Below are positions 1 to 57,781 of a stretch of 57,781 nt of DNA, piece after piece. The position numbers and the translations under genes are program-made. Each line of letters starts with the position of its first letter. Positions within the stretch are counted from its first letter, which is position 1. The notes below the pieces were generated by a model. That model saw nothing but the letters and a program-made list of their open reading frames with translations. It ran no database searches and was not told the origin of the DNA. This DNA comes from a virus (taxonomy: Duplodnaviria > Caudoviricetes), in the IMG/VR virus record IMGVR_UViG_3300028025_001015, positions 1-57,781 of that record. One strand, given 5' to 3'.

Positions 1-1
1 G

Positions 2-1159
2 CCCCAACAACCGCCCAAGCAAACCCCCAAGCAACCTTCCCAACAACCCCCTCAAGGTGACGGCGGTGAAGGCCAGGGCCAAGACGGTGAAGGCCAAGGC
101 CAGGGCCAAGACGGTGAAGGCCAAGGCCAGGGCCAAGACGGCCAAGGCCAAGGTAAAGATGGTGAAGGCCAGGGCCAAGAGGGCGAGGGTCAAGGCGCAG
201 ACGGTGAAGGCCAGGGCCAAGGTGACGGCCAGGAAGGCCCCTCAAACGGCCAGGAAGGCCCCCAAAAAGAAGGCGGCAAGGGTCAGGGTACACCTACCCC
301 CAAAGCGGCCCCAGAGGCCCCTAAAGAGGCGTTCAGCCCCGTCAACAAAAAAGGTGAAATGGTCAAGGCCGTGGAGACCGAGCCAAGCGCAGAAATCCCT
401 GAGGGCGCACAGGGTCACGGGACATACGACAAGGGCGCAAAACTTTCCCGCCCAGGCGCTCACGTTGGTTCCCTTTGCCACGACATACAGGTGACCGTAC
501 CTGCCAAGATGCGCTATGACCTCAAGCGCATGTTTGACAAGTCAGGCATGGAAGAGTTTCAACCTGGGCGCAAGACCGGGGCCTTGAACGTCCGGGCCTT
601 GCCATCCCTGGCCCGTGGCAATGACCGCCTGTTTAAACGCCGCATGGAAGTGGAAGGGATCGACTCTGCGGTTGTGATTGTCCTGGATGTTTCCGGGTCA
701 ATGGAGGAGGTTTCCAGTGGGTATCGGATCAAGTCAGCGGTCAAGGCTTGCGCCGCCCTGTTGGAGTCCCTCAATGCCGCCGGGGTTGCCACTTGCGTCC
801 TGACCTTTGCATCGACTACCAGCGTTCTGAAACCCTGGGCCATGCCCGTGAAGAAGGCCCTGGGCGAAATCAAAGGGGTACGTTGCGGATCGACAACCAA
901 CGATTACTTTGCCGTCAAGTATGCCCATGAGTTGCTGTTGGCCCGGACTGAGCAACGCAAGGTTTGCTTTGTGATCACTGATGGCGGCGGCGCTTACTAC
1001 ACCTCCCTCCAAGTGGAGTCGGGTCAGCGCCTGGGTCTGACCACTGTAGGCGTGGGGATCGGCGTGGACATATCCGATACCTACCCTCAGTCGGTATGCA
1101 TCGATGACGTATCCAAGTTGGGTGAGGTTGCATTCAATCAAATCAAATTAGCCGCATAA
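2..1159 (+). CDS. CobT-like von Willebrand factor A (VWA) domain protein, 5'-truncated by the window edge
   Basis: The frame of ORF 359..1159 is open back to base 2 (PQQPPKQ...GDGGEGQGQDGEGQGQGQ...). It carries the MIDAS motif DVSGS, a later T and ITDG. An acidic G/Q linker before a VWA domain is typical of phage CobT-like partners of MoxR/CobS ATPases. Confidence 0.8.
   Translation, partial: PQQPPKQTPKQPSQQPPQGDGGEGQGQDGEGQGQGQDGEGQGQGQDGQGQGKDGEGQGQEGEGQGADGEGQGQGDGQEGPSNGQEGPQKEGGKGQGTPTPKAAPEAPKEAFSPVNKKGEMVKAVETEPSAEIPEGAQGHGTYDKGAKLSRPGAHVGSLCHDIQVTVPAKMRYDLKRMFDKSGMEEFQPGRKTGALNVRALPSLARGNDRLFKRRMEVEGIDSAVVIVLDVSGSMEEVSSGYRIKSAVKACAALLESLNAAGVATCVLTFASTTSVLKPWAMPVKKALGEIKGVRCGSTTNDYFAVKYAHELLLARTEQRKVCFVITDGGGAYYTSLQVESGQRLGLTTVGVGIGVDISDTYPQSVCIDDVSKLGEVAFNQIKLAA
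63..240 (+). repeat. Imperfect tandem repeats of GGTGAAGGCCAGGGCCAA encoding a (GEGQGQ)n linker
   Basis: Repeats are directly visible and lie in frame with the VWA gene. Confidence 0.85.
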
Positions 1160-1168
1160 GGGGGAACC

Positions 1169-1342
1169 ATGAAAGGCTTTTTCAAACGTGCATACATGGT
1201 GGGGCCGGGGGGCATGACCTGCCCCTGTTGCGCCCCTCAATCGGGCAACAAGTACGCCGCCCGTGCCCGTCAACTGATGGACAAGCAAAGCAAGCGCCGC
1301 CTGGAGCGCATCATCAATCATTTAAACAAGGAGCAAGCATGA
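1169..1342 (+). CDS. hypothetical protein (57 aa, CPCC motif)
   Basis: Manual translation MKGFFKRAY...CPCCAP...KEQA. GGGG SD-like run upstream; ATGA overlap with the next gene. Confidence 0.6.
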   Translation: MKGFFKRAYMVGPGGMTCPCCAPQSGNKYAARARQLMDKQSKRRLERIINHLNKEQA

Positions 1343-1719
1343 AAACCTATCGACTATCCATTGACCTGACCAACCCCGTGCATGACAAGCGTTGCGGGAC
1401 GGGTCTGAAAAGCTTTCCCAAAATCAAGGCCGGGACGCTGTTTGAGGGTGAACCAACCCATATTAACTCCGCAAATGGGGGGATCACCCCCGCCTATGTG
1501 CGGTGCAAGGATTGGTACGCACAAGGCGAGGTAGCCGCCTTGGTGATCGGCAATTCATTTGAATCAGCGCCCGAAACTTGGCGTGAGATTGCAATTTGCG
1601 ATGGCGATTGGAGCCATTTTGCAGATGAGGTGCTTGATCAATTATTGGCAGATGAATTGGTGACCGTTGATCAGGTTAAAAATACTTTAAGCAAATGCCT
1701 AAGCAAGGAACCAGTATGA
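1339..1719 (+). CDS. hypothetical protein
   Basis: ORF 1228..1719 re-started at MKTYRL, which follows an AAGGAG SD. Confidence 0.7.
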   Translation: MKTYRLSIDLTNPVHDKRCGTGLKSFPKIKAGTLFEGEPTHINSANGGITPAYVRCKDWYAQGEVAALVIGNSFESAPETWREIAICDGDWSHFADEVLDQLLADELVTVDQVKNTLSKCLSKEPV

Positions 1720-2000
1720 AAATTTTTAACTTCTCAGCGAATGGCACTGACTTTGGAAACTGGAGCGCCCCGGACAAGGCCCAGGCGATGGAGCATTTCG
1801 CAGGTGATTCGGGCTATGTATCCTGGGCCGCCATGGTTGCGGACAGGGATGAATTCGGGGGCGACAACATAGTGGTGGCAGAGGTTGCAAACCTCCAGTT
1901 CATTCTGGAGGATGCCCTCACGGCGCTGACCAAAGGGGACAAAGACACGGCTATGTGTTGCATCGACAAAGCTTTGGAAATGGTGAAGCAAGATGAATGA
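1716..2000 (+). CDS. hypothetical protein
   Basis: MKIFNF start after AAGGA; ATGA overlap with the previous gene. Confidence 0.7.
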   Translation: MKIFNFSANGTDFGNWSAPDKAQAMEHFAGDSGYVSWAAMVADRDEFGGDNIVVAEVANLQFILEDALTALTKGDKDTAMCCIDKALEMVKQDE

Positions 2001-2169
2001 GTTTAAACAACTGCTTGAGAAAATGGATTGGACTTACCAATTCTCCGACCACTACGGCACGTTTGAGAAGGGCCGTGCGGATATGTGGACTTTGCAAAAA
2101 CTCGCCCGTGACCTGGGGCCAGAGGCCAGGGCCATGTTAGAAAAGGCATTGGCGCATCACCATGTCTAA
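1993..2169 (+). CDS. hypothetical protein (58 aa)
   Basis: Manual translation MNEFKQLLEKMDWTYQFSDH...; fills the gap between coupled ORFs. Confidence 0.6.
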   Translation: MNEFKQLLEKMDWTYQFSDHYGTFEKGRADMWTLQKLARDLGPEARAMLEKALAHHHV

Positions 2170-2407
2170 CCTCACCCCCCAGGAAATAAAAGCCTTCACG
2201 GAGGCCCAGAATCGCATGCTGGACGAGTTAAGTCACATGATCCTGGGTTACCCCTACGACCCGGAAATGAAAGCCTCTATCGTCCTGCATATCGCCGCCA
2301 TCATGGCCGCCTCGCATGGCATGTCCCATGAGGATTGGATGTTCAAGGCAGAATACTTTTACACCGGTTGCCGTTTAAACAGACCTACCCGTGACGAGGT
2401 GCATTGA
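2162..2407 (+). CDS. hypothetical protein
   Basis: ORF track; overlaps its neighbours in operon fashion. Confidence 0.6.
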   Translation: MSNLTPQEIKAFTEAQNRMLDELSHMILGYPYDPEMKASIVLHIAAIMAASHGMSHEDWMFKAEYFYTGCRLNRPTRDEVH

Positions 2408-2492
2408 TGCGTGATTACCTCACCGACCGTGAGGTGCAGAGGATTAGAACCAACTGCGCCCGTTTACTTTTGGTCATTGTGCTTATCCTGTT

Positions 2493-2699
2493 ATGCCTGT
2501 AAAGGCCATCTCCAACCCCGCCCTGGTTGGTAAGGGCCTTGCCCTTGTCCCCGACCCGTCCCACGTTAAATCAGGTGAGCGTTACATCGTCCTGACCAAT
2601 CGTTGGGAGGTCTATCAGATGGGGGTCAACCGTTACCCCCGCCTGTGTGGGAAATTCCCAAACATCCACGCTGCCATGTTCAAGTGTTTAAACAAATGA
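2493..2699 (+). CDS. hypothetical protein
   Basis: ORF track only; start uncertain. Confidence 0.4.
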   Translation: MPVKAISNPALVGKGLALVPDPSHVKSGERYIVLTNRWEVYQMGVNRYPRLCGKFPNIHAAMFKCLNK

Positions 2700-2780
2700 T
2701 GGCAGCCAGCCTGCTGCGGTTTGAATTTAAACACCTAGCTCACCGGTAGCTCATGGCCCGCTGCACGCTACGTTTAAACA

Positions 2781-4481
2781 TTAGAAGGCGTCCAGGGTTT
2801 CGGTGTACGTCCCGGCGGTTGGGTTGAACTGTAGGACTGTCTCGCCCTGTGCGCCGACCCAACGGTGACGGCACTTCCATACTGCGATTTGAACGTCCTT
2901 GTCTTGGCCCCGATGCACCGTGACCCCTACGTCAGTCTTGGCCCACCACGCCATCGACCCGCTGATGGACATGCCGTCTGGCCTTGGTTGTTCGACCCCT
3001 GACCTTGTGATTTTTGATGGGTGAGCAACGAACCATGTGTGGCAGTCATTGGCCTTGCAGAATTTCTGAACCCTGGTGAGCATGTCACTGATGGCCTGGG
3101 TTTCTGATGCGTCCTTGTTTAAATCAATGTAGTTGTACGGGTCAATGACCAGCCCCCGTGCCCCCATTCTTTTCACTGCGACCCTCGACCTTTCCAGGAT
3201 TGAATCCATCGTGCTTGGCTCTTCGCCGTTGGTATCAATAAACAGGAAATGATCCTTCACCCATTTAAACGCTTGCGCCTTTTCGTCTGCGCTCATTCGG
3301 TTTTTGCCCTCAAAGAACCGCTTGTTCATGTAGATTTCCATGAGCCTGGAGATGTGTATCTCAGGGGCATTCTCAAATGAACACACTGCAAACTTCCAAT
3401 CCTCTGCTTTTGCCAGATTGACCATGACCTGATCAACAAAGTTGGACTTGCCCGAACTTGGGTAACCTGTCACGACCGTCATCTGACCGGGCACGACCGT
3501 GTAAATGCTGTCCACTGATGAGTAGCCGGTGCTGAAGCCACGTCCCACGCCCTTCGCAAACATGTCGTTTAAACGATCCTCATACACGCCTGGATCCGAC
3601 AGCCCTGCGATGGGGTAGGGGGTGGCCCCGTCAATAATATCCTTCAGTACTTGTGACGGGTCATCGACCATGAAGTCATCCTTGGCGTTGAGGAAGACTT
3701 CGTTTAAATCCTTGCCGGTGAACTTAGCCAACCTGCATTTGTCTTTGCCGATGCGCCTTGCCAACTCCTCGGCCAAGGCTTGTCCGGGAATGTCTTGGTC
3801 AGTGGCAATCACAACATACGGGGCCGCTTCAATGATCTCTCTGGCGTTCCACACAAAGGCAAACTTCTTGTCCTCAGACGCAGAAACCTTACCGTCTGCA
3901 ACCTTGATGGGTGCGCCACCCGGCACGCTGACCACATTGTTTAAACCAATCTCCATGAGGGTCAGGCAATCAATCTCACCCTCCACGATGATGATTGGCT
4001 CACCCTTCTTGACCTCGTCCAACCCAAAGAAATCATGTGCCCCGCCAGCGTCCTGTGTGAAGTCCTTCTCTGGGAATGATCGGTACTTGGCTGATACCAG
4101 TGCCCCGTCCCGGTAGTACGGGAAACCAATGGCATCTGCGGTTTTAGATAGCCGGGAGAAATATTTGTCTGCGGCGAACAATCGCATTCGATCTGCGGTC
4201 TGAGGGGATATGCCTCTGGTCTTTAGGTAATCGTAGTGCTGGCTCTGAAGTTTGTTGCTTGTAATTTTTACGGCGGGGACAGCAGACAATTTACGCTCCT
4301 TGTGTGGTTGGATAGACCCGTTGGAATAACAGTGGTGGCAGTGATAGACAACGGCCCCGTCAGGTTTGCGGGTCAGTGTCATGTCTTTCTGGTTTTGTTT
4401 TCTGCGCTCTGGTGAGCACAACGGGCAGGACACCCGTGTTGATTCATTGAAATGGAACTGGTCAATGAAGTCTGCGTTCAT
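2781..4481 (-). CDS. Primase-helicase (T7 gp4/Twinkle-like: Zn finger, TOPRIM, SF4 helicase)
   Basis: CPLC...CHHC Zn finger; TOPRIM motifs IVEGEID and DQDIPG; Walker A GYPSSGKS; VIDPYN; AHPSK; SISGS. Confidence 0.93.
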   Translation of the reverse strand: MNADFIDQFHFNESTRVSCPLCSPERRKQNQKDMTLTRKPDGAVVYHCHHCYSNGSIQPHKERKLSAVPAVKITSNKLQSQHYDYLKTRGISPQTADRMRLFAADKYFSRLSKTADAIGFPYYRDGALVSAKYRSFPEKDFTQDAGGAHDFFGLDEVKKGEPIIIVEGEIDCLTLMEIGLNNVVSVPGGAPIKVADGKVSASEDKKFAFVWNAREIIEAAPYVVIATDQDIPGQALAEELARRIGKDKCRLAKFTGKDLNEVFLNAKDDFMVDDPSQVLKDIIDGATPYPIAGLSDPGVYEDRLNDMFAKGVGRGFSTGYSSVDSIYTVVPGQMTVVTGYPSSGKSNFVDQVMVNLAKAEDWKFAVCSFENAPEIHISRLMEIYMNKRFFEGKNRMSADEKAQAFKWVKDHFLFIDTNGEEPSTMDSILERSRVAVKRMGARGLVIDPYNYIDLNKDASETQAISDMLTRVQKFCKANDCHTWFVAHPSKITRSGVEQPRPDGMSISGSMAWWAKTDVGVTVHRGQDKDVQIAVWKCRHRWVGAQGETVLQFNPTAGTYTETLDAF

Positions 4482-4726
4482 TTGATGCTGCCGTCAGACT
4501 TGCGTTTAAATGAGCGGTTGGCTGAAGCTGGCTTCGCCCGGAGATTGCTGATGACCGTAGTTCCCCCTTTGCTCAAAGGCTTTTTGTGGTCAACGTCTTT
4601 GCCGTCCCCTTTTTTGACCACGCCAGCACGTTCCATGATGCGCCTTGCTTTGTTGCGTTCGGCCCGTTTCTTCTTGACCATCTCTGTGCCATCGTAGTTG
4701 GCATATTCTTTTTTGTAATCTCTCAT
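4478..4726 (-). CDS. HNH endonuclease
   Basis: DVDHKKPLSKGG...SNLR...NR motif. Confidence 0.8.
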   Translation of the reverse strand: MRDYKKEYANYDGTEMVKKKRAERNKARRIMERAGVVKKGDGKDVDHKKPLSKGGTTVISNLRAKPASANRSFKRKSDGSIK

Positions 4727-5163
4727 GTTCCATTCCTCAATAAAACTTGTTTAACTTGTGACGGGTCAACCAAAAAGAATAACTCGCCGCTGTTTACATG
4801 CTTGTTGGCACGCTCCATTCTCGGGGAGTGGAGGATGACCTCTGCATCGCAAATGAAGGCCCGTGTCCCGTGAAGATTGACAGACACCAGCACCGTCTTC
4901 AAATCATTGTCCAACAGTTTTTGCTTCCGCTCTGGGATGTGCAAACTGTCAAAGGGAAATTCATCTGCGCTCCATGATTCCCTGACCTCCACCTCAACGT
5001 AGCCTACCTTGACCCCGGCCCGGTAAGCAATCAGGTCAACCCCGTAAGGATCTGCGTTGTCCCGTAGATCGATGCCGTAAGAGTCCTGAAAGAAATGCTT
5101 CACCCTGTCTCTGCCAAGCTTGTCAAAAGCTTGATGAGCGGCGGGGTCAAAGGGCTTTCTCAT
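4723..5163 (-). CDS. PD-(D/E)XK-like nuclease-fold protein
   Basis: YGVDLI...YVEVEVR pattern; overlaps both neighbours. Confidence 0.55.
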   Translation of the reverse strand: MRKPFDPAAHQAFDKLGRDRVKHFFQDSYGIDLRDNADPYGVDLIAYRAGVKVGYVEVEVRESWSADEFPFDSLHIPERKQKLLDNDLKTVLVSVNLHGTRAFICDAEVILHSPRMERANKHVNSGELFFLVDPSQVKQVLLRNGT

Positions 5164-5369
5164 TCACCCAAGTCCAACTCTTGTTGATCGGGGGCCTTGT
5201 AATTCTCCACAGCAACCCCGGCGGTGACATGTTGAACCAACTCATCCTGCGTAGCCACCTTCGCCACAATGATTTGCCTTGCCACATGAGACACGGCCTG
5301 TTGCCTGTTGCTGGCCCGGACAAGTCTTACCCCGTCATTCATTCCTACGATGTATATCCTCATGGTCAC
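5160..5369 (-). CDS. hypothetical protein
   Basis: AAGGAG SD upstream; coupled to the next gene. The start may be the ATG at 5363. Confidence 0.7.
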   Translation of the reverse strand: MTMRIYIVGMNDGVRLVRASNRQQAVSHVARQIIVAKVATQDELVQHVTAGVAVENYKAPDQQELDLGE

Positions 5370-5603
5370 TCCTTGTTATTGGCCCCTTGAGGGGCCGGTT
5401 GCTTGACTTTACCTATTACCTGTTATTACCTGTAACCTGTATCTCCCTACAGATCTTTCCTTGGAGCAGACGGACTTAGCCTATCCTAAGTCCTTCACAT
5501 AGTGCTTTCCCCATCGCATCCATGACCCGCCAGCCGTTCGACAATAGGGCGCTAACTTCGCCACCCGTACCCCTGCTTCCTTGTCTTTCCCGTAGTAGGG
5601 GGT

Positions 5604-5972
5604 TTAAATGTTTGCCGCTACCGTTGACCGTCCAGCAAACAAGTTTCCTTTAGTTGCATTCTTTATCAAAGCTTCAGCCTGATCCTGACCATACACAATG
5701 ACCACCGGTACACCAAACTGGTGATACCGTGATCCCTGACGGGTTTGTTCCCAACAAGTTTTGTGTTTAATCTGGGCCTTCTTGACCTCAATGATTCCCT
5801 GCAACACACCATCTTTAAACACAACCAAATCGAATCGCACCACAGAACGCTTCGCAAAAGTTGCTTTAACTTCACCTCGGACATTTATGCCAATACTTCG
5901 CAGTTGACTCCATAGATAAGCCTGGACTTCAAACTCTGTCTGACGATCTGGCTCAACTACAAGTCTTTGCAT
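5604..5972 (-). CDS. PD-(D/E)XK endonuclease-like protein
   Basis: EFEVQ...GEVK...RFDLVV...IIEVKK. Re-started at MQRLVV because the longer N-terminus reads through an RNA hairpin. Confidence 0.7.
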   Translation of the reverse strand: MQRLVVEPDRQTEFEVQAYLWSQLRSIGINVRGEVKATFAKRSVVRFDLVVFKDGVLQGIIEVKKAQIKHKTCWEQTRQGSRYHQFGVPVVIVYGQDQAEALIKNATKGNLFAGRSTVAANI

Positions 5973-5984
5973 AAATTTTGGCAA

Positions 5985-6070
5985 CAAAAAAGCCGTTACG
6001 ACTGACCCCGGTGAAGAACCCCTCACGGGGCCAGAGTCATGTGTAACGGCTTTCTTATTGGCTCTTCACT
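5985..6070 (-). promoter_or_regulatory. Attenuator-like leader hairpin with an upstream complementary 7-mer
   Basis: 11-bp stem 5989-5999/6043-6053 followed by a U-run on the minus strand. TCTTCAC inside the hairpin (6011-6017) is complementary to upstream GTGAAGA (6063-6069). Confidence 0.6.
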
Positions 6071-6085
6071 TCCAACAATGTTCGC

Positions 6086-6114
6086 ACTGTATCACACACA
6101 TTTAACGCATGCAA
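6086..6114 (-). promoter_or_regulatory. sigma70-like promoter
   Basis: TTGCAT-17 nt-TACAGT with a TGn extension. Confidence 0.55.
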
Positions 6115-6145
6115 CACCCCAAGTGCGTAGGGGTTTTCCATAATC

Positions 6146-6551
6146 TGTTGGCTGGTAGTTCCTCTTTTCCACTTGCGTGTGCCTACACGGCTCCTCATTT
6201 AAACCAAGCCTCTCCATTGGTCACCAACACGGATGGGGAATGGTGAGGAATTACCAGAGGCGGCGCAAGACCTAAGTCGGCAACCACATGAACCAGTCAA
6301 TCCCCATGCGTGTAGGTTGTTGGTGGCTGGTACTGATCTCCAGCGTTCTTTAAACTATCAGGCCCATTGCGGTCAGCCCAATCCGAAATAGCGGGGTTAA
6401 TCCTCGATCTCCAAACCCAAAGGCTTGGCGTTTTCCCCTAAAAGATGCCGCAACACCTTGCACATCAGCCTGTGCATTCACCAACACGGCTGGGGACTGC
6501 CTTGCAAGGATGGCACTGTTATCGGCGTACCACAATCCCCATGCGTCTTGG
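6146..6551 (-). ncRNA. Putative structured ncRNA array: alternating variable-loop hairpins and tRNA-like units
   Basis: Repeats TCACCAACACGGmTGGGGA (6221-6239, 6478-6496) and CAATCCCCATGCGT (6298-6311, 6533-6546) are mutually complementary. tRNA-like stems span 6319-6485. No credible ORF; a dedicated promoter lies upstream. Confidence 0.6.
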
Positions 6552-6558
6552 AATCCCA

Positions 6559-6587
6559 AGCATATCAAAAACTCTGCAAACTTCCAA
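6559..6587 (-). promoter_or_regulatory. sigma70-like promoter upstream of the ncRNA array
   Basis: TTGGAA-17 nt-TATGCT with TGn. The predicted +1 falls near the first repeat (about 6551). Confidence 0.55.
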
Positions 6588-6850
6588 GGGGGGATAACTA
6601 CTTACTTATCCCCCCTTGCACCCGTGGAGACGTACCTATACCCGTGGAGACGTACCTTGTACCCGCCGAGACGTACCTACCACCAAGTTACCACTGGAAT
6701 AAGTTATCTTGTGCCGCCATAAAATTTTTCATGCGTTTAAACATAGCACGCCGAAATACTCCGTTTTGGCACTTTTCGGAGAAACTCCACGCCGAAATTC
6801 TCCACCCCCCCTATAAGGGGGGAGGAGATTTCGGAGGGGTTTCCGGAGTG
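6585..6850. repeat. Iteron-like direct repeats and inverted repeats; replication origin candidate
   Basis: 13-bp perfect inverted repeat 6585-6597/6606-6618. Three copies of ACCCGyNGAGACGTACCT at 6620, 6640 and 6661. Long imperfect inverted repeat about 6776-6847 centred on C-run/TATA/G-run. Confidence 0.55.
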
Positions 6851-7109
6851 TCTGTATGTTGAAACTGCCGGTTTGGAATGACACAGCGTTTAAACACCAA
6901 AATAAAATAATCGATTTCAATGTCCTGCATGTCCTGAAGTCCAGGTAAATATGCGTTTAAACGCATAGCTTCAGTCAAATAACGTCAAATAGAAAACAGG
7001 TACTCCAGATGCGTATCTGACCGGAATATTTAAACATGACCTACAGCAGTGTTGTCGCTGCTTGTAGTTTTTCCGTGTAAACTGGGGCCTTCAGACGTTC
7101 CTCCTGGAT

Positions 7110-7544
7110 TTAGCCCTGCCCTAACCGGCGGGGCTTTTTTTTGGGAGCCACCTCCGGGATACATTCCACAAGGATCTCTGTGCGTGGTTTATCGGGGTCA
7201 AGACCCCAATATGTATGCCGCTCCTTCACCTGCCGATCATTGGCATATATAAGGCCCTGCATCAAGTCCAAGATCAATGACTCGTCCAGGTCTGGTCTGC
7301 GGCTGGCATAAAAGATCCACATGGTCACACGCAGATCCCCCTCCATCAGCTTCGCCAATGGCCTGCACTGCTGTTTAAACACATCCGAGTAGCTCAAAGC
7401 CTTGGCTGACTTGATCAATCGGGACATGCCGCCGAAGTGAACAAGCCGCCTGGAATTGGCCTTGCTGGCTGGCTCACCAAAAATAATTTGAGAAAGTGCT
7501 TGCAAGCTGTCAACACTATCGCTATCATTGCGTTGTAATGTCAT
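7110..7544 (-). CDS. rusA: RusA-like Holliday junction resolvase
   Basis: GEPASKAN; RRPDLD; DLMQG..YANDRQV; PRTEI. Start uncertain. Confidence 0.8.
   Translation of the reverse strand: MTLQRNDSDSVDSLQALSQIIFGEPASKANSRRLVHFGGMSRLIKSAKALSYSDVFKQQCRPLAKLMEGDLRVTMWIFYASRRPDLDESLILDLMQGLIYANDRQVKERHTYWGLDPDKPRTEILVECIPEVAPKKKPRRLGQG
7111..7142 (+). terminator. Intrinsic terminator
   Basis: AGCCCTGCC-ctaacc-GGCGGGGCT hairpin followed by a T-run. Confidence 0.65.
7500..7528 (+). promoter_or_regulatory. sigma70-like promoter of the recombination/accessory operon
   Basis: TTGCAA-17 nt-TATCAT upstream of a GGAG SD and ATG 7565. Confidence 0.6.
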
Positions 7545-7564
7545 AACGAACCTTTGGAGAGCAA

Positions 7565-8431
7565 ATGAAGATTACCAACAAATACGGTTTACCAGCGCCC
7601 CTCGTCTCATTGGTGTCGAAAGATACATACTCAAAGGGCGCATCCCAGTATAGCGTCACAGAGTTGATGAGTCCACCCAGAGTGAGAAGGTTACGAGAAC
7701 AATACGATGATGTGATCGAAACAGATGTGACTGACCTGGGCTGGCAGTTCATTGGCAAAGGCATCCATATCAACATGGAAAACGCAGTCAACGACAAGCA
7801 CATCAATGAAGAACGCCTGTTTGTGAATGTGGACGGCGTGACCATCAGCGGGGCCATCGACCTGCAAGAGGAAACCCCAGAGGGGGTTGTCATCACCGAT
7901 TACAAGTTCACCAGCGCCTGGGCCTTCATGCAAGAGAAGGTTGAATGGCAACAGCAGTTAAACATTTACAAGTGGTTCGTTGAAACCGTCAAGCGCAAGA
8001 AGGTTATCAAGCTTCAGATCTGCGCCTTCATTCGGGACTTCAACCGCAGACAAGTCAAAGAAGGATACCCACGGGCATCCATTGACATGGTTGACATCCC
8101 CCTGTGGGATGCAGTCACCACCGAAACCTATATTCGGGAACGCCTTGAGATGCACCGCAATGCCAAGGTGTCCCATGACTTTGGGGAAGAACTTCCGTTC
8201 TGCTCCGATGAAGAAAGATGGAAATCAACCCCCGTCTTTGCCGTGAAACGTGAAGGCCGCAAAACAGCCATCCGTTTATTTGAAACCCGTGAAGAGGCCG
8301 ATGAACTGGCTGTGAAGGAAAAAGGATATGTCGAAGAACGACCCGCCGAACCCAAGCGATGCACAGGCAACTACTGCTCAGTCGCCCAGTGGTGCGAACA
8401 ATACCAAGGAGAAATCAATGAACGTAATTGA
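7565..8431 (+). CDS. PD-(D/E)XK exonuclease (RecB/Cas4-like)
   Basis: SVTELM; G..IH; ISGAIDL; TDYK; QLNIY; C-terminal Cys cluster RC..NYC...WC. Lies next to an annealase gene. Confidence 0.85.
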   Translation: MKITNKYGLPAPLVSLVSKDTYSKGASQYSVTELMSPPRVRRLREQYDDVIETDVTDLGWQFIGKGIHINMENAVNDKHINEERLFVNVDGVTISGAIDLQEETPEGVVITDYKFTSAWAFMQEKVEWQQQLNIYKWFVETVKRKKVIKLQICAFIRDFNRRQVKEGYPRASIDMVDIPLWDAVTTETYIRERLEMHRNAKVSHDFGEELPFCSDEERWKSTPVFAVKREGRKTAIRLFETREEADELAVKEKGYVEERPAEPKRCTGNYCSVAQWCEQYQGEINERN

Positions 8432-9095
8432 CCTGCTGAAACTGAACGTCAACGACCATACCGAAAAGAAGAATGGTCTGACCTACCTGTCATGGGCATG
8501 GGCATGGGCAGAGGCTTTGAAGGCCGACCCTGCCGCCTCATTCAACGTGCATGCCTTTGATGGCAAAGCGTACATGGATGTAAACGGCACGGGCTTGGTG
8601 TGGGTAACCGTCACCATGTTTGGAAAGCCAATGACCTGCATGCTCCCGGTGATGAACCACCGCAACCAGCCCATCCCGGCTCCCAATGCCTTTGAGGTCA
8701 ACACCGCCATCATGCGTTGCATGACCAAGGCGCTGGCTCTGCATGGGCTTGGCCTGTACATCTACAGCGGAGATGACCTCCCGATGCAGGAGGCAGAGGT
8801 CATCACAAAGGCTGATACAGCAGAGGTTGAGGCCATGGTAACCAAGGCCATCGAAAAGGCCGTGGAAACCGGGGATGCAGACCTTGCAAACAAGGAACTG
8901 TTTGCTGACGGGATGATCAAGTACTGTGATATTTGCAAGGATATGGGCGCATTGAAGTCTTACTGGAAGGCCAACCAAGGCCAACTGGATGACCTCAAGC
9001 GTTCACATAACGACCTTTACAAGAAGGTCTTGGCACACTTCACTAACGTGAAGGCAACTTTTAACGAAAAGGAAAAATCTGATGGAACCGTTTAA
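8418..9095 (+). CDS. Sak/Rad52-like ssDNA annealing protein (DUF1071-like)
   Basis: LTYLSWAWAW; LPVMNHRN; NTAIMRCMTKALALHGLGLYIY. AAGGAG SD before MNVIDLL. Confidence 0.88.
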   Translation: MNVIDLLKLNVNDHTEKKNGLTYLSWAWAWAEALKADPAASFNVHAFDGKAYMDVNGTGLVWVTVTMFGKPMTCMLPVMNHRNQPIPAPNAFEVNTAIMRCMTKALALHGLGLYIYSGDDLPMQEAEVITKADTAEVEAMVTKAIEKAVETGDADLANKELFADGMIKYCDICKDMGALKSYWKANQGQLDDLKRSHNDLYKKVLAHFTNVKATFNEKEKSDGTV

Positions 9096-9372
9096 ACAAA
9101 AAGCCGATGCTGGTCGCCTCATGGCCGCTGAATCGAAGATGTCCCAACTGTCCCCCGATTACTACGGGGAAATTGCAATCAACCTTAAGGACATGGCAAA
9201 TGTCCAGACGGTGGATGGATTGCATGTCTTCAAACTCAGCGGCTGGAAGAAACAGTCGAAGGCCGGTAAGACCTACCTGAGTATTGGCATCAAGCGCAAG
9301 GTTGCTGAGTCTGCAAAACCTGTGGCGAAGTCATCTGGGTTTGATGACATGGCCGATGACGTACCCTTTTGA
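9082..9372 (+). CDS. Putative single-stranded DNA-binding protein
   Basis: PDYYG...SGWKK..GKTYLS pattern; acidic C-terminal tail DDMADDVPF; follows exonuclease and annealase. Confidence 0.75.
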   Translation: MEPFKQKADAGRLMAAESKMSQLSPDYYGEIAINLKDMANVQTVDGLHVFKLSGWKKQSKAGKTYLSIGIKRKVAESAKPVAKSSGFDDMADDVPF

Positions 9373-9375
9373 GGA

Positions 9376-9699
9376 GTGAGCATGAAAAAACCACGCCCCC
9401 TATCAGCACAAGGCCGCATCCGGGCCTTTGTCAAATCAAACCCCAATGCATCCACCGCAGAAATTTGTGCGGCAGTTAACGTCAAGCCACAGGACGTTCA
9501 CAACTTCACCTACAAGTTAAAGCAAGTTTTGCTACCTGCGATTGAAGACAGAGGCGTTCCAATCATTCGCCATGAGGTCATCATGCTCCACCGGGAGGTG
9601 GACAACCTCAAGCACCAGATGGTTGGCTATCAGGCTGTGATTTCCTACCTGGAAAACCAGCTTGGCATGAAGAGCACACGCCATGGCTCTCCAGTTTGA
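9376..9699 (+). CDS. hypothetical protein (possible HTH plus coiled coil)
   Basis: ORF track; GAGGAG SD. Confidence 0.6.
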   Translation: MSMKKPRPLSAQGRIRAFVKSNPNASTAEICAAVNVKPQDVHNFTYKLKQVLLPAIEDRGVPIIRHEVIMLHREVDNLKHQMVGYQAVISYLENQLGMKSTRHGSPV

Positions 9700-10075
9700 G
9701 GCCCGTAAGGTTGCTTTGAAGCAGGACAGGACAGGATTTATCCTGACCTTGTCCTTGCACCCTGACGAAATCCCAGAGGAACTCCTACGGGACTTTGTCG
9801 GGACACGGTACGCATGTGCCGTGGTTCGGATTCAAGATGATGAGTCTGCCACCCAGTACAACAACAGAGTCCAGAGGGCTGGGATGTTGTGCAAGGATAC
9901 AAATTTCCAAGAATTCATAGGGTTTGAAACCGAAGATTCCGCTGCCGCAGAACTGTGTAAACGATGTGGGATTGTGTCCCGCTCCGAGTTGTACGGTAAC
10001 GAGGTGGCGAAGGAATTGTTTGATGACCTGTTGAAAGAATTTGAAAGTTGGAAAGCCGACCATGACCCCTTCTAA
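9683..10075 (+). CDS. hypothetical protein
   Basis: ORF track; overlaps neighbours in the operon. Confidence 0.7.
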   Translation: MALQFEARKVALKQDRTGFILTLSLHPDEIPEELLRDFVGTRYACAVVRIQDDESATQYNNRVQRAGMLCKDTNFQEFIGFETEDSAAAELCKRCGIVSRSELYGNEVAKELFDDLLKEFESWKADHDPF

Positions 10076-10370
10076 AAAAATACCATTCCTGTCGTACCTT
10101 GAACCGGGTGAATACACCATGCTCAAGAAGTACTCCGCTCAGACAAAGACCCCCATGACGCAATTGATGAGGGAGGCTGTGACCATGCGGGTTTCCTCTG
10201 GTGAGCAGTACCTGAACGGATACAACAATGGCATCACCAAGGCCATTGATGTACTCAAGGCCAATCAAGCGTCCAACATGCGTTTCCCGTCAGGCAGATC
10301 GTTTGGCGAAATCATTGAGGATGACCTGCTCAAGGAAATGCTGACAAAGGTTCCACATGAAGCCACTTAA
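10062..10370 (+). CDS. Putative ribbon-helix-helix-like DNA-binding protein
   Basis: PFLSYL...LKKYS...MTQLMREAV pattern; start uncertain. Confidence 0.5.
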   Translation: MTPSKKIPFLSYLEPGEYTMLKKYSAQTKTPMTQLMREAVTMRVSSGEQYLNGYNNGITKAIDVLKANQASNMRFPSGRSFGEIIEDDLLKEMLTKVPHEAT

Positions 10371-10569
10371 CGGGGATCGAAACCAGTGCCAGGGATGCAA
10401 GGAATATTTCAACAGCACATTTGCTTTTGACAAGCACCGCATTGGGCAGTTTGGAATCGACCGCAGATGCATGACCACGGAGGAGATGGAGGCCAAGGGA
10501 ATGTGTGTAAACGCCCATGGCTTCTGGGTTGGTAAACAAATGGATTGGAATCCAAAGGAGACAGCATGA
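10357..10569 (+). CDS. FDxHR-type zinc-binding protein
   Basis: CQGC...FDKHR...RC motif. Confidence 0.7.
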   Translation: MKPLNGDRNQCQGCKEYFNSTFAFDKHRIGQFGIDRRCMTTEEMEAKGMCVNAHGFWVGKQMDWNPKETA

Positions 10570-11606
10570 AGACAAAACTGAAGGCCGTGCCACCTGCCAC
10601 GACTTATAGGCCCAAGAGCATTCTTGACCCTGCGTTTAAATACACGCCCTCTGCGGCTACTGATGTCCGGGCAACGTGGGCAAGGTTTGGTTGGACACCA
10701 ATTGTAAGGAACAAGAATGAAAGCAGTTCTTGAGTTCACCTACCCGGAAGATCAGGACAAACTGCGTCATGCTTTAAACGGGTCAAAGGCAGTTGGCGCA
10801 TTGATCGACATTCAACTAACGGTGCGTAGCTACTTCAAACATGATGCCGACCCATTGATGGTGCTGGCACTGGTCAGGGACTTAACCAACACGGCTTTAA
10901 ACGAGTGCGGGGAGGAATGATGGAGACGATTCTTGCAACGATTATCTTGGGCGGCGTTGGGTTCATTGTCTGCGGTCTTGTGTTTGTTGGGTTGATGCAC
11001 CTGTGGTTCTGGATGGATGAGAACGAGAGGGGGGATAGATGAGAAAGATATGGTTCATCACCGATGACTACGGCGACCTGATTAGGTTTGTCGTGACTGC
11101 CAGCGGTGTGCGCTTTTGGTATCCCGCAGTGGACAGGAAAACCCATGCGCTGTTTGCGTCATGGGGCGATGTAGATGAATGGGGTTCACCCAAGGAGAAG
11201 AACACATGACATTCCAAGAACAGATCAAAGCATTGCCCGAAGCGGAGAGGTTAAAGTTTTTCCGGCAAATCATGGAGGTGGTAGACGCAGGCCGCAAGGC
11301 AGGTGTACCGCCAGAACAGTGGGCAAAGGAATACACAGATATATACAAAAACATTGAGGTGAAGGCATGAAACCAACCGCATGGTTTGACCCGTCTAACG
11401 GCGTGGTCAGCACAGACAGGGATTCACCGTTGTTTACACCGCTTGGTCAGGTGTGGCCTTTGTATCTAAAGCATGAGTGGGTAGGGCTGACGGATGAGGA
11501 GGTCAGCGCAATTATAAGCAAGGTAATTGGGTTTAACAGTTGTGCTGGATGGGAAGAAGATTACGCCCGAGCTATTGAGCAAGCCTTGAAGGAGAAGAAC
11601 ACATGA
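10566..11606 (+). other. Cluster of six small coupled hypothetical ORFs (10566-10733, 10717-10920, 10917-11042 with one TM helix, 11039-11209, 11206-11370, 11367-11606)
   Basis: Successive stop/start overlaps with SD motifs; some ORFs were translated manually. Confidence 0.65.
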
Positions 11607-12271
11607 AAAATTGTTTTACAAACGCCACGGTAATGTGGAACGAACGAGAAATTTTGCGCCGTGAATCATTGGTGCGTGAAATCCCTGCAATGCTGCTTGA
11701 TGTGTGGCGTGGCTTGAACCCTGCGGTTCAAATGGAGCGTGTGGAAACTCCCGTTTTAACCCCCGCCGAATACTTAGCCGGGCACATTGAAGCTAAGTTT
11801 GATTTGATTAACGCTGGTCGCCGAGGCTACCTGCGGCCTGAAACTACAGCAGGAACCTTTGAGGCCATGCGTTTGCGGTATGACCAAGAGGCGCAAATGA
11901 AGAAGCGTTTACCTATGTGCTTGTGGCAGGTGGGGTTGAGTTTTAGGGATGAGGAGAATCCCGACACAATGCGGGCCAGCAAGTTGCGGTTAGTGCAGTT
12001 CTATCAAATGGAGTTTCAGTTGTTTGCAAGCCACGGAAGTAAAGCGCCGTATCTTGAAACTGCGCTGGAGGCGCTGGTGAAAACGTATGGTGGAACCTAC
12101 GAACCCGCCGATGAGTTGCCGCACTATAGCGAGAAGACATTGGATTGGCACATTGGTGGCCTTGAGGTTGCGGGTTGTTCTGTCCGCAAAGATTGGGCGC
12201 ACGGCACAGTGTTTGAGGTCGCTATTGGTGTTGACAGATTGGTGGCACTACAAATGCAGGAGAAGGCATGA
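11603..12271 (+). CDS. Miniature glycyl-tRNA synthetase-like protein (class II catalytic core only)
   Basis: YLRPETTAG; motif 2 QVGLSFRDE...R..QFYQMEFQ; ELPHYS; EVAGCSVR.D; motif 3 EVAIGVDR. No anticodon-binding domain. Confidence 0.8.
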   Translation: MKNCFTNATVMWNEREILRRESLVREIPAMLLDVWRGLNPAVQMERVETPVLTPAEYLAGHIEAKFDLINAGRRGYLRPETTAGTFEAMRLRYDQEAQMKKRLPMCLWQVGLSFRDEENPDTMRASKLRLVQFYQMEFQLFASHGSKAPYLETALEALVKTYGGTYEPADELPHYSEKTLDWHIGGLEVAGCSVRKDWAHGTVFEVAIGVDRLVALQMQEKA

Positions 12272-12552
12272 CCGAGCGATTGATTGCAAAGCTGGACAGG
12301 CTTGGTGCTGAAGCTGGCATAAAAGAAATGACCCCTGAGATATACCAATTTGCACAGCTATTGAACGATGAAAAGATGAAGCAGTGGGATGAGTGGAGGG
12401 CCAAGCGGGAATGGGTTGGGCTGACGGATGAGGAGTTGCATGAGGCTTGTTGGGAAAGCTATGTTGACCCTGTAACTGGGGAATGTTCGACTGGAGATCG
12501 TGAATACGCAGTGCGCTGGACTGAAGCCAAACTCAAGGAGAAGAACACATGA
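12268..12552 (+). CDS. hypothetical protein (WVGLTDEE...KEKNT family)
   Basis: Shares motifs with ORF 11367-11606. Its N-terminus resembles ORF 12769-12963 (RL...LDRL.AEAG). Confidence 0.65.
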   Translation: MTERLIAKLDRLGAEAGIKEMTPEIYQFAQLLNDEKMKQWDEWRAKREWVGLTDEELHEACWESYVDPVTGECSTGDREYAVRWTEAKLKEKNT

Positions 12553-12776
12553 CTGACGAGCAGTATGAGCAGTTAAGTTCCCGGCAACCAACTTTTGCTG
12601 TTCGGTCGCTGGCAAATGACCCCGACTACACCAAGTGTCCACGGTGTTGGCACTACACACATGAGGGACTGCACAACCACGATGGTCTGTGCGACAGGTG
12701 TTGCCGAGTGTTGATTGACCACTACCCCAACCATGAAAGCGTTGCACATATTTTAAAAAGGAGAGAGCATGACTAA
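12549..12776 (+). CDS. IleRS C-terminal-type zinc-finger protein
   Basis: KCPRCWHY...LCDRC matches the bacterial IleRS C-terminal Zn-finger pattern. Confidence 0.65.
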   Translation: MTDEQYEQLSSRQPTFAVRSLANDPDYTKCPRCWHYTHEGLHNHDGLCDRCCRVLIDHYPNHESVAHILKRREHD

Positions 12777-14441
12777 ACGACTGGAAACAAATTTAGACCG
12801 GCTTGCCGCCGAAGCTGGCGTTGAGTTGACCCCTGCGATACGCCGCTTTGCATGGCTTGTGACCCAAGACGCACTGCAAGGGTTTTGGAAAGCAGCCCAA
12901 CACTATGCAGAGTTTGAGCAGGAGAAGGTGAATAGATTTTTGAAGGAGAAATGGAATGATTGAACCAGAAGACGAAGCATTTGAGCAGTTGGCCTTGAAG
13001 CAGGGCCAATGGGAACACACCAGCGGCTGGCGCAAGAAGCAGATCGCACACATGGATGTGCATTCACATCCCGCTGAGTTTGTACACCTACACCGCAACG
13101 ACACGATCGAAGAGGTGGCAAAGGAGTTGGAGACAAAGTTCACTTTGCCGTTCGGTCGTGACACGGTGCAGAGCTTTGTTGCATACATCCGGGGGATGAA
13201 GCGATGAACATCTCCGCACAGAACAAATTTGATTTGGCCTTGCACGATGTACCGCTGTGCGCCATCTGCAACAAGCCAGTGGAGCGCATGGAGTCCTTGT
13301 ATGACATTAACAAATATCAAAAGGTGTTTCGTGTTTTTTGCCACGGACAAATGGAGGAGGCGTTTCTCAACGACATGGATATTTGGAACGCAGACAGCAT
13401 CCGCATGGGCCAAGCGTTTGTTGACAAGCTACCGCAACCACAACTGGAGATGAAGCAATGAGCGATCACCAAGCGGATGCGGCTAGGTACACATTCTTTA
13501 ATCAGCCCAAGGCGGTAGGTTGGTGGTTACTCCCTGGCGGTGTAAACGGCATTGGGGTTAACTGGCCTTGCTACAAGAAACCCCGCTGGCTCACCATCAA
13601 GCTGATGGATTGGTTGTTGGAGTTTAAATACAAGGAGTCAGTATGAAAGCACCACCAGGAAAAGGCGCTTGCCTAATGATGGCAAAGATCACCTACCCCC
13701 GCAATGAACAAGTCAGTTGGAAATGGTTGCTTGCATGGGGCTTCTACGATATGTATGTTGATGGATGGTATGGAGCAAAAGCATGACACAAGAAGCATTG
13801 GCGTTTAAATCTTGGTTGGCTTGGTATTCGTCACCGCCAGAAAACTGGAATGAAAAATATGGGGATGCGTTTGTTTGGACAGCGCAAGAAAAAGCATTGA
13901 TTCAACAACTTAAGGAGAAGCAGAATGAACAGTGATCAGAAGTTTTGGCTTGGCATCTGGGGCATGGTGCTGGCGTTCCTCATGGGAGGCATTTCGTGTG
14001 CCACAGTCTTGGCGTGGCACAAGCTCGACAAGTGGGACAAGGCCGTGAGCAACGGTGCAGACCCGATGGTCGTGACTTGTGCGCTGGATGGTCACGCCGC
14101 AAGCACCGCAATTTGCACAATCTTGGCACAAGGGCGCAAATGAGACCAGAAAAAATATTCCACGCAGTGATGCGAAGCAGAGGCTACATCGACACCGACT
14201 TCAAGATGGAGAAAGGCAGGTATGTAAACGCCGCCATGCAGACCAGATGGAACTATTTCCTGCTGGGCTGGGAGATGCGGGGTGCGGCGTGATTGAGCCT
14301 GTCCGCACATGGCAGACAAGGGAATCAGGTGACAGCACAAAAGTCACAAGCGGTCAGACATGGCGTTGCACCAAATGCAATTTATTTTTTCAAAACAGGA
14401 GTACAGCCAACGAACACAAATGCACGCAACCCGAGGTTTAA
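12769..14441 (+). other. Cluster of small coupled hypothetical ORFs (12769-12963, 12956-13207, 13204-13461, 13458-13646, 13643-13786, 13783-13935, 13925-14143 with a TM helix, 14140-14292, 14289-14441 with a C2HC finger)
   Basis: Continuous chain of overlapping stop/start codons with SD motifs. Confidence 0.65.
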
Positions 14442-14466
14442 ACAATAATTTTTTTTGGAGTGAACA

Positions 14467-15168
14467 ATGAAACGAGAAAATATCCCTGGTGTATCGCACA
14501 ACGAAAACTGCGTTATTTCACCACCTAAGTTTGCAACTGTTGATTTCATCATTGAGGGTGTTGCCCCACTGGTGATTGAGCGGTTCAGTAAAAAAGCTGA
14601 ACTCATGGCAAAGATGGCCGAAGGCAAGTCCGCTGGAAACAGAAAGGTTCGGGACGCAAGGGACTATGAGAAAGAGGCAGAGGATGCCCGGTATCGCAGT
14701 CACGAAGGGTGGGAGGGAATGAATGCCGCCGCATTCCGTTGCGCCATGATTTCTGCTTGTCGATTGGTTGGGTTCAAGATGACCCTTGCCAAGTTGTCTA
14801 CCTTCATTGAGGCTGATGGATACGATGCACAAGACGGCATCCCTTTAGTTCGTGTTTATGGTGAGAGCAAAACCTACACGGCCCACACAAGGAATGCCAC
14901 TGGCGTGGTCGATGTCCGGTCACGCCCAATGTATAGCAAATGGGCATGCAAAGTTCGGGTTCGATTTGACATGGATCAGTTTAAGACTGTTGATGTGCTA
15001 AATCTGTTGAGCCGTTGTGGTCTGCAAGTGGGCATTGGTGCTGGCCGTCCTGATAGTAAGGCCAGTGCTGGCTGTGGGTTTGGTTTGTTCCAAGTAGTTT
15101 CTTCTGATCGTGAACAAGAAGTTCGCAGTAAATTTTCTATTTCAGGTGAATCAAAGAGTTTTGTTTAA
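14467..15168 (+). CDS. Stand-alone Cas7/RAMP-like (RRM-fold) protein
   Basis: N-terminal strand FIIEGVAPLVI; helix MNAAAFRCAMISA (compare RAMP P.SS.KG..R); C-terminal glycine-rich loop GLQVGIGAGRP...GCGFGLFQV. GGAG SD. Confidence 0.72.
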   Translation: MKRENIPGVSHNENCVISPPKFATVDFIIEGVAPLVIERFSKKAELMAKMAEGKSAGNRKVRDARDYEKEAEDARYRSHEGWEGMNAAAFRCAMISACRLVGFKMTLAKLSTFIEADGYDAQDGIPLVRVYGESKTYTAHTRNATGVVDVRSRPMYSKWACKVRVRFDMDQFKTVDVLNLLSRCGLQVGIGAGRPDSKASAGCGFGLFQVVSSDREQEVRSKFSISGESKSFV

Positions 15169-15172
15169 ACAA

Positions 15173-15487
15173 GGCAGGCAAGGCGGGGAACGGCTGGGCC
15201 GGGACGGGATCGGTCAGGATCGGCAGGCGGAGCGAGGCAAGGTTTGGCATGGTGAGGTCTGGTTAGGCTGGACAAGGCAGGCATGGCACGGATAGGCGAG
15301 GAAAGGTCAGGTGGGGCAAGGCAGGCGTAGCCAGGATAGGCGGGGCATGGCGGAGTGAGGCAGGCGTGGATGGGTCTAGCAGGGATCGGCTGGGCAAGGC
15401 CGGGTAATGAAAGGCAGGCGTGGCAAGGTGCGTTGAGGTGTGGTGGAGTTTGGTAAGGCAGGCATGGATCGATTGGGTACAGCAGGC
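15173..15487 (+). ncRNA. Pentamer-periodic array: 7 units of GGCA+(GGH-NN)n; putative guide-RNA array
   Basis: GGCAGGC at 15173, 15222, 15276, 15320, 15359, 15413 and 15457, then AGCAGGC at 15481. Spacings 49/54/44/39/54/44/24 all equal 5n+4. 47 of 56 triplets are GG(C/T/A). The region is intergenic. Confidence 0.8.
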
Positions 15488-15507
15488 ATTTTTAACAAGG
15501 AGAAAAC

Positions 15508-15966
15508 ATGAAAGACGAAAAAGATTTTTTGGAACAGATGGCACGACAGAACAATGGCGTGTTGATGGTTGACGATGTAATTGAAGCGGCAAAGGATGAA
15601 AGTTGTGTGCTACACAAGCACTTTGAATGGGACGATAACGAAGCGGCAAGACAATTCCGCAAGGATCAGGCAAGGTCGTTAATTCAAAGATGCCGAATTA
15701 CATTGCTTGATCGTTCCCCGTCTCACATTCGGGCATTTGTCAGCTTGCCATCAGACAGAGAAAGTGGTGGCGGGTATAGGCTCACGCTCAATGTTTTAAA
15801 CGATGAGTATATGAAGGCTGAACTTATACACGATATTGAACTGACCATTGCCAGATGGAAGGGCAAGCTACATCTGCTAGATTCAGATTTGGTGGAATTG
15901 CTTGAGCAAATGGATGATGCAATCAAACGGCGCAAACCCATGCAAATTGAAGCAGCGTCAGTTTAA
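15508..15966 (+). CDS. Helical hypothetical protein, putative partner of the RAMP-array module
   Basis: AAGGAG SD directly after the array; motif VIEAAK...LHKHFEWDD..AA..FR..QAR.LI. Confidence 0.75.
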   Translation: MKDEKDFLEQMARQNNGVLMVDDVIEAAKDESCVLHKHFEWDDNEAARQFRKDQARSLIQRCRITLLDRSPSHIRAFVSLPSDRESGGGYRLTLNVLNDEYMKAELIHDIELTIARWKGKLHLLDSDLVELLEQMDDAIKRRKPMQIEAASV

Positions 15967-15978
15967 ACAGGAGAAGAA

Positions 15979-16158
15979 ATGAAATGCCCTCAATGTGGAG
16001 TTGAAACGGTGGTTGTACGAAGTGAACGCAAGATAAATGCCCGTGTAAACAGAGTCCGGGAATGCTTCAACGAACACCGCTTCAACACCCTTGAACAACC
16101 AACCAGCGCCCCAAGGGATAAGCACAAGCGCCGTGGACGGCCAAAGAAAAACCCATAA
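15979..16158 (+). CDS. NrdR-N/Ogr-like zinc ribbon with a C-terminal AT-hook
   Basis: Manual translation MKCPQCG...RVRECFNEHRFNTLE...KRRGRPKK; AGGAG SD. Confidence 0.7.
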   Translation: MKCPQCGVETVVVRSERKINARVNRVRECFNEHRFNTLEQPTSAPRDKHKRRGRPKKNP

Positions 16159-16451
16159 TGTACCGTAACCAGAAACTTCTTGAAATTGTCCGGGAGTCAC
16201 CCTGTCAGCTATGCGGAGTCGAGGATGGCACGATAGTGGCCGCTCACTCCAACCAGCTACGGGACGGCAAGGGCCGTGGATTGAAGGCCCACGATTACCG
16301 CATTGCGGCGCTCTGTTACCACTGCCATATGGAAATCGACCAGGGTAAGTCGATGTCCAAGGAGATGCGTTTAAACGCTTGGGATGAAGCTCACCGAAAA
16401 ACTATTGGGTGGTTGTTTGAGTTCAATCACCTGAAGCTATCATCTTTTTGA
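16158..16451 (+). CDS. DUF1364/DUF968-like HNH-fold zinc-binding protein
   Basis: CQLCG...AAHSN...GRGLKAHD...LCYHCH..ID. Confidence 0.7.
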   Translation: MYRNQKLLEIVRESPCQLCGVEDGTIVAAHSNQLRDGKGRGLKAHDYRIAALCYHCHMEIDQGKSMSKEMRLNAWDEAHRKTIGWLFEFNHLKLSSF

Positions 16452-19400
16452 TTTCCTGAACATTCCCGGTCAGTTTATTCTGCGCTTGGGTTACGGCCAG
16501 CAAAGCATCCCGCTTCTCATCCCCGCTCATCCTGCTGTTGCGGATCATGGATGCCACCTCCCGGAATGACTTCATTTCCTTCTCAAGCGCAGAGATGTAA
16601 TCCTTGGATGCCAGGATACGCATGTTGTCCTGCATGTACTCGCCCATCTCCTCATAGTTCCCGGCCTTCTCCAGGTGATTGACGGTACGGACAACCTCAT
16701 CCACTGAGTTCTTCAGATCGTAGTAAGCCGTGACCTTCCCACGGGCCTCTGGGTCAAGAGCAAACCGTTTGATGAACGGCATCTGCTCAAACCGCTTGGT
16801 GGCCTTGGGCACATCACTGTTTGCGTCAATGACCAAATCAATGGTGTCTACGGCGTACATCCCAATGGTTCCGGTGTAGGCTTTGATCAGGTGGTCAACC
16901 TTGAGTGGGGAAAAGCCCAGCATCTTGCCGATGCCTTCTGCAAAGGACGATGTCCCAGGCCCCACCTCATAAACGGAGGCCAAGCCTTCTGCGCCCTGTC
17001 CCACAATGGGGCGGCGGGTGTAGAAGTTGTAGTTGGTGGTGACCTCGTAGATAGGCTTGATCGTCTGGGGCATCAAGTCCATGAACAGACTGCTCTTGAT
17101 GTTGCGAACCATTGCTTCGCTGAAGTCCTTGCCCGTGTCGTTACCAAAGCTGAGTTCCAACAGCCGCTCTGGAATCACTTTAAACAACACGCCCACCTCA
17201 AACGGGATTGGAACCCGCATGCCAAGGCTGGGCAACAGCCAGTTGTTGTCCCGTGTTTCTTGCTCTTGAGCAAGGTACTCGTCATCGTCATGGGTCATGG
17301 CCCAGTACAGGGATGACACGGCCATCATGGTCAGACCACGGATGGCAAAGGTCTTGGCAATCTGCTTCTCGTACTCTGAACTTTCCTGCTTTTCCAAACC
17401 CAGTTTGAAAACATCTGAGGCTAGGTTTACAAGCTGTCTCTTATACGGGCGTATACCTGCACGGTACAGCACATCCAGGCCCTGCATACGGGCGTTAAAG
17501 AAGGGAATGGCGGCTGTGGCTATTCGCACCACAACTGAGTTTCCTCTGCGGTTGAAGTTCATCACCTCAAGGGCACGCATCAGGGCCTCAGTCTCATTGC
17601 CAGTTTCTTCCATAACCTTCTTGTAGATGGCCGCTCTGGTTGCCATGTCAGATGCGGTTGTGCCTTTTTCTAGGGCTTCCCAAATGGATGGGCCGACATT
17701 GAGGACTTTCTGACCAAACGTGCGTGGGCCTTGAGTTTTTTTCTTCAGGGTATCGGCCAAGTCCCGGCCACTTTGTTCCACACCCTTGGAAAACTCATAT
17801 CCACCCATGCCAAAGTTCAGCAGGGCCTCAACCTCTGGTGAGTTCCCGGCCAGGGCTTTACCAAAGTAACGGATGGTGTCGATACCGGGCTTGAAGTTCT
17901 GACCGCTGGTCACCCATGCAGACATGGAGTCCCGCATCAAGTTGGCAAGCATGAAGCCGGGGTCTTTGGTAACCAAAGAACGCAGAAGATTGGCGGGGCC
18001 AGACAGAAACCCAAGGCCAGGTAGCTTGGCGAGGTTTAAACTCTTCAAGCTGTCTACTAACAGAACATCTGATACATGGTAATGCTCAATCTGCCCATTC
18101 CGCAAAATGGATACGGTGTTGATGCCTTGAGGCTTGTTGATCCTTGTGGCCTGATCAATCTGTGGGTCAAGCAACATATCAATAGTGCGGATGGCGGCGG
18201 CATTCTTCATCCCCGCCTGAATGGCGGCTTGTGTGTTCCTTACAACCGTCTCAAGGAAGTCGGCCAACGGAGCCTCACTACCCTTTGCTCGTTTGGGAGG
18301 CTTAACCCCTGAGATGTTTTGATACACCTTCGGGCCAATGGTTTCCTCACCCTCAAGCTGGCGGTAGAAGGGGATGTAGTCCCCGTGCTTCTTGAGCTTT
18401 TCCCCGCCTTCTTTGGAAATAACGCCTGTGCTGACTTGATAGTCCACAAGGGCATCGTTATAAAGGTTCCAATCGGCCTGCACCTGTTTAAACTCAGGGA
18501 ACTTTGTCAGGAGGTGATTTGCGTAGGCAATGTCATCCTTGTTAAACAGCTTCTCCTCATAGACCCCGTTGGGGTTCAGCATGTAGCGTGACCCACGCTG
18601 TACACCAGCCCAGAATTGGTAGGCTTGGTATATCTCCGGGTCGTTGTACTTTGCCAACGGAACAAAGATCAACGCTGGGCCTTTGATCGTGCCGTTCTTG
18701 TTGTCGATGTAGGTAGCGCCATTGCGGTACACAGGAGCGCCACCGGAACTGCCGCCCATGCCAATGACCCGTGCGGCCACACCAGCGGCCATGTCGGACA
18801 TCAACGCCGCCGCCTCTGCACTGGAGTCAGCCATCAAGCGGACAATGCCCTTGGCCTTGGCATAGCGGTTATCCAACCGGGCCAATGAGTCGTACTGATT
18901 CAAGAACATCTGACGCAGAGATGTGTATGTGGGCGGGGTGACGGCATCCAGCATACGGGCCGCATGGCCCTTCTCTTCCCGTGCCGTGGTCTTGGACAAG
19001 TAAGCATCGATGACCTTCTGGTCGCCGATGATGTTACGGACGCTCAGACGAATGTTAGGGTTGGCGGGGTCGTAAGTTCCAATGTTGCCGGTGGCTGACT
19101 TAACCTGTTCAGGTTTAAACGCAAGGGCTTCAATGATGTTGCCAAAGCTGTCCTTGGCAATGATGGAATCATAGCCAGCCTTCTCAAACATCTTCCTTAC
19201 TTCACTACCCTCCAAGTCCATCAGGCGTTTACCTGACAGCTTGGTAGCGGCCTCTTTCATCTGCGTTTCTAGGGCATTGAAAGCCTCGTCCGTTAGGACA
19301 AGGTTGCCACCCTTCATCCGGGTTGGGAAGTCCCCTAGATCGATGTTGTAGGGGTTCTTGGCCGACAAATACAGGGGCATCAACGCAGGCTGGGAGAACC

Positions 19401-22400
19401 CAAATGTTTCTGCGTAAACCGGCACAGAGGTTGTGTAAACGCCAGAGCCAAGCTTCCCATCATCAGACAGGTTGAAGGTGCTAAATAAATTACCCTCTTC
19501 ACCCGGCGTTTCCACTGTCCCGTGGAACATCAGTCTTGGTGAGCCGTCATCGTTGATGGCCTTGCTGCCGTCAAAGAAGCGTTTAAATTCTGGTGTGTTG
19601 GGGGCTATCCGGCCAATCAAAGGCGGGGGACGGACGCTCAACTTCTCGCCCCGCTCTGCCATTTCAGAACGGGTTCCACGGTACTGAACAGGTGCGTTGT
19701 GATTTAGGACAACCATCATGCCCATATCAGGAATGGCATATCCATCGTAGCCAGCGTCTACAACCAATGATTCAAAATCATTTGAGTTGCCTTTGGCTTG
19801 ATCAGACAGTCTGTCGCTCTCTACGCCCGGAGGAAGAATGTTGTCAAACTGCTGCGTGTAAACGTACTGACCCAGACCGGCTTCCGGTATAGGCATGGTT
19901 CCGTCTGGTTTTTGGGTATAGAAATAAACCCGGCGATTGATGCGCTCGTCATTGCTTTGGGCCAGCCGTTTGCTTTCTGCGCCACGGATGCCAGTGCCAT
20001 ACTTGTCGCCATTGAGGGTGTTTACCTTGGCGTTTCCATAGTGAGCGCCCTTGAAGCTTGCCGCCCCAGGTTGCAGGGTTCCTAAAACAACACCTTTGCC
20101 CGTTACTACAGACGCAGGTTCTGCGACTATGTCAGGCTCAATCTCCATGGTCGATGCCCACTCAGGCAATAAACCAATCTTTTGGTCTGCGTATTTTGTG
20201 TCCTTGCCAGATGCTGTTTTGTTGAAGTCAGCATTGGGGCCAAAGTTCACCTCAGAGTTTTGTCCACGGGTTCCTGCTGTCATGGCCCGTGCGGCCAAAG
20301 GAGAATACATTCTTACATGCGATTGGAATGCGTTCTCTTCACCTTCGGCACGGAAGCCAAAGCCTTCTTTGATATGACCGTAGAAATCATGTGTAGCACG
20401 GAACACCTCGACCACCCTGGCCCTGCGGCCAGAAATAACGATGTCGGTCAATGCCAGCGCAGGATTGCTCCTTATCTGCTCGTCAGTGATTGCGTCTTTG
20501 CCAAACCCGCCATCAGCAGGGAACACATATAGATGGTTGTTGTTTAAAACATCCAGTATGGAATTTCTTGGGTTGCCGTAGGTGTCTATGGCATCCGGAA
20601 AAAACTCAACCGTGATGCCCGTCTTGAGCATTGCTTTGTACTGGGCAATAGTTTCATCTGCCCATGCTTTGTATGCGGCTTTGACTTGAGGAGCATTCGG
20701 CTCATCAATCATCCGGGCATAAGAACTTGCCAGCATTTTGGAGAACTCTGGGTCAAGCTTGTGATAGCTTGATTGCTGTCGGTAAGGCAGACCAGACTCT
20801 TCGGCGTACAGAACCGCCGCTTCCCGTGCGGGAATGTAGGGGCCAAACGTCACATCAACGCCGTCAACCTTTACCGTTGCTGGTAACCCTTTAACAGGTT
20901 CCTCAAGACCGGGATACTTTGCCCTTGTCTGTTCATCCAGTAGTTGTACGCCTCTTCGAACTCCTCTTTGCCCTGAAACTGTTCCCGTTTGGGCTTTGAG
21001 TCTTCTAGACGCTTCAGCTTGCTGTGCAGATCCATAGCCAGTTCCTTCGTTGTAGTATGCGTTTACAGCGTCCCTTTGAGCTTGTGCAAGCTCATCAGGG
21101 TCATCAAAATATTCACCTGGGTTCTCAAATACTGTTCTGTTGTCATCTGGGTTGTAGACCATGTAAACAACATCAGGCTCACCACCGTTAAACTTTGAAA
21201 ATGTTTGTTTGTCCCAATCATCAGGCTTGTACTCTTCATTCCACTTCATGCGTCCAACAATTTGAAAACCGTTGGCGTTGTAAAGCGATGGAAGAACAGT
21301 TGCAAAAGCATCAAGCTTTCTGCCGCCCTCTTGGACGGCCAGTTGAATTGAAGAATTAACAGAGCCTTTGTGTGGTGGCCCAGAGAAGACTGAAACAATG
21401 TCATCGCCTTTTAGGGCAATACCGGACTTGCCATCCTCCGTCATAAAGAGGCGCATGTCTGCGTAATCTTCTACGGGGTAAACATAGACAGCCGCCCCAT
21501 ATGGGCTGGCATCTTTGGCATCCCGGATTGCTTTCTCGTACACGCCAGCGTCTTTGCCGCTAATTTCGTAGAACACGGGTGATTGATTCCCGTGCTCACT
21601 GACAATCCCCTTAAACAAATCAGTAGGGGCAAACTCAGCTATAGGCTTTGCGCCTAGAACCCGAACGCTTGTGCCATCTCCAAGGCTTCTTCCCGTGTGA
21701 GTCCGGGATTGCATTTCATTGCGTCCTCTATAGGATCGTATGTCTTCTCGGAGGGAGTATTTCGGCCCGTAGTTGATTTTTTCATTGCCTCCACCGCTGG
21801 GTCGAACGGTAGGTTTTGCAAGTCGTATGTTTTCATTTGTTCCTCTTACACTTAGCTTGGGTTCTTCAGCGGCAGACTCTTCACGAACTCCCTCAGAGCC
21901 TTCGATCTTTCCTGTGGCGACAGCCCCACCGTTAAGTCCTCCAGTGAAGACCACACTGGGTCTTGCTCGTCCAGTACTCTCATTGGCTTGGGCGATGATT
22001 GCTTCTTCGTATCCGATGTCATCTGCTTTCCTTCCGCTTAGTTTTTGATACAGACGCTTCTCGTAGTACCACAATGCCGCCTGTATATCTGCCAGTGTAA
22101 GACTAATCCCCCTGTCACGCAATAGGGTTTGTGTCTTTCTGCCAATATCATACATAAATTTTCTGTCAGACGCAGTAAACGGTGCTTCTGCAAGCATGTC
22201 GTACTCGTTCTTATAGATGGTGTTTGCCATCTTTTCCAGGTTATGTTCGTACAGCATCTGCTCGTAACTGTCGCCAGCAGCCTGCTCGGCACGTTTAAAC
22301 CATGCTGGTTTTGCAAACTTCTTGGCTGGCTCTTTGGACTTAACCAAATGCTCAAGTTCGGTGTTGTACCCATAGTCCAGGTACTTGTCTCGCAACGGGA

Positions 22401-25400
22401 CAGCCGCCGCAATGACTTCCTCACGGGTGGCATCTGGCCTGTCCATCATTGTGCGGAACTTACCAATCGATGCCGCAGTTGCCATGGGGATCAGCAGACC
22501 ACGCATGCGGTTGACCGTGCGAGTCCACCACAGATCCATGGTCAGGTAGCCCTCAGACCCAGACAGGTTGGCGTAGAAAGCGCCCAGCTTTGGCCCGAAA
22601 TAGATGGCCGCTGTTGGCACGGTGGTTTCTGCTAAGTAGCTTGCGTCTGGTTTCTTGCCTCTGGCACGCAACTCCACATTCATGTCGGCAACTGTGGTTT
22701 CCTTCAGCAGATGCTGTTGGAAGTTTTCACCATGTTCAATAAGCAAATCCTGCAAGGTCTGCAAATTGTTTTGCAGGGCCGTGGCCCTTCGGTTACCCAT
22801 CGCCACCAGCGGCTTGCCCATGCGTATCTTGGCATACAGATTGATGGCATTGGAAATGTTCTTCTTGACCTTCTCCCCGTTGGACGTAATTGCCACCAAG
22901 GCTGTAAATACAGCCTGTGCGTGCTTGTTGTCTTCCAACTCCGGGAACCGTCTAGCCAAACGCTTCACTGCGTTGGGGTAATTGTGGGAGTACCAGCCAA
23001 GCCCCGTTCCTGTGGTGGACGTTGTGCCAAGTTGATACATGACCTCATCTGCCATGGCCTCGGACAGCTTGACGGCATCAGCTTCTGTCGGGTTGTTGCG
23101 ATCCATCTTCCCGATGGTGTCGAGCGTTTGCTTGTTTAAAGCAATGGCAATTTGACGAACGTTGTTCAACTGACCGGCTCGTTCACCCGGCTCCTTTGCC
23201 ACTCGCAAGCCCAGTTCCCTACGGGCCACTGCTGTATCGCCTTCCATGAGATCAACGGTGGATAGAGGTACTTGGAACCCTGCACGCAGACTCTTCTTCT
23301 CAGTGCCAGCGCCCTGACCCAGGGCTTTCAACTCACCGGCCTCAACCTTGCCAAAGATGTCATCCACTGTCTGGAACCCAGCGCCAGCCATGGCATTACG
23401 CAGAGCTTCAAAGAATTTGTTTAAACGCTGCATTACCGCAGCGATCATCCCAGGTGGGGGTTTGTTTACAGTGAAGTCGGCAAACGCATCGGCAATTGCT
23501 TCCTCAATAATCAAGTCCATGAAGTCCGCTTGGGACATGACCGTTCTCTGGGGCTTATCAGGGTTCTCCCGATTCCAAACGGTTGGCTCAATAATGTTGA
23601 TGCGCTCGTAAGCATCGTAACGGGATGCCTCATTGGGCTTGATTGGCTTTCCATCAGCGTTACGCTGAAGCAGGTACTTGTTCACCCACTCCGTCCGGGC
23701 CTTACGCTCAAGGGTGGCCCATTGCTGTGGTGTGAAGAACCCTAGAGCCTTCAATGCATGCAACGCCTCATGGCGCATGGTCAACAGAGGATTCTCCTCG
23801 TCCATGGCAATCTTGATCAGGCTCTTGTAGTAGGAGCCTCCTGCCCTACCACCTGCAATGGATTGCTCAATCTTCAGGGCAACATCGTTTAAACCCAGCT
23901 TCCGCAGGGCTGGGAGCAAAAACTTCTCCAGTTCGGCAATTTTGTCTTTAACCTCCTGGGAAACCTCTGGCTCTCCCTCAACCTCAGAGCGTTTGACCGC
24001 AAAGCCTTTGGTGATCCCGGCCTTCTTGTCCTCACGGGCCTGCAACTCGGCCAATGCCCGTTTTGCTAATGTCCTGCGGCCCTCAGTCTTGGTCAGCTTC
24101 TTGAGTTGCTGATCGGACATGTTGGCAATGATGTGCTCTTCTGCGGCTGTCCGGGTGGGGAAGGTAGCAGAAGGGATTCCCTTCTGAAGTACAGTTAGGC
24201 CCCTGCGGCGAACAGGAGCTAACTTGCGGGGCTTGATGGAGATCGGATTTGTCTCCGGGTTATATTTATCTGCCTCGTCAAATGCTTCGTTTGTTTTGAC
24301 CTCCTGCTCTTTAAGCAGTTTTGCATGAGCGCCACGGGCATTAATGTACTCTTGGGTGTTTGCCTCGCCCCTGGCCTCCATTTGCTCAAGGTCACTCTGA
24401 CTGTTAGCAATTTCTTCTTGCAGTTTTGTAACCCTGGCTAACGCTTGGTCAGCCATCCGCTTTCTTATTTTGGTAAAGCCTTCAATTCTTCCTGCGGCAT
24501 CTTCGTAAGACGTTGTATTGGCAAGAACCGTATTCCCGGCCATGATGTCAAAGCTTTCGGGCGCTTCGCCGGTTTTGAACTCACCCTCTTGGATGTCAAA
24601 CTCATCAGGCAGGACGGTGGCGGTCTTTGGTGCAACGACTGCACTCTCAGTCACCTCATTGACGTTTAAACCTTTGGGCTTGGCAGCGGCCTGCGCTTCC
24701 TTGCGGGTTTCGTACAGATCACCAACCCTGACACCAGTGGCCGGGTCAGTGACCTCGTACTTCGGGGTCATCTCCAGATCAAAGTCGCCTTGCTTGACTG
24801 CGGTGTCCAGAATGGCCTTGGCATGCTTATCCAAGGTCAGGCCAGTGGCTTGTTTAATTACGTCCAGCGTAGCCTGCTCAGTCATTGGCCCAGGGGTCAA
24901 AGACAAGCCCTGACCGGACAGAGCCGTATCAACGGCCCGGACTGCGCTGTCGTATTGGCTTTGTTTAAACAGTTTGGCGTTAGTGCCTTCGGGCAGAATG
25001 ATGGGCGCAGATTCTGGTTTCGGGTCAGGCAATCTGTTTAAAGCCTGTGAGACTGCAAGCAACTCAGGGCCAGACATGGTGTCTAGGGAGTTGTTGCCTG
25101 TTGTCCGGGCCAAGAAGTCATTCCACCCTTTGGTTCCTGTCTCAACATTTTTATGTAGCGCAATGTCCAAAACATTGTCGGCAGATATTGGTGTGTTGGC
25201 TTCGTATCCTGTTTTAAACGTCAGGATTGACTCAAGCGAACCCTTCTCCCCGACCTCTGCCAATCCCGGCTGGGCATCCTTCAGGTCTTCAATGGAATAA
25301 GTTTCAAGCTTGGGTAAATTGTTTTTTCGGCGGTAATTGTCTACAAACTTGTACACATCAGACACGCCAACGGCCCTGCCAAGTTCATCCTTGGTCAGGT

Positions 25401-26706
25401 TACCCAATGGGTTAATCAATGGATCGGTGACGGGCGCTGCGGCATCCAGCTTGGTTTTGGACTTGAGTTCCCCTGTCTTTTCATCCTTGTACAGGTCTGA
25501 TTCCAGAAGCAATGGAGGCTTTTCTTCTATGCCCAACTCTTGGCGGGTCTTGGCAATTTCTTCCTGCCTCTTGCGCTCAAACTCTTCCCGCTTCTTGGCC
25601 TCTTCCTCAAACGCCTTCTGCTGTCTTTCAACCATCGTTTGGTTGAACTCCCGCACCATGTTGATTTTCTGGAACGGGGTCACTGCCGTGCCAAGCAAAG
25701 CGGCAACAGCGGCATCATGGGCCACTGCGCTGGTTACACCTTTCAGGGCATCAGTTGGTATGCCTGCTTGTGTCAATGCGATGTTAGTGCCCACTTGCCC
25801 TGTGGCGGCCTGGATACCTTCAGGGATCATCTCACCGAATATTGATGAAACTGCGGCCTTACCGTAGCCTGGGGGTAGCTCTGGTGTAAACGGTTTACCG
25901 GCAGCTGAAGCCACTGCACGATTCTTAATCAGATTGGACAGTGCACCCTCAACACCGTAACGGCCTTCTAATGCGCCAGCACCAGCGGCAACTGCTTGAC
26001 GGGGTAGGTTCTGAAGACTGTAAGCCGCCGCCTCTTGAGCCTTGGCCTCTGCTTCGGGTTCTGGCATGCCACGGTTCATCAGTTCCCGTTTGACTGTCTC
26101 GTAGTCCTGACCCTTCTGACCGCCCAGGCCCATGGCCGCACCAACGCCTGTACCGCTTGCGGCAACTCGTCCAGCCTGTGCCGCACGGGCGGCAAGACCT
26201 GCACGGGCGGCAGTCAATGGGACAGCGCCAGCACCGCCTGTCAAAGCGCCTGCGGCAATGATTGGAGCGGATGAGAAGAGGGCTTGGATGCCCTCCTGCA
26301 ATGGGGCGTTGGCAAAGGAGCGAAAGCCAGCACCAGCCTCGTCCAAGAAGCTACCTTCGGCACGTTTCTTCAGTTCTTCGTCCCTGGCAATCTCTGCCTT
26401 ACGGGCCTCTGACAGACCTTCCTGCGCTGATTGCTGAACGCTGGACAGGCCCCTGGATGCGATGTTCCCTGCGCCGAATAGGTCAGTCAGGGACTGAGCG
26501 CCACCTGCCAAGCCCGTGAGGGCGGCAATGCCCACATCCTTGAGTTTGGATGGGGCGCTTGGGGCTTCTTTGAGTTCCTGGGTTGTTTGGCCTGCGTATG
26601 GTGTTTTGGCAAGCAATACCTGTACAAGTTGCGCTTTTGTTGCGCCTTCCGGGCCTTCTATGTCGTAGCTGTTCCCGTCCGGAGCGGCAATTCTGTAAGT
26701 TGGCAT
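16423..26706 (-). CDS. Giant polyvalent / internal virion (ejection) protein, 3427 aa
   Basis: Zincin motif RHEALH. GNAT-like segment KLDAF...Y...GF. ART-PolyVal-like segment (TPEFKRFF..SK...MFHGT...G.G.Y.T...GYD.I...QVKSATGN.G). LPD38-like C-terminus (RVPIPFEVG...PER). Confidence 0.8.
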   Translation of the reverse strand: MPTYRIAAPDGNSYDIEGPEGATKAQLVQVLLAKTPYAGQTTQELKEAPSAPSKLKDVGIAALTGLAGGAQSLTDLFGAGNIASRGLSSVQQSAQEGLSEARKAEIARDEELKKRAEGSFLDEAGAGFRSFANAPLQEGIQALFSSAPIIAAGALTGGAGAVPLTAARAGLAARAAQAGRVAASGTGVGAAMGLGGQKGQDYETVKRELMNRGMPEPEAEAKAQEAAAYSLQNLPRQAVAAGAGALEGRYGVEGALSNLIKNRAVASAAGKPFTPELPPGYGKAAVSSIFGEMIPEGIQAATGQVGTNIALTQAGIPTDALKGVTSAVAHDAAVAALLGTAVTPFQKINMVREFNQTMVERQQKAFEEEAKKREEFERKRQEEIAKTRQELGIEEKPPLLLESDLYKDEKTGELKSKTKLDAAAPVTDPLINPLGNLTKDELGRAVGVSDVYKFVDNYRRKNNLPKLETYSIEDLKDAQPGLAEVGEKGSLESILTFKTGYEANTPISADNVLDIALHKNVETGTKGWNDFLARTTGNNSLDTMSGPELLAVSQALNRLPDPKPESAPIILPEGTNAKLFKQSQYDSAVRAVDTALSGQGLSLTPGPMTEQATLDVIKQATGLTLDKHAKAILDTAVKQGDFDLEMTPKYEVTDPATGVRVGDLYETRKEAQAAAKPKGLNVNEVTESAVVAPKTATVLPDEFDIQEGEFKTGEAPESFDIMAGNTVLANTTSYEDAAGRIEGFTKIRKRMADQALARVTKLQEEIANSQSDLEQMEARGEANTQEYINARGAHAKLLKEQEVKTNEAFDEADKYNPETNPISIKPRKLAPVRRRGLTVLQKGIPSATFPTRTAAEEHIIANMSDQQLKKLTKTEGRRTLAKRALAELQAREDKKAGITKGFAVKRSEVEGEPEVSQEVKDKIAELEKFLLPALRKLGLNDVALKIEQSIAGGRAGGSYYKSLIKIAMDEENPLLTMRHEALHALKALGFFTPQQWATLERKARTEWVNKYLLQRNADGKPIKPNEASRYDAYERINIIEPTVWNRENPDKPQRTVMSQADFMDLIIEEAIADAFADFTVNKPPPGMIAAVMQRLNKFFEALRNAMAGAGFQTVDDIFGKVEAGELKALGQGAGTEKKSLRAGFQVPLSTVDLMEGDTAVARRELGLRVAKEPGERAGQLNNVRQIAIALNKQTLDTIGKMDRNNPTEADAVKLSEAMADEVMYQLGTTSTTGTGLGWYSHNYPNAVKRLARRFPELEDNKHAQAVFTALVAITSNGEKVKKNISNAINLYAKIRMGKPLVAMGNRRATALQNNLQTLQDLLIEHGENFQQHLLKETTVADMNVELRARGKKPDASYLAETTVPTAAIYFGPKLGAFYANLSGSEGYLTMDLWWTRTVNRMRGLLIPMATAASIGKFRTMMDRPDATREEVIAAAVPLRDKYLDYGYNTELEHLVKSKEPAKKFAKPAWFKRAEQAAGDSYEQMLYEHNLEKMANTIYKNEYDMLAEAPFTASDRKFMYDIGRKTQTLLRDRGISLTLADIQAALWYYEKRLYQKLSGRKADDIGYEEAIIAQANESTGRARPSVVFTGGLNGGAVATGKIEGSEGVREESAAEEPKLSVRGTNENIRLAKPTVRPSGGGNEKINYGPKYSLREDIRSYRGRNEMQSRTHTGRSLGDGTSVRVLGAKPIAEFAPTDLFKGIVSEHGNQSPVFYEISGKDAGVYEKAIRDAKDASPYGAAVYVYPVEDYADMRLFMTEDGKSGIALKGDDIVSVFSGPPHKGSVNSSIQLAVQEGGRKLDAFATVLPSLYNANGFQIVGRMKWNEEYKPDDWDKQTFSKFNGGEPDVVYMVYNPDDNRTVFENPGEYFDDPDELAQAQRDAVNAYYNEGTGYGSAQQAEASRRLKAQTGTVSGQRGVRRGVQLLDEQTRAKYPGLEEPVKGLPATVKVDGVDVTFGPYIPAREAAVLYAEESGLPYRQQSSYHKLDPEFSKMLASSYARMIDEPNAPQVKAAYKAWADETIAQYKAMLKTGITVEFFPDAIDTYGNPRNSILDVLNNNHLYVFPADGGFGKDAITDEQIRSNPALALTDIVISGRRARVVEVFRATHDFYGHIKEGFGFRAEGEENAFQSHVRMYSPLAARAMTAGTRGQNSEVNFGPNADFNKTASGKDTKYADQKIGLLPEWASTMEIEPDIVAEPASVVTGKGVVLGTLQPGAASFKGAHYGNAKVNTLNGDKYGTGIRGAESKRLAQSNDERINRRVYFYTQKPDGTMPIPEAGLGQYVYTQQFDNILPPGVESDRLSDQAKGNSNDFESLVVDAGYDGYAIPDMGMMVVLNHNAPVQYRGTRSEMAERGEKLSVRPPPLIGRIAPNTPEFKRFFDGSKAINDDGSPRLMFHGTVETPGEEGNLFSTFNLSDDGKLGSGVYTTSVPVYAETFGFSQPALMPLYLSAKNPYNIDLGDFPTRMKGGNLVLTDEAFNALETQMKEAATKLSGKRLMDLEGSEVRKMFEKAGYDSIIAKDSFGNIIEALAFKPEQVKSATGNIGTYDPANPNIRLSVRNIIGDQKVIDAYLSKTTAREEKGHAARMLDAVTPPTYTSLRQMFLNQYDSLARLDNRYAKAKGIVRLMADSSAEAAALMSDMAAGVAARVIGMGGSSGGAPVYRNGATYIDNKNGTIKGPALIFVPLAKYNDPEIYQAYQFWAGVQRGSRYMLNPNGVYEEKLFNKDDIAYANHLLTKFPEFKQVQADWNLYNDALVDYQVSTGVISKEGGEKLKKHGDYIPFYRQLEGEETIGPKVYQNISGVKPPKRAKGSEAPLADFLETVVRNTQAAIQAGMKNAAAIRTIDMLLDPQIDQATRINKPQGINTVSILRNGQIEHYHVSDVLLVDSLKSLNLAKLPGLGFLSGPANLLRSLVTKDPGFMLANLMRDSMSAWVTSGQNFKPGIDTIRYFGKALAGNSPEVEALLNFGMGGYEFSKGVEQSGRDLADTLKKKTQGPRTFGQKVLNVGPSIWEALEKGTTASDMATRAAIYKKVMEETGNETEALMRALEVMNFNRRGNSVVVRIATAAIPFFNARMQGLDVLYRAGIRPYKRQLVNLASDVFKLGLEKQESSEYEKQIAKTFAIRGLTMMAVSSLYWAMTHDDDEYLAQEQETRDNNWLLPSLGMRVPIPFEVGVLFKVIPERLLELSFGNDTGKDFSEAMVRNIKSSLFMDLMPQTIKPIYEVTTNYNFYTRRPIVGQGAEGLASVYEVGPGTSSFAEGIGKMLGFSPLKVDHLIKAYTGTIGMYAVDTIDLVIDANSDVPKATKRFEQMPFIKRFALDPEARGKVTAYYDLKNSVDEVVRTVNHLEKAGNYEEMGEYMQDNMRILASKDYISALEKEMKSFREVASMIRNSRMSGDEKRDALLAVTQAQNKLTGNVQEIKKMIASGD
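20871..21035 (-). CDS. Nested small ORF in the +1 frame of the giant gene (54 aa)
   Basis: MDLHSKLKRLEDSKPKREQFQGKEEFEEAYNYWMNRQ...; GAAGGA SD upstream; overlaps an inter-domain linker. Confidence 0.5.
   Translation of the reverse strand: MDLHSKLKRLEDSKPKREQFQGKEEFEEAYNYWMNRQGQSIPVLRNLLKGYQQR
21654..21836 (-). CDS. Nested small ORF in the +1 frame of the giant gene (60 aa)
   Basis: AAGAGGA SD 4 nt before ATG; protein-like sequence ...DPIEDAMKCNPGLTREEALEMAQAFGF. Confidence 0.55.
   Translation of the reverse strand: MKTYDLQNLPFDPAVEAMKKSTTGRNTPSEKTYDPIEDAMKCNPGLTREEALEMAQAFGF
21852..21983 (-). CDS. Nested small ORF in the +1 frame of the giant gene (43 aa)
   Basis: MRVLDEQDPVWSSLEDLTVGLSPQERSKALREFVKSLPLKNPS. 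Stops just before the SD of the next nested ORF; its own SD is weak. Confidence 0.35.
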   Translation of the reverse strand: MRVLDEQDPVWSSLEDLTVGLSPQERSKALREFVKSLPLKNPS

Positions 26707-26708
26707 GC

Positions 26709-28607
26709 TCAGCCTTTAACTTTTTGTGGCGTACCAAATTGGCTGAGATCTACAGCAGTACCACCAGATCCTTCCGGTAAAGGTAGGTTTTTATTTTTGT
26801 AAAACCTTTTCCTGTGTGCTTCGTATTCATCTTCTGCCGCTTTAATTTTGGCTTTATTTTCGCTAAACCTTGCCATATTGACCTTTTGGGCCAATCCTGG
26901 GGTTAAAGGATCTTTTGCAAACTCCTTTTCTGCCTCATTCATCTCCCTGGACTGAAGCTTCTCTCCAGCAATGCCGCCAGGACTTAACGAAACTGCCTGC
27001 TCATATGCTTGGGCAGGTGTTAGATCAGGTCTGGCCTTGCGGATGAAATTGTAGTTCTGTTCAATCTGAGGCCCCTTTTCAGCGGCCACTCTTGTGTAAT
27101 GCAACTGCTCACGCTGGAACTGTTCCGTGGTCATGTTGTGACGTTTTGCTTCAGCCGCAGTTGTAATGGCCTGTTGGTAAGTAAACCTTGTTTCGGCCAG
27201 TTTAGCGGTGGCTGTGGCGGCATCCTTCTTGTCTTGAATAGCGGTGGCAAAGTCACCCCGTGCTTCAGCCCGTCTGGCGCTTTCAATCTTGTCCATGACT
27301 TCAGCACGCAAAACTTCCTGTTGACGCTCCATGACCCGTTGAGCATCCATCCGGGTTCTTGCAGACTCGTCCTCTGCCTCGCCAGCTTTGTTGAACCCCA
27401 TAAAGAATGAACCCAAAGCGCCAATACCGCCCTGGCCTCGGGTAGCTTCTGCACCAGCCATCAATCCTCTGTTTAAACGACCTTGCTTGCGCTCTTCCTC
27501 GTTCTTCAGGAACCGTGCACGATCTTCTTCGTCACGCTGTGTAATTCTTGTGTGCATTTCTTCCAGCTTTGATCCGGGCTGAGTGTTTAGGTACGGATTG
27601 TTTTTGGCAAATGCAGCCCGTTCAGCATCCCTGTCAACAGGCGTGGGCGCTTTGAGTTCATCACGCATTTTTCTCAACATTGCCAGATCATCATCTTGCG
27701 CTGGCGCACCAGCCTGTGGCGCTCCACCGGGCGCTCTGCCCCCGCCAGCACCGCCAACCCTACCAGCGCCACCGCCACCACCGCCACCACCGCCAGCACC
27801 GCCACCGCTAGGAGCAGGAGGCATCATGTTTACAGGACTTCCAAGTTGAGACTCGTCAACCTCCTGCTTGCCTTTAAACGCCATAGCCTTGGCCGCAAGT
27901 TCTGCTTGCGACAGTTTTGGAACGGCCTGTGGGCCTTTCAAAAGAATGCCAGCAGCCTTTTCTCGGCGCTCACGCTCGGTTGGCGTTAAGGATTCAAAGA
28001 AGCCGGGGCGCAAGTCATACGCCGCAGAAAGCTGGGCGCTACGTTCTTTGTTACCTTCGTCACGCTGAGATGATTTAAACCCTTCAACCAAATCGGCCAA
28101 CCCCAAGCTTCGCAAAATATCGCCAGCGGGTGATGTTGCTTTCTCGGGAACTTGACGCAGTCTTGCCTGACGCTGTCTTTCTTCCTCATCCGATGGCATG
28201 TTTTCACTGGCAGGTTGATTGGGGTTGTCTGCAAACGAAACAATCCCGCCATCACGGAAATTCATGGGGCCTGTGGGCAGTTGGGCAATACCCGCTTCAG
28301 GCTGTTCCTGTGGTTGAGGTGTGCCACCGGGTACGGGAGTTTGCTGTGCTCCCATGGCTTCAGTCATCTTCTGCTGGCCCTGGGCCTGTGCGGCCTTCTG
28401 GGCTTGGGCAAGCTTGACGGACTGCTCAATCTGATCTTTAACCGTGCCTTGAGGAGCCTGTACCTGCTTTTGCTCCATCTGCTTTCTGCGATTTAATTCA
28501 CCCAGGGCAAGGTACGGAGGAACTTCCGGGTTTGATCCATTGGCATAGGACATGATTACCTGTGTAGGCATGTCCTTTAAGCGGTCTTGTACTTGTATCA
28601 GATTCAT
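26709..28607 (-). CDS. Putative internal virion/ejection protein
   Basis: Helical, Q/A/E-rich with a poly-Gly tract; sits just upstream of the giant protein. Confidence 0.6.
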   Translation of the reverse strand: MNLIQVQDRLKDMPTQVIMSYANGSNPEVPPYLALGELNRRKQMEQKQVQAPQGTVKDQIEQSVKLAQAQKAAQAQGQQKMTEAMGAQQTPVPGGTPQPQEQPEAGIAQLPTGPMNFRDGGIVSFADNPNQPASENMPSDEEERQRQARLRQVPEKATSPAGDILRSLGLADLVEGFKSSQRDEGNKERSAQLSAAYDLRPGFFESLTPTERERREKAAGILLKGPQAVPKLSQAELAAKAMAFKGKQEVDESQLGSPVNMMPPAPSGGGAGGGGGGGGGAGRVGGAGGGRAPGGAPQAGAPAQDDDLAMLRKMRDELKAPTPVDRDAERAAFAKNNPYLNTQPGSKLEEMHTRITQRDEEDRARFLKNEEERKQGRLNRGLMAGAEATRGQGGIGALGSFFMGFNKAGEAEDESARTRMDAQRVMERQQEVLRAEVMDKIESARRAEARGDFATAIQDKKDAATATAKLAETRFTYQQAITTAAEAKRHNMTTEQFQREQLHYTRVAAEKGPQIEQNYNFIRKARPDLTPAQAYEQAVSLSPGGIAGEKLQSREMNEAEKEFAKDPLTPGLAQKVNMARFSENKAKIKAAEDEYEAHRKRFYKNKNLPLPEGSGGTAVDLSQFGTPQKVKG

Positions 28608-29920
28608 TACACAGCCTCGTCTAGGTCAAGTCCCAGGTATTTAAGAAGTTTCTTCACGGACGGGTTGGCATTTGCGGAATCTATCATCTTTGACATACCA
28701 CCCATGCTGGCAACCAATGCCGCCACATCATTGATCTGTGGGGCCTGGGATGTGATCGCAGACACTGGCAGGCCCGACAGGATGTCCCGCTGGAACTGAA
28801 TCTGTTTATACGGGAACTCACGCTGCACGTTGAATTCATCCAAGTCAGCCTTGACCCCCTCGGCCTCAATTTTGCGCTGTGCATCACCGGCAGTGAGTTG
28901 TTGCTGGAGGTTGGCAAGGTTGGCCGTGTTCTCGGTAAGTCCCAACTGGCCTTGAGCCTGTGCGGCGGCAAGCTGGTTCTTCAGGGATTCCAGGCCGTAG
29001 TTTGCACCGAACTGCTTGGACTTCTCTGCCTCTTGCTGTCCTGCCAAACCGTACTGAGCGGCCTGTTGGGCGGCAGTCATGGCCTGACCTGCACCAAACT
29101 GTCGTGAGGCTTCCTGCGCTTGCTGTGCAGACAGGCCGTACTTCGCCATAAGGTCAGCGGTTGTAGCCGATTGAGTTGCGCCAAACTGCCTAGATTGCTC
29201 CCCGGCTTGTTGGGCCTGCATCTGACGGGCTTGGTCAGCGTTGAACTGCGACATGGCCTTGTCGTAGGCCGTGTTGTATCCCTGCCCGGTAATGTTGGCA
29301 AGGTTGGATCCCAAAGCACGCTGGGTTTCAGCGTCCATGATCGCCTGACGGCCACCACCAAATGCCCCAGCCTGAGTTGCCTTGGCTTGGTTACCCAACT
29401 GAGTAATCTGGGACTGTCTACGGGCTTCTTCCAGTTGAGGATTAAGCGCAGACTGCAAGTACGGGTTCATGTACTGTTGGGCTTGGTCAGCGCCGAACGT
29501 ATCAGTGTCAAACTGACCTGCCTGATAAGCGTCCGGGGCTTGGTATTGGTTTGTGAACTGACCAGTTTGGTATGCACCGGGGGCGGCGAATTGATTGCCA
29601 AACTGCGATGGGTTGTAACTCATCCCGGCAAACCTATTCGCCACATTCCCCGCTGTGGTTGCGGCAGTGCCAATTGAACTCGGAACGGATAACCCGCCAA
29701 TACCTTGGAATGCCTTGGTTTGAAGCTGAGACTCGCCAGCGGTCAATGGCCCACCATAAGCCTCATACCCCTTGTTGCCAAGAGCCTTGGCTTTTGTGAG
29801 GTATCCGGGATCAGTGGCCGTGCCAACAATGTATGGTTGCGCCCAATCAGATAAACCAGATGAGGTTGTACCACCAGCGGTGGTGGTCATACCTGGGGTT
29901 GTTGCGGGGGTAGTTGACAT
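28607..29920 (-). CDS. Putative DNA-ejection protein
   Basis: Q/A/G-rich; YMNPY...AGAFGGGR; repeated E.SRQFGA. Confidence 0.65.
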   Translation of the reverse strand: MSTTPATTPGMTTTAGGTTSSGLSDWAQPYIVGTATDPGYLTKAKALGNKGYEAYGGPLTAGESQLQTKAFQGIGGLSVPSSIGTAATTAGNVANRFAGMSYNPSQFGNQFAAPGAYQTGQFTNQYQAPDAYQAGQFDTDTFGADQAQQYMNPYLQSALNPQLEEARRQSQITQLGNQAKATQAGAFGGGRQAIMDAETQRALGSNLANITGQGYNTAYDKAMSQFNADQARQMQAQQAGEQSRQFGATQSATTADLMAKYGLSAQQAQEASRQFGAGQAMTAAQQAAQYGLAGQQEAEKSKQFGANYGLESLKNQLAAAQAQGQLGLTENTANLANLQQQLTAGDAQRKIEAEGVKADLDEFNVQREFPYKQIQFQRDILSGLPVSAITSQAPQINDVAALVASMGGMSKMIDSANANPSVKKLLKYLGLDLDEAV

Positions 29921-29929
29921 GTTTAAACC

Positions 29930-30931
29930 TCAAGCGGGTAAATATTTTTCAGCCTTGGTGTTGGCGGCAATGTTTTTATGATTTCGGGCCTTCTTGACTC
30001 TGTCCATCATTGCGTAGAGCTTCTTTGCCCCGGCCTCTGTGGAACCATTCCCAAGTTCTGAAACGATACGGGCGGGGATAACGAACTCCCCATCAGACAA
30101 CCTCGCTGGTCGTGATTGGCCTATTTTCGCAGGAATTGAGTCGGAAACACCATCCCCTGGGCCTTTTAATAGCCTACCGCCATCTGAGTAGCCACCCAGA
30201 TCACCAATACCACCACCAGCGGCCCTGTACTCAACGTCAGTAAAGTACTTCTTACCACCAGCGCCGGGGCGGGTGTAGCCCTGCTGACCGGGGGCCGCAT
30301 AGGGAGTCATTTCCCGTTTGGCAGTTAAATTGGGGATGGATGGCTGTGTGGCCTGTTGAGCCGCAGACATGCCAGACCCACCCTGTTGCTTGGCAATCAT
30401 TGCCAACAGCATTGGCATGAGAAGGGACATCATGTCCTTCTTGGACATCTGATCAGGGCCAGCTTTTTTGTTTGCCTGTTGCAATGCTTTGTAGGCGGCT
30501 GAGATGCCACCCATCAAACCATTTTTGTCCACCGGGTTCATGGCTGTGCCGCCAGGGCTTGCCTCTTCCCGTGCTATGGCTTGTTTTTCCCTTTGGTCTA
30601 ACCCTGGAGGGGGAAGAAAACCGAAGCTTTGATCATTGCCGGGGATGGTTTGGCTGCCCTTCAACATGGCAAGATAGTCTTCAAGGTCTTGATCACGGCG
30701 ACCCGTGTCACCAAGAATGGCAGGTGTTGGCCCGTCTACCCTGTCAGGAAACTGCGTGTTTTGGTTTATCCCAGATTCATCATTGAAGAACCGGGAGTAG
30801 TCATAGGTTTGATCTGATGGCGCAGTTAAAGATCGTGTGGACGGCGCAGTTTCAGAATACGAAGGAGCATCAAACTCTGATGCGGCATCAAAATACCGGG
30901 AATAGTCTTCTTCGTCATCCATAAGGGCCAC
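29930..30931 (-). CDS. Putative virion protein
   Basis: C-terminal GPGDGVSDSIPA...RLSDGEFVIPA motif, seen in phage virion proteins. Confidence 0.6.
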   Translation of the reverse strand: MALMDDEEDYSRYFDAASEFDAPSYSETAPSTRSLTAPSDQTYDYSRFFNDESGINQNTQFPDRVDGPTPAILGDTGRRDQDLEDYLAMLKGSQTIPGNDQSFGFLPPPGLDQREKQAIAREEASPGGTAMNPVDKNGLMGGISAAYKALQQANKKAGPDQMSKKDMMSLLMPMLLAMIAKQQGGSGMSAAQQATQPSIPNLTAKREMTPYAAPGQQGYTRPGAGGKKYFTDVEYRAAGGGIGDLGGYSDGGRLLKGPGDGVSDSIPAKIGQSRPARLSDGEFVIPARIVSELGNGSTEAGAKKLYAMMDRVKKARNHKNIAANTKAEKYLPA

Positions 30932-32897
30932 CTTGGGTGTTCTGCGGGTTATACGGGGAAAGAATACCAGAAAACAGCCCTGATTGCACCACTTCCGGGT
31001 TGGGCAATGCGAGGGGTTGCGGCTTCTGTTGGGGTTGAGTCTGCGGGGTCTGTGGAGCCTGTGGGTTCAACACGCTGTATTCAGGATTTGTTGAGTAAGG
31101 TGTGCCCCGCTCCTTGCGCTTGGCAATCTGGCTGGGGTCTTGTAGATAGTCTGGGATGACCTGTGCCGCTTGGGACAATGCGTCCGTTGCGGACATGGGG
31201 CCTGTTGGGCCTGTGGTGGTTCGGGGCCTTTGCACAAACTGATTGACATCCAGTTTGTTGATTTCTTTTACGATGCCCTCAAACATGTTGTGAATCACCT
31301 TGCCATCAAAGTCCGTGACCTCTCCGGTCTTGGCGTTATACAAGCCTGCGTTTTCTGGCAAAGCGTATAAGTCCTCGCCCACCTCAGTTATCTGTGAGGC
31401 AAAGTAATTTTGAGTTATGTCTGAGCCTTCATTCTCAAGGTCAACAGCTTTTGCATACTTGTACTCATCAGGATTTTTAAAACCTGTCTTTTCTGCATTT
31501 ACTTGATCTGCATAGTTGTCCCACCCAGCCGTTTTGGACTTGTCGTTATTCTCATTCCATGTTTTGGCATCAATGTTGTTGTCGGTGGCTAACTTGTAGT
31601 CCTGGCCTGTTTTGAAGCCAAGATCAGTGCCCTTGGTGTAATCGGCTTGAGTTTCAAATCCTCTGGTGGTGGCATCGTCATAAGTTGTTTTATCGGCAAA
31701 CCCTTTTGCCATCCCCTGTTTAAATTCTTCGGGATCAGTCCATTTGCCGTCTTTGTATTTGTTGTATTGATCAAGGCTGGCAATGCCCAACTGATTGGCA
31801 TCAACAAAATCATTCTTTAACGTGAAGCCGCCCTGTTTGGCCTCATTCAACTGAGCAAGGTTGTCAAACCCGCCAGACTTCAAGTCCATCAGGTCTGCTC
31901 TGTTGGATATGCCGTAGCCCTTGGCTTCTCTTAATTCATTGCCACTGGCAAATCCACCAGCAATCGCCTCATCGTATTCTCCAATATTGGTTATCCCAAG
32001 CTTGTCTGCGGCTTTAAACGTCTTGGCATCCGTGAACCCACCTTCTTCTGCCGCTTGCTTTTGCCAGGGGTTGTCATAACCAACAGCCATTGCGGCCTTT
32101 GAGGCGGTCTGAATAGATGAATACAGGGCATCTGTTACAAGTTTAGATGCCGCAGATTTATCGCCCAGCACAGTCTTTACGCCATCAATGGCGGCGGCTT
32201 GTTGTTTTGGCGTAAGACTTGTCCAGTTAGGGGTGTATTCTTTTGCAAGATATGCCAGACCCGCATCAGATACACCTGACGCAACAATTTCCCCTACTGT
32301 TAGCTTGCCGCCTTTGGCGGCATTGGCAATAATACCTGCGGATATATTCCCAGCCGCTTTACCCACTGCCATGGAACCAGTTGCGCCAGTTACACCAGTT
32401 GCAGGGACGTAGCCGCCCGTTATATCTCCAGTGACCGGATCACCTGCAACGTAATCCCCAGCCGCCGCAGAGGCCGAAGAAATAACATAGGCTTTTGCAC
32501 CCTCTTTGATCATGTCCTCTGCGGACGTTTGTTTGCTTGTTACCTTGGCCGTGGCCTGGATATAGGGTATGAGTTTTAATGAAGCGCCATTAGTATATGG
32601 AGCGGCGGCAATACAGGCAATAATGGCGGCGTATTGGAGCGGGTCTTTTTCAGCGGCCTTACCAATACCGTGTACAACATCTGACACCTCCTTGACAGCG
32701 CCAGTTAATCCAATATCCTTAGAAAACTGAGTTGCCTCCCGGCTTATGGCAGATATGCCAACGGTTTTGTCAAAGTCAGATAGGGCTTGCCCCACTGAGG
32801 CCGTTGCGCCAGATACGGCCTTTGCGGTTCCAGCCGTGCCGCTGTCAGTACCAATTGCTCTTGAAACTGTATTGGCCGTTCGGTTAACAAATCCCAT
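30915..32897 (-). CDS. Putative virion protein with about 14-aa GF...Y..A repeats
   Basis: 660-aa ORF; the central region has recurring G(F/I)...(D/E)(Y/F)..A...G units. Confidence 0.65.
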   Translation of the reverse strand: MGFVNRTANTVSRAIGTDSGTAGTAKAVSGATASVGQALSDFDKTVGISAISREATQFSKDIGLTGAVKEVSDVVHGIGKAAEKDPLQYAAIIACIAAAPYTNGASLKLIPYIQATAKVTSKQTSAEDMIKEGAKAYVISSASAAAGDYVAGDPVTGDITGGYVPATGVTGATGSMAVGKAAGNISAGIIANAAKGGKLTVGEIVASGVSDAGLAYLAKEYTPNWTSLTPKQQAAAIDGVKTVLGDKSAASKLVTDALYSSIQTASKAAMAVGYDNPWQKQAAEEGGFTDAKTFKAADKLGITNIGEYDEAIAGGFASGNELREAKGYGISNRADLMDLKSGGFDNLAQLNEAKQGGFTLKNDFVDANQLGIASLDQYNKYKDGKWTDPEEFKQGMAKGFADKTTYDDATTRGFETQADYTKGTDLGFKTGQDYKLATDNNIDAKTWNENNDKSKTAGWDNYADQVNAEKTGFKNPDEYKYAKAVDLENEGSDITQNYFASQITEVGEDLYALPENAGLYNAKTGEVTDFDGKVIHNMFEGIVKEINKLDVNQFVQRPRTTTGPTGPMSATDALSQAAQVIPDYLQDPSQIAKRKERGTPYSTNPEYSVLNPQAPQTPQTQPQQKPQPLALPNPEVVQSGLFSGILSPYNPQNTQGGPYG

Positions 32898-33292
32898 TAC
32901 AGACTCACTTCCGCTTTGAATGTTTTGTACTTGCCTTCGTTGACTTCATTTAACTTCGTTGGAAAATCAAACTGTTTAACAAGGGCATGTATTTTTGGAT
33001 TGTCGTAATATGTAAAAGCCTTTTTAACGCCGTCTGCTTTCAGGCGCTTGAGGAACTTATTTGTGTTTGCCAACAAGGCATCTGATCGCTCTGCGTTGCT
33101 TGTGTGCCATTCAATGGTGTCTTCCCCCGCCGGGTCAACCATATAAATGGTATTGCCAACCCGATACATTTTTGTGCCTTGTTCAATGAGCAACTTAAAA
33201 CCTTTATAGTTTTGCTCTGCATCAAAATTATCGCCCTTGTAATTTTTCGCCAGATCGGCATCAAGGATTTCTCTGATGGTCATCTTTTCCAT
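32897..33292 (-). CDS. hypothetical protein
   Basis: ORF track; coupled to neighbours. Confidence 0.65.
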   Translation of the reverse strand: MEKMTIREILDADLAKNYKGDNFDAEQNYKGFKLLIEQGTKMYRVGNTIYMVDPAGEDTIEWHTSNAERSDALLANTNKFLKRLKADGVKKAFTYYDNPKIHALVKQFDFPTKLNEVNEGKYKTFKAEVSL

Positions 33293-33293
33293 G

Positions 33294-33617
33294 TCAGCCC
33301 ACCTTCCAATTCGTGCCGTCTGAATACACGGGCGTGGCTACAGCGCCGCCTGTCACTACCGTTGCCCCAAACACTGGAGCCAGAGCATCAGACACAAATG
33401 TCCTAGCGCCCTTGCCGCTGGTTACCGCACTGGGCAGCGTAGCCACTGTGTAAACAGAATACAGCAGGTTGCGGTCTGTGGTGAGTTGTTGGGTGGCGTT
33501 ATCCAACTGGTTGAAATACAACCGCAGGATGTTCATAAACTGCTCTTGGTACGCTGGTTCATACGCCAACGGCGCATTGGGCATCCGTGGCGCAACAACC
33601 TTGGAAATGTCAGTCAT
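33294..33617 (-). CDS. hypothetical virion-associated protein
   Basis: LRLYFNQLD...SDGTNW; located in the tail block. Confidence 0.65.
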   Translation of the reverse strand: MTDISKVVAPRMPNAPLAYEPAYQEQFMNILRLYFNQLDNATQQLTTDRNLLYSVYTVATLPSAVTSGKGARTFVSDALAPVFGATVVTGGAVATPVYSDGTNWKVG

Positions 33618-35710
33618 CGTCTGCCGTCCTGACGGATATCAATCCGTGGTGAGCCTGCTTGCCACTGAACGCCCAAAGTGGTTGATCTGTACTCCATGGA
33701 TATTTGACGGCCACGCACCCTGATGTACACCTGACCAGTGAACGCCTCAATTGGAACCGTTGCCGTGCGGGTGACTGTGGCGTTGTCAGACCCGCCCAGG
33801 GATGTGGGACTGTTATACCCAGAGCCAGAGTTCTGCATGGGCTTGAGATACATGGTGACCTGTGGGTTTGCGGCTGTGGAGCCAACAAACTTCACATCAG
33901 GCAGCACCCGCCAGATAAACCCGAACCTGTCCCCGTCCTCTATGTCAAACTCAGATGAGGTGATGAAGGACTCAATGGGCAGAGTCGTTGCTGTTTCAGA
34001 GTTATCCACGCCCTGTTCATGGTTGACGATGTTGTAGCTGTATGTAGCGGCCAAGGGGTGATCCCGTAAGCCGGTGTCAAGCCATGCCGTCCGAGCAAGT
34101 GACCCGTAGTACCAGCATCCCTGACCCTGATTCTCTGCGTAGTTAAATACCACATAGCTGTCGATGGTGTAGTCCAGACTTTCATCGCTGACGTAGAACC
34201 ACCAGATTTCATTGAAGCCTTCGTTCGTCCCGGCAAACACTTGCTGATACTGAAGCTTGTTGATTCTTTCAAACACATATTGACGCAGATCGCAGTTCAG
34301 CGTCTGAGTGCGCCCATCGTATTTGTAGAACTTATCCACACCCATCCAGTACGCCACGCCGTTGGCGTAGGCAACAGCGTTTTCAGATGCAATGGATGTG
34401 TTTTCGCCCACAAGCTGGGAACCCCACACAACAGGTGGCCCAACGTATTGCAAGGAGTACAAGGAGGAATCTGTCCACACCAATATCTCTTGCCGGGACT
34501 GTATGGCGGTGACGATCTCTGAGCCATGGGAGAGGAGCAAGCTGCCAGCCTGATTGGTTGCGGCTGGAGTCCAGGTTACCGGAGCCTCCTGATCTGACCA
34601 GCGAATCAGCATTGGGTTTTGGGCAGATGACCCGTAATCGTTTGTTCCAAAGGCAAACACAAACCTGCTTGTGTCGGACACAAGAATGAAGTTCTGTATC
34701 ACCGGGACGCTCGACCCGCCTCCCAAAGCCGTCAGGGCAACACCTCTGGGGGAGAATGAATGAGTGCCTGACTGTGTTCCGGTGGTGGTTATAGCCGACC
34801 CGCCATAGGTAGCGGCAAGGCTGAACTGCGTACCAGACACGTTTACAACGTAATAGACTGTACCCACCAGTAGGCCGGTGGGCAAAGCCCCGGTGGTGGT
34901 CAACGTCAAAGCTGTTCCGTTTGTGAGGTTTAAACTGGTGGACAGAACCCCTGGGCTGGCAATCGTTACGGTAAAGACGGAACCAAGGAAACCCACTGAC
35001 GCATCCCAGTAGTAAATTGGCCCGGCTCGGGGGCCAAAGATCAAGTCTTCGCCAAAGTTGGACTGACTCCATAGACGCAGGGAGTCAGTGGACGTTGTAC
35101 CAAACCCCCACGTTCCGGAACCCCACGGGCCTGCGCCCCAACCTGCCAAAGGAACTGCATATGCAGGGCCAACATTGATCTGATACACGGCGTAGACAGT
35201 GCCCCCGCCAGTGGTAGTGGATGTTGCCGCAGAGGCGGCTTGGATGGTGTAAGTGGTTGCGCCGGTAACAGTAATCTGATACTCGCCAGAGATGGTCAAG
35301 CCACCAACTGCCGTTCCACCTGTGAACGTGACAAAGTCGTTTGTGATGTACCCGCCAGCGGCATCCGTCACGGTGACGGTGGTTGATAGGTTGGTGGTGG
35401 CAAACGGGTTGGTCAGCGTGGACAACGATCTGACCGGGGTGATGTCGTAGTACGCCCCGCCGTTCTCAATATAGAACTTCAGGTTTGTGCCAACCCCCAA
35501 AAGGTTGGCAGCGCCCAGCGTTACCCAAGCCCACAGGGATCGGCAAATGCCAACAAATGTGCTGGCAGAGATACGAACCCAGCCGCCAATCTTCTCTGGC
35601 GTACCTTGGCGAAAACGAATCTTGTCGCTGTCATACCACCCGTTCTCATTGGTGTACCGTGTGTTTTCTCTGTTTACACCGGGCCTGAGTTGAATTTTTT
35701 TGAGTGGCAT
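33614..35710 (-). CDS. Tail nozzle/stabilisation-like protein
   Basis: Beta-rich 698-aa ORF with IRWSDQE, YWMG..FY.YDG, EIWWFY; position typical of a podovirus tail hub. Exact family is inferred. Confidence 0.6.
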   Translation of the reverse strand: MPLKKIQLRPGVNRENTRYTNENGWYDSDKIRFRQGTPEKIGGWVRISASTFVGICRSLWAWVTLGAANLLGVGTNLKFYIENGGAYYDITPVRSLSTLTNPFATTNLSTTVTVTDAAGGYITNDFVTFTGGTAVGGLTISGEYQITVTGATTYTIQAASAATSTTTGGGTVYAVYQINVGPAYAVPLAGWGAGPWGSGTWGFGTTSTDSLRLWSQSNFGEDLIFGPRAGPIYYWDASVGFLGSVFTVTIASPGVLSTSLNLTNGTALTLTTTGALPTGLLVGTVYYVVNVSGTQFSLAATYGGSAITTTGTQSGTHSFSPRGVALTALGGGSSVPVIQNFILVSDTSRFVFAFGTNDYGSSAQNPMLIRWSDQEAPVTWTPAATNQAGSLLLSHGSEIVTAIQSRQEILVWTDSSLYSLQYVGPPVVWGSQLVGENTSIASENAVAYANGVAYWMGVDKFYKYDGRTQTLNCDLRQYVFERINKLQYQQVFAGTNEGFNEIWWFYVSDESLDYTIDSYVVFNYAENQGQGCWYYGSLARTAWLDTGLRDHPLAATYSYNIVNHEQGVDNSETATTLPIESFITSSEFDIEDGDRFGFIWRVLPDVKFVGSTAANPQVTMYLKPMQNSGSGYNSPTSLGGSDNATVTRTATVPIEAFTGQVYIRVRGRQISMEYRSTTLGVQWQAGSPRIDIRQDGRR

Positions 35711-35718
35711 GATCTACC

Positions 35719-36195
35719 TTATGACAAGAACATGGCTCGTTCATCGATACGCCGATTTTGCAGCCCTTTGAGTATTTTCCCACCAGCCATGCAATACTTC
35801 AAGAGTTCTTCCGCAGCACCCGCTTTATCGCCCCGAAGCAGCTTTTGACGAAGCGTTGAACGCTGGAGTGTTCCAAGACCGACATTGAAACTAAAGCTAA
35901 CAAGGCTATCATACATACCTTGTGTAAGGGGAACGGGGCAGAACTGAGCCACTCCACGCTCAAACCTTGCAAGATCGCTTCTGAGAATCCCATCTACTTC
36001 TTCCTTTGAAAACGTGCGGCTATCTTCTGGGCGAAGCGGATAAGCTCCTCTTTGATCCATTGGTATCTTAGCTTGGTCTGGGTAAAGTACATGTCCAACT
36101 CCTATTGTCCAAAGCAGGGCTGGGCACCGATACGGCTTGTACCGAATACCCTCGTGATGGCAGATGACCTCGCAAGCCTTGGGGCTGACGTTCAT
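35719..36195 (-). CDS. Endolysin (GH24 lysozyme)
   Basis: HEG...PYRCPA..WTIGVGH; SFSFNVG; GLQNRR..E. Confidence 0.9.
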   Translation of the reverse strand: MNVSPKACEVICHHEGIRYKPYRCPALLWTIGVGHVLYPDQAKIPMDQRGAYPLRPEDSRTFSKEEVDGILRSDLARFERGVAQFCPVPLTQGMYDSLVSFSFNVGLGTLQRSTLRQKLLRGDKAGAAEELLKYCMAGGKILKGLQNRRIDERAMFLS

Positions 36196-36707
36196 TTGCC
36201 GAACGCCCTGCCGCCAAAATGGAAGGCAATGATTGAGGCAAACAGAGCCTGGGTTTCATCATCCCACAGTTGGTTTGCCATTTCCGCAAAGCTCACACTG
36301 CTGTTGAAGCCGTGCCAGATCAGGGCACAGTCAATGCCCACCAGAAGCAGGAAGAAGCCGTAGGTGATGACTGGGCGCACGCTGGCACGCAGGTTCTTCA
36401 TCCAAGTGCTTGTGCCTTCATTCAGGCTGGTGTCGTGGGCGTATATAGCCTGCATCTCAGCCTGTTGAGCGCCAATCAGGGCTTGCTTCTCATTGGATTT
36501 GGTTTCCATCTCCAGTTGCTCTGACTTGATATGCTCAACCCGCTCCTGGGCTTCAAAGCCCAGTTTTCGCATTTCTAACTCCCGCTGAATCTGAAGCTGG
36601 GCCAAGGCCATCTCATGCTTTTTGTCACTGCGGTCTTGGAAGAATTCCAGCAACTTGGGCAAGCCACCCATCAGGAAAGAGATCAGGGTTGAAAATAGGG
36701 TCAGCAT
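36192..36707 (-). CDS. Putative holin-like membrane protein
   Basis: Hydrophobic N-terminus; LRASVRPVITY plus TM helices; C-terminal FHFGGR; adjacent to the lysozyme. Confidence 0.6.
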   Translation of the reverse strand: MLTLFSTLISFLMGGLPKLLEFFQDRSDKKHEMALAQLQIQRELEMRKLGFEAQERVEHIKSEQLEMETKSNEKQALIGAQQAEMQAIYAHDTSLNEGTSTWMKNLRASVRPVITYGFFLLLVGIDCALIWHGFNSSVSFAEMANQLWDDETQALFASIIAFHFGGRAFGK

Positions 36708-37333
36708 TACTGTTTACTCCTTGAAAGCATTGTTGCCGCTATGAGCAGCAGGTTGTTAATCTTTTCCATGTCTTCAGGCTGTTCGGCCCATCCAACGGTA
36801 ATCTGTCCAATGAACCTGCTGGGGTCAGGTGGAACACCCACTCTACACCCATAGGTTATTCCCTTCTCAATGTACCAAAGGCCAATCTCACTCTGCGCCT
36901 GGGTGTAGCTGCCGCAGGGTATCTCCCCCGCCATCAGCGCCACCACATCCTTGTTGTTGGCTGAATTGGATGTAAACAGTCCGACATCCAGCCCGTCATT
37001 AATCTTGTCCCGGCCTTCCTTTGTGTAGGCTCTGTGTAGCACCCGTGTGCCAAACATGGGGTTGACCTTGAACACTGCCACAACCACTGCCCCAGTATGC
37101 TTGAACAGGTGTGACGCCGCATCCTCAATTCTGTCTTCTGCAATGGAGGGCATCTTCTGGTTCTCCCGGTATGCCCCCACCAACAATTCTTGGTTCTGCC
37201 AAAGAAAATACCCCGAGAAAGCCACCACACCCATCACCAGGATGGCGATCAGTTTAAACGGGCTGTCCACATAGGCCAGCACCTTGCTCAAGGTGTCATC
37301 TGGGTTCGGCTTCTCGTTTGGCATCTTCTTCAA
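36707..37333 (-). CDS. Membrane-anchored hypothetical protein
   Basis: One N-terminal TM helix; located in the lysis block. Confidence 0.65.
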   Translation of the reverse strand: MKKMPNEKPNPDDTLSKVLAYVDSPFKLIAILVMGVVAFSGYFLWQNQELLVGAYRENQKMPSIAEDRIEDAASHLFKHTGAVVVAVFKVNPMFGTRVLHRAYTKEGRDKINDGLDVGLFTSNSANNKDVVALMAGEIPCGSYTQAQSEIGLWYIEKGITYGCRVGVPPDPSRFIGQITVGWAEQPEDMEKINNLLLIAATMLSRSKQ

Positions 37334-37601
37334 CCTGTTTACGCAGCTTCTCCACCTTCTCCATTTGTGCTCGGGCTTCCCGCTTCACCACCATCGTGTC
37401 CACATACAGCATCCCAACCAGCGGGATCACTAACACAAAGACCAGTGCAAACAGGATCAAGACCAGAAGGTATCCAATCGACCCCGATGATGAAGACTGA
37501 TTATCCACATTAGGCATATCAGGTAAGCGACTACGAAAACCACCAGCACCGTTTCCAGCACCCTGTCCAGTATCTGATTTTTTAACCTTTGTCGCCGCCA
37601 T
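37296..37601 (-). CDS. Small membrane protein (TM plus coiled coil)
   Basis: Hydrophobic stretch followed by a charged helix; start uncertain. Confidence 0.5.
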   Translation of the reverse strand: MAATKVKKSDTGQGAGNGAGGFRSRLPDMPNVDNQSSSSGSIGYLLVLILFALVFVLVIPLVGMLYVDTMVVKREARAQMEKVEKLRKQVEEDAKREAEPR

Positions 37602-38026
37602 GCTTTCACCCGCTTTTCGTGCAACTCCCGTGCCGCTTGCTCCGATTTTTGATCCAACAGCCGTTGATACTCTTCAACGATTTCCCGCCAGAGATCGGGT
37701 TGTCCCATCTCCCAGCGCACCATTCTCTCCAAATCAGCATAAAACGCTTTGGTCTGCCGCAGATACATCACATTGTCTATGGCTTGTGTGGCTAGATCGT
37801 CTTTAATCCCCTTTTTTAGATTCTCTTCACGCTGGAATTCAGCCTTCTCATGGCTGGTTTCTAACTCTGCGTGGCCCTTGAAAAAACTTGAAAGGGCTGT
37901 ACCAACTTCACCTGTGATCTTTGTCAGATCAGACCCGGTTTTCTTCAGGTCTTGGTAAACGCTGATGCAGCCCTTTATGCCTTCATATGCCCCTTTGCAC
38001 AGGGCAAATGCTGTTACTGGATCAAT
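37457..38026 (-). CDS. Membrane-anchored hypothetical protein, probably ATT-initiated (189 aa)
   Basis: The frame of ORF 37457..37771 is open for 85 more codons, to ATT-GAT-CCA-GTA (xDPVT). A GGAG SD precedes it. Further upstream is an in-frame stop, with no ATG/GTG/TTG in between. Confidence 0.6.
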   Translation of the reverse strand: MDPVTAFALCKGAYEGIKGCISVYQDLKKTGSDLTKITGEVGTALSSFFKGHAELETSHEKAEFQREENLKKGIKDDLATQAIDNVMYLRQTKAFYADLERMVRWEMGQPDLWREIVEEYQRLLDQKSEQAARELHEKRVKAWRRQRLKNQILDRVLETVLVVFVVAYLICLMWIISLHHRGRLDTFWS

Positions 38027-38223
38027 GGCTGCTCCGCAGGCTTGGCTTCTTGGGGCATTGGAACCTGGGGGATGGCTTGCTCACGAATGGCCTGCACCAA
38101 GTCAGCGACTTGCTCATAAGGTGCTTTTGCCAATGCGGCCAGGATCATGTTCACTGCGCCCAAGGGCAGTTCCAGTTTGACAGGGGTTGCCAGAGTCTCT
38201 TGCTCAGTCATGCGTTTCTCCAT
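38014..38223 (-). CDS. hypothetical protein
   Basis: IL.AL.K.PYEQV..LV..I..QA pattern; follows the tail fibre genes. Confidence 0.65.
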   Translation of the reverse strand: MEKRMTEQETLATPVKLELPLGAVNMILAALAKAPYEQVADLVQAIREQAIPQVPMPQEAKPAEQPLIQ

Positions 38224-38262
38224 AAAAAACCGCTGTCAGGGCCAGCGGGTTGCCCTTTTTAA

Positions 38263-38598
38263 TTATGCCGTAGCCCAAGGCAGTGGTGGTGTCACCACGG
38301 GCGGGTTGATGGCGTTGTCAATCTGTTGCTGTACAGCCGCTTCTGTAGCGTCCTTGTCCACGCCTGATGCCCAAATCCAGCCTAAAACTTGATCGAGCGT
38401 CAGGTCAGCATAAGGGGTGTAGGGTGTGCCAGCGGTGTAGGTCACGCCACAAGTTGAGTAGACAGACCCGTTGTAGGTCTTGCCATCTTGCTCTTGTGTT
38501 CCGTTGCACTGCCAGTGAACCGTGAATACAACATCCGTCTCCCCCTCAGCTTGCGGGAAACAGTTCATTGCGCTGATGTTCCAAAGAATAGTACTCAT
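38263..38598 (-). CDS. Tail-fibre-associated hypothetical protein
   Basis: VHW.C...TPYADLT..QVLGW...PLPW. Confidence 0.65.
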   Translation of the reverse strand: MSTILWNISAMNCFPQAEGETDVVFTVHWQCNGTQEQDGKTYNGSVYSTCGVTYTAGTPYTPYADLTLDQVLGWIWASGVDKDATEAAVQQQIDNAINPPVVTPPLPWATA

Positions 38599-38945
38599 GC
38601 TGATACTCCTTCAAGTATTTCGTTGTCATTAACTCGCTGTGCTTCCATTGTTGCCAAAATTTCTGCGTCATCTTCCAAAATCAATGCATCAATGTGCGTG
38701 TAGCCATTCAATATCGCATACTGAATGCGGCATCCGCTTGCAGTAAACAATAACTTATCACCCTCTTTTTTAACAATAATTGGAAAAGTTAATCCGTTTT
38801 TGGCAATGTCCAAAGCCATAATGTATTGCCTTGGAAAAATAGCCCAATGTTTCGCAACTTCTGTTACTGATTTATTGCCATCCATAATTTCAGCCAAAGC
38901 GACTTCAACAGTATTGGTGTTGTTTTTTGCTTTCAAAATTTTCAT
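38595..38945 (-). CDS. ParB/Srx-like domain protein (tentative)
   Basis: DIAKNGL.FPIIV...G.R...A...GY..I; AT-rich gene. Confidence 0.5.
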   Translation of the reverse strand: MKILKAKNNTNTVEVALAEIMDGNKSVTEVAKHWAIFPRQYIMALDIAKNGLTFPIIVKKEGDKLLFTASGCRIQYAILNGYTHIDALILEDDAEILATMEAQRVNDNEILEGVSA

Positions 38946-41080
38946 TTGGACTCCAATGAGGCAAGTCTAGCTTCCAACAATTCAATTTTTGCAATGGCTT
39001 CTTGTAAAGCGGCAGTTAACAATGGAGTGATCCTTCCGTAATCAACGCCTTGCATGTCTTTGCCATCTTTTTCGCCTGAAACTGCATAAGGTGCTACCTC
39101 TTGCAGTTCGTGAGCAATAAATCCTTCACTGTCAGAGCCGTCAGAATTCCACTTGTAAGTAACTGGGTTAAGTTGAGCCACTTTACCCAAAGCTCCGACC
39201 ATAGGCGCAATCGTGTTTTTCAGTCGGTAATCAGATGATGTGACATAACTTGTTGCACTGGTGCTAGTCTGAATTGATCCAACAATGCCATTTGGATTTT
39301 TAAACAATATTGCATAAGTTGTGGAAGTAGAACCATTTGCCATTGCCATACCAGTTTGTGGGTATGTGTAGCTAACGCCAAAACGCTCTGGATTACTACC
39401 GTCAATATCCCCTGTTAAACCAACACGCAAGTTACCCGCCGCATTTAGAAACATTTTTGTTGTAAGCGGACATGCGGCATCAGCCGAGCCTGAAGGGGCT
39501 GATTCAAAGGAAAAACAGCCAGATACTTGATACATTCTTGACGCAAAGCCATTGGCAATATAAAAGTCACCCGACCCGTTAAACCAAGAATTTGAAGTTA
39601 ATACAAGTAAATTATCTGCGGCTCTTTGCCAAAGCGCACCAGAACTGCCAAGTTGCAGTGCTCTTGATCCACTATCCCATGTGGCTTTAGGATAAATATT
39701 TATACCTGCATTGCCACGATTATCAATAGTCATCCGTAGAGTATTGCCACCCGTAAAAAAGCGCAAGTCGGCAGAATCTAGGGCTTGACCGCCAGAGCCA
39801 ATACCAGCACCATCAGTTGATGTTCCTGCGGTAAATAAAATCTTTGCGCCATCATTTGCCGATGTGCCACCATTCTTCAATCGCAATGTGGTGACAATGC
39901 CAGAGCCGTTTGTCGTGCTTCCAATGGCATCAATTTTAAAACTAGGTGATGTTTGGTTTACACCCAAGTTACCGCTTGCATCAAGGGTCATTGCTTGGGT
40001 GAAGGAGATGGCGTTACCTGCTGTGCCGGAGGGGGCGTTATACCAAGACATAACGCCATTAACACTTGAAAAGCGTGTTGCAGCGCCGTTAGCAATGTAT
40101 CTGTCAGCACCGCTGTTGTAAACAATGTTTACATCTTGGTACGATATAGGGCCAGAAAAAGTAAATTGACTGGCATTATTGAAAAACAAAACGCCACTAG
40201 CTGTGGAAGCACTAGGCGTAACACCCAATCCCAAGTTACCGCTTGGGTCAATAATTAAACGAGCAGCATTGGCAGTAATGTCATATACATACCAATTGCC
40301 GTTTTGTCCTGAAGTGCTACCACCAACGGCAACTTGATACTCCCTGCCAGAAGCGCCCGTGTTAATAAGTCGAATGCCGCTGTATCCGTCTGCGGCTGAA
40401 GTGGTGGCAACATACCCAATAACCGCCGCTGATGCTGACCCAGAAGATGTAAGCTGTTGCCCGTTATAAGTCAACGCACTGCCCGTAGTCAGCACCTTGG
40501 AGCCATTGAGATAGGCCACACCATTGGCTGTGCCGCCTGACAGAATTGGGTTGGCTGTTAGCGAGATAATGCCCGTGCTATTGGCAATCGATGCGGCAGA
40601 AGTGCCGTCAAGGGCTTTGATGTTAGTAACCTCAAGGTTTGTCACATCAAGCGTTGTAAACACTGCTGCGCCGCCAGTGTTGCTGATCTTGATGAAGTCT
40701 GATCCGTTCCATGCACAAACGGCTGATTCGCCCTTCACAATGGTCACACCTGTGGTTGGGCCTACCCCACGAAGCACAATTGATTGGGTGCTTGAGCTTG
40801 CATTGATGACCGTGTAAATCTTTGACTGGGCAGGGGCAGTGATATTTCTGGTAACTGTCCCGCCTGCCGTCCACAGCAAAATAGCCTGTCGTGATGTGTT
40901 GGACGCTCCAGTTGTGGTGGTCAGCGTCACATCTGCGTCTGAAGAGAGGGTGGTTGTCCCGGCAATTGCTGAGTCCAGCAATGAGGTGATGCTGTTATTT
41001 ACCGTGTCACCCCATGTGCCGCTCAGTTCCCCCGTGACGGGGAGAGCCAAACCCAAGAGTGATGTGTATGCTGTAGTCAT
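38942..41080 (-). CDS. Tail fibre/spike with C-terminal intramolecular chaperone (peptidase S74-like)
   Basis: G/S/T-rich repeats (M.LD.SGNLG); SDYRLK cleavage motif; GFIAHELQEV; terminal coiled coil. Confidence 0.88.
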   Translation of the reverse strand: MTTAYTSLLGLALPVTGELSGTWGDTVNNSITSLLDSAIAGTTTLSSDADVTLTTTTGASNTSRQAILLWTAGGTVTRNITAPAQSKIYTVINASSSTQSIVLRGVGPTTGVTIVKGESAVCAWNGSDFIKISNTGGAAVFTTLDVTNLEVTNIKALDGTSAASIANSTGIISLTANPILSGGTANGVAYLNGSKVLTTGSALTYNGQQLTSSGSASAAVIGYVATTSAADGYSGIRLINTGASGREYQVAVGGSTSGQNGNWYVYDITANAARLIIDPSGNLGLGVTPSASTASGVLFFNNASQFTFSGPISYQDVNIVYNSGADRYIANGAATRFSSVNGVMSWYNAPSGTAGNAISFTQAMTLDASGNLGVNQTSPSFKIDAIGSTTNGSGIVTTLRLKNGGTSANDGAKILFTAGTSTDGAGIGSGGQALDSADLRFFTGGNTLRMTIDNRGNAGINIYPKATWDSGSRALQLGSSGALWQRAADNLLVLTSNSWFNGSGDFYIANGFASRMYQVSGCFSFESAPSGSADAACPLTTKMFLNAAGNLRVGLTGDIDGSNPERFGVSYTYPQTGMAMANGSTSTTYAILFKNPNGIVGSIQTSTSATSYVTSSDYRLKNTIAPMVGALGKVAQLNPVTYKWNSDGSDSEGFIAHELQEVAPYAVSGEKDGKDMQGVDYGRITPLLTAALQEAIAKIELLEARLASLESK

Positions 41081-41089
41081 GTTTAAACC

Positions 41090-41917
41090 TCAAGTTACGA
41101 CTTCTTCCCAGGTGACGGTCTGTTCATTTGAAACATTTGACCACCCAGGTGTCTGCGGGTTGCTGATATTTTGCCACGAAGGGGTCTGCGTGTCATCTAT
41201 AGGTTTCCAATAGACGGCGATCACATCCCCCGCTGATCCTGTTGCGCTTACGCCGGTAAGAGCTTTTACCCTTTCAGCTACTGACATTGTCCCCACAGAG
41301 CCTGATGCGTTTACACCAGACAGGGCTATGGAAACCTCTTTAACGACCGTGCCCACTTCCCCGGTGGCGGTCAATGGACTAAGTGGAACAATGACCTGGG
41401 ACACTTCACCTTGGGCCGTCACACCTGTAATGCCCACAGATGCAGATGGCTCCACAGTACCCACAGACCCCGTTGCCGCCACGCCCGTCAAAGCTTGACT
41501 GCGATCTGGGATTACAGTGCCAACGGAGCCTGTTGCGGCGTTTCCCGTCAGCGCCAAAGATCGCTCTCCAAGCGCCACATTGCCCACAGCGCCAGAGGCT
41601 GAATTGCCGGTTATGGCGACATCTTTACTGGAGTCAACCGTTCCAACCAATCCCGCCGCAGAAACACCCGTTAGAGTAACCTCTAGGGTTACCCCTACAT
41701 TGCCAACAAATCCATTGGCGACATCGCCGTCTTCACCCTCTGTGGTGCTGGGAGCCATCGTCCCAACTGAGCCAACGGATGACACCCCGGTGAGGGCAAT
41801 CGTGAAGTTGACTGATGTGACGGAACCTACCGCACCTGTGGCGGCAGTTCCTGTGAGGTCAAGAGTACCGCCCCATCCGTTACTCCCCCATGCGCCATCG
41901 CCCCACCCGAGAGACAT
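41090..41917 (-). CDS. Repetitive virion fibre-like protein
   Basis: Many LTGV.A.G.VG.V repeats. Confidence 0.7.
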   Translation of the reverse strand: MSLGWGDGAWGSNGWGGTLDLTGTAATGAVGSVTSVNFTIALTGVSSVGSVGTMAPSTTEGEDGDVANGFVGNVGVTLEVTLTGVSAAGLVGTVDSSKDVAITGNSASGAVGNVALGERSLALTGNAATGSVGTVIPDRSQALTGVAATGSVGTVEPSASVGITGVTAQGEVSQVIVPLSPLTATGEVGTVVKEVSIALSGVNASGSVGTMSVAERVKALTGVSATGSAGDVIAVYWKPIDDTQTPSWQNISNPQTPGWSNVSNEQTVTWEEVVT

Positions 41918-41927
41918 GGCTTACCCC

Positions 41928-42404
41928 TTATGTGGTAGCCAAGCGCAACAGAGCAGTCGAAGTCGTGTTGGAAGGCATCGTCAGAGTGAAGGTTCCAGCC
42001 GTGATCGTCTGGGAACCGAAGGTGTGGACACTGACCGATTTGTTACTCTGCGTAGAGTTGTAAATCAACACTGCATCAAACGCCGTGGACAAAGTCACCG
42101 TGGTGTAGGTGATTGAGGCTGATGGAGTCCAATAGCCGACACCCGCCGTAGCAGAACTGTTGCTTGACAACGGGGCTGTTGCGTTCGTTACCGTAACGCC
42201 GCCAGCGGAATACCCAGTGCCCGACACCTCGCCAGATGCCGAATATGCCGTGGTGGAGGCATTGATCGTTGACGAAGTCAGGTACAGGGCTGCTTTAAAC
42301 GTGTCGGCCGTAGTGGCTGCACGGATTGGCGCAGTGCCAAAGTTGTGAGTTGCAGTCAGCACCTCGCCCAAGAACGAAGTGGTCATTGATTGTGTATTTG
42401 CCAT
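41928..42404 (-). CDS. Virion structural protein
   Basis: FKAALY...EVSGTGY.AGG...A.LIYN; paralogous to 42605-43024. Confidence 0.7.
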   Translation of the reverse strand: MANTQSMTTSFLGEVLTATHNFGTAPIRAATTADTFKAALYLTSSTINASTTAYSASGEVSGTGYSAGGVTVTNATAPLSSNSSATAGVGYWTPSASITYTTVTLSTAFDAVLIYNSTQSNKSVSVHTFGSQTITAGTFTLTMPSNTTSTALLRLATT

Positions 42405-42413
42405 GGTATTTCC

Positions 42414-42608
42414 TTATGCAAAAGAAGAAGTTTCGCCGCCGCCAAAGACGGGCATTTTTTTCAGGGTTACATGTGCAGAACGATGTACAAGTTCACCTTC
42501 CAGCCAGTACTCAACCCAGGTGGTCAATTCATTGTCATTGTCCACAGTTCCTTCTCGCTTTTCAAGCAAGGAATCATCCATTTCGCCCTTGGTGGTTGTG
42601 ACTATCAA
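42414..42608 (-). CDS. hypothetical protein
   Basis: ORF track; coupled to neighbours. Confidence 0.65.
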   Translation of the reverse strand: MIVTTTKGEMDDSLLEKREGTVDNDNELTTWVEYWLEGELVHRSAHVTLKKMPVFGGGETSSFA

Positions 42609-43024
42609 TTTGAACTCCTGATCAATGCTGTGGTTGATGTGTTGGCTGGCATCGTGATTAAGAACGTGGTGACTGACGTTTTGTCAGACCCAAAGTCCAG
42701 CACCGCCACCGACTTGTTGCCCTTAGTTTCGTTGTAGATCAAGGCACACCGGGCCGTGATTGACCCAGTCCAGGATACATTGTTGAACCCAACATAGGCC
42801 GTGTAGTCAGATGTGCTGACGGTGATCCCAGTCATTGTCTGACCACCCGCCACATAAGTGCCTGTAGCGGCCACTTCATTCACACTGCTGTAAACGGTGG
42901 TGTCAGCGTTTAAATTTGCATTGGCCGTGTACAGGGCGATCTTGATCACATCCGTGGTCAAGTCATGGATGCCCTGATAAAGCTGCGCCTTAAAGCTGGT
43001 GGTCTGGGTTTGGACAATTGACAT
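42605..43024 (-). CDS. Virion structural protein
   Basis: TSFK..L..G.HD...KIALYT...Y.AGG...ALIYN...VLDFG.DK. Confidence 0.7.
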   Translation of the reverse strand: MSIVQTQTTSFKAQLYQGIHDLTTDVIKIALYTANANLNADTTVYSSVNEVAATGTYVAGGQTMTGITVSTSDYTAYVGFNNVSWTGSITARCALIYNETKGNKSVAVLDFGSDKTSVTTFLITMPANTSTTALIRSSN

Positions 43025-43683
43025 TAACTCACCTGAACCCTAACCTGACCATCACGATAAGCATCCTGACGCTGTTTACCGTCACCCAAGTTCTTGAGCA
43101 GAGCAATTGATTGGACATACCGATCATTGACCAGCTTGACCATGTCAGGCTCACCCTTCATGTAGGTGTAAGCCTCGCACAGAGTCCCATACAACAGCGC
43201 AGAATCAAAGTTATCACCCAACCATGTGGTGGACGCAGTCACGATGGACTCTGGGTAGTAGTAGTAATGCAACTCAGTGCCATAAGTTGCGTTGGGTGTC
43301 GGCCCAAGAATGAACGACAACTCGTTCACATTGGATGATTGAGGGCCAAAGATGGCGTAATGCTTGGGCGTACCAGTTGAGGCCGGGTTGGGATACGCAT
43401 CCCGCATGAAGTTCACATCCTTGTTGAGCAAGTAGATGTAGCTTCCACCGCCATTTGGGTAAACGGCAATTGAATACACAGACAGGAAGTCTTCCGGGCA
43501 TGACAAATACTTATTGCCCGATGTGATAGTCCCCGTCACATTCTTGCGGAGATTTGCAATCTGGACAGTGTTGTATATACGCTGCTCAGCCTGCTTGATC
43601 ATTGTGTTCATGTCCGTGGTGTCGAACGTGTTTTCACAATAATCGCTGACAGCGACTACAAGCTGGGCATAAGTCAGTGCCAT
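43024..43683 (-). CDS. Head-tail adaptor-like protein
   Basis: TY..L...DY.E...I..AE.RI...GPTP...LLYG.L.EA pattern and gene position. Confidence 0.6.
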   Translation of the reverse strand: MALTYAQLVVAVSDYCENTFDTTDMNTMIKQAEQRIYNTVQIANLRKNVTGTITSGNKYLSCPEDFLSVYSIAVYPNGGGSYIYLLNKDVNFMRDAYPNPASTGTPKHYAIFGPQSSNVNELSFILGPTPNATYGTELHYYYYPESIVTASTTWLGDNFDSALLYGTLCEAYTYMKGEPDMVKLVNDRYVQSIALLKNLGDGKQRQDAYRDGQVRVQVS

Positions 43684-43690
43684 GGTTATA

Positions 43691-43954
43691 TCAACCCATC
43701 GGGCCTCTGGACATCACGCCCTTGGTGGCGGCTCCCGTCCCACGCATCTTGATGCCAGTGGTCTTGGGTTCAGAATATCCACTGCGGTTGATGTTGCCAA
43801 CCGACATGTTTACATTCACTGCCTCACTCCCGTTTGGCCCTTTGCCAGGGTTACTGGAGATGCTGGCCTTCTTCCCATCCATGGTGTGGGGTTCGGCATA
43901 GACGCTGGCATCGCCAACCTCTTTGCCCATTACCTTTTTGCTGTATTTACCCAT
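43691..43954 (-). CDS. Small basic hypothetical protein
   Basis: C-terminal RGTGAATKG. Confidence 0.65.
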   Translation of the reverse strand: MGKYSKKVMGKEVGDASVYAEPHTMDGKKASISSNPGKGPNGSEAVNVNMSVGNINRSGYSEPKTTGIKMRGTGAATKGVMSRGPMG

Positions 43955-44130
43955 TATTTGCTCCCAGATTTCTGGTTCATCGCACGGGAAAGGTTCTTTC
44001 CGTATTTCTTGCGATCCAAGCTGGTAGGGCCACCCTTCTTCATGCCTTTGGCATGCATGCGGGATTCATGGCCTTTGACCATTTTCTTGGCTTCGGTGTC
44101 GGCAATTGCCTTGACTTGTTTCTTGTCCAT
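43954..44130 (-). CDS. Small basic hypothetical protein (58 aa)
   Basis: Manual translation MDKKQVK...MKKGG...; AGGAG SD. Confidence 0.6.
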   Translation of the reverse strand: MDKKQVKAIADTEAKKMVKGHESRMHAKGMKKGGPTSLDRKKYGKNLSRAMNQKSGSK

Positions 44131-44138
44131 ATCTGCTC

Positions 44139-44528
44139 CTAAGTTGCGCTAACCGTTACTGTACCAACACTTGTTGTTGCCACCAAGTAGTTTGGCGTGA
44201 GTTCTACGTCAAAGAAGCTGGAACCCCCTACAGGTTGCCAACCCCACTGAATGTCCCTTGATCCACCCGATGGATACCCATCCACGTTTACACCCGATGT
44301 TACATATGTCGTGTCGGGCCGGGGCTGCATCACAGCCTGCGGGTCATCAACCGGATACATACCCAGTTGAAGTTGCGGCTGATCCGGATCCCAGCACTCA
44401 TCACAAACCTTCAGTTGGTACAGCTTGGTCTTGATAACCTCAAATTTAAGCTGCTTCAGCTTGTACCGCTGACCACACCGGTCACACTCGGCAATTGAGT
44501 ATTTACCTGACGCAAACCTGTTGCCCAT
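44139..44528 (-). CDS. Zinc-binding hypothetical protein
   Basis: CDRCG...VC.ECWD.DQPQ...DPQA...PRPD. Confidence 0.7.
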   Translation of the reverse strand: MGNRFASGKYSIAECDRCGQRYKLKQLKFEVIKTKLYQLKVCDECWDPDQPQLQLGMYPVDDPQAVMQPRPDTTYVTSGVNVDGYPSGGSRDIQWGWQPVGGSSFFDVELTPNYLVATTSVGTVTVSAT

Positions 44529-45460
44529 TATGTGCCACCAGAGCCAATGAATGACTGACGGGGAACCAACCGCAAAGCGGCCTTTTCATGGTCTTCCCCA
44601 GCCGCCAGATTGAATTGCTCATCGTAGGTTGCCTTCAGCATATCCATCCGTCCCTGCAATTCAGGAACCTTCATGGCGATGTAGTAGGCCAGCCCTGCCA
44701 CCACACATGGCAGGAAGCGGAAATTCATGTCAGCAGTCTCTACACCAGCCCCGGCATCCTGCACCCTACGCATGCGCCAGTACACAAACGTGTAGGTGGT
44801 GGTGTCATCAGGGGTGGGCCATACCGTGACGGCGGGAAGCTGGGGCACGAAGACGGCAGTGGCAGTTATGTGCGAGGCCGCAACGGTGTTTGCTTGCGCC
44901 CGGAAGCAGTTGCTCAAAACATTCCCGGCGATGTAGTTGTAATAAATTATTTCATTATCCAGCTTGATGTACCCTGCCGCTGCCAAGCCCACGACAGAGT
45001 CTAGGGTGATTGAGGTGGCTGTGCTGGTAATTGCGCCGTTTAAACTTAATGCAGTTGACCCGGTCTGGCCTGAATTGCGCTGGATTAGAACCTGAATGGG
45101 TCTGGCCTGAGTCAGTTTATTGGGGATCGTGGCATAGGTACTAACGCTTATGCGAGTGATCGTCAGGTCAGCTTGATTGGTCGTTGAGTTCTGTCCCGTT
45201 CGAATAACGTGCTCCAGAAGATCAATCGTATCGTCCGGTAAAGGGTATGTGTTTAAACCGGCAGTAAGCTCAAAGGAGCCTTGCTCAATCGTCCACATGT
45301 TTAAACCACGATTCTGCCATTCGATGGTCATCAAATTCATGGAGCGGCGTGCCGTTCTAAGGTCATAACCAGACCTCATTTCCCGACCCGCACGCTCCCA
45401 TGACTCCTCGGCTATCTCCGTGAAGTCCATGTCGAATACTGATGTTCCTGTGGTTGTCAT
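44528..45460 (-). CDS. Putative head-tail connector protein
   Basis: 310-aa ORF in the structural block; ARRS.NL...W.NRG.N.W...GLAYYIA.K. Function is inferred. Confidence 0.55.
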   Translation of the reverse strand: MTTTGTSVFDMDFTEIAEESWERAGREMRSGYDLRTARRSMNLMTIEWQNRGLNMWTIEQGSFELTAGLNTYPLPDDTIDLLEHVIRTGQNSTTNQADLTITRISVSTYATIPNKLTQARPIQVLIQRNSGQTGSTALSLNGAITSTATSITLDSVVGLAAAGYIKLDNEIIYYNYIAGNVLSNCFRAQANTVAASHITATAVFVPQLPAVTVWPTPDDTTTYTFVYWRMRRVQDAGAGVETADMNFRFLPCVVAGLAYYIAMKVPELQGRMDMLKATYDEQFNLAAGEDHEKAALRLVPRQSFIGSGGT

Positions 45461-45690
45461 CTAAACCCTGCCGTTTTCTTTGCTATACCCTTGGGTTGAG
45501 CCACAAACTGTTTACCTGCCGCTTTACCTTGCCGCTTGGCCTTGGTGGTTGCTGCGTATTCTGCTGGAGACAAAGCCTTGATTGCCTTCTCAGGCAAGTA
45601 CCGCTCCCCCGTCTTTGACGAAGGCTTCCCCGACTTGGTGCGCCATTTCTGGTCACCCCAGTTTTTCAGGGAAGTCTGCGGCGCTTTCAA
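45457..45690 (-). CDS. Small basic protein (TTG start)
   Basis: (M)KAPQTSLKNW..QKW.TK...ERYLP; TTGA overlap with the upstream gene. Confidence 0.6.
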   Translation of the reverse strand: MKAPQTSLKNWGDQKWRTKSGKPSSKTGERYLPEKAIKALSPAEYAATTKAKRQGKAAGKQFVAQPKGIAKKTAGFR

Positions 45691-45968
45691 TCCTTGTATC
45701 CCCCGCCAGCAGCCTTGTACTTCTTGGCTACCAATTGCGCCTTCCGGGCAGACCATTGACCTGCGCCAGTTCCTTGAGTTGCCGCCGCTTTTACCTTGGA
45801 CACGATCTTCTTGCGAAGGCCGGGCTTGGTGTAATTGCCTGCGGCATTAACCGTTCCACCGTCTTTATATTGAGTAAAGTCGGTATCGTCCCGGCGCTTC
45901 TTGCGCTTCGGCCCAGGCATTTTGGAGGGGTTGATGTCCCCCATTCCACGGCTGGACAACATCAGCAC
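45687..45968 (-). CDS. Small basic protein (DUF5872-like)
   Basis: YTKP.LR...GQWSARKAQL....YK.AGGGY. Confidence 0.6.
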   Translation of the reverse strand: MLMLSSRGMGDINPSKMPGPKRKKRRDDTDFTQYKDGGTVNAAGNYTKPGLRKKIVSKVKAAATQGTGAGQWSARKAQLVAKKYKAAGGGYKD

Positions 45969-46363
45969 ATCTTCCCACGGGTCTTACCCCGTTGAGCAAT
46001 GCCATCGGCACGGCTGGATGCAGTACCACCAGAGGCCATCTTCTTGCCCATAGGATTGCGATACATCAGAGCCGCACCACCTTTGGTTTCTGCGCTGGTG
46101 AATCCTGCCTTACGGGCTTTTTCAGAGAAAGAAGGTTTCTTCTTGGTCTTAGTTTTGGTCTTGGTCATCTCTTCGCTGTACAACTCACCCGTCTCAGGGT
46201 TGCGTTTAAACTTTGATTTAGCGCCGGTTTCGTCTTCAACATCCATTCCCATGTCGCCACGGGGTTCGGCTATTTCGCCCATGTCGGTAGGTGCGGGACG
46301 CTCATCTTCAGCACCGCCCACCAAGCTTCCATCTTCACCAGCGTAACGCTTCATTTTGTTCAT
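45962..46363 (-). CDS. hypothetical protein with GG...SRADGIAQRGKT motif
   Basis: ORF track; C-terminal motif shared with two neighbours. Confidence 0.7.
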   Translation of the reverse strand: MNKMKRYAGEDGSLVGGAEDERPAPTDMGEIAEPRGDMGMDVEDETGAKSKFKRNPETGELYSEEMTKTKTKTKKKPSFSEKARKAGFTSAETKGGAALMYRNPMGKKMASGGTASSRADGIAQRGKTRGKMC

Positions 46364-46373
46364 CTCAAACTCC

Positions 46374-46898
46374 TTAACAGGCCATGCCGCCTTTTTTCAA
46401 CATCTTCCCTTTGGTCTTGCCACGTTGAGCAATACCATCGGCCCTTGAGGATGCAGAGCCACCATTTGCCATCTTCTTGGTAGCGCCACGTTTCATTGCA
46501 GGCTCAGACTTCTCGCCCTTGGCATACTGCATGGGGGTGATCTTGCCAGACTTAATGGCTTTGGCTTCGGCAAGTTCTTCCTTCATGGATTCCTTACCTT
46601 TAAACATGCCGCCCTTTTTCATCCCAGGCATCGCAGGAGCGGCCATAGGAGGACGAGCGCCCATTGGAGGGCGAGGGGCGGGACGGCCACCCATTGTTCG
46701 GCCTTTGAGTTTCTCGGCCATCATTGCAAGCATTTTTGGATCCATTGGCATAGCACCACCTCTATTGAATTTTTTGCCTTTATCGGCATTGCTGAAATCT
46801 TGTCCCACGGATTGCGGGACACCGGCCTTCTTCGCAAAAGCCGGGTTATGAGCCACAGCTTCCATGAACTTGTGTTGTTTCTTTGACGAGGATGGCAT
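46374..46898 (-). CDS. Basic hypothetical protein with GG...SRADGIAQRGKT motif
   Basis: ORF track; several KKGG-type motifs. Confidence 0.7.
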   Translation of the reverse strand: MPSSSKKQHKFMEAVAHNPAFAKKAGVPQSVGQDFSNADKGKKFNRGGAMPMDPKMLAMMAEKLKGRTMGGRPAPRPPMGARPPMAAPAMPGMKKGGMFKGKESMKEELAEAKAIKSGKITPMQYAKGEKSEPAMKRGATKKMANGGSASSRADGIAQRGKTKGKMLKKGGMAC

Positions 46899-47566
46899 TA
46901 GATATACCTCCCCCGTGTTTTGCCCCTTTGGGCAATCCCATCACCCCGTTTAGACGCAGATGATTGAGTTGACATTGTCGTGCGTTTTGCAGGCTTCCGG
47001 GCCTTTACCCGTCCACCTTTTTTGAAGTCCGTGGAACCGATGCTGTCCATGTCGTAATTTGCCATGTCTGCGTTCTCGGGCATATCCGACACTGCGCTTT
47101 CGTTGTATTCAAACCCAGGCATCTTTGAGGCTTCGTCAAAGTACCCCTGCTCACCAGACATTGATCCAAAATCCACCGGGGCTTGCTCTTTGGGTCGGAT
47201 CAGATCACTGATCCCTCCGGGTAAAGCATTGGCGGCTTTATTTTCATAAGCCTCACGGACACCACGTTGTGCATTTGCGTTCATGGCGGTTTGCCTATCC
47301 ATGGCTGCGTTTAAATCTGGGTCTACCGCTTGGTTTGCCGCTCTGCCGCCAGCTTTGATGGCCGAACCCACGGGGTCAGTGACAGCGTCCATTACCCTCC
47401 GTGCATTCTCTCTGGAGTCCTCTGGTAGCTGGTCAATGACCTTGTTTCGTATATATCGACCAGGGTTCAGGACTGCATCCGCACCGGGAATTTTCTCAGC
47501 GGCTTTCTGCGCCAAATATCCTTTGGCGGCGGTCATGGCAAGCGGTATAAGTGGCAATGCCATCAC
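46898..47566 (-). CDS. hypothetical protein with KKGG...RGDGIAQRGKT motif
   Basis: ORF track; shared C-terminal motif. Confidence 0.7.
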   Translation of the reverse strand: MMALPLIPLAMTAAKGYLAQKAAEKIPGADAVLNPGRYIRNKVIDQLPEDSRENARRVMDAVTDPVGSAIKAGGRAANQAVDPDLNAAMDRQTAMNANAQRGVREAYENKAANALPGGISDLIRPKEQAPVDFGSMSGEQGYFDEASKMPGFEYNESAVSDMPENADMANYDMDSIGSTDFKKGGRVKARKPAKRTTMSTQSSASKRGDGIAQRGKTRGRYI

Positions 47567-47806
47567 TCACCCTTTTTGACGAATAAGTTCGTCAATCTTT
47601 GCTTCAAGGCGGTTAAACCGCTGGTCAATGTGGTCAGTAATTCTTTGCACTTCTGCTTGAGTAACGTAATCACGGGCAACTTCCTCCCTTGTCTTGTTTA
47701 TCAGAATGCTCAAACGAGAAATTTCTTCAAACTTCTCCCGCATCACAAAAACCAACAGCCCTATGAACAGGGTTAAAACTGTTGACCAGATTGATTGAAT
47801 GTCCAT
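47567..47806 (-). CDS. Small membrane/coiled-coil protein
   Basis: TM helix plus REE.A..YVT...RLE.KID. Confidence 0.65.
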   Translation of the reverse strand: MDIQSIWSTVLTLFIGLLVFVMREKFEEISRLSILINKTREEVARDYVTQAEVQRITDHIDQRFNRLEAKIDELIRQKG

Positions 47807-47807
47807 C

Positions 47808-48050
47808 TCAGCATGCCCACGCCCGAAGGGCTTTGTTAATCCGTGAGTTTGGATCTCTTGCAGTCTTCTCTGAAGTCAATTTTTCCTTCATCCCACTCAT
47901 CCTTGCACAGAAAGAGTCTCGCCTGCTGCCGCCCTCTGGTTGCGGAGGCTTCAGGTTCATGCCCTGTTTTTTCGCAGAGGCCCGACCCTTGGCGTTTAAA
48001 CCGCCCTTGGGGTTCTTGCCTTCTTTGCGTGTCCATGCGGGGCTACCCAT
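47808..48050 (-). CDS. Small basic hypothetical protein
   Basis: GGLN.KGR...RR.SFCARM...SRIN..LR.W.C. Confidence 0.7.
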   Translation of the reverse strand: MGSPAWTRKEGKNPKGGLNAKGRASAKKQGMNLKPPQPEGGSRRDSFCARMSGMKEKLTSEKTARDPNSRINKALRAWAC

Positions 48051-48786
48051 TTGCCACTTTCAAGTGCAACCGTGCATGCTCCTTGAGCAGTGGCTGTAGA
48101 GCGTCTTGCTCAAAGTTGCGGGTGAATTCTTGCGTGCCAATGTGTGGCAGGCTGATCATTGGGTCAAGATGGATCTTGTATCCGTGCTCCCTTGCCCTAC
48201 GGCAAAACAGGTAGTCTTCGCCAATGTACTCGCCATTGACAATGGCAAAGTCAAACACAGCGTATTCATCTGCGCCGTCCCCATCGCCTTTGTATTTCCA
48301 CTCAGGGTGGGCTGCAATCAGGGACTCAATGACATGGCGGCGAATGAGCATGAAGCCCGTTGCCACGCTCTCAACCCGCATCAGGCCGTTCTCATCAAAC
48401 TCCAACTGGTTGTGTTCATCCAGGTAGAAGTCCAAGAAGAACTTGGCATCTGCCGCCCTGCGGGGATACGTCCCGGCCACAATGTCCCGGTCTGTGGATA
48501 AAGCCAGAAGGCGGGTCACCGCCTCGACATTGATGACCACATCAGCATCCACAAACAGCATGTCTGTGCAGTCTGAAGCCATGAAATTGGACACCAGCTT
48601 GTTCCGTGCTTTAGTGATGATTGAGCATCCAGACAGGTGAACCAGATGAATCTGGACACCCATCTTGTCCAACTTGGGGACGAGTTGCGCTATGGCAAAG
48701 CAGGTCTTGATGTTGACCTTGCCATCGTAGCAGGGGATCGCAATCATAAGCTTGCGCCCCACCAAGTTGAAGCTTTTATCAGCCAT
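48043..48786 (-). CDS. GT-A fold glycosyltransferase-like protein
   Basis: IAIPCY; I..ARN; FVDAD (DxD motif); TGFMLI.R; GEDY.FC. Confidence 0.8.
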   Translation of the reverse strand: MADKSFNLVGRKLMIAIPCYDGKVNIKTCFAIAQLVPKLDKMGVQIHLVHLSGCSIITKARNKLVSNFMASDCTDMLFVDADVVINVEAVTRLLALSTDRDIVAGTYPRRAADAKFFLDFYLDEHNQLEFDENGLMRVESVATGFMLIRRHVIESLIAAHPEWKYKGDGDGADEYAVFDFAIVNGEYIGEDYLFCRRAREHGYKIHLDPMISLPHIGTQEFTRNFEQDALQPLLKEHARLHLKVANG

Positions 48787-49285
48787 AGTACACGTTAGCA
48801 GAAAGTAAGTTGCTCATGTTCAAGTAGATACCGTTTTTAACCAGTATCCCCTCTCCTGGGATCAACGCAAAATTGCCAAACAAGTCAGATGCGCCAGTGT
48901 CGTAGCTGGCAATCCACAGTGATGCGTATGTGGCCGCCGTTCCACCCGCAATAGTCCCAGAGTTTATGTCTGTGACTGTAAACGTGTCTGCGCCCGTGCG
49001 TGTGATGGAGTAGTTGCCGTTAGTGCCTGATGACCCGCTTGCTGTTGCAAACGCAAGCCCAACCACATCTCCAGTAACCAAACCGTGGGCTACCTTTGTA
49101 ACGGTGATAACAGCCGCAGTCCTTGCGTATGTAGCCGATACAGGTGCTGTGGTTGTGTCAAAGATGTCCAGCGTTCCAGCCGTGGCTGTGCCAACCATAG
49201 AAACAGCTTTGAGGCGGTTTCGCCCCAGAACAACAAAACCCGAGTTGTTGAGGTGTCCTGCTTTAACGTCAGTTTGCATACCCAT
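48779..49285 (-). CDS. Virion structural protein (putative)
   Basis: T/A/G-rich; IPGEGI...GIY...YG; AGGAG SD. Confidence 0.65.
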   Translation of the reverse strand: MGMQTDVKAGHLNNSGFVVLGRNRLKAVSMVGTATAGTLDIFDTTTAPVSATYARTAAVITVTKVAHGLVTGDVVGLAFATASGSSGTNGNYSITRTGADTFTVTDINSGTIAGGTAATYASLWIASYDTGASDLFGNFALIPGEGILVKNGIYLNMSNLLSANVYYG

Positions 49286-49303
49286 AATTAATCTCCTGTG
49301 AAG

Positions 49304-49320
49304 CGGGGGCCGAAGCCCCC
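49304..49320 (-). terminator. C(UUCG)G hairpin (stabiliser or weak terminator)
   Basis: GGGGC-TTCG-GCCCC on the minus strand; no long U-tract. Confidence 0.45.
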
Positions 49321-49328
49321 TAGATCAA

Positions 49329-49853
49329 TTAAGCGGATGCTGGAAACTGCGAACCGTTAGAGTCGGCAACCGTGTAAACGATGGTGTACTGCACAGTACC
49401 TGCGGTCACTGCGGCAACAGTAGGGGTCATTGTGGCAATCACTTTAACGTCCGTTGCGCCAATACCAATCCCGTTGGGGGATGCAGTAGAAGCTGCACCA
49501 CACCATGCGCCCAATTTAGCGGCTGCGTTACTGATAGCCGCACGGCCAGCAGTAGTCACATCTGTAGCGGCCCAGTACAAAGCGGCGGTAGTGCCATCCC
49601 CAATGCTGACGTTGGCGGCAGTGGAGCCGGTGAACGCAACAGTGGTGTCGATGTTAATTTCAAGGATTTGTGCGCCAGCAGGCAGGACACAGATGGTGTC
49701 GGTGGTAGCTGAAGCAGCCTGACCAGCGTAGTTCTTTTTGAAGGTTTGAGAACAAACGGTTGCGCCGCAGTTTTCAATCGTTCCGACAGTCGTGCCGGTG
49801 GTGTTGCGGACAGTGCCCAACAACCAGGGGCCAAGGTGAGTTGCGAATCCCAT
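49329..49853 (-). CDS. Putative capsid decoration/structural protein
   Basis: A/T/G-rich beta protein directly downstream of the capsid gene. Confidence 0.6.
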   Translation of the reverse strand: MGFATHLGPWLLGTVRNTTGTTVGTIENCGATVCSQTFKKNYAGQAASATTDTICVLPAGAQILEINIDTTVAFTGSTAANVSIGDGTTAALYWAATDVTTAGRAAISNAAAKLGAWCGAASTASPNGIGIGATDVKVIATMTPTVAAVTAGTVQYTIVYTVADSNGSQFPASA

Positions 49854-49860
49854 AAGAATA

Positions 49861-49970
49861 TCTCCATGCGTTAAGGTGTATCAATCTTGCATGACAGTCT
49901 GCCGGGACAGTTTGATACACCGGGTTTCCCGGAATGCCTCATTTATACCATGTAGTTTAAACGGACACAA
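49861..49970 (-). promoter_or_regulatory. Promoter plus structured 5' leader
   Basis: TTGTGT-17 nt-TATAAA with TGn. 10-bp stem 49875-49884/49912-49921, with possible pseudoknot pairings. Confidence 0.55.
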
Positions 49971-49971
49971 G

Positions 49972-50000
49972 AAAAAAGGGGGCTTGTGGCCCCCTTTTTT
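49972..50000 (-). terminator. Intrinsic (bidirectional) terminator after the major capsid gene
   Basis: A6-GGGGGC-ttgt-GGCCCCC-T6. Confidence 0.8.
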
Positions 50001-50009
50001 ACTTACCTA

Positions 50010-50921
50010 TCAGGACGATCCGGGTGAACCGAAAATTCCCAAAGGATCCGAAACGCCGAAGCTGTAACGCTCACGGGCCTTGTAACGCACGTTGCCGGTA
50101 TCAAAGTCACCGTCCATGGAGTTGGACAGCGGGGTACGGACAAAATGCTTCAGGCCGTTAGGCACATCAGACAACAAGAACCAAGCGTTGGTGTCGGTCA
50201 GATAATGGTTAACGCAGTAACCTTCTGGGATCGAACCATTGTTCTTCAGAGCGTTGATGTCGTTATCGGTAGTACCGACACGCAATTCCGTCTCCAGGAG
50301 GCGGGTTGCAACGAACATCAAGTTCGGGGGAACAACCAATTTCTTGGGCTTGGCGGCGATCAACAGGCCACGCTCATCCGTCCAACCGGCAATTTGAATA
50401 ACTGCGTTTTCCAACGAAGTCTCATTCAAGTCAGCGGCGGTGGTGGGGCGGTTGCTGTTGGTTCCACCAGAGATCAAGGGGTGGGCGGTGTTACACAAGG
50501 AAACGCCGTCACCGTAAGTCACCGTGGTGCTGAACGCATTGTTCAACACAAAGGCGGCTTTGACCTGCTTGGTGTATGCCATTGCACGGGCCAACGATTT
50601 GGTATAGCGGCTGGACAACGAGTCATACAAGTTGTCTTCCACTGCTTCTTCCGTGATGGAGAAGCCCATAGCGATGGTTTCGTGGTTGTAACGAGCAGTC
50701 CATGCTTCCTGTGCGTTGTCGTACTGGATCGCAGAACCTTCGTTCTTGACCGGTGCGGCAGAGAAGCCAGAAAGTTTGGTTTCTTCTTCGAAAGAACGCT
50801 CAGAGGTTTCGGTTTCATAAATTTCTTTATGTTCCTCACCATAACGGGCGTACTCAAGACCAAACAATGCATTCAGACCAGGGAGCAACTCTTTGAGTAG
50901 CTGGGCACGGGAAATAGCCAT
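50010..50921 (-). CDS. Major capsid protein
   Basis: 303 aa; MAISRAQLLKELLPGLNALFG...EG..I.YD...ITEEA.ED...P..L.VPP...RYSFG; followed by a terminator; AAGGAG SD. Confidence 0.85.
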   Translation of the reverse strand: MAISRAQLLKELLPGLNALFGLEYARYGEEHKEIYETETSERSFEEETKLSGFSAAPVKNEGSAIQYDNAQEAWTARYNHETIAMGFSITEEAVEDNLYDSLSSRYTKSLARAMAYTKQVKAAFVLNNAFSTTVTYGDGVSLCNTAHPLISGGTNSNRPTTAADLNETSLENAVIQIAGWTDERGLLIAAKPKKLVVPPNLMFVATRLLETELRVGTTDNDINALKNNGSIPEGYCVNHYLTDTNAWFLLSDVPNGLKHFVRTPLSNSMDGDFDTGNVRYKARERYSFGVSDPLGIFGSPGSS

Positions 50922-50931
50922 TTCTTACTCC

Positions 50932-51528
50932 TTAAACACCAGTGGTGTTGTTATATTGGTGAGTGTTGATTTTCACCAACAGTTCGGTGTAAGTGTCAGC
51001 TGCGGTAGCAGTCTCAGGCACGACATCGATCACACGGATTGGGATGGTGGCGGTAGTGCCTGCACCGGTCAAGGTCACAGCGAAAGCAGAGTTACCAGTG
51101 GTGGTACTGCCAGCGTTGAGAACCAGGGCCAAGTTAGTACCTACTACAGCACGACCTGCGGAACTCATGGTAGTGCCAGAGGACACAACGGCAACTTTGA
51201 AAAGTGCTTGTTGGTCATCAACAACATACGCATAAGCGAGGTTGGTTGCGGTGCTTGCCAAGGCGGGGATATATTGACCTTCAACGGTTTGACCGCTGGA
51301 GTTCACATATGAACCGCCGACACAAACGCCGACAATTGCACCAGAGTTGGTGGTGGTTGAGAGAATCAGATAACCGTCAGCGTTAGTTTGAACCGTGTCT
51401 CCGAAGAAGACAGCAGTGCCAAAAGCAGCGGCAACGGGAATCTGTCGGAAAGCACCAGCGTAAGGCTTGCCGTCAATTGAATTGACAGGCTTTAGACCAT
51501 ACGGGGCCGAGACAGTGGGGTAAGCCAT
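50932..51528 (-). CDS. Capsid-associated protein (putative)
   Basis: Re-started at MAYPTV after GGAG; APYGLKP...GD.V motif; precedes the capsid gene. Confidence 0.65.
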   Translation of the reverse strand: MAYPTVSAPYGLKPVNSIDGKPYAGAFRQIPVAAAFGTAVFFGDTVQTNADGYLILSTTTNSGAIVGVCVGGSYVNSSGQTVEGQYIPALASTATNLAYAYVVDDQQALFKVAVVSSGTTMSSAGRAVVGTNLALVLNAGSTTTGNSAFAVTLTGAGTTATIPIRVIDVVPETATAADTYTELLVKINTHQYNNTTGV

Positions 51529-51546
51529 GTTGGACTCCAAAAAAGT

Positions 51547-51999
51547 TTAAATACTCTTACCGATAGTGACCTTGGAGCTACGTTCTTTGAACATGGGCAT
51601 CCGAGGATCGCTATCACGCATGTAGTTGTTATCCACGGACTGCATCTGAGTATCAGCCACTTGCTGGTAATACTCATCACGCTGAACCGTAAATTCAACT
51701 GGGGTTTTGCAAAGCAACAGTCCACCAACCTCAATACCATCTGGGAAGCGTCCGTTAGGATTGCTTACCAACCGGAGTTTTGGTTGGGAAATGGCCTTTA
51801 CAGGTTCCCATCCCTCACGGAGTTTCGAAGAAATATTCGTGGGATCAGGATTGTTCAAGGTGCTTAGACGGATCCAGCGGAAGGCGTAGCCATCTTCTGG
51901 TTCGGGATCGGGCAACAGGGTGGGCGGCATCCAACGCTTGGGACGCATATCTGCTTCACGACTTTCAAGGGCACGCTTTTCACGTTTCTGCTCATCCAT
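51547..51999 (-). CDS. Conserved head-region hypothetical protein
   Basis: W.PP..LP.P...G..FRWIR...REGWEPV...GGLLLC; AGGAG SD before MDEQK. Confidence 0.7.
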   Translation of the reverse strand: MDEQKREKRALESREADMRPKRWMPPTLLPDPEPEDGYAFRWIRLSTLNNPDPTNISSKLREGWEPVKAISQPKLRLVSNPNGRFPDGIEVGGLLLCKTPVEFTVQRDEYYQQVADTQMQSVDNNYMRDSDPRMPMFKERSSKVTIGKSI

Positions 52000-52948
52000 T
52001 TGTACTTCTCCTAATTTCCAGAACCTTACGAGCATAGAGTTCCAAAGGAATTCCAAGCCGCTTGGCGATGTTGACCTCAGAGGCCGTCAGTGTGATCTTT
52101 TTAGGAGCAGTACTGCGACTCGCCGAAGCAACTACATTTGACTTTGGGCGGCGATTCGCATCACCGGGTTCCGCAGACTCAAACTTATCTGGGAACACTT
52201 GGCGCAACCTACCGTTTAAACGCTGGTAGTATTCGTCACTTTTCGGGTCTACACCCTCCTCATTGATGAGCTTGTTATGCACTGCTAATGCAAAGCCCGT
52301 CATTTCAGTGTCTGGCCCAAACCAAGGGTTGGCACGCTGCCAATCTTCGGCTCTTTCATCGGGTTTTGGAGCACTTGGACTCGTTTGTACAACATTTTCC
52401 TGGGCCTGTAAAGGCTTCGGCTTAAAATTGTTTACACGATCTGCCTTGATTTTAGCGTTAGTTAGCTCTTCTTGGGCATCGACCAGGGCTTCTGAGTCTC
52501 CGTCCTCGTAGGCTTTCTTGTACTTGGCTTTGGCTTGGTCAATTTCTTGAGCAATTGTGCGCTTTACTTGGTCGAGCATGATGTTCTGATTGGAATCAAC
52601 CGTGCCCTTAAGGCGTTGATTTTCCTCATAAACCTGCTGTGCAATGCGTATAGCCTCCTCTTTTTCACGCAGAGCGGCTTCTTTTGCCCTGCGTTCATCG
52701 TGGTAAGCCTTGTGGAATTCACGGGTTTTGGTTCGATCCCGCTTGGAATACGTTGCCAATTCCTCGTCTGTGGGTTCTTCGGGCGGGGTTTTCATTGGCT
52801 CCCGGCCACGATCTTCCTCTGGGGTATCGTCAATTACCTCAATTTCCGGTTCATCGGACTCAGGCTCAACGATCTTGCCGCCAGCTTTGGATTGTTTTTC
52901 TTCCACCTCATGTGGAAACTCAAACTCAGTTTTTTCAATTTCAGCCAT
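51992..52948 (-). CDS. Putative scaffolding protein
   Basis: Acidic N-terminus, coiled coil, W...NPWFG, terminal IAKRLG.P.E.YA; lies between portal and capsid genes. Confidence 0.65.
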   Translation of the reverse strand: MAEIEKTEFEFPHEVEEKQSKAGGKIVEPESDEPEIEVIDDTPEEDRGREPMKTPPEEPTDEELATYSKRDRTKTREFHKAYHDERRAKEAALREKEEAIRIAQQVYEENQRLKGTVDSNQNIMLDQVKRTIAQEIDQAKAKYKKAYEDGDSEALVDAQEELTNAKIKADRVNNFKPKPLQAQENVVQTSPSAPKPDERAEDWQRANPWFGPDTEMTGFALAVHNKLINEEGVDPKSDEYYQRLNGRLRQVFPDKFESAEPGDANRRPKSNVVASASRSTAPKKITLTASEVNIAKRLGIPLELYARKVLEIRRSTNG

Positions 52949-52956
52949 GTTTCCCC

Positions 52957-53355
52957 CTACGCACGGGTTATTCCACGGGGATCTTGGACAACACCTTCGA
53001 CAGAGTCATCGTTGATCAACCGGAATTCTTTGCCATGAATCTTGATCCGTGTCCCGGTGTTGGGACGGACAAGAACGAAATCTCCCACCTTGCACGAAGG
53101 CCCGGACGGGAAACGCTTGGTGTCCTTAAAAGCATCAGGCCCCATCTTCACCACGAAGAGTACTGGCGACAGTATTTCTTCGAAATGCATGGTTTGCCCG
53201 GCCTTAATCAGACCGCTTTCATACTCCTCATCAATGTCCGGGAGGACACATAGAAGATAGAACGTGGCTGGATCAGGCACTTGTTTTGCCTTCTCCTCTG
53301 CCGAAGTATTCAAAATACCCGACAGATCTATAGCCGCAACATCAAATTCACTCAT
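52957..53355 (-). CDS. GroES/Cpn10-like co-chaperonin
   Basis: P...LL...SGLI...V.KMGPDA...KVGDFV...G.EFRLINDD.V..VV. Confidence 0.75.
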   Translation of the reverse strand: MSEFDVAAIDLSGILNTSAEEKAKQVPDPATFYLLCVLPDIDEEYESGLIKAGQTMHFEEILSPVLFVVKMGPDAFKDTKRFPSGPSCKVGDFVLVRPNTGTRIKIHGKEFRLINDDSVEGVVQDPRGITRA

Positions 53356-53548
53356 CGTCAAAGTTCTCCATTTTTTTCGCAAGGTCGGAGATTAAAGATT
53401 GTGCAAACACCAGACCCCGAATGTTGCCGCACATTTCCCGGTAGGCGGCGTAGTCTTGCGCTGCGCCACCACCCAGACTTTCAAGCAGGTTCGCTTCCCG
53501 CTCTTTCAGTTCTTTGATGAGGTAATTGATTGCCTGATCTAGCATCAT
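53348..53548 (-). CDS. hypothetical protein
   Basis: L..G...DY..Y...CG.IRGL. Confidence 0.7.
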   Translation of the reverse strand: MMLDQAINYLIKELKEREANLLESLGGGAAQDYAAYREMCGNIRGLVFAQSLISDLAKKMENFDDE

Positions 53549-55920
53549 TGATTCCGTTTAAATATGTCCACTTGAACTTTCTGGTTGGCCTGCTTCTCCT
53601 GCGAAGCAATCCGGGCCATGTCCAATTCCTTCTGGTTTGCAATGCGCTGCGCCTCAATGTTTAAACGCTCCTGGGCGATCTGGGCATCAGTCTGATCCTT
53701 TTGCGTTTTGCGCTGCACATCAGCTTGCTTGATTTGCAGTTCCTGCTGTTGCATTTGAACCATGGGATCTTGCGCCTGTTGTTGGGCTTGGGCCTGTTGG
53801 GCCTGGGCCTGATTTGCCTGGAGGAGTTGCTTCGCACCATCGGCCACCAACCGGGACACCTGCACTTCGATGTCCTCTGGCAGTTTCTGGTCAGGGGGAG
53901 GCAAGGGAACGCCGATCTGCTCTTCGATCTTTCTTCGATACTGGAACGCCAAGTGCTCTGCAATGTGGGACATTGCCGCCGCCTGGATCTTCTGGGCCAT
54001 CGGGTTTTGTCCGATAGTCTGGGCAATCATTGGATCCTGCATGAAGGATGTATGAGCGGCGATGTGGGCATCGTGGTCTTGGTAGATAAATGCCTGGGTT
54101 GGCTTCCCGTTGAGGAAGGCCATGTTTTCGCTGACAGGATCCCGTGGGGTTTGGTCATCGTCCACTGGAACCAGCTTATCTGCGTTCTTAATCCCCAAAA
54201 CTTCAATCATTTGACGGTGGAGTTGGGGTAAGTTGTAGATCTGCGGGGCTTGAGCGGCCAACTGAATCACGGCCTGATACTGCATGATCCGCTGGGCCAT
54301 CGTGCTGGAGTTCGGGTCACTAACCGGAATCACCTCAACGATGTCGTAATCAGCCTGTTTGGCCTTTCGGTTCCCGCCCTGTGGGTCGTATTCATACTCA
54401 CTGGGCGCATAGTCCCGAATGATCCCCTTGAGCAGCTTGAATTCCTGCTTCATGGAGTAATGGACACGGGCCTGAACGGCTCCCATGGTTTTCAGGGTTC
54501 TTTCCAGAATTGCCAGGGTTGTCCCCACGGGGGCCTGGGAACTCATATCGCTGATCTTCATGTCAGAGATGGAACCCAATCTGCGTCCCTCTTCTGTGAT
54601 CTGATTGAGCAGAGTCAAGAGGGTTGCGCTGGGTTCCTTATAGGGGAGCGCCATGACGTTGTCTTTGATCGCTCCACTGGGAACGTCTACGTCCCGGAAT
54701 TCACCTGGAGCGATTGGCGTATCGTCACCTTTGATCCTCATGCCACGGGACTTCAGTCCACCGGGCAGATTGGACAGAGTCCCCGCATCAACCAACTGGC
54801 GAATCAGGGAAGTACCCGCACGGGCATAACCACCGATCACATGGATCAGTCCCATCCCGTAGAAACCAAACCCTGGGATATAACAGTAGTCCACGAAATG
54901 CTGGCGCTTGGCTTTGTGATCATCATCTTCCAGCCAGTTGCGGTAGATTGCCAAGACATCCCCGGTTCCCCGGTCGATGGTCACCACATAGGGCAGGGCA
55001 ATACCGGTAGGCTCCCCGTCTTTGTCCACATCCTCAAACCCCTCAATGTCCAGGTCGGTGTGGATCTCAAGGATCTGGTAGCGATTGTCATCGGAAGCTT
55101 TGTAGCCCTGCTGTTCGGCTTTCTTCTTCTCAATGTCCGTCATTATGTTGACGGGATCGCCCAGGTCTATATCCCGGTAGAACCCGTTGACCTGAAGCTT
55201 CTTGATCTCATTCTTGGTCTTACGCATCACATGCGTGACCCGTTCTGCGTTGTTTAAATTTGATGCCCCGTAAGGCACGATTACGTCCTCTGCCGGGATG
55301 TACAGGGCCACCTGTCTTCCCATGGCTGGGTCGTAGTAGACCTTTTTAAACGCAGAACCTGAAAGCCCCAGGGAGTAGAGCATCCGTTCGTGCTCTGGGC
55401 GGTACTCAGGCATTTCTTCCGTCAGCTTGAAGTTCATGTCATCCCTGACACGTTCTGCTGCGTCTTCCTTCATCTTGTCAATCGCACCAATGATCTCGGT
55501 TTTGACCGGCCCTTGGGCTGGGAAGGTTTCCATGATGGACTCAGCCTGAAACTTGATGGCCGCTTCCGTCAAAATGGTTGAGAAGACTCCGCATGCCCCG
55601 TTCCAAGGCTGCGTTCTTTCTTCATAGTTCATGCCCAGAACTTCCAGGCCCTTGACAAAGGTTTCTGCCCAATCCTTGCGTGAGGATATGTCAGCGTCCA
55701 CTAACTCCATGAGGTCAGATGAGATGGTGGCAAGCTCACCCTCGTCCAGTATTTCTGCGAGGTTTGAGTCAAAGTCCCCGCCGTAATCATTTTCAGGCTC
55801 CAGGGTGATCTCAACGTCCCCGGTGTCAATCGTTACAGACTCCGGGTCTTCAATCTCAATACTCACGCCACGATCCATACCTGTGGGCGCTGGGTAAATT
55901 GCTTTGTCAAAGTTAGCCAT
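53545..55920 (-). CDS. Portal protein
   Basis: 791 aa directly after TerL; GS.FKKVYYD; Q-rich C-terminal region as in P22-type portals. Confidence 0.85.
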   Translation of the reverse strand: MANFDKAIYPAPTGMDRGVSIEIEDPESVTIDTGDVEITLEPENDYGGDFDSNLAEILDEGELATISSDLMELVDADISSRKDWAETFVKGLEVLGMNYEERTQPWNGACGVFSTILTEAAIKFQAESIMETFPAQGPVKTEIIGAIDKMKEDAAERVRDDMNFKLTEEMPEYRPEHERMLYSLGLSGSAFKKVYYDPAMGRQVALYIPAEDVIVPYGASNLNNAERVTHVMRKTKNEIKKLQVNGFYRDIDLGDPVNIMTDIEKKKAEQQGYKASDDNRYQILEIHTDLDIEGFEDVDKDGEPTGIALPYVVTIDRGTGDVLAIYRNWLEDDDHKAKRQHFVDYCYIPGFGFYGMGLIHVIGGYARAGTSLIRQLVDAGTLSNLPGGLKSRGMRIKGDDTPIAPGEFRDVDVPSGAIKDNVMALPYKEPSATLLTLLNQITEEGRRLGSISDMKISDMSSQAPVGTTLAILERTLKTMGAVQARVHYSMKQEFKLLKGIIRDYAPSEYEYDPQGGNRKAKQADYDIVEVIPVSDPNSSTMAQRIMQYQAVIQLAAQAPQIYNLPQLHRQMIEVLGIKNADKLVPVDDDQTPRDPVSENMAFLNGKPTQAFIYQDHDAHIAAHTSFMQDPMIAQTIGQNPMAQKIQAAAMSHIAEHLAFQYRRKIEEQIGVPLPPPDQKLPEDIEVQVSRLVADGAKQLLQANQAQAQQAQAQQQAQDPMVQMQQQELQIKQADVQRKTQKDQTDAQIAQERLNIEAQRIANQKELDMARIASQEKQANQKVQVDIFKRNQ

Positions 55921-55928
55921 AATGATCC

Positions 55929-57425
55929 TTAGTAATACTCCGCTTTCCTGCGATAAATGGGTTCATCTGGCTCATCGGATTCGATGGAAATAAACCCGCC
56001 TTGGCGAAACCGCATCAAAGCTTGGCTACTTGAGTCCACAAGGTCATCGTTGTCGCCGTTGGGGAATGAAGCCATTTCTTCTACGACTTCTTCAGCCCAT
56101 CGGTGATCTGGACACCAAACCATCCCGGACGCAAACAGGTCAGCAATAGCGTTTACACGGGCGATCTTATCGTTTCCTTTGCCCGGTGTATATTCCGACA
56201 CCGGAATTCCTGTCCTACGCATCTCATAGATCAAGGGAGCGCCTGCCGCCCTCTTCTCCACGATCAATGTGTCTGGGTTCCATTCCTGATACATCTCATA
56301 CGCCTTCTTCTTTAGCTCCGGGAACTCAAGGCGTTGTTTAAACGCATCCAAGAGGATGATGTTCGGACGTAAGTTGCCTTTTCCATCGGAATGATCAAAG
56401 ATTCCCCAGGTGGTACAGGCCGAATAGTCGGCCCTGTTGTTGGTTTCAAAGGCCGTATCCCAAGATTGGATGATGTAATCACACGGGGGAGGGTCTTCCT
56501 TCTCCCAAAGCCGCCACATATCCCGTTTTATGATGGCCCCTTCCTCTGATGTGGGGTTTTGTTGGTACTGAGCCTCCCATTTGGACACTGGAAGTTCAGC
56601 TTTGAGGGCCTCAAGCTCCTCTTTCTTCCAAAATGCAGGCCACAAAGGGGTTCCAGAGGGCAAAATAGCCGGGAAATCAATCACTTCCCACTCATTTACC
56701 CCGTCTTTCTCCGAATTCTTGAGGATCTGGCCCGTCAAATCCCTTTTTGACCACCTTGTCATCACAATGATGATGGCCCCACCCGGCTGTAAACGCTGTC
56801 GAGGGCCAGATGTGTACCATTCATACACATTGTCAAACACCGCAGGGTTGCCCTGCTTGGCCTCCTGCTCAGAATGCGGGTCATCAATGATCAATATATC
56901 TGCGCCTTTTCCGGTAACGGCTCCCCCGACACCGATGGCAAAGTAGTCCCCACCTTTGTCCGTGTTCCACCGGCCAGCGGCCTTTGAATCTGAAGACAAC
57001 TGCGTATTGAAGATCTTCCTGTAATCCTCCGACTGCACAAGATTGCGGACTTTACGTCCAAACCCCACGGCCAACTCGGCAGTGTGGGCGGTCTGGATGA
57101 TCTTCTTCTCCGGGTGCTTACCCAAGAACCAAGCTGGAAGCAGGTAGGAGGCAAACTCAGACTTGGTATGCCTGGGAGGCATATTGATGATCAGACGTTT
57201 CAAATCCCCATTGACAACACGCTCAAAGGCATTTGCCATGATCTGGTGATGTTTACCCGATATGAATATCGGCCACATCTGTTGGACAAAGAACAGGTAG
57301 GACTCCCTGCACCTCTCAATCCTGTCCATCTCCAGCAGGGCAAAGATCTTCTTACGCTCCGCATCCGGGACTCTGTCCACCATCTGGATATAGCCGTCCA
57401 CTTCCTTACGGGTCAGGAGGCTCAT
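55929..57425 (-). CDS. terL: Terminase large subunit
   Basis: PPRHTKS (Walker A); IIDDPH (Walker B); MTRW; QSWDTA; HDD-like NDDLVDS nuclease motif. Confidence 0.95.
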   Translation of the reverse strand: MSLLTRKEVDGYIQMVDRVPDAERKKIFALLEMDRIERCRESYLFFVQQMWPIFISGKHHQIMANAFERVVNGDLKRLIINMPPRHTKSEFASYLLPAWFLGKHPEKKIIQTAHTAELAVGFGRKVRNLVQSEDYRKIFNTQLSSDSKAAGRWNTDKGGDYFAIGVGGAVTGKGADILIIDDPHSEQEAKQGNPAVFDNVYEWYTSGPRQRLQPGGAIIIVMTRWSKRDLTGQILKNSEKDGVNEWEVIDFPAILPSGTPLWPAFWKKEELEALKAELPVSKWEAQYQQNPTSEEGAIIKRDMWRLWEKEDPPPCDYIIQSWDTAFETNNRADYSACTTWGIFDHSDGKGNLRPNIILLDAFKQRLEFPELKKKAYEMYQEWNPDTLIVEKRAAGAPLIYEMRRTGIPVSEYTPGKGNDKIARVNAIADLFASGMVWCPDHRWAEEVVEEMASFPNGDNDDLVDSSSQALMRFRQGGFISIESDEPDEPIYRRKAEYY

Positions 57426-57661
57426 AGGGACAACATCTTCTCAACAGATTTATCAACCAACCGGACACCGTAGAACTTTCTGGGCTTCACCGTGATGAAA
57501 CCATCGGACTTTAGCCTGTGGACAATCCTGTGGATATTGGAACGGGACTTCAACCCAAGACCACGGGCTATCACATCGTAGCTCGGAGGGATGCCGTGTA
57601 AACGCACATAGGCCCGGATAAAGTCCAGGACAAGCTTTCTGCGTTCGGTTACAAGTTCCAT
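57422..57661 (-). CDS. LexA DNA-binding-domain-like HTH protein
   Basis: T.R...VLDFI......G.PPS...IA..LGLKS.S.IH..V..L...G; no peptidase domain. Confidence 0.8.
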   Translation of the reverse strand: MELVTERRKLVLDFIRAYVRLHGIPPSYDVIARGLGLKSRSNIHRIVHRLKSDGFITVKPRKFYGVRLVDKSVEKMLSL

Positions 57662-57781
57662 GGCCGAAGTTTAAACGAGAACAAGTGTTCGTGCAAGCAC
57701 TCACTCACATATATATACCCCCCTGTTTTAAAACAGCTACTTCAGATATGGTTTCTCATATTGATGGGGGTGGGTGGGGAA

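Follow-up and report, generated by a model that had tools for sequence, protein, structure and literature searches.

The window, the whole stretch of phage DNA analysed, is 57,781 nt long. It encodes a gp4-like primase/helicase, an SSB-like protein, a PD-(D/E)XK exonuclease, a Sak annealase, RusA, a conserved HNH endonuclease, a 3427-aa polyvalent protein and virion proteins, and contains 39 exact copies of the palindrome GTTTAAAC, with approximately 1 expected. All 39 coordinates given in a sequence-only reading of the window were matched, with no additional copies. As that reading stated, the word lies both in genes and between them: 30 of 39 copies were inside genes (18 in one open frame and 12 in the other), and 9 were intergenic or at gene boundaries. 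All copies of GTTTAAAC are listed below, with strand entered as '.'.

631..638 (.): within VWA-domain gene (359-1159 +); frame xxG-TTT-AAA-C (Phe-Lys)
2001..2008 (.): codons 3-5 of small ORF 1993-2169 (+); Phe-Lys frame
2373..2380 (.): ORF 2162-2407 (+); frame xGT-TTA-AAC (Leu-Asn)
2686..2693 (.): ORF 2493-2699 (+); Leu-Asn frame
2772..2779 (.): intergenic, directly beyond 3' end of primase/helicase gene (2781-4481 -)
3567..3574 (.): primase/helicase gene; Leu-Asn frame; equivalent position GTTTAAAC in G002/G003, ATTTAAAC in G004/G005
3939..3946 (.): primase/helicase gene; Leu-Asn frame
6735..6742 (.): non-coding region 6030-7100; 12-mer ATGCGTTTAAAC
6888..6895 (.): non-coding region 6030-7100
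6955..6962 (.): centre of perfect 16-bp palindrome ATGCGTTTAAACGCAT (6951-6966)
7373..7380 (.): RusA-like gene (7110-7544 -); Phe-Lys frame
9090..9097 (.): provides TAA stop of Sak annealase ORF (8328-9095 +); codons 3-5 of SSB-like ORF (9082-9372 +)
14436..14443 (.): gene boundary; ORF 14079-14441 (+) terminates at its TAA
15163..15170 (.): ORF 14467-15168 (+) terminates at its TAA
15961..15968 (.): ORF 15508-15966 (+) terminates at its TAA
16369..16376 (.): small HNH endonuclease gene (16158-16451 +); Leu-Asn frame
18034..18041 (.): 3427-aa polyvalent-protein gene (16423-26706 -); conserved in G002 and G003
18486..18493 (.): polyvalent-protein gene
19113..19120 (.): polyvalent-protein gene
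22293..22300 (.): polyvalent-protein gene
23419..23426 (.): polyvalent-protein gene; conserved in G002 and G003
23887..23894 (.): polyvalent-protein gene
24664..24671 (.): polyvalent-protein gene; conserved in G002 and G003
24963..24970 (.): polyvalent-protein gene
27471..27478 (.): ORF 26709-28607 (-)
29921..29928 (.): intergenic, between GAGG ribosome-binding site and ATG of gene 28607-29920 (-); - strand reads CTTGAGGTTTAAACATG
34928..34935 (.): virion structural gene 33614-35710 (-)
37252..37259 (.): ORF 36707-37333 (-)
41081..41088 (.): intergenic, between GAGG and ATG of tail-fibre gene 38942-41080 (-); 17-mer identical to that at 29921
45038..45045 (.): adaptor gene 44528-45460 (-)
45251..45258 (.): adaptor gene
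45299..45306 (.): adaptor gene
46204..46211 (.): ORF 45962-46363 (-)
47994..48001 (.): ORF 47808-48050 (-)
49955..49962 (.): intergenic, downstream of major capsid gene (50010-50921 -)
52214..52221 (.): ORF 51992-52948 (-)
53659..53666 (.): portal gene 53545-55920 (-)
56336..56343 (.): large terminase gene 55929-57425 (-); conserved in G002
57669..57676 (.): intergenic, close to the contig's right end

Abundance, conservation and half-site structure

In dinucleotide-preserving shuffles of the window (n = 100), GTTTAAAC occurred 0.98 times on average (s.d. 0.90, largest value 4) and a count of 39 was reached in none; the reversed control word CAAATTTG occurred once in the window. For the codon null, synonymous codons were shuffled in 1000 runs with all protein sequences and genome-wide codon usage held, giving a mean of 9.56 copies (s.d. 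1.50, maximum 15), of which 7 sit entirely in unshuffled sequence. The excess persisted, with approximately 30 coding copies against approximately 2.5 expected. The maximal-order (6th) Markov expectation of 41 was uninformative because the 7-mers GTTTAAA and TTTAAAC (56 and 58 copies, approximately 3 expected) are enriched by the very same sites. Leu-Asn was encoded as TTA-AAC in 31 of 75 cases (4.3 expected) and Phe-Lys as TTT-AAA in 31 of 56 (13.2 expected). Phe-Lys dipeptides were also in excess as such (56 versus 38.1, z 3.0).

Comparison of related genomes showed purifying selection on the sites: between the window and G001 (91% identity), 31 of 33 aligned copies were conserved, versus 56.5% of background 8-mers, and between G002 and G003 (83% identity), 14/17 and 16/18 were conserved, versus 31%. 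Several sites, judged by eye in unaligned sequences, were also common to R5C and Pan1, with alike flanks. IMG/VR loci of relatives (80 loci, 835 kb) contained 499 copies of GTTTAAAC, versus 7–12 for three control palindromes. The enrichment is not an assembly artefact, as it recurred in most of these independently assembled loci and in cultured phage genomes. The word is a selected signal, as had been suggested from the window; in view of both shuffles, codon choice and site conservation, neither composition nor codon usage accounts for the excess. No published description of this word or system was found in the literature searched.

One-mismatch variants, reported by the earlier reading as numerous, were abundant but position-specific. 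Enrichment was seen at position 1/8 (ATTTAAAC/GTTTAAAT, 20; CTTTAAAC/GTTTAAAG, 11; TTTTAAAC/GTTTAAAA, 5) and for T3>G (GTGTAAAC/GTTTACAC, 18), the sole enriched internal variant in the window; each remaining one-mismatch variant occurred 0–4 times. TTTAAA occurred 79 times in the window, and 75 of these were flanked by G on one strand or both. G was present at 72% of half-sites, so that independent flanks give approximately 41 expected full palindromes, and 39 were seen. The unit is not the palindrome itself, because half-sites vary independently and the non-palindromic GTGTAAAC replaces GTTTAAAC in some phages. What functions appears to be a half-site, T(T/G)TAAAC(G/A), of which GTTTAAAC would be the self-overlapping form; the half-site would be intrinsic to the phages, with CGT(T/G)TAAACG as its putative full consensus.

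Non-palindromic half-sites were divided between sense and antisense in the window (16 versus 13), in Microdon (15 versus 15) and in Zeta1847 (6 versus 7), and the sites act at the DNA level on both strands. Site density was approximately 1 per 0.5–1.5 kb. No architectural periodicity was evident in the window, since spacing there was Poisson-like (CV 0.85–0.91). Spacing was more even than chance in the GC-rich carriers Yang (CV 0.44, P 0.0002), Pan1 (CV 0.49, P 0.004) and R5C (CV 0.61, P 0.03).

A candidate reader

The word co-occurs with an SprT-like protein module of approximately 200 aa, in which a C-terminal KQxTR element is followed by a zinc ribbon. By blastp (E<1e-4) the SprT-like ORF was the sole match linking Venkman to R5C and, likewise, to Pan1, and it alone was common to Venkman, R5C, Pan1 and G002. 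Loci retrieved with a three-copy pattern (94 in total) had a median of 1.47 copies per kb in the 17 carrying the ORF, versus 0.42 in the other 77. Fourteen isolates were picked solely for carrying an SprT-like homologue, and 11 were rich in GTKTAAAC (Venkman 34, R5C 17, Pan1 16, R26L 20, Yang 20, Zeta1847 22, Microdon 43, Bas97 6, Mano 4, ECO1230-10 5 and MQ-4 6), with reversed controls of 0–1 in the 10 of these counted by genome search. The isolates without the word, MW2, PSA20 and Rona, were exactly the three without KQxTR. Three of three IMG/VR loci fetched by protein homology alone were word-rich (38, 3 and 11 copies). The metagenomic carriers came from word searches; the unbiased set comprises these 14 isolates and 3 loci, and collapses to approximately 6–7 independent word-bearing lineages and 2 independent losses.

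In G004 and L047, both TTTAAA-rich and without the G..C flank preference, QSTN replaces QxTR, a covariation that counts as a single evolutionary event. Only 2 full palindromes occur in G005, although its QxTR is retained. The relatives L078, L080, L082 and L084 carry the SprT-like gene with little or no GTTTAAAC and modest numbers of GTGTAAAC/TGTAAACG (7–13 per approximately 20 kb).

The predicted structure of the SprT-like protein (pLDDT 87.9) placed its N-domain nearest to SPRTN, Wss1 and abylysin at middling scores (Z 7.6–7.8), and the Pfam SprT-like match was under the curated cut-off (17.7–22.2 versus 25.6 bits). The protease motif HExxH was lost in G001, L005, L006, L009, G003, G004, L080, L062 and L150, with R26, E27, YPH, Q170, T172, R173 and the Cys ribbon kept; in the window's own lineage the motif is dead and the ribbon retained. 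The gene is absent from the window. Judging from the complete relative G001, it should fall in a stretch of approximately 5.1 kb that is missing from the contig and bridges its two ends; the nearest relatives have the gene, its protease motif dead, approximately 2.6–3.2 kb upstream of that for the terminase. In four metagenomic lineages unrelated to one another, arrays of 4–6 copies of the word, spaced by 23–25 bp, precede the SprT-like gene by 120–500 bp. This regulatory placement speaks for the docking-site reading given next, as do the copies near start codons in Jilinvirus-like phages and in promoter-like units of Zeta1847 described below.

With moderate confidence, GTTTAAAC and its half-site, which selection keeps scattered through the genome, may be taken as docking sites for a phage-encoded DNA-binding protein, for which the SprT-like protein is the candidate. 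A binding site for a phage DNA-organising protein was among the options first proposed; a binding site for a phage protein fits best, as the word travels with one protein family across several host phyla. The Poisson-like spacing in the window counts against this reading. The SprT-like protein, the sole protein common to the compared word-bearing phages, probably reads GTTTAAAC/GTGTAAAC. Its conserved part is K-Q-x-T-R with the zinc ribbon, the Arg of QxTR probably touching the outer G. As for what the binding does, the guess favoured here is that it would act as a roadblock or regulator across the whole genome, like the stoperators of mycobacteriophages; in lineages with intact HExxH, the sites may also hold a DNA-activated protease on phage DNA. 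A second, fast-evolving partner missed by blastp could be the true reader.

Other readings of the word

That a methyltransferase or other base-modifying enzyme recognises GTTTAAAC/TTTAAA, with modified sites protecting or regulating and the SprT-like gene merely co-travelling, is unlikely. TTTAAA and full GTTTAAAC are classical restriction-modification recognition sequences (DraI/AhaIII and PmeI), and the SprT-like gene of Arthrobacter phage Yang is immediately preceded by one for a DNA methyltransferase. G004 and G005 keep TTTAAA (83 and 73) with 2 full palindromes each, approximately 12 being expected in G005, which resembles avoidance of an 8-base cutter. However, a scan of 36 of the window's 77 predicted proteins found no methyltransferase family, blastp gave no methyltransferase common to Venkman, R5C/Pan1 and G002, the asymmetric GTGTAAAC is ill-suited to a palindromic type II site, and neither a 40-fold enrichment nor even spacing is explained by modification alone.

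A transcription signal, in which a phage sigma-like/HTH factor or the host RNA polymerase reads the word as promoter or operator and copies in genes are internal promoters or pause sites, is doubtful to a similar degree. In Zeta1847 a -35/-10-like unit recurs immediately before ATG, with approximately ten copies placed in its 17-bp spacer, a single copy lies 18–20 bp upstream of the SprT-like start codon in 4/4 Jilinvirus-like temperate phages, and two window copies lie between GAGG and ATG. Cluster AZ phages retain a sigma-like HTH protein beside the SprT-like gene (preprint 10.1101/2025.05.26.655371), which could exemplify an alternative reader. The gene-internal position of most window copies, in both frames, the unbiased strands of the half-sites and the lack of -35 or -10 conservation around the window's copies argue against a transcription signal. 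This reading overlaps with the docking-site reading, as a repressor reading the word would give identical promoter pictures.

Slightly less probable again is a replication or recombination signal, namely a primase start, a place where the conserved small HNH endonuclease nicks, or a Chi-like site specific to the phage that restrains exonucleases. It is consistent with the replication and recombination genes of the window, with the site density and with the even spacing in Yang, Pan1 and R5C, expected if a DNA-tracking process must meet sites regularly. Against this, the carriers' replication genes are unrelated (L098 and L156 have different primase families), no replication protein was common to Venkman, R5C and G002, and cutting both strands of the palindrome would break the genome. 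Chi is polar along the genome, whereas no polarity of half-sites was seen along the window.

HIP1 is a host-genome signature in cyanobacteria, and the analogy with HIP1, Chi and uptake sequences, by which the phage would have drifted towards a word of its host, is very improbable and largely refuted by host diversity, unenriched bacterial genomes and purifying selection within phages. Those sequences are host-genome signatures, whereas GTTTAAAC or its variant GTGTAAAC is carried by otherwise unrelated cultured phages of unrelated hosts in at least nine genera and several phyla (Methylophilales, Dinoroseobacter, Pseudanabaena, Arthrobacter, Microbacterium, Streptomyces, Escherichia, Serratia and Achromobacter), and is independent of host. 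Enrichment was found in 0/401 sampled Burkholderiales (maximum 109 copies in 3.5 Mb; the sample includes the unpublished genomes G389, G304, G036 and G215) and 0/5 other genomes; in most of all these genomes the word was rarer than its reversed control. Presence or absence does differ among close relatives, as host switching predicts, and hosts may have been missed in a pattern scan that yielded at least 120 bacterial loci; among the matches listed, none had dispersed enrichment above 0.62 per kb.

Counts, reading frames and half-sites of the word

The 8-letter palindrome GTTTAAAC, here called the word, was counted 39 times in the window, a record estimated to be 92% complete with a GC content of 50-54% along its length; every position listed in the sequence-only reading was matched exactly. 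Dinucleotide shuffles gave a mean of 0.98 copies (maximum 4, n = 100), and the reversed control word CAAATTTG was present once. A total of 77 ORFs were called by codon-usage score with the long genes as training set, and codons were shuffled synonymously genome-wide with proteins and codon usage kept. This gave a mean of 9.56 copies (maximum 15, n = 1000), 7 of which lay in intergenic sequence left unshuffled, so the enrichment survived the codon correction that had been proposed as a way of making it disappear. A 6th-order Markov model expects 41 copies in the window, a figure that 'explains' the count solely through the overlapping 7-mers, which owe their own enrichment to the same sites.

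Eighteen copies are read in the frame xGT-TTA-AAC and 12 in xxG-TTT-AAA-C, and 9 are intergenic or at gene boundaries; the third frame reads TAA, and four of the boundary copies form the TAA stop of plus-strand ORFs. Codon pairs in the window are bent towards the word: Leu-Asn is written TTA-AAC in 31 of 75 cases (4.3 expected, about a 7-fold excess) and Phe-Lys is written TTT-AAA in 31 of 56 (13.2 expected), the Phe-Lys dipeptide itself being in excess (56 versus 38.1 ± 5.9).

A pyrimidine 5' and a purine 3' were found in 55 of 78 flanks of the word, with no conservation further out. The one-mismatch variants, described earlier as numerous, were enriched at the outer position and for T3>G and at no other position. 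The core TTTAAA occurs 79 times in the window (AAATTT, 17) and has a G on at least one side in 75 cases; the two flanks are independent, and at 72% G per side about 41 full palindromes are predicted where 39 were seen. TGTAAAC occurs 35 times on both strands summed, against about 7 in a Markov-2 model. These counts make the unit a half-site, T(T/G)TAAAC(G/A), two of which overlap on opposite strands in GTTTAAAC.

Half-sites outside palindromes were divided 16 sense to 13 antisense, and the non-palindromic forms were interleaved on the plus and minus strands along the window (TTTAAAC 19 and 17, TGTAAAC 20 and 15, respectively). The comparison with Chi was dropped on account of this interleaving, which leaves no strand polarity. 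A signal at the mRNA level, such as a frameshift-like T-TTA-AAC, was ruled out because half-sites favour neither the sense nor the antisense strand and the word is read in either frame. Spacing of the word in the window was Poisson-like (CV 0.85-0.91 versus 0.96-0.99 at random placement), which rules out regular spacing there.

The window encodes virion and packaging families (large terminase, portal, major capsid, SU10-type adaptor and tail fibre) and replication and recombination families (gp4-like primase/helicase, PD-(D/E)XK nuclease, Sak annealase, RusA, an SSB-like protein and a small HNH endonuclease). Further features were as follows.

6030-7100: 1.1 kb without a convincing gene, with three copies of GTTTAAAC, three 21-bp direct repeats (6614-6679), a near-perfect hairpin (6585-6618) and other short repeats; one copy lies inside the perfect 16-bp palindrome ATGCGTTTAAACGCAT (6951-6966)
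11603-12271 (+): 222-aa protein with a sub-threshold match to a class II aminoacyl-tRNA synthetase core (24.4 bits, cut-off 29.3), found outside the window only in the nearest relative, G001
16423-26706 (-): 3427-aa polyvalent protein with Pfam LPD38 and ART-PolyVal (ADP-ribosyltransferase) domains, containing 8 of the 39 copies
29904-29937 and 41064-41097 (-): starts of two late genes with the identical 17-mer CTTGAGGTTTAAACATG, in both of which the word is the spacer between a GAGG ribosome-binding site and the ATG

The first of these looks like an origin of replication or main control region, judged from its repeats. The Pfam polyvalent-protein domains rule out an N4-type virion RNA polymerase for the 3427-aa ORF, and megablast of its gene against the phage collection gave zero matches; a comparable gene of 8.4 kb, annotated as RelA/SpoT, is present in Synechococcus phage MinM2. 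By terminase identity the nearest cultured phages are distant, namely DSL-LC04 (59%), 023Pt_psg01 (55%), the Pelagibacter phages HTVC027P (53%) and HTVC023P (51%), and MinM2 and Planktothrix phage Pag-Yong1 (both 47%). The word was not enriched, and a SprT-like gene was absent, in the parts fetched of DSL-LC04 (34 kb), 023Pt_psg01 (50 kb) and MinM2 (50 kb).

Retention in relatives and counts in bacterial genomes

At least 430 stretches related by terminase were found in IMG/VR, and the best 80 of these (81-100% identity) were examined. In these 80 loci (835 kb) there were 499 copies of GTTTAAAC, against 7, 8 and 12 copies of three control palindromes. Counts for five complete metagenomic relatives are listed in the table.

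Table. The word and its core in complete relatives of the window (relative; length; copies of GTTTAAAC; copies of TTTAAA; remark).
G001; 63.9 kb; 39; 81
G002; 63.2 kb; 49; 85
G003; 64.5 kb; 46; 86
G004 (L310-L313); 64.8 kb; 2; 83; without G-flank preference
G005 (L314-L317); 62.0 kb; 2; 73; mostly GTTTAAAT (34)

When the window was aligned with G001 (91% identity over 38.5 kb), 31 of the 33 copies covered were intact, compared with 56.5% of all 8-mers there, and between G002 and G003 (83% identity) 14 of 17 and 16 of 18 copies were kept, against a background of 31%. Of the window's copies that were mapped across the deeper split (about 62% protein identity), roughly a quarter to a third remain GTTTAAAC in G002 or G003. 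The sites are therefore maintained with some turnover, and the lineages differ in the outer letters, the homologous places in G004 and G005 reading ATTTAAAC, CTTTAAAC or GTTTAAAG. This retention above the 8-mer background, together with the failure of the codon shuffle to account for the count, bears out the original proposal of a selected signal as opposed to a by-product.

In G005 about 12 full palindromes were expected from the half-site frequency and 2 were present, with GTTTAAAT in their place; the pattern of G004 and G005 looks like avoidance of an 8-base restriction site on top of a need for half-sites. In four relatives of 60% GC (L078, L080, L082 and L084) TTTAAA was nearly absent, and the top 8-mers were CGTTTACA/TGTAAACG and GTGTAAAC, the last being a one-letter, non-palindromic variant of the word. 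When gene content was compared between word-rich and word-poor relatives, only four small ORFs of the window stood out (2493-2699, 5160-5369, 10717-10920 and 12956-13207), none of which had a family match.

A host signature of the HIP1 kind, to which the word had been likened, was sought in bacterial and archaeal genomes by a scan for a three-copy pattern. At least 120 loci were returned, with dispersed enrichment in none of the matches listed, and in five whole genomes behind such loci the word was below or about equal to the reversed control. Several Brocadia matches were ordinary, with 118 copies against 98 of the control in G010. Among 401 genomes evenly drawn from the order of G006, a Zoogloea MAG (Burkholderiales; four unpublished genomes were used for counts only; Actinomycetota and Verrucomicrobiota lay outside the survey), none was enriched, the maximum being 109 copies in 3.5 Mb and most falling below the control. 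Enrichment at HIP-type frequency was thus seen in 0 of 406 bacterial genomes counted, which need not include the window's own host. The host signature was largely ruled out by these counts and, decisively, because the phages that carry the word infect unrelated hosts.

Tight three-copy clusters of GTTTAAAC recurred among the matches listed (L179-L298) in several Brocadia/Brocadiaceae, Nitrospirota and Methanobacteria genomes. Genome-wide enrichment was absent in the one Brocadia genome counted, and these clusters are probably local repeats of another kind.

Association with a SprT-like gene in metagenomic and cultured phages

The three-copy pattern was found in 94 loci of IMG/VR, in about 20 of which the word was dispersed at 0.5-2.3 clusters per kb. 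Eight dispersed-word loci (L177, L145, L175, L156, L154, L104, L098 and L164) have no homology to the window and differ in their terminases and primases, with GC contents of 34-55%. In an all-against-all comparison of ORFs, a single protein of about 200 aa with a weak Pfam SprT-like match was common to these loci and G001-G005. In the loci of the closest relatives its gene is found upstream of the terminase gene, at a distance of about 2.6-3.2 kb. Its absence from the window appears to be due solely to the cut contig: the stretch lost is equivalent to 44,851-49,980 of G001, where the gene occupies 47,088-47,750. In a profile search the gene was present in 17 of the 94 pattern loci, with a median of 1.47 copies of the word per kb versus 0.42 in the other 77, and a single-protein homology search of IMG/VR gave three further loci (35-39% identity) with 38, 3 and 11 copies. 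Arrays of 4-6 copies with 23-25 bp spacing were found 120-500 bp upstream of the gene in four unrelated lineages. A ribbon-helix-helix protein of the window (10041-10370) was rejected as reader, being absent from unrelated carriers.

A protein search of the phage collection gave 164 records, and the word was counted in 14 picked for taxonomic spread. Eleven of these cultured phages with a SprT-like homologue were rich in the word or in its variant GTGTAAAC/GTTTACAC (both forms, GTKTAAAC).

Table. Cultured phages rich in the word (phage; copies; genome length; remark).
Methylophilales phage Venkman; 34 GTTTAAAC; 38.6 kb; GC 34%
Dinoroseobacter phage R5C; 17; 77.9 kb; GC 61.5%, 0.05 expected
Dinoroseobacter phage R26L; 20; 79.5 kb
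Pseudanabaena phage Pan1; 16; 72 kb; every TTTAAA is a full word
Arthrobacter phage Yang; 20 GTGTAAAC; 43.2 kb; GC 68%
Microbacterium phage Zeta1847; 22 GTGTAAAC; 47.9 kb; GC 71%
Streptomyces phage Microdon; 43 GTGTAAAC; 53.4 kb; GC 69%
Escherichia phage Bas97 (BASEL collection); 6; 41.0 kb
Escherichia phage ECO1230-10; 5; 41.7 kb
Serratia phage MQ-4; 6; 43.5 kb
Achromobacter phage Mano; 4; 42.5 kb

The word was absent in the other three, Bordetella phage MW2, Pseudomonas phage PSA20 and Microbacterium phage Rona, and the reversed-word control occurred 0-1 times in each of the 10 cultured phages so counted. The 10-mer consensus was CGT(T/G)TAAACG. Carriers include lytic and temperate phages of several bacterial phyla, among them phages in which no integrase was seen. 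Whole-genome blastp of Venkman against R5C and against Pan1 gave the SprT-like ORF as the sole match, and it is the only protein that these three have in common with G002. The word is, very probably, a phage-intrinsic selected signal linked to a SprT-like gene module.

Spacing was more even than chance in GC-rich carriers (CV 0.44, P 0.0002 in Yang; 0.49, P 0.004 in Pan1; 0.61, P 0.03 in R5C; 0.64, P 0.018 for the half-sites of Zeta1847), as would be expected if the whole DNA had to be covered. Orientation relative to transcription was balanced in Microdon (15 versus 15) and Zeta1847 (6 versus 7), and only Yang leaned (4 versus 13). About 10 copies in Zeta1847 are placed within a 17-bp spacer, which belongs to a repeated, apparently promoter-like unit with an ATG at its end, and in the Jilinvirus-like phages one copy stands 18-20 bp before the SprT-like start in 4 of 4.

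Other AT-rich words (CTATACTT, TACTTCTT and TCTATCTA) were over-represented in the Yuavirus-like phages MW2 and PSA20, which may have a different dispersed signal. The densest occurrence of the word was seen in L177 (28 copies in 9.2 kb, 28 of 30 TTTAAA being full palindromes) and L145 (26 in 10.5 kb, 26 of 28); both loci encode a glutamine amidotransferase and an amidoligase, enzyme kinds predicted to modify DNA bases or proteins.

The candidate reader and comparison with known systems

The SprT-like proteins were aligned (18 members). Conservation does not extend to the protease motif HExxH, which has been lost in G001, L005, L006 and L009 (HGLCA in these four) and in G003, G004, L080, L062 and L150, and is kept in G002, G005, L084 and every member from outside the window's family. 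Invariant or nearly so are an N-terminal R-E, Y-P-H, the C-terminal K-Q-x-T-R and a Cys ribbon with a G-Y-x-x-R-x-T-x-K-W hairpin. KQxTR is absent in exactly the three cultured phages without the word, and in MW2 and PSA20 the cysteines are absent also. In G004 and L047 the motif reads Q-S-T-N in place of QxTR, and TTTAAA is kept while the outer G..C is not, which suggests, from a single evolutionary event, that the Arg of QxTR reads the outer G. In the protein tree the division into two word types agrees with the clades, Yang and Zeta1847 grouping with each other, and loss of HExxH is confined to the window's family.

Four of five members scanned matched Pfam PF10263 below the curated cut-off (17.7-22.2 bits versus 25.6), and the fifth matched other zincin families instead. 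A confident AlphaFold model (pLDDT 87.9) was aligned over residues 21-153 with SPRTN (6mdx; Z 7.8, rmsd 3.0, 96 residues aligned), the other neighbours of the N-domain being abylysin (Z 7.8) and Wss1 (5xbn; Z 7.6); the best Foldseek match was SPRTN 6mdw (E 1.2e-3, probability 0.98). The C-terminal Cys ribbon of the model weakly matched MCM and TFIIE zinc fingers. With Z below 8, the model gives moderate support to a zincin protease fold followed by a zinc-binding, putatively DNA-contacting subdomain.

The word is kept where the protease motif is dead, and the conserved role therefore cannot be proteolysis. DNA binding as such, by a regulator or a roadblock, would be the simplest reading; in lineages with an intact HExxH, tethered proteolysis may come in addition. 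The best-supported mechanism, which we hold to be somewhat more probable than its negation, is that the SprT-like zinc-ribbon protein reads the word as its dispersed docking site.

An extension, which we consider unlikely, is a horizontally mobile and previously unrecognised module of word plus reader, in which the KQxTR ribbon would read CGT(T/G)TAAACG and hold the protein in place as a DNA-tethered counter-defence. Tailed phages of at least four bacterial phyla would share this module, their genomes being seeded with the word every 0.5-5 kb, and the SprT-like protein would be stationed through it along all of the phage DNA. There it would block, or cut where HExxH is intact, host proteins that travel along or are attached to DNA, for example restriction enzymes, nucleases of the RecBCD type or silencers; the result would be a sequence-addressed counter-defence tethered to DNA. 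If the SprT-like protein does read the word, a very common and unexplained phage gene, annotated 'SprT-like protease' or 'transcription elongation protein SprT', would gain a concrete function as a sequence-specific DNA reader, and a short word found by counting would be a cross-phylum marker of a phage system that predicts gene content. The need for docking sites would also shape phage genomes at the codon and even the protein level (TTA-AAC, Phe-Lys excess). Several carriers are cultured, including the E. coli phage Bas97, and the idea is directly testable.

The nearest known phenomenon, by analogy, is the stoperator system of cluster A mycobacteriophages, whose stoperators are reportedly the sites of the L5 gp71 repressor. 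Stoperators are 13-bp asymmetric sites, oriented with transcription, present in two to three dozen genome-wide copies in and between genes with further copies at promoters, and are confined to one phage cluster, where the reader is an HTH immunity repressor. Shared with them are the many copies in and between genes (39 in the window, 16-43 in cultured carriers), a candidate phage-encoded DNA-binding reader and further copies at promoter-like places. Unlike stoperators, the word is 8-10 bp with half-sites, its candidate reader is a SprT-like zinc-ribbon protein, it is found in phages of several phyla, and its orientation does not follow transcription, which is the defining rule of stoperators. 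HIP1 (GCGATCGC) of cyanobacteria is similar in its statistics, and is a feature of host chromosomes tied to orphan methyltransferases. Both are 8-bp palindromes, tens-fold enriched in coding and non-coding DNA, with one-letter deviants mostly at outer positions; the word differs from HIP1 in being absent from the sampled bacterial genomes and in following a phage gene.

Known members of the SPRTN, Wss1 and SprT group of DNA-dependent metalloproteases bind DNA irrespective of its sequence, and their targets are DNA-protein crosslinks. The phage protein would share with SPRTN/Wss1 the modelled N-domain fold, HExxH in most members and a zinc-binding subdomain after it; unlike in SPRTN/Wss1, several lineages can do without the protease motif, and the conserved part is correlated with one particular DNA word. 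No literature on GTTTAAAC, GTGTAAAC/GTTTACAC or the 10-mers in phages was found, although supplementary files may hold mention, and 'TTTAAA' is absent from the main text of the R5C (PMC5454422) and Pan1 (PMC9837993) papers, whose supplements may differ. SPRTN/Wss1 and ArdC of plasmid R388 (PMC7213743) appear to be the nearest proteins by analogy. ArdC is described there as combining DNA binding with a zincin metalloprotease domain and letting incoming DNA escape host restriction; it binds single-stranded DNA without a known motif, and the phage protein is likened to it by description and not by homology. In a preprint on cluster AZ (10.1101/2025.05.26.655371), from the main text of which 'TAAAC' and 'TTTAC' are absent (the supplement may differ), the SprT-like protein is presented as conserved, DNA-binding and located close to the integrase.

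What the first reader, a model, noticed from the sequence alone, without database searches (positions are those of the whole stretch)
15173..15487. Array grammar: seven units of GGCA+(GGH-NN)n with information only in the dinucleotides
Manual parse: units start at 15173, 15222, 15276, 15320, 15359, 15413 and 15457 and hold 9, 10, 8, 7, 10, 8 and 4 pentamers; the array closes with AGCAGGC-ATTTTT. Every spacing is 5n+4, so register is never lost. 47 of 56 triplets are GGC/GGT/GGA, none is GGG, and the 9 deviants are single-base variants (AGC x3, AGT x2, GAC, GAT, GTT, TGA). NN strings differ per unit. U1: AA GG AC TG CG CG TC CA TC. U2: GG GA AA TT AT GA CT TA TG AA. U3: AT AC TA GA AA CA GG AA. 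U4: GT CA TA GG AT GG GA. U5: GT TG CT AG TC TG AA CG AA AA. U6: GT AA GC GA GT GG TT AA. U7: AT TC TG AC. A slippage microsatellite would homogenise NN, and a coding repeat would have period 3. Constant scaffold plus variable positions looks like interleaved repeat and spacer. The 4-nt GGCA phase break could be a processing or capping site.
Basis: seen in the sequence. Interest (0 to 1): 0.9.

Follow-up and report, generated by a model that had tools for sequence, protein, structure and literature searches.

The report
Phage VIPR guide-RNA array
The odd five-base repeat is the guide-RNA array of a phage VIPR system, a recently described relative of CRISPR, and two of its guides appear aimed at genes of rival integrated phages.

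Summary
Positions 15173-15487 hold seven units, each a GGCA token followed by GGH-NN pentamers (56 pentamers). The GG period of 5 is far beyond shuffles.

The element is a "staggered" vrRNA array of a VIPR system (Viral Interference Programmable Repeat), described in three 2026 bioRxiv preprints.
- All 50 related phage loci fetched with that protein keep gene, array and a 152-aa gene together. 58 distinct arrays share the grammar.
- The published 1-nt-skip code finds targets. Guide U6 matches at least 120 viral contigs, 101 of them in frame on one motif of an AAA_24 ATPase gene. Guide lineages from other relatives hit the same gene, 973 hits against 13-23 for other skip lengths.
- Guide U5 reads the tyrosine-recombinase box II motif.

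The kind is already known, so this is a new member. No targets were found for U1-U4 and U7. RNA processing at GGCA is untested.

The parts
14467..15168 (+). vipr gene: 233-aa RAMP (Cas7-like) protein, predicted to polymerise on the vrRNA, one protomer per pentamer
15173..15487 (+). Staggered vrRNA array: seven guide units separated by GGCA tokens, closed by AGCA-GGC
   Evidence: parse and statistics. (the same grammar in 58 distinct arrays of relatives). Fig. S18 legend of 10.64898/2026.04.26.720920.
15177..15221 (+). Guide unit U1 (9 pentamers); no target identified
   Evidence: One exact viral hit, about what chance would give. Its first 7 dinucleotides are shared with L002/L003.
15226..15275 (+). 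Guide unit U2 (10 pentamers); unique to this phage, no target found
   Evidence: 0 exact matches in viral and in metagenome contigs. Present in no other array.
15280..15319 (+). Guide unit U3 (8 pentamers); no coherent target
   Evidence: 33 heterogeneous exact hits in viral contigs.
15324..15358 (+). Guide unit U4 (7 pentamers); searched only in held sequence
   Evidence: Shared with L002-L004. No hit above background in held sequence.
15363..15412 (+). Guide unit U5 (10 pentamers): read antisense it spells codon positions 1-2 of the tyrosine-recombinase box II motif F-F-R-F-H-D-L-R-H-T
   Evidence: 4 of 4 exact metagenome hits fall in frame on (L/F)FR(F/L)H(D/E)LRHT. With the 8-dinucleotide core, 118 of 120 viral hits read R[FL]H[DE]LRHT. 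Shuffle control.
15417..15456 (+). Guide unit U6 (8 pentamers): read sense it spells V-K-A-D/E-V-G-F-N of an AAA_24 (Sak4-like) ATPase gene of other phages, several of them classed provirus
   Evidence: 101 of 120 read VKA(D/E)VGFN in the frame where NN are codon positions 1-2. PF13479 at E 1.6e-53. It is the most widely shared guide of the clade.
15461..15480 (+). Short terminal unit U7 (4 pentamers)
   Evidence: Too short to search in the collections.
15508..15966 (+). 152-aa gene, candidate vipr-accessory protein (vap); function unknown
   Evidence: Found beside vipr and the array in all 50 loci fetched with the Vipr protein, with the order permuted in four. The model is helical with pLDDT 83.4. 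No PDB fold match at E <= 0.001. phrog_15946, unknown function.

Best explanation
The region is the guide-RNA (vrRNA) array of a phage-encoded VIPR system, of the tail-less 'staggered' architecture. It is transcribed on the + strand, probably together with the upstream vipr gene. Each unit of 7-10 GGY-NN pentamers is bound by a filament of the 233-aa Vipr RAMP protein, one protomer per pentamer. The protein buries GG and the pyrimidine and presents the NN pairs. The NN pairs base-pair with double-stranded DNA while every third target base is skipped. A guide therefore reads codon positions 1 and 2 of a gene and ignores the wobble base, and binding silences transcription. The 4-nt GGCA token is the place where two pentamer tracts overlap by one G, and it marks the unit boundary. 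In this phage, guide U6 is aimed at a conserved motif of an AAA_24 (Sak4-like) ATPase gene of other phages, several of them classed provirus. Guide U5 is aimed at the catalytic box II motif of tyrosine recombinases (integrases). The system is thus a weapon against competing integrated phages or satellites. Shown here: the grammar, its conservation, the RAMP/Vipr homology, the gene linkage, and the in-frame 1-nt-skip matches with controls. Taken from the preprints or inferred: filament formation, DNA binding, silencing, and RNA processing at GGCA.
For: Grammar and statistics.

Conservation: a + strand array lies at the same place in all 50 loci found with the 233-aa protein and in 35 of 37 further loci found with the 152-aa protein. 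In 58 distinct arrays (3838 pentamers), G is 0.91 and 0.88 at positions 1 and 2. Position 3 is C 0.54, T 0.32, A 0.14, G 0.004. Positions 4-5 are near uniform. GGCA makes up 444 of the break tokens.

Wider linkage: 54 of 64 genome loci with a homologue carry a + strand array. The same GGCA + GGYNN grammar lies next to the homologues of cyanophage Cy-LDV1, mycobacteriophage Saal and an Azohydromonas prophage.

Code: on 120 loci holding the U6 site, guides of the clade give 973 hits at >= 90% NN match under the 1-nt skip, against 14, 13 and 23 under 0-, 2- and 3-nt skips. Without the U6 lineage the figure is 641. Five independent guide lineages besides U6 hit the same AAA_24 gene, at offsets that are multiples of 3 and on conserved peptides. 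On a 47.6-kb provirus they cluster at 41489-42621.

U5.

Other: guide NN frequencies correlate with codon positions 1-2 of the sense strand (r 0.71) and not with other frames. RNA-library contigs run from vipr into array variants.

Literature: 10.64898/2026.04.26.720920 (Results, Discussion and methods sections read). 10.64898/2026.04.26.720927 (Results part 1). 10.64898/2026.10.15.759431 (outline and section 6).
Against: No small-RNA data exist for this phage. The RNA-library contigs may be DNA carry-over and cannot show ends.

Five of the seven window guides have no identified target. U2 has 0 exact hits in two collections. U1 has 1 hit, at chance level. U3 has 33 heterogeneous hits. U4 and U7 were not searched in the collections.

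The clade's guides show no excess of matches on the window genome or on the relatives' own loci.

The two residues that read the guanines in SUSP1 Vipr (D177, W178) align with A192 and G193 here, so GG recognition must differ in detail.

Position 3 is A in 11 of 56 pentamers here and in 14% across the clade, although the SUSP1 pocket is said to exclude purines.

There is no structured 3' tail (fold z -1.25), unlike the characterised type II systems.

U5 matched none of 5 AAA_24-bearing records at up to 3 mismatches, so U5 and U6 do not demonstrably hit one element.

The core-pattern scan is partly circular, because the pattern itself spells the motif.
Confidence: 0.92

Rival explanations
1. 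A structural G-rich element acting as nucleic acid only: two-tetrad G-quadruplexes or an R-loop-forming tract (GG every 5 nt, 48% G against 17% C) that serves as a replication origin, a pause site or a recombination hotspot, with the NN positions free because they are loops.
For: Strong strand asymmetry and GG spacing compatible with G2 quadruplexes. No promoter-like or above-chance terminator-like site around it.
Against: Loop positions would not spell in-frame codon positions 1-2 of conserved motifs in other phages' genes. They would not do so only under a 1-nt skip. Position 3 is G in 0.4% of pentamers, which a quadruplex would not require. The array is tied to a RAMP gene across phyla.
Confidence: 0.03
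2. A binding platform or sponge for a ring-shaped or multimeric RNA-binding protein that reads triplets with 2-nt spacers, in the manner of TRAP (GAG/UAG triplets; recalled, not tested) or CsrA (GGA). It would regulate the downstream gene or titrate a host factor, and the NN positions would carry no information.
For: A triplet plus a 2-nt spacer is the layout of TRAP sites (recalled). Units of 7-10 repeats. The array lies directly upstream of a ribosome-binding site and a gene.
Against: Unit sizes vary from 6 to 13 within the clade, which does not suit a ring of fixed size. Only 10 of 56 triplets are GGA. The NN strings do carry information. The adjacent protein is a Cas7-like RAMP homologous to a solved Vipr.
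Confidence: 0.02
3. A decaying pentanucleotide satellite produced by slippage, without function.
For: A tandem short-period repeat whose length differs among strains.
Against: TRF barely detects it because the copies are not homogenised. Constraint is position-specific in 3838 pentamers. Orientation and place are fixed in all 50 loci found with the Vipr protein. The GGCA punctuation is conserved from proteobacterial to actinobacterial and cyanobacterial phages.
Confidence: 0.01

Closest known systems
Staggered vrRNA arrays of VIPR systems (bioRxiv 10.64898/2026.04.26.720920, fig. S18 legend and type-classification methods)
   Same: GGY/NN pentamer tracts next to a vipr RAMP gene in a phage. 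Adjacent tracts overlap by 1 nt, which gives the 4-nt GGCA token and the 5n+4 spacing. There is no ribozyme or tail between units.
   Different: The figure and the supplementary tables could not be seen, so I cannot say which of the seven types this is or whether this clade is among the 667 published systems. In the main texts searched, the targets found here are not mentioned. 'Integrase', 'recombinase', 'AAA', 'Mycobacter', 'cyanophage' and 'freshwater' had 0 occurrences in the discovery paper. 'Staggered', 'tyrosine' and 'Sak4' had 0 occurrences in the competition paper.
Type II VIPR of coliphage SUSP1 and the Pseudomonas fulva prophage (same preprints; PDB 36pp)
   Same: A homologous Vipr protein (profile E 9.4e-07). 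GGY/NN guides of about 9-16 repeats. The 1-nt-skip code aligned to codon wobble. Targets are in competing mobile elements, including a recombinase (10.64898/2026.10.15.759431, section 6).
   Different: SUSP1 vrRNAs are about 100 nt and end in a conserved roughly 40-nt pseudoknot tail. Here units are 39-54 nt with no structured tail. The guanine-reading residues D177/W178 are not conserved. A is tolerated at position 3 in 14% of pentamers. Arrays hold up to about 24 units (L049). The accessory gene has a different, unrecognised fold.
Class 1 CRISPR backbone subunits (Cas7: Csm3, Cmr4, type VII Cas7)
   Different: No CRISPR repeats, no Cas1/Cas2 and no other cas genes in the window. The period is 5 with three bases buried, rather than 6 with one flipped. 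The guide information is noncontiguous.
TRAP binding sites in Bacillus trp leaders (recalled)
   Same: RNA triplets separated by 2-3 nt spacers, read by a protein multimer.
   Different: A different triplet, a different protein fold, a fixed number of 11 repeats, and spacers without information. Not tested beyond the points under rival explanations.

Membership tests
VIPR system | Sequence homology to an experimentally characterised Vipr | tested here: met
   The profile of 61 homologues against PDB sequences gives a single hit, 36pp_D SUSP1 Vipr, E 9.4e-07. The single sequence gives only E 0.39.
VIPR system | Conservation of the SUSP1 residues that read GGY (H17, R138, D177, W178, R179) | tested here: inconclusive
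   In the HMMER alignments R138 aligns with R153 and R179 with R194. D177 and W178 align with A192 and G193; the family consensus has E at the first of these. H17 lies outside the aligned stretch.
VIPR system | vrRNA: tandem YNNGG/GGYNN pentamers (at least 4; typically 9-16) with conserved GGY and hypervariable NN, in an intergenic region beside vipr | tested here: met
   The window units hold 9, 10, 8, 7, 10, 8 and 4 pentamers. The clade mode is 9 (range 6-13 for most units).
VIPR system | Targets follow the 1-nt-skip rule, mostly in coding sequence with the skipped base at the wobble position | tested here: met
   973 hits under the 1-nt skip against 14, 13 and 23 under the controls. In-frame peptides and offsets that are multiples of 3. 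U5 hits in frame on box II.
VIPR system | No self-targeting at 80% NN match or more | tested here: inconclusive
   On the window genome with the array masked, no skip rule stands out, and only 1 of 360 guides reaches 0.9 under the 1-nt skip. For short guides, 80% is within chance on 58 kb, so the paper's threshold is not informative here.
VIPR system | vrRNAs are expressed, processed to unit length and co-purify with Vipr | not testable with these tools
   Only contigs of four RNA libraries were available. They cover vipr and run into array variants. DNA carry-over is not excluded and ends are not visible.
VIPR system | Accessory vap gene beside vipr | tested here: inconclusive
   The 152-aa gene is linked in all 50 loci found with the Vipr protein. 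It has no family or fold assignment. It cannot be matched to vap1-6 without the supplements.
VIPR type II (SUSP1-like) | A conserved structured 3' tail (pseudoknot) after each repeat tract | tested here: not met
   Units follow each other directly, with only the GGCA token between them. The whole tract folds no better than shuffles (z -1.25; 9 of 100 shuffles fold as well). No Rfam family matches.
VIPR, staggered-array architecture | Adjacent vrRNAs share one nucleotide, so that the end of one marks the start of the next | tested here: met
   A 4-nt token lies between pentamer tracts at every junction. GGCA accounts for 444 break tokens in 58 arrays. Whether RNA ends lie there is untested.
CRISPR-Cas | An array of identical repeats of more than 20 nt with unique spacers, plus cas1/cas2 or effector modules | tested here: not met
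   No such repeats. The ORF scans show phage replication, structural and unknown genes only.

The most novel reading that the evidence does not exclude
Tail-less staggered VIPR arrays may be read as one continuous Vipr filament whose register jump at the conserved GGCA(G) junction is itself the unit-defining and processing signal, with no RNA structure needed. Guides such as U5 may be 'protein-motif guides': by reading only codon positions 1-2 of the near-universal tyrosine-recombinase box II motif, one 50-nt RNA would silence the integrases of many unrelated prophages and satellites at once. A lytic phage could then freeze every resident element of its host. The concentration of independent guide lineages on about 1.1 kb around one Sak4-like ATPase gene would mark an Achilles heel of a widespread temperate phage group.
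Probability: 0.3. Interest if true: 0.65.

Novelty: new member of a known kind. Interest (0 to 1): 0.45.

Why it matters
It shows that a reader working from raw sequence alone recovered the logic of a guide-RNA system that was first described only in 2026.

For the field, this locus adds the following.
- An uncultivated phage clade found in freshwater and subsurface metagenomes, with 58 distinct staggered arrays and about 360 distinct guides.
- Computational support for the 1-nt-skip code in a Vipr lineage far from SUSP1, with different guanine-reading residues and some A at position 3.
- Concrete predicted targets. Independent guide lineages converge on one AAA_24 (Sak4-like) gene of other phages, and one guide spells the catalytic motif of tyrosine integrases.
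- Cultured models that carry the same architecture: mycobacteriophage Saal and its relatives, and cyanophage Cy-LDV1. In these, processing at the GGCA junction could be tested.

Tried and rejected
No Rfam family matched; the three weak lncRNA matches were far below gathering scores.

blastn of the locus against the phage collection found nothing.

I first considered TRAP-like sites, CsrA sponges, G-quadruplex or R-loop origins, Chi-like clusters and type III toxin-antitoxin RNA arrays. I dropped them once the Vipr homology and the coding-frame matches appeared.

Guides of the clade against the window genome gave no excess for any skip rule. The same was true against the relatives' own loci. 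This clade is therefore not visibly aimed at its kin or at other vipr loci among the sequences held.

Exact scans by guide:
- U2: 0 hits in viral and in metagenome contigs.
- U5 at full length: 0 hits in viral contigs.
- U1: one hit. By my reading of the printed context, it puts NN on codon positions 2-3, so I took it as chance.
- U3: 33 heterogeneous hits, several on YD-repeat-like peptides, taken as background.
- U5 on five AAA_24-bearing records: no match at up to 3 mismatches.

The constant AG of the junction pentamer GGCAG matched in only 1 of 4 U5 hits, by my reading of the contexts. It probably does not pair with the target.

The 152-aa protein had no Pfam family, no PDB sequence match and no Foldseek match.

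RNA-library contigs do not cover most of the window's own array. This says nothing either way, because the strains in those samples carry other array variants.

Calls that gave no result:
- A PHROG scan failed on a mis-framed reference and was not repeated.
- Supplementary files of the preprints were not available, so type assignment and overlap with the published 667 systems remain open.

Full report
**1. The observation**

The window is a 57,781-bp IMG/VR virus record, estimated 92% complete. Positions 15169-15507 are intergenic. They lie between a + strand ORF of 233 aa (14467-15168) and one of 152 aa (15508-15966).

- Seven units start at 15173, 15222, 15276, 15320, 15359, 15413 and 15457.
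- Each unit is GGCA followed by 9, 10, 8, 7, 10, 8 and 4 pentamers, 56 in all.
- 47 of 56 triplets are GGC, GGT or GGA. None is GGG. The nine listed deviants are correct.
- The array closes with AGCA-GGC.

A dynamic-programming parser that knows only "GG then not-G, period 5, breaks penalised" returns the same segmentation.

The periodicity is far beyond chance. GG-GG pairs at lag 5 number 39, against 16.5 +/- 3.4 (maximum 28) in 1000 dinucleotide-preserving shuffles. At lag 10 they number 45, against 16.1 +/- 3.4 (maximum 26). Positional entropy is 0.56, 0.35, 1.49, 1.94 and 1.92 bits. Nothing comparable exists elsewhere in the window on either strand.

**2. Conservation**

The search for related loci returned 50 viral loci with the 233-aa protein and 39 with the 152-aa protein (37 of them new). 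A simple in-phase GG scan finds an array of 200-1200 bp on the + strand, between the two genes, in all 50 of the first set and in 35 of the 37 new loci of the second set. The exceptions are L086 and L087. Only three 50-bp chance-like hits lie on the - strand.

Parsed arrays show the same grammar everywhere: a 4-nt token, almost always GGCA, then GGC/GGT-NN pentamers. In 58 distinct arrays, counting 3838 pentamers with the last unit of each array left out:
- Position 1 is G in 91% and position 2 in 88%.
- Position 3 is C 54%, T 32%, A 14% and G 0.4%.
- Positions 4-5 are near uniform.
- The break tokens are GGCA 444 times and AGCA/CGCA/TGCA 23 times.
- Units hold mostly 7-11 pentamers, with a mode of 9.

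Among 117 pairs of near-identical units, substitutions fall at position 3 in 17.1% of sites, against 5.1-8.2% at the other four positions. GG and NN are both kept within a guide lineage, while the pyrimidine drifts.

Phages whose 233-aa proteins are 98-99% identical to the window's (L002-L004) share units U4-U6 but differ in the units nearest the upstream gene. U2 is unique to the window. Diversity therefore arises by gain and loss of whole units.

**3. What it is**

A phmmer search of the 233-aa protein against PDB sequences gave one weak hit, "SUSP1 Vipr protein" (36pp_D, E 0.39).

A literature search then listed three 2026 bioRxiv preprints on VIPR (Viral Interference Programmable Repeat) systems. 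A second search found no further description, only one more preprint that mentions the term once.

What I read of them:
- Discovery paper, 10.64898/2026.04.26.720920: Results, Discussion and four methods sections.
- Structure paper, 10.64898/2026.04.26.720927: Results part 1.
- Competition paper, 10.64898/2026.10.15.759431: outline and section 6.

They report the following.
- A minimal RAMP protein (Vipr) is encoded mostly in phages.
- It polymerises on vrRNAs made of 9-16 GGY-NN pentamers.
- It buries GGY and presents NN.
- It recognises double-stranded DNA while skipping every third target base, usually the codon wobble base.
- Binding silences transcription of competing mobile elements.

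[quoted passage not shown] That is exactly a 4-nt token between pentamer tracts, which gives the 5n+4 spacing.

**4. Membership tests**

*Protein.* The 233-aa protein belongs to a large family: 2018 cluster representatives at E <= 0.001. A profile of 61 members hits only SUSP1 Vipr in the PDB sequences, at E 9.4e-07.

The AlphaFold model is confident (pLDDT 89.7, pTM 0.85). Its best structural matches are Cas7-family subunits.
- Foldseek E is 9.2e-06 to Csm3, with 48 matches at E <= 0.001.

In the alignments the SUSP1 thumb arginine R138 and G-loop arginine R179 are matched by R153 and R194. The guanine-reading D177 and W178 are matched by A192 and G193.

*Gene linkage.* vipr, array and the 152-aa gene occur together in all 50 loci, with the order permuted in L044, L048, L049 and L051. 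The 152-aa protein is helical and matches no known family or fold. I call it a candidate accessory (vap) gene only.

*Wider distribution.* In bacterial and MAG genomes of many phyla, 54 of 64 loci with a Vipr homologue carry a + strand array. In 27 of the 63 with enough flank it begins directly after the gene. The same GGCA + GGYNN grammar lies beside the homologues of cyanophage Cy-LDV1 (g34), mycobacteriophage Saal (gene 51) and an Azohydromonas aeria prophage.

*RNA features.* The tract has no structured tail. Its MFE is -96.9 kcal/mol against -91.6 +/- 4.2 for shuffles, z -1.25. No promoter-like site and only chance-level terminator-like sites surround it. This fits co-transcription with vipr.

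Contigs from four freshwater RNA libraries cover vipr and continue into array variants. This is weak evidence, because DNA may be present in such libraries.

**5. The code and the targets**

I converted guides to the published NNx form.

*U5.* The 20 specified bases had no exact match in viral contigs and four in metagenome contigs. All four lie, antisense and in frame, on (L/F)FR(F/L)H(D/E)LRHT, the box II motif of tyrosine recombinases. In my reading of the contexts, three of the four continue into the LGH...Y region.
- Only this guide lineage (2 of 360 distinct guides) spells HxLRH. Dinucleotide-order shuffles give 0.02-0.07 such guides.
- The L004 variant differs by one NN base and still encodes Leu, by TTR instead of CTN.
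102 of the 120 match 18 of the 20 guide bases. This scan is partly circular, but it shows that the pattern occurs in nature almost only in integrases.

The equally long U3 pattern gave 33 heterogeneous hits.
- 101 of the 120 U6 sites read VKA(D/E)VGFN in the frame where NN are codon positions 1-2.
- The gene is an AAA_24 ATPase, PF13479 at E 1.6e-53.
- Its relative in Rhizobium phage 16-3 is annotated as a Sak4-like ssDNA annealing protein.
- The window has no homologue of it and no H.LRH[TSA] motif in any frame.

*Skip-length control.* On the 120 U6-bearing loci, the 360 clade guides gave 973 hits at >= 90% NN match under the 1-nt skip. They gave 14, 13 and 23 under 0-, 2- and 3-nt skips. After removing the U6 lineage, which selected the loci, 641 hits remain.

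*Convergence.* Guides from other phages hit the same gene at GYGKGYVA, NGWNSIE, MTVIQIAH, YDRYVIKL and KNRYALPET. All are sense, and their offsets from the U6 site are multiples of 3. Two more guides hit neighbouring genes. On one 47.6-kb record the hits cluster at 41489-42621. Four of the five long target records are classed provirus.

*Composition.* Guide NN frequencies correlate with sense codon positions 1-2 (r 0.71) and not with other frames. Most of this follows from base composition.

*Limits.*
- No target was found for U1-U4 or U7.
- No skip rule shows an excess on the window genome or on the relatives' own loci.
- U5 did not match five AAA_24-bearing records.

**6. Mechanism**

*Shown here:*
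- the grammar and its conservation;
- linkage to a Vipr homologue with a RAMP fold;
- a 1-nt-skip, wobble-aligned match of two window guides, and of several relatives' guide lineages, to conserved motifs of other phages' genes.

*Inferred from the preprints:*
- one Vipr protomer per pentamer;
- a filament that presents NN;
- an R-loop triplex on double-stranded DNA;
- transcriptional silencing.

*Untested:*
- cleavage or filament capping at the GGCA junction;
- the role of the 152-aa gene;
- how new units arise.

The phage encodes a primase/helicase, an exonuclease, a portal, a large terminase, tail fibres and a 3427-aa protein. I found no tyrosine recombinase motif. I therefore read the array as the weapon of a probably lytic phage against resident prophages or satellites of its unknown host. 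The precedent is SUSP1 vrRNA4, which silences a satellite's excision recombinase.

**7. Novelty**

The kind is known from the 2026 preprints, including the staggered layout. This locus is a new member.

Differences from the characterised type II systems:
- no tail;
- other guanine-reading residues;
- 14% A at position 3;
- long arrays;
- an unrecognised accessory gene.

The predicted targets are not mentioned in the main texts I searched.

Noticed in passing
window 16423-26706 (-): A single ORF of 3427 aa converges on the VIPR operon. Its C-terminus is conserved next to the HNH gene in several relatives. Its function was not examined.
   Followed up: no
window 15979-16158 and 16158-16451 (+): A 59-aa NrdR-like zinc ribbon (just below the Pfam cut-off) and a 97-aa HNH endonuclease (phrog_131) follow the 152-aa gene. 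The HNH gene recurs downstream in some relatives, at variable distance. The preprint mentions HNH-type vap proteins in other VIPR types, so a link is possible but not shown.
   Followed up: partly
window 2-266 and 27738-27808: Tandem repeats of period 21/27/48 lie at the window start inside ORF 2-1159, and CCACCG-type repeats lie inside ORF 26709-28607. They look like coding low-complexity repeats.
   Followed up: no
window 7565-8431 (+): An exonuclease (phrog_2139) has a weak second match to a PHROG labelled 'CRISPR/Cas system associated' (E 6.6e-05). It may be a Cas4-like PD-(D/E)xK nuclease.
   Followed up: no
L049 4197-5392: The most distant viral relative (45% protein identity) carries a 1.2-kb array of about 24 units in a GC-rich genome, with position 3 almost always C and many GCC/GTC/GAC triplets.
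   Followed up: no
L153 (cyanophage Cy-LDV1, BK059895.1) 3116-3418 and 3913-4070; L154 (mycobacteriophage Saal, NC_023580.1) 2043-2339: Cultured temperate phages carry the same staggered arrays in their immunity regions, beside repressor and excisionase genes. Cy-LDV1 has two arrays flanking g33. Saal has one between genes 50 and 51. The Vipr homologues are annotated as hypothetical proteins. 25 Mycobacterium and 5 Gordonia phage records match.
   Followed up: partly
L002-L004 versus window 15173-15487: Among phages whose Vipr proteins are 98-99% identical to the window's, the units far from vipr (U4-U6) are shared. The units next to vipr are replaced or added. This polarity recalls leader-end turnover in CRISPR arrays, but no acquisition machinery is evident.
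   Followed up: partly
L004 unit 6 (also held as L054): The integrase guide differs from the window's U5 by one NN base. The change moves the decoded Leu from the CTN to the TTR codon family and keeps the peptide motif. It may reflect tracking of a target variant.
   Followed up: partly
window 14400-16000, runs X15-X17: Contigs from freshwater RNA libraries stop matching the window just inside the array and continue with other units. One contig joins 15179 to 15320 through 32 different letters. Several array variants therefore co-exist in nature.
   Followed up: partly
L164, L198 (hits of the U6 pattern): Two U6-pattern hits fall in frame on a different protein, MmcB-like (PF06319), reading VNAEVGLN. 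They are probably chance matches, but they show that short guides can cross-hit unrelated genes.
   Followed up: no
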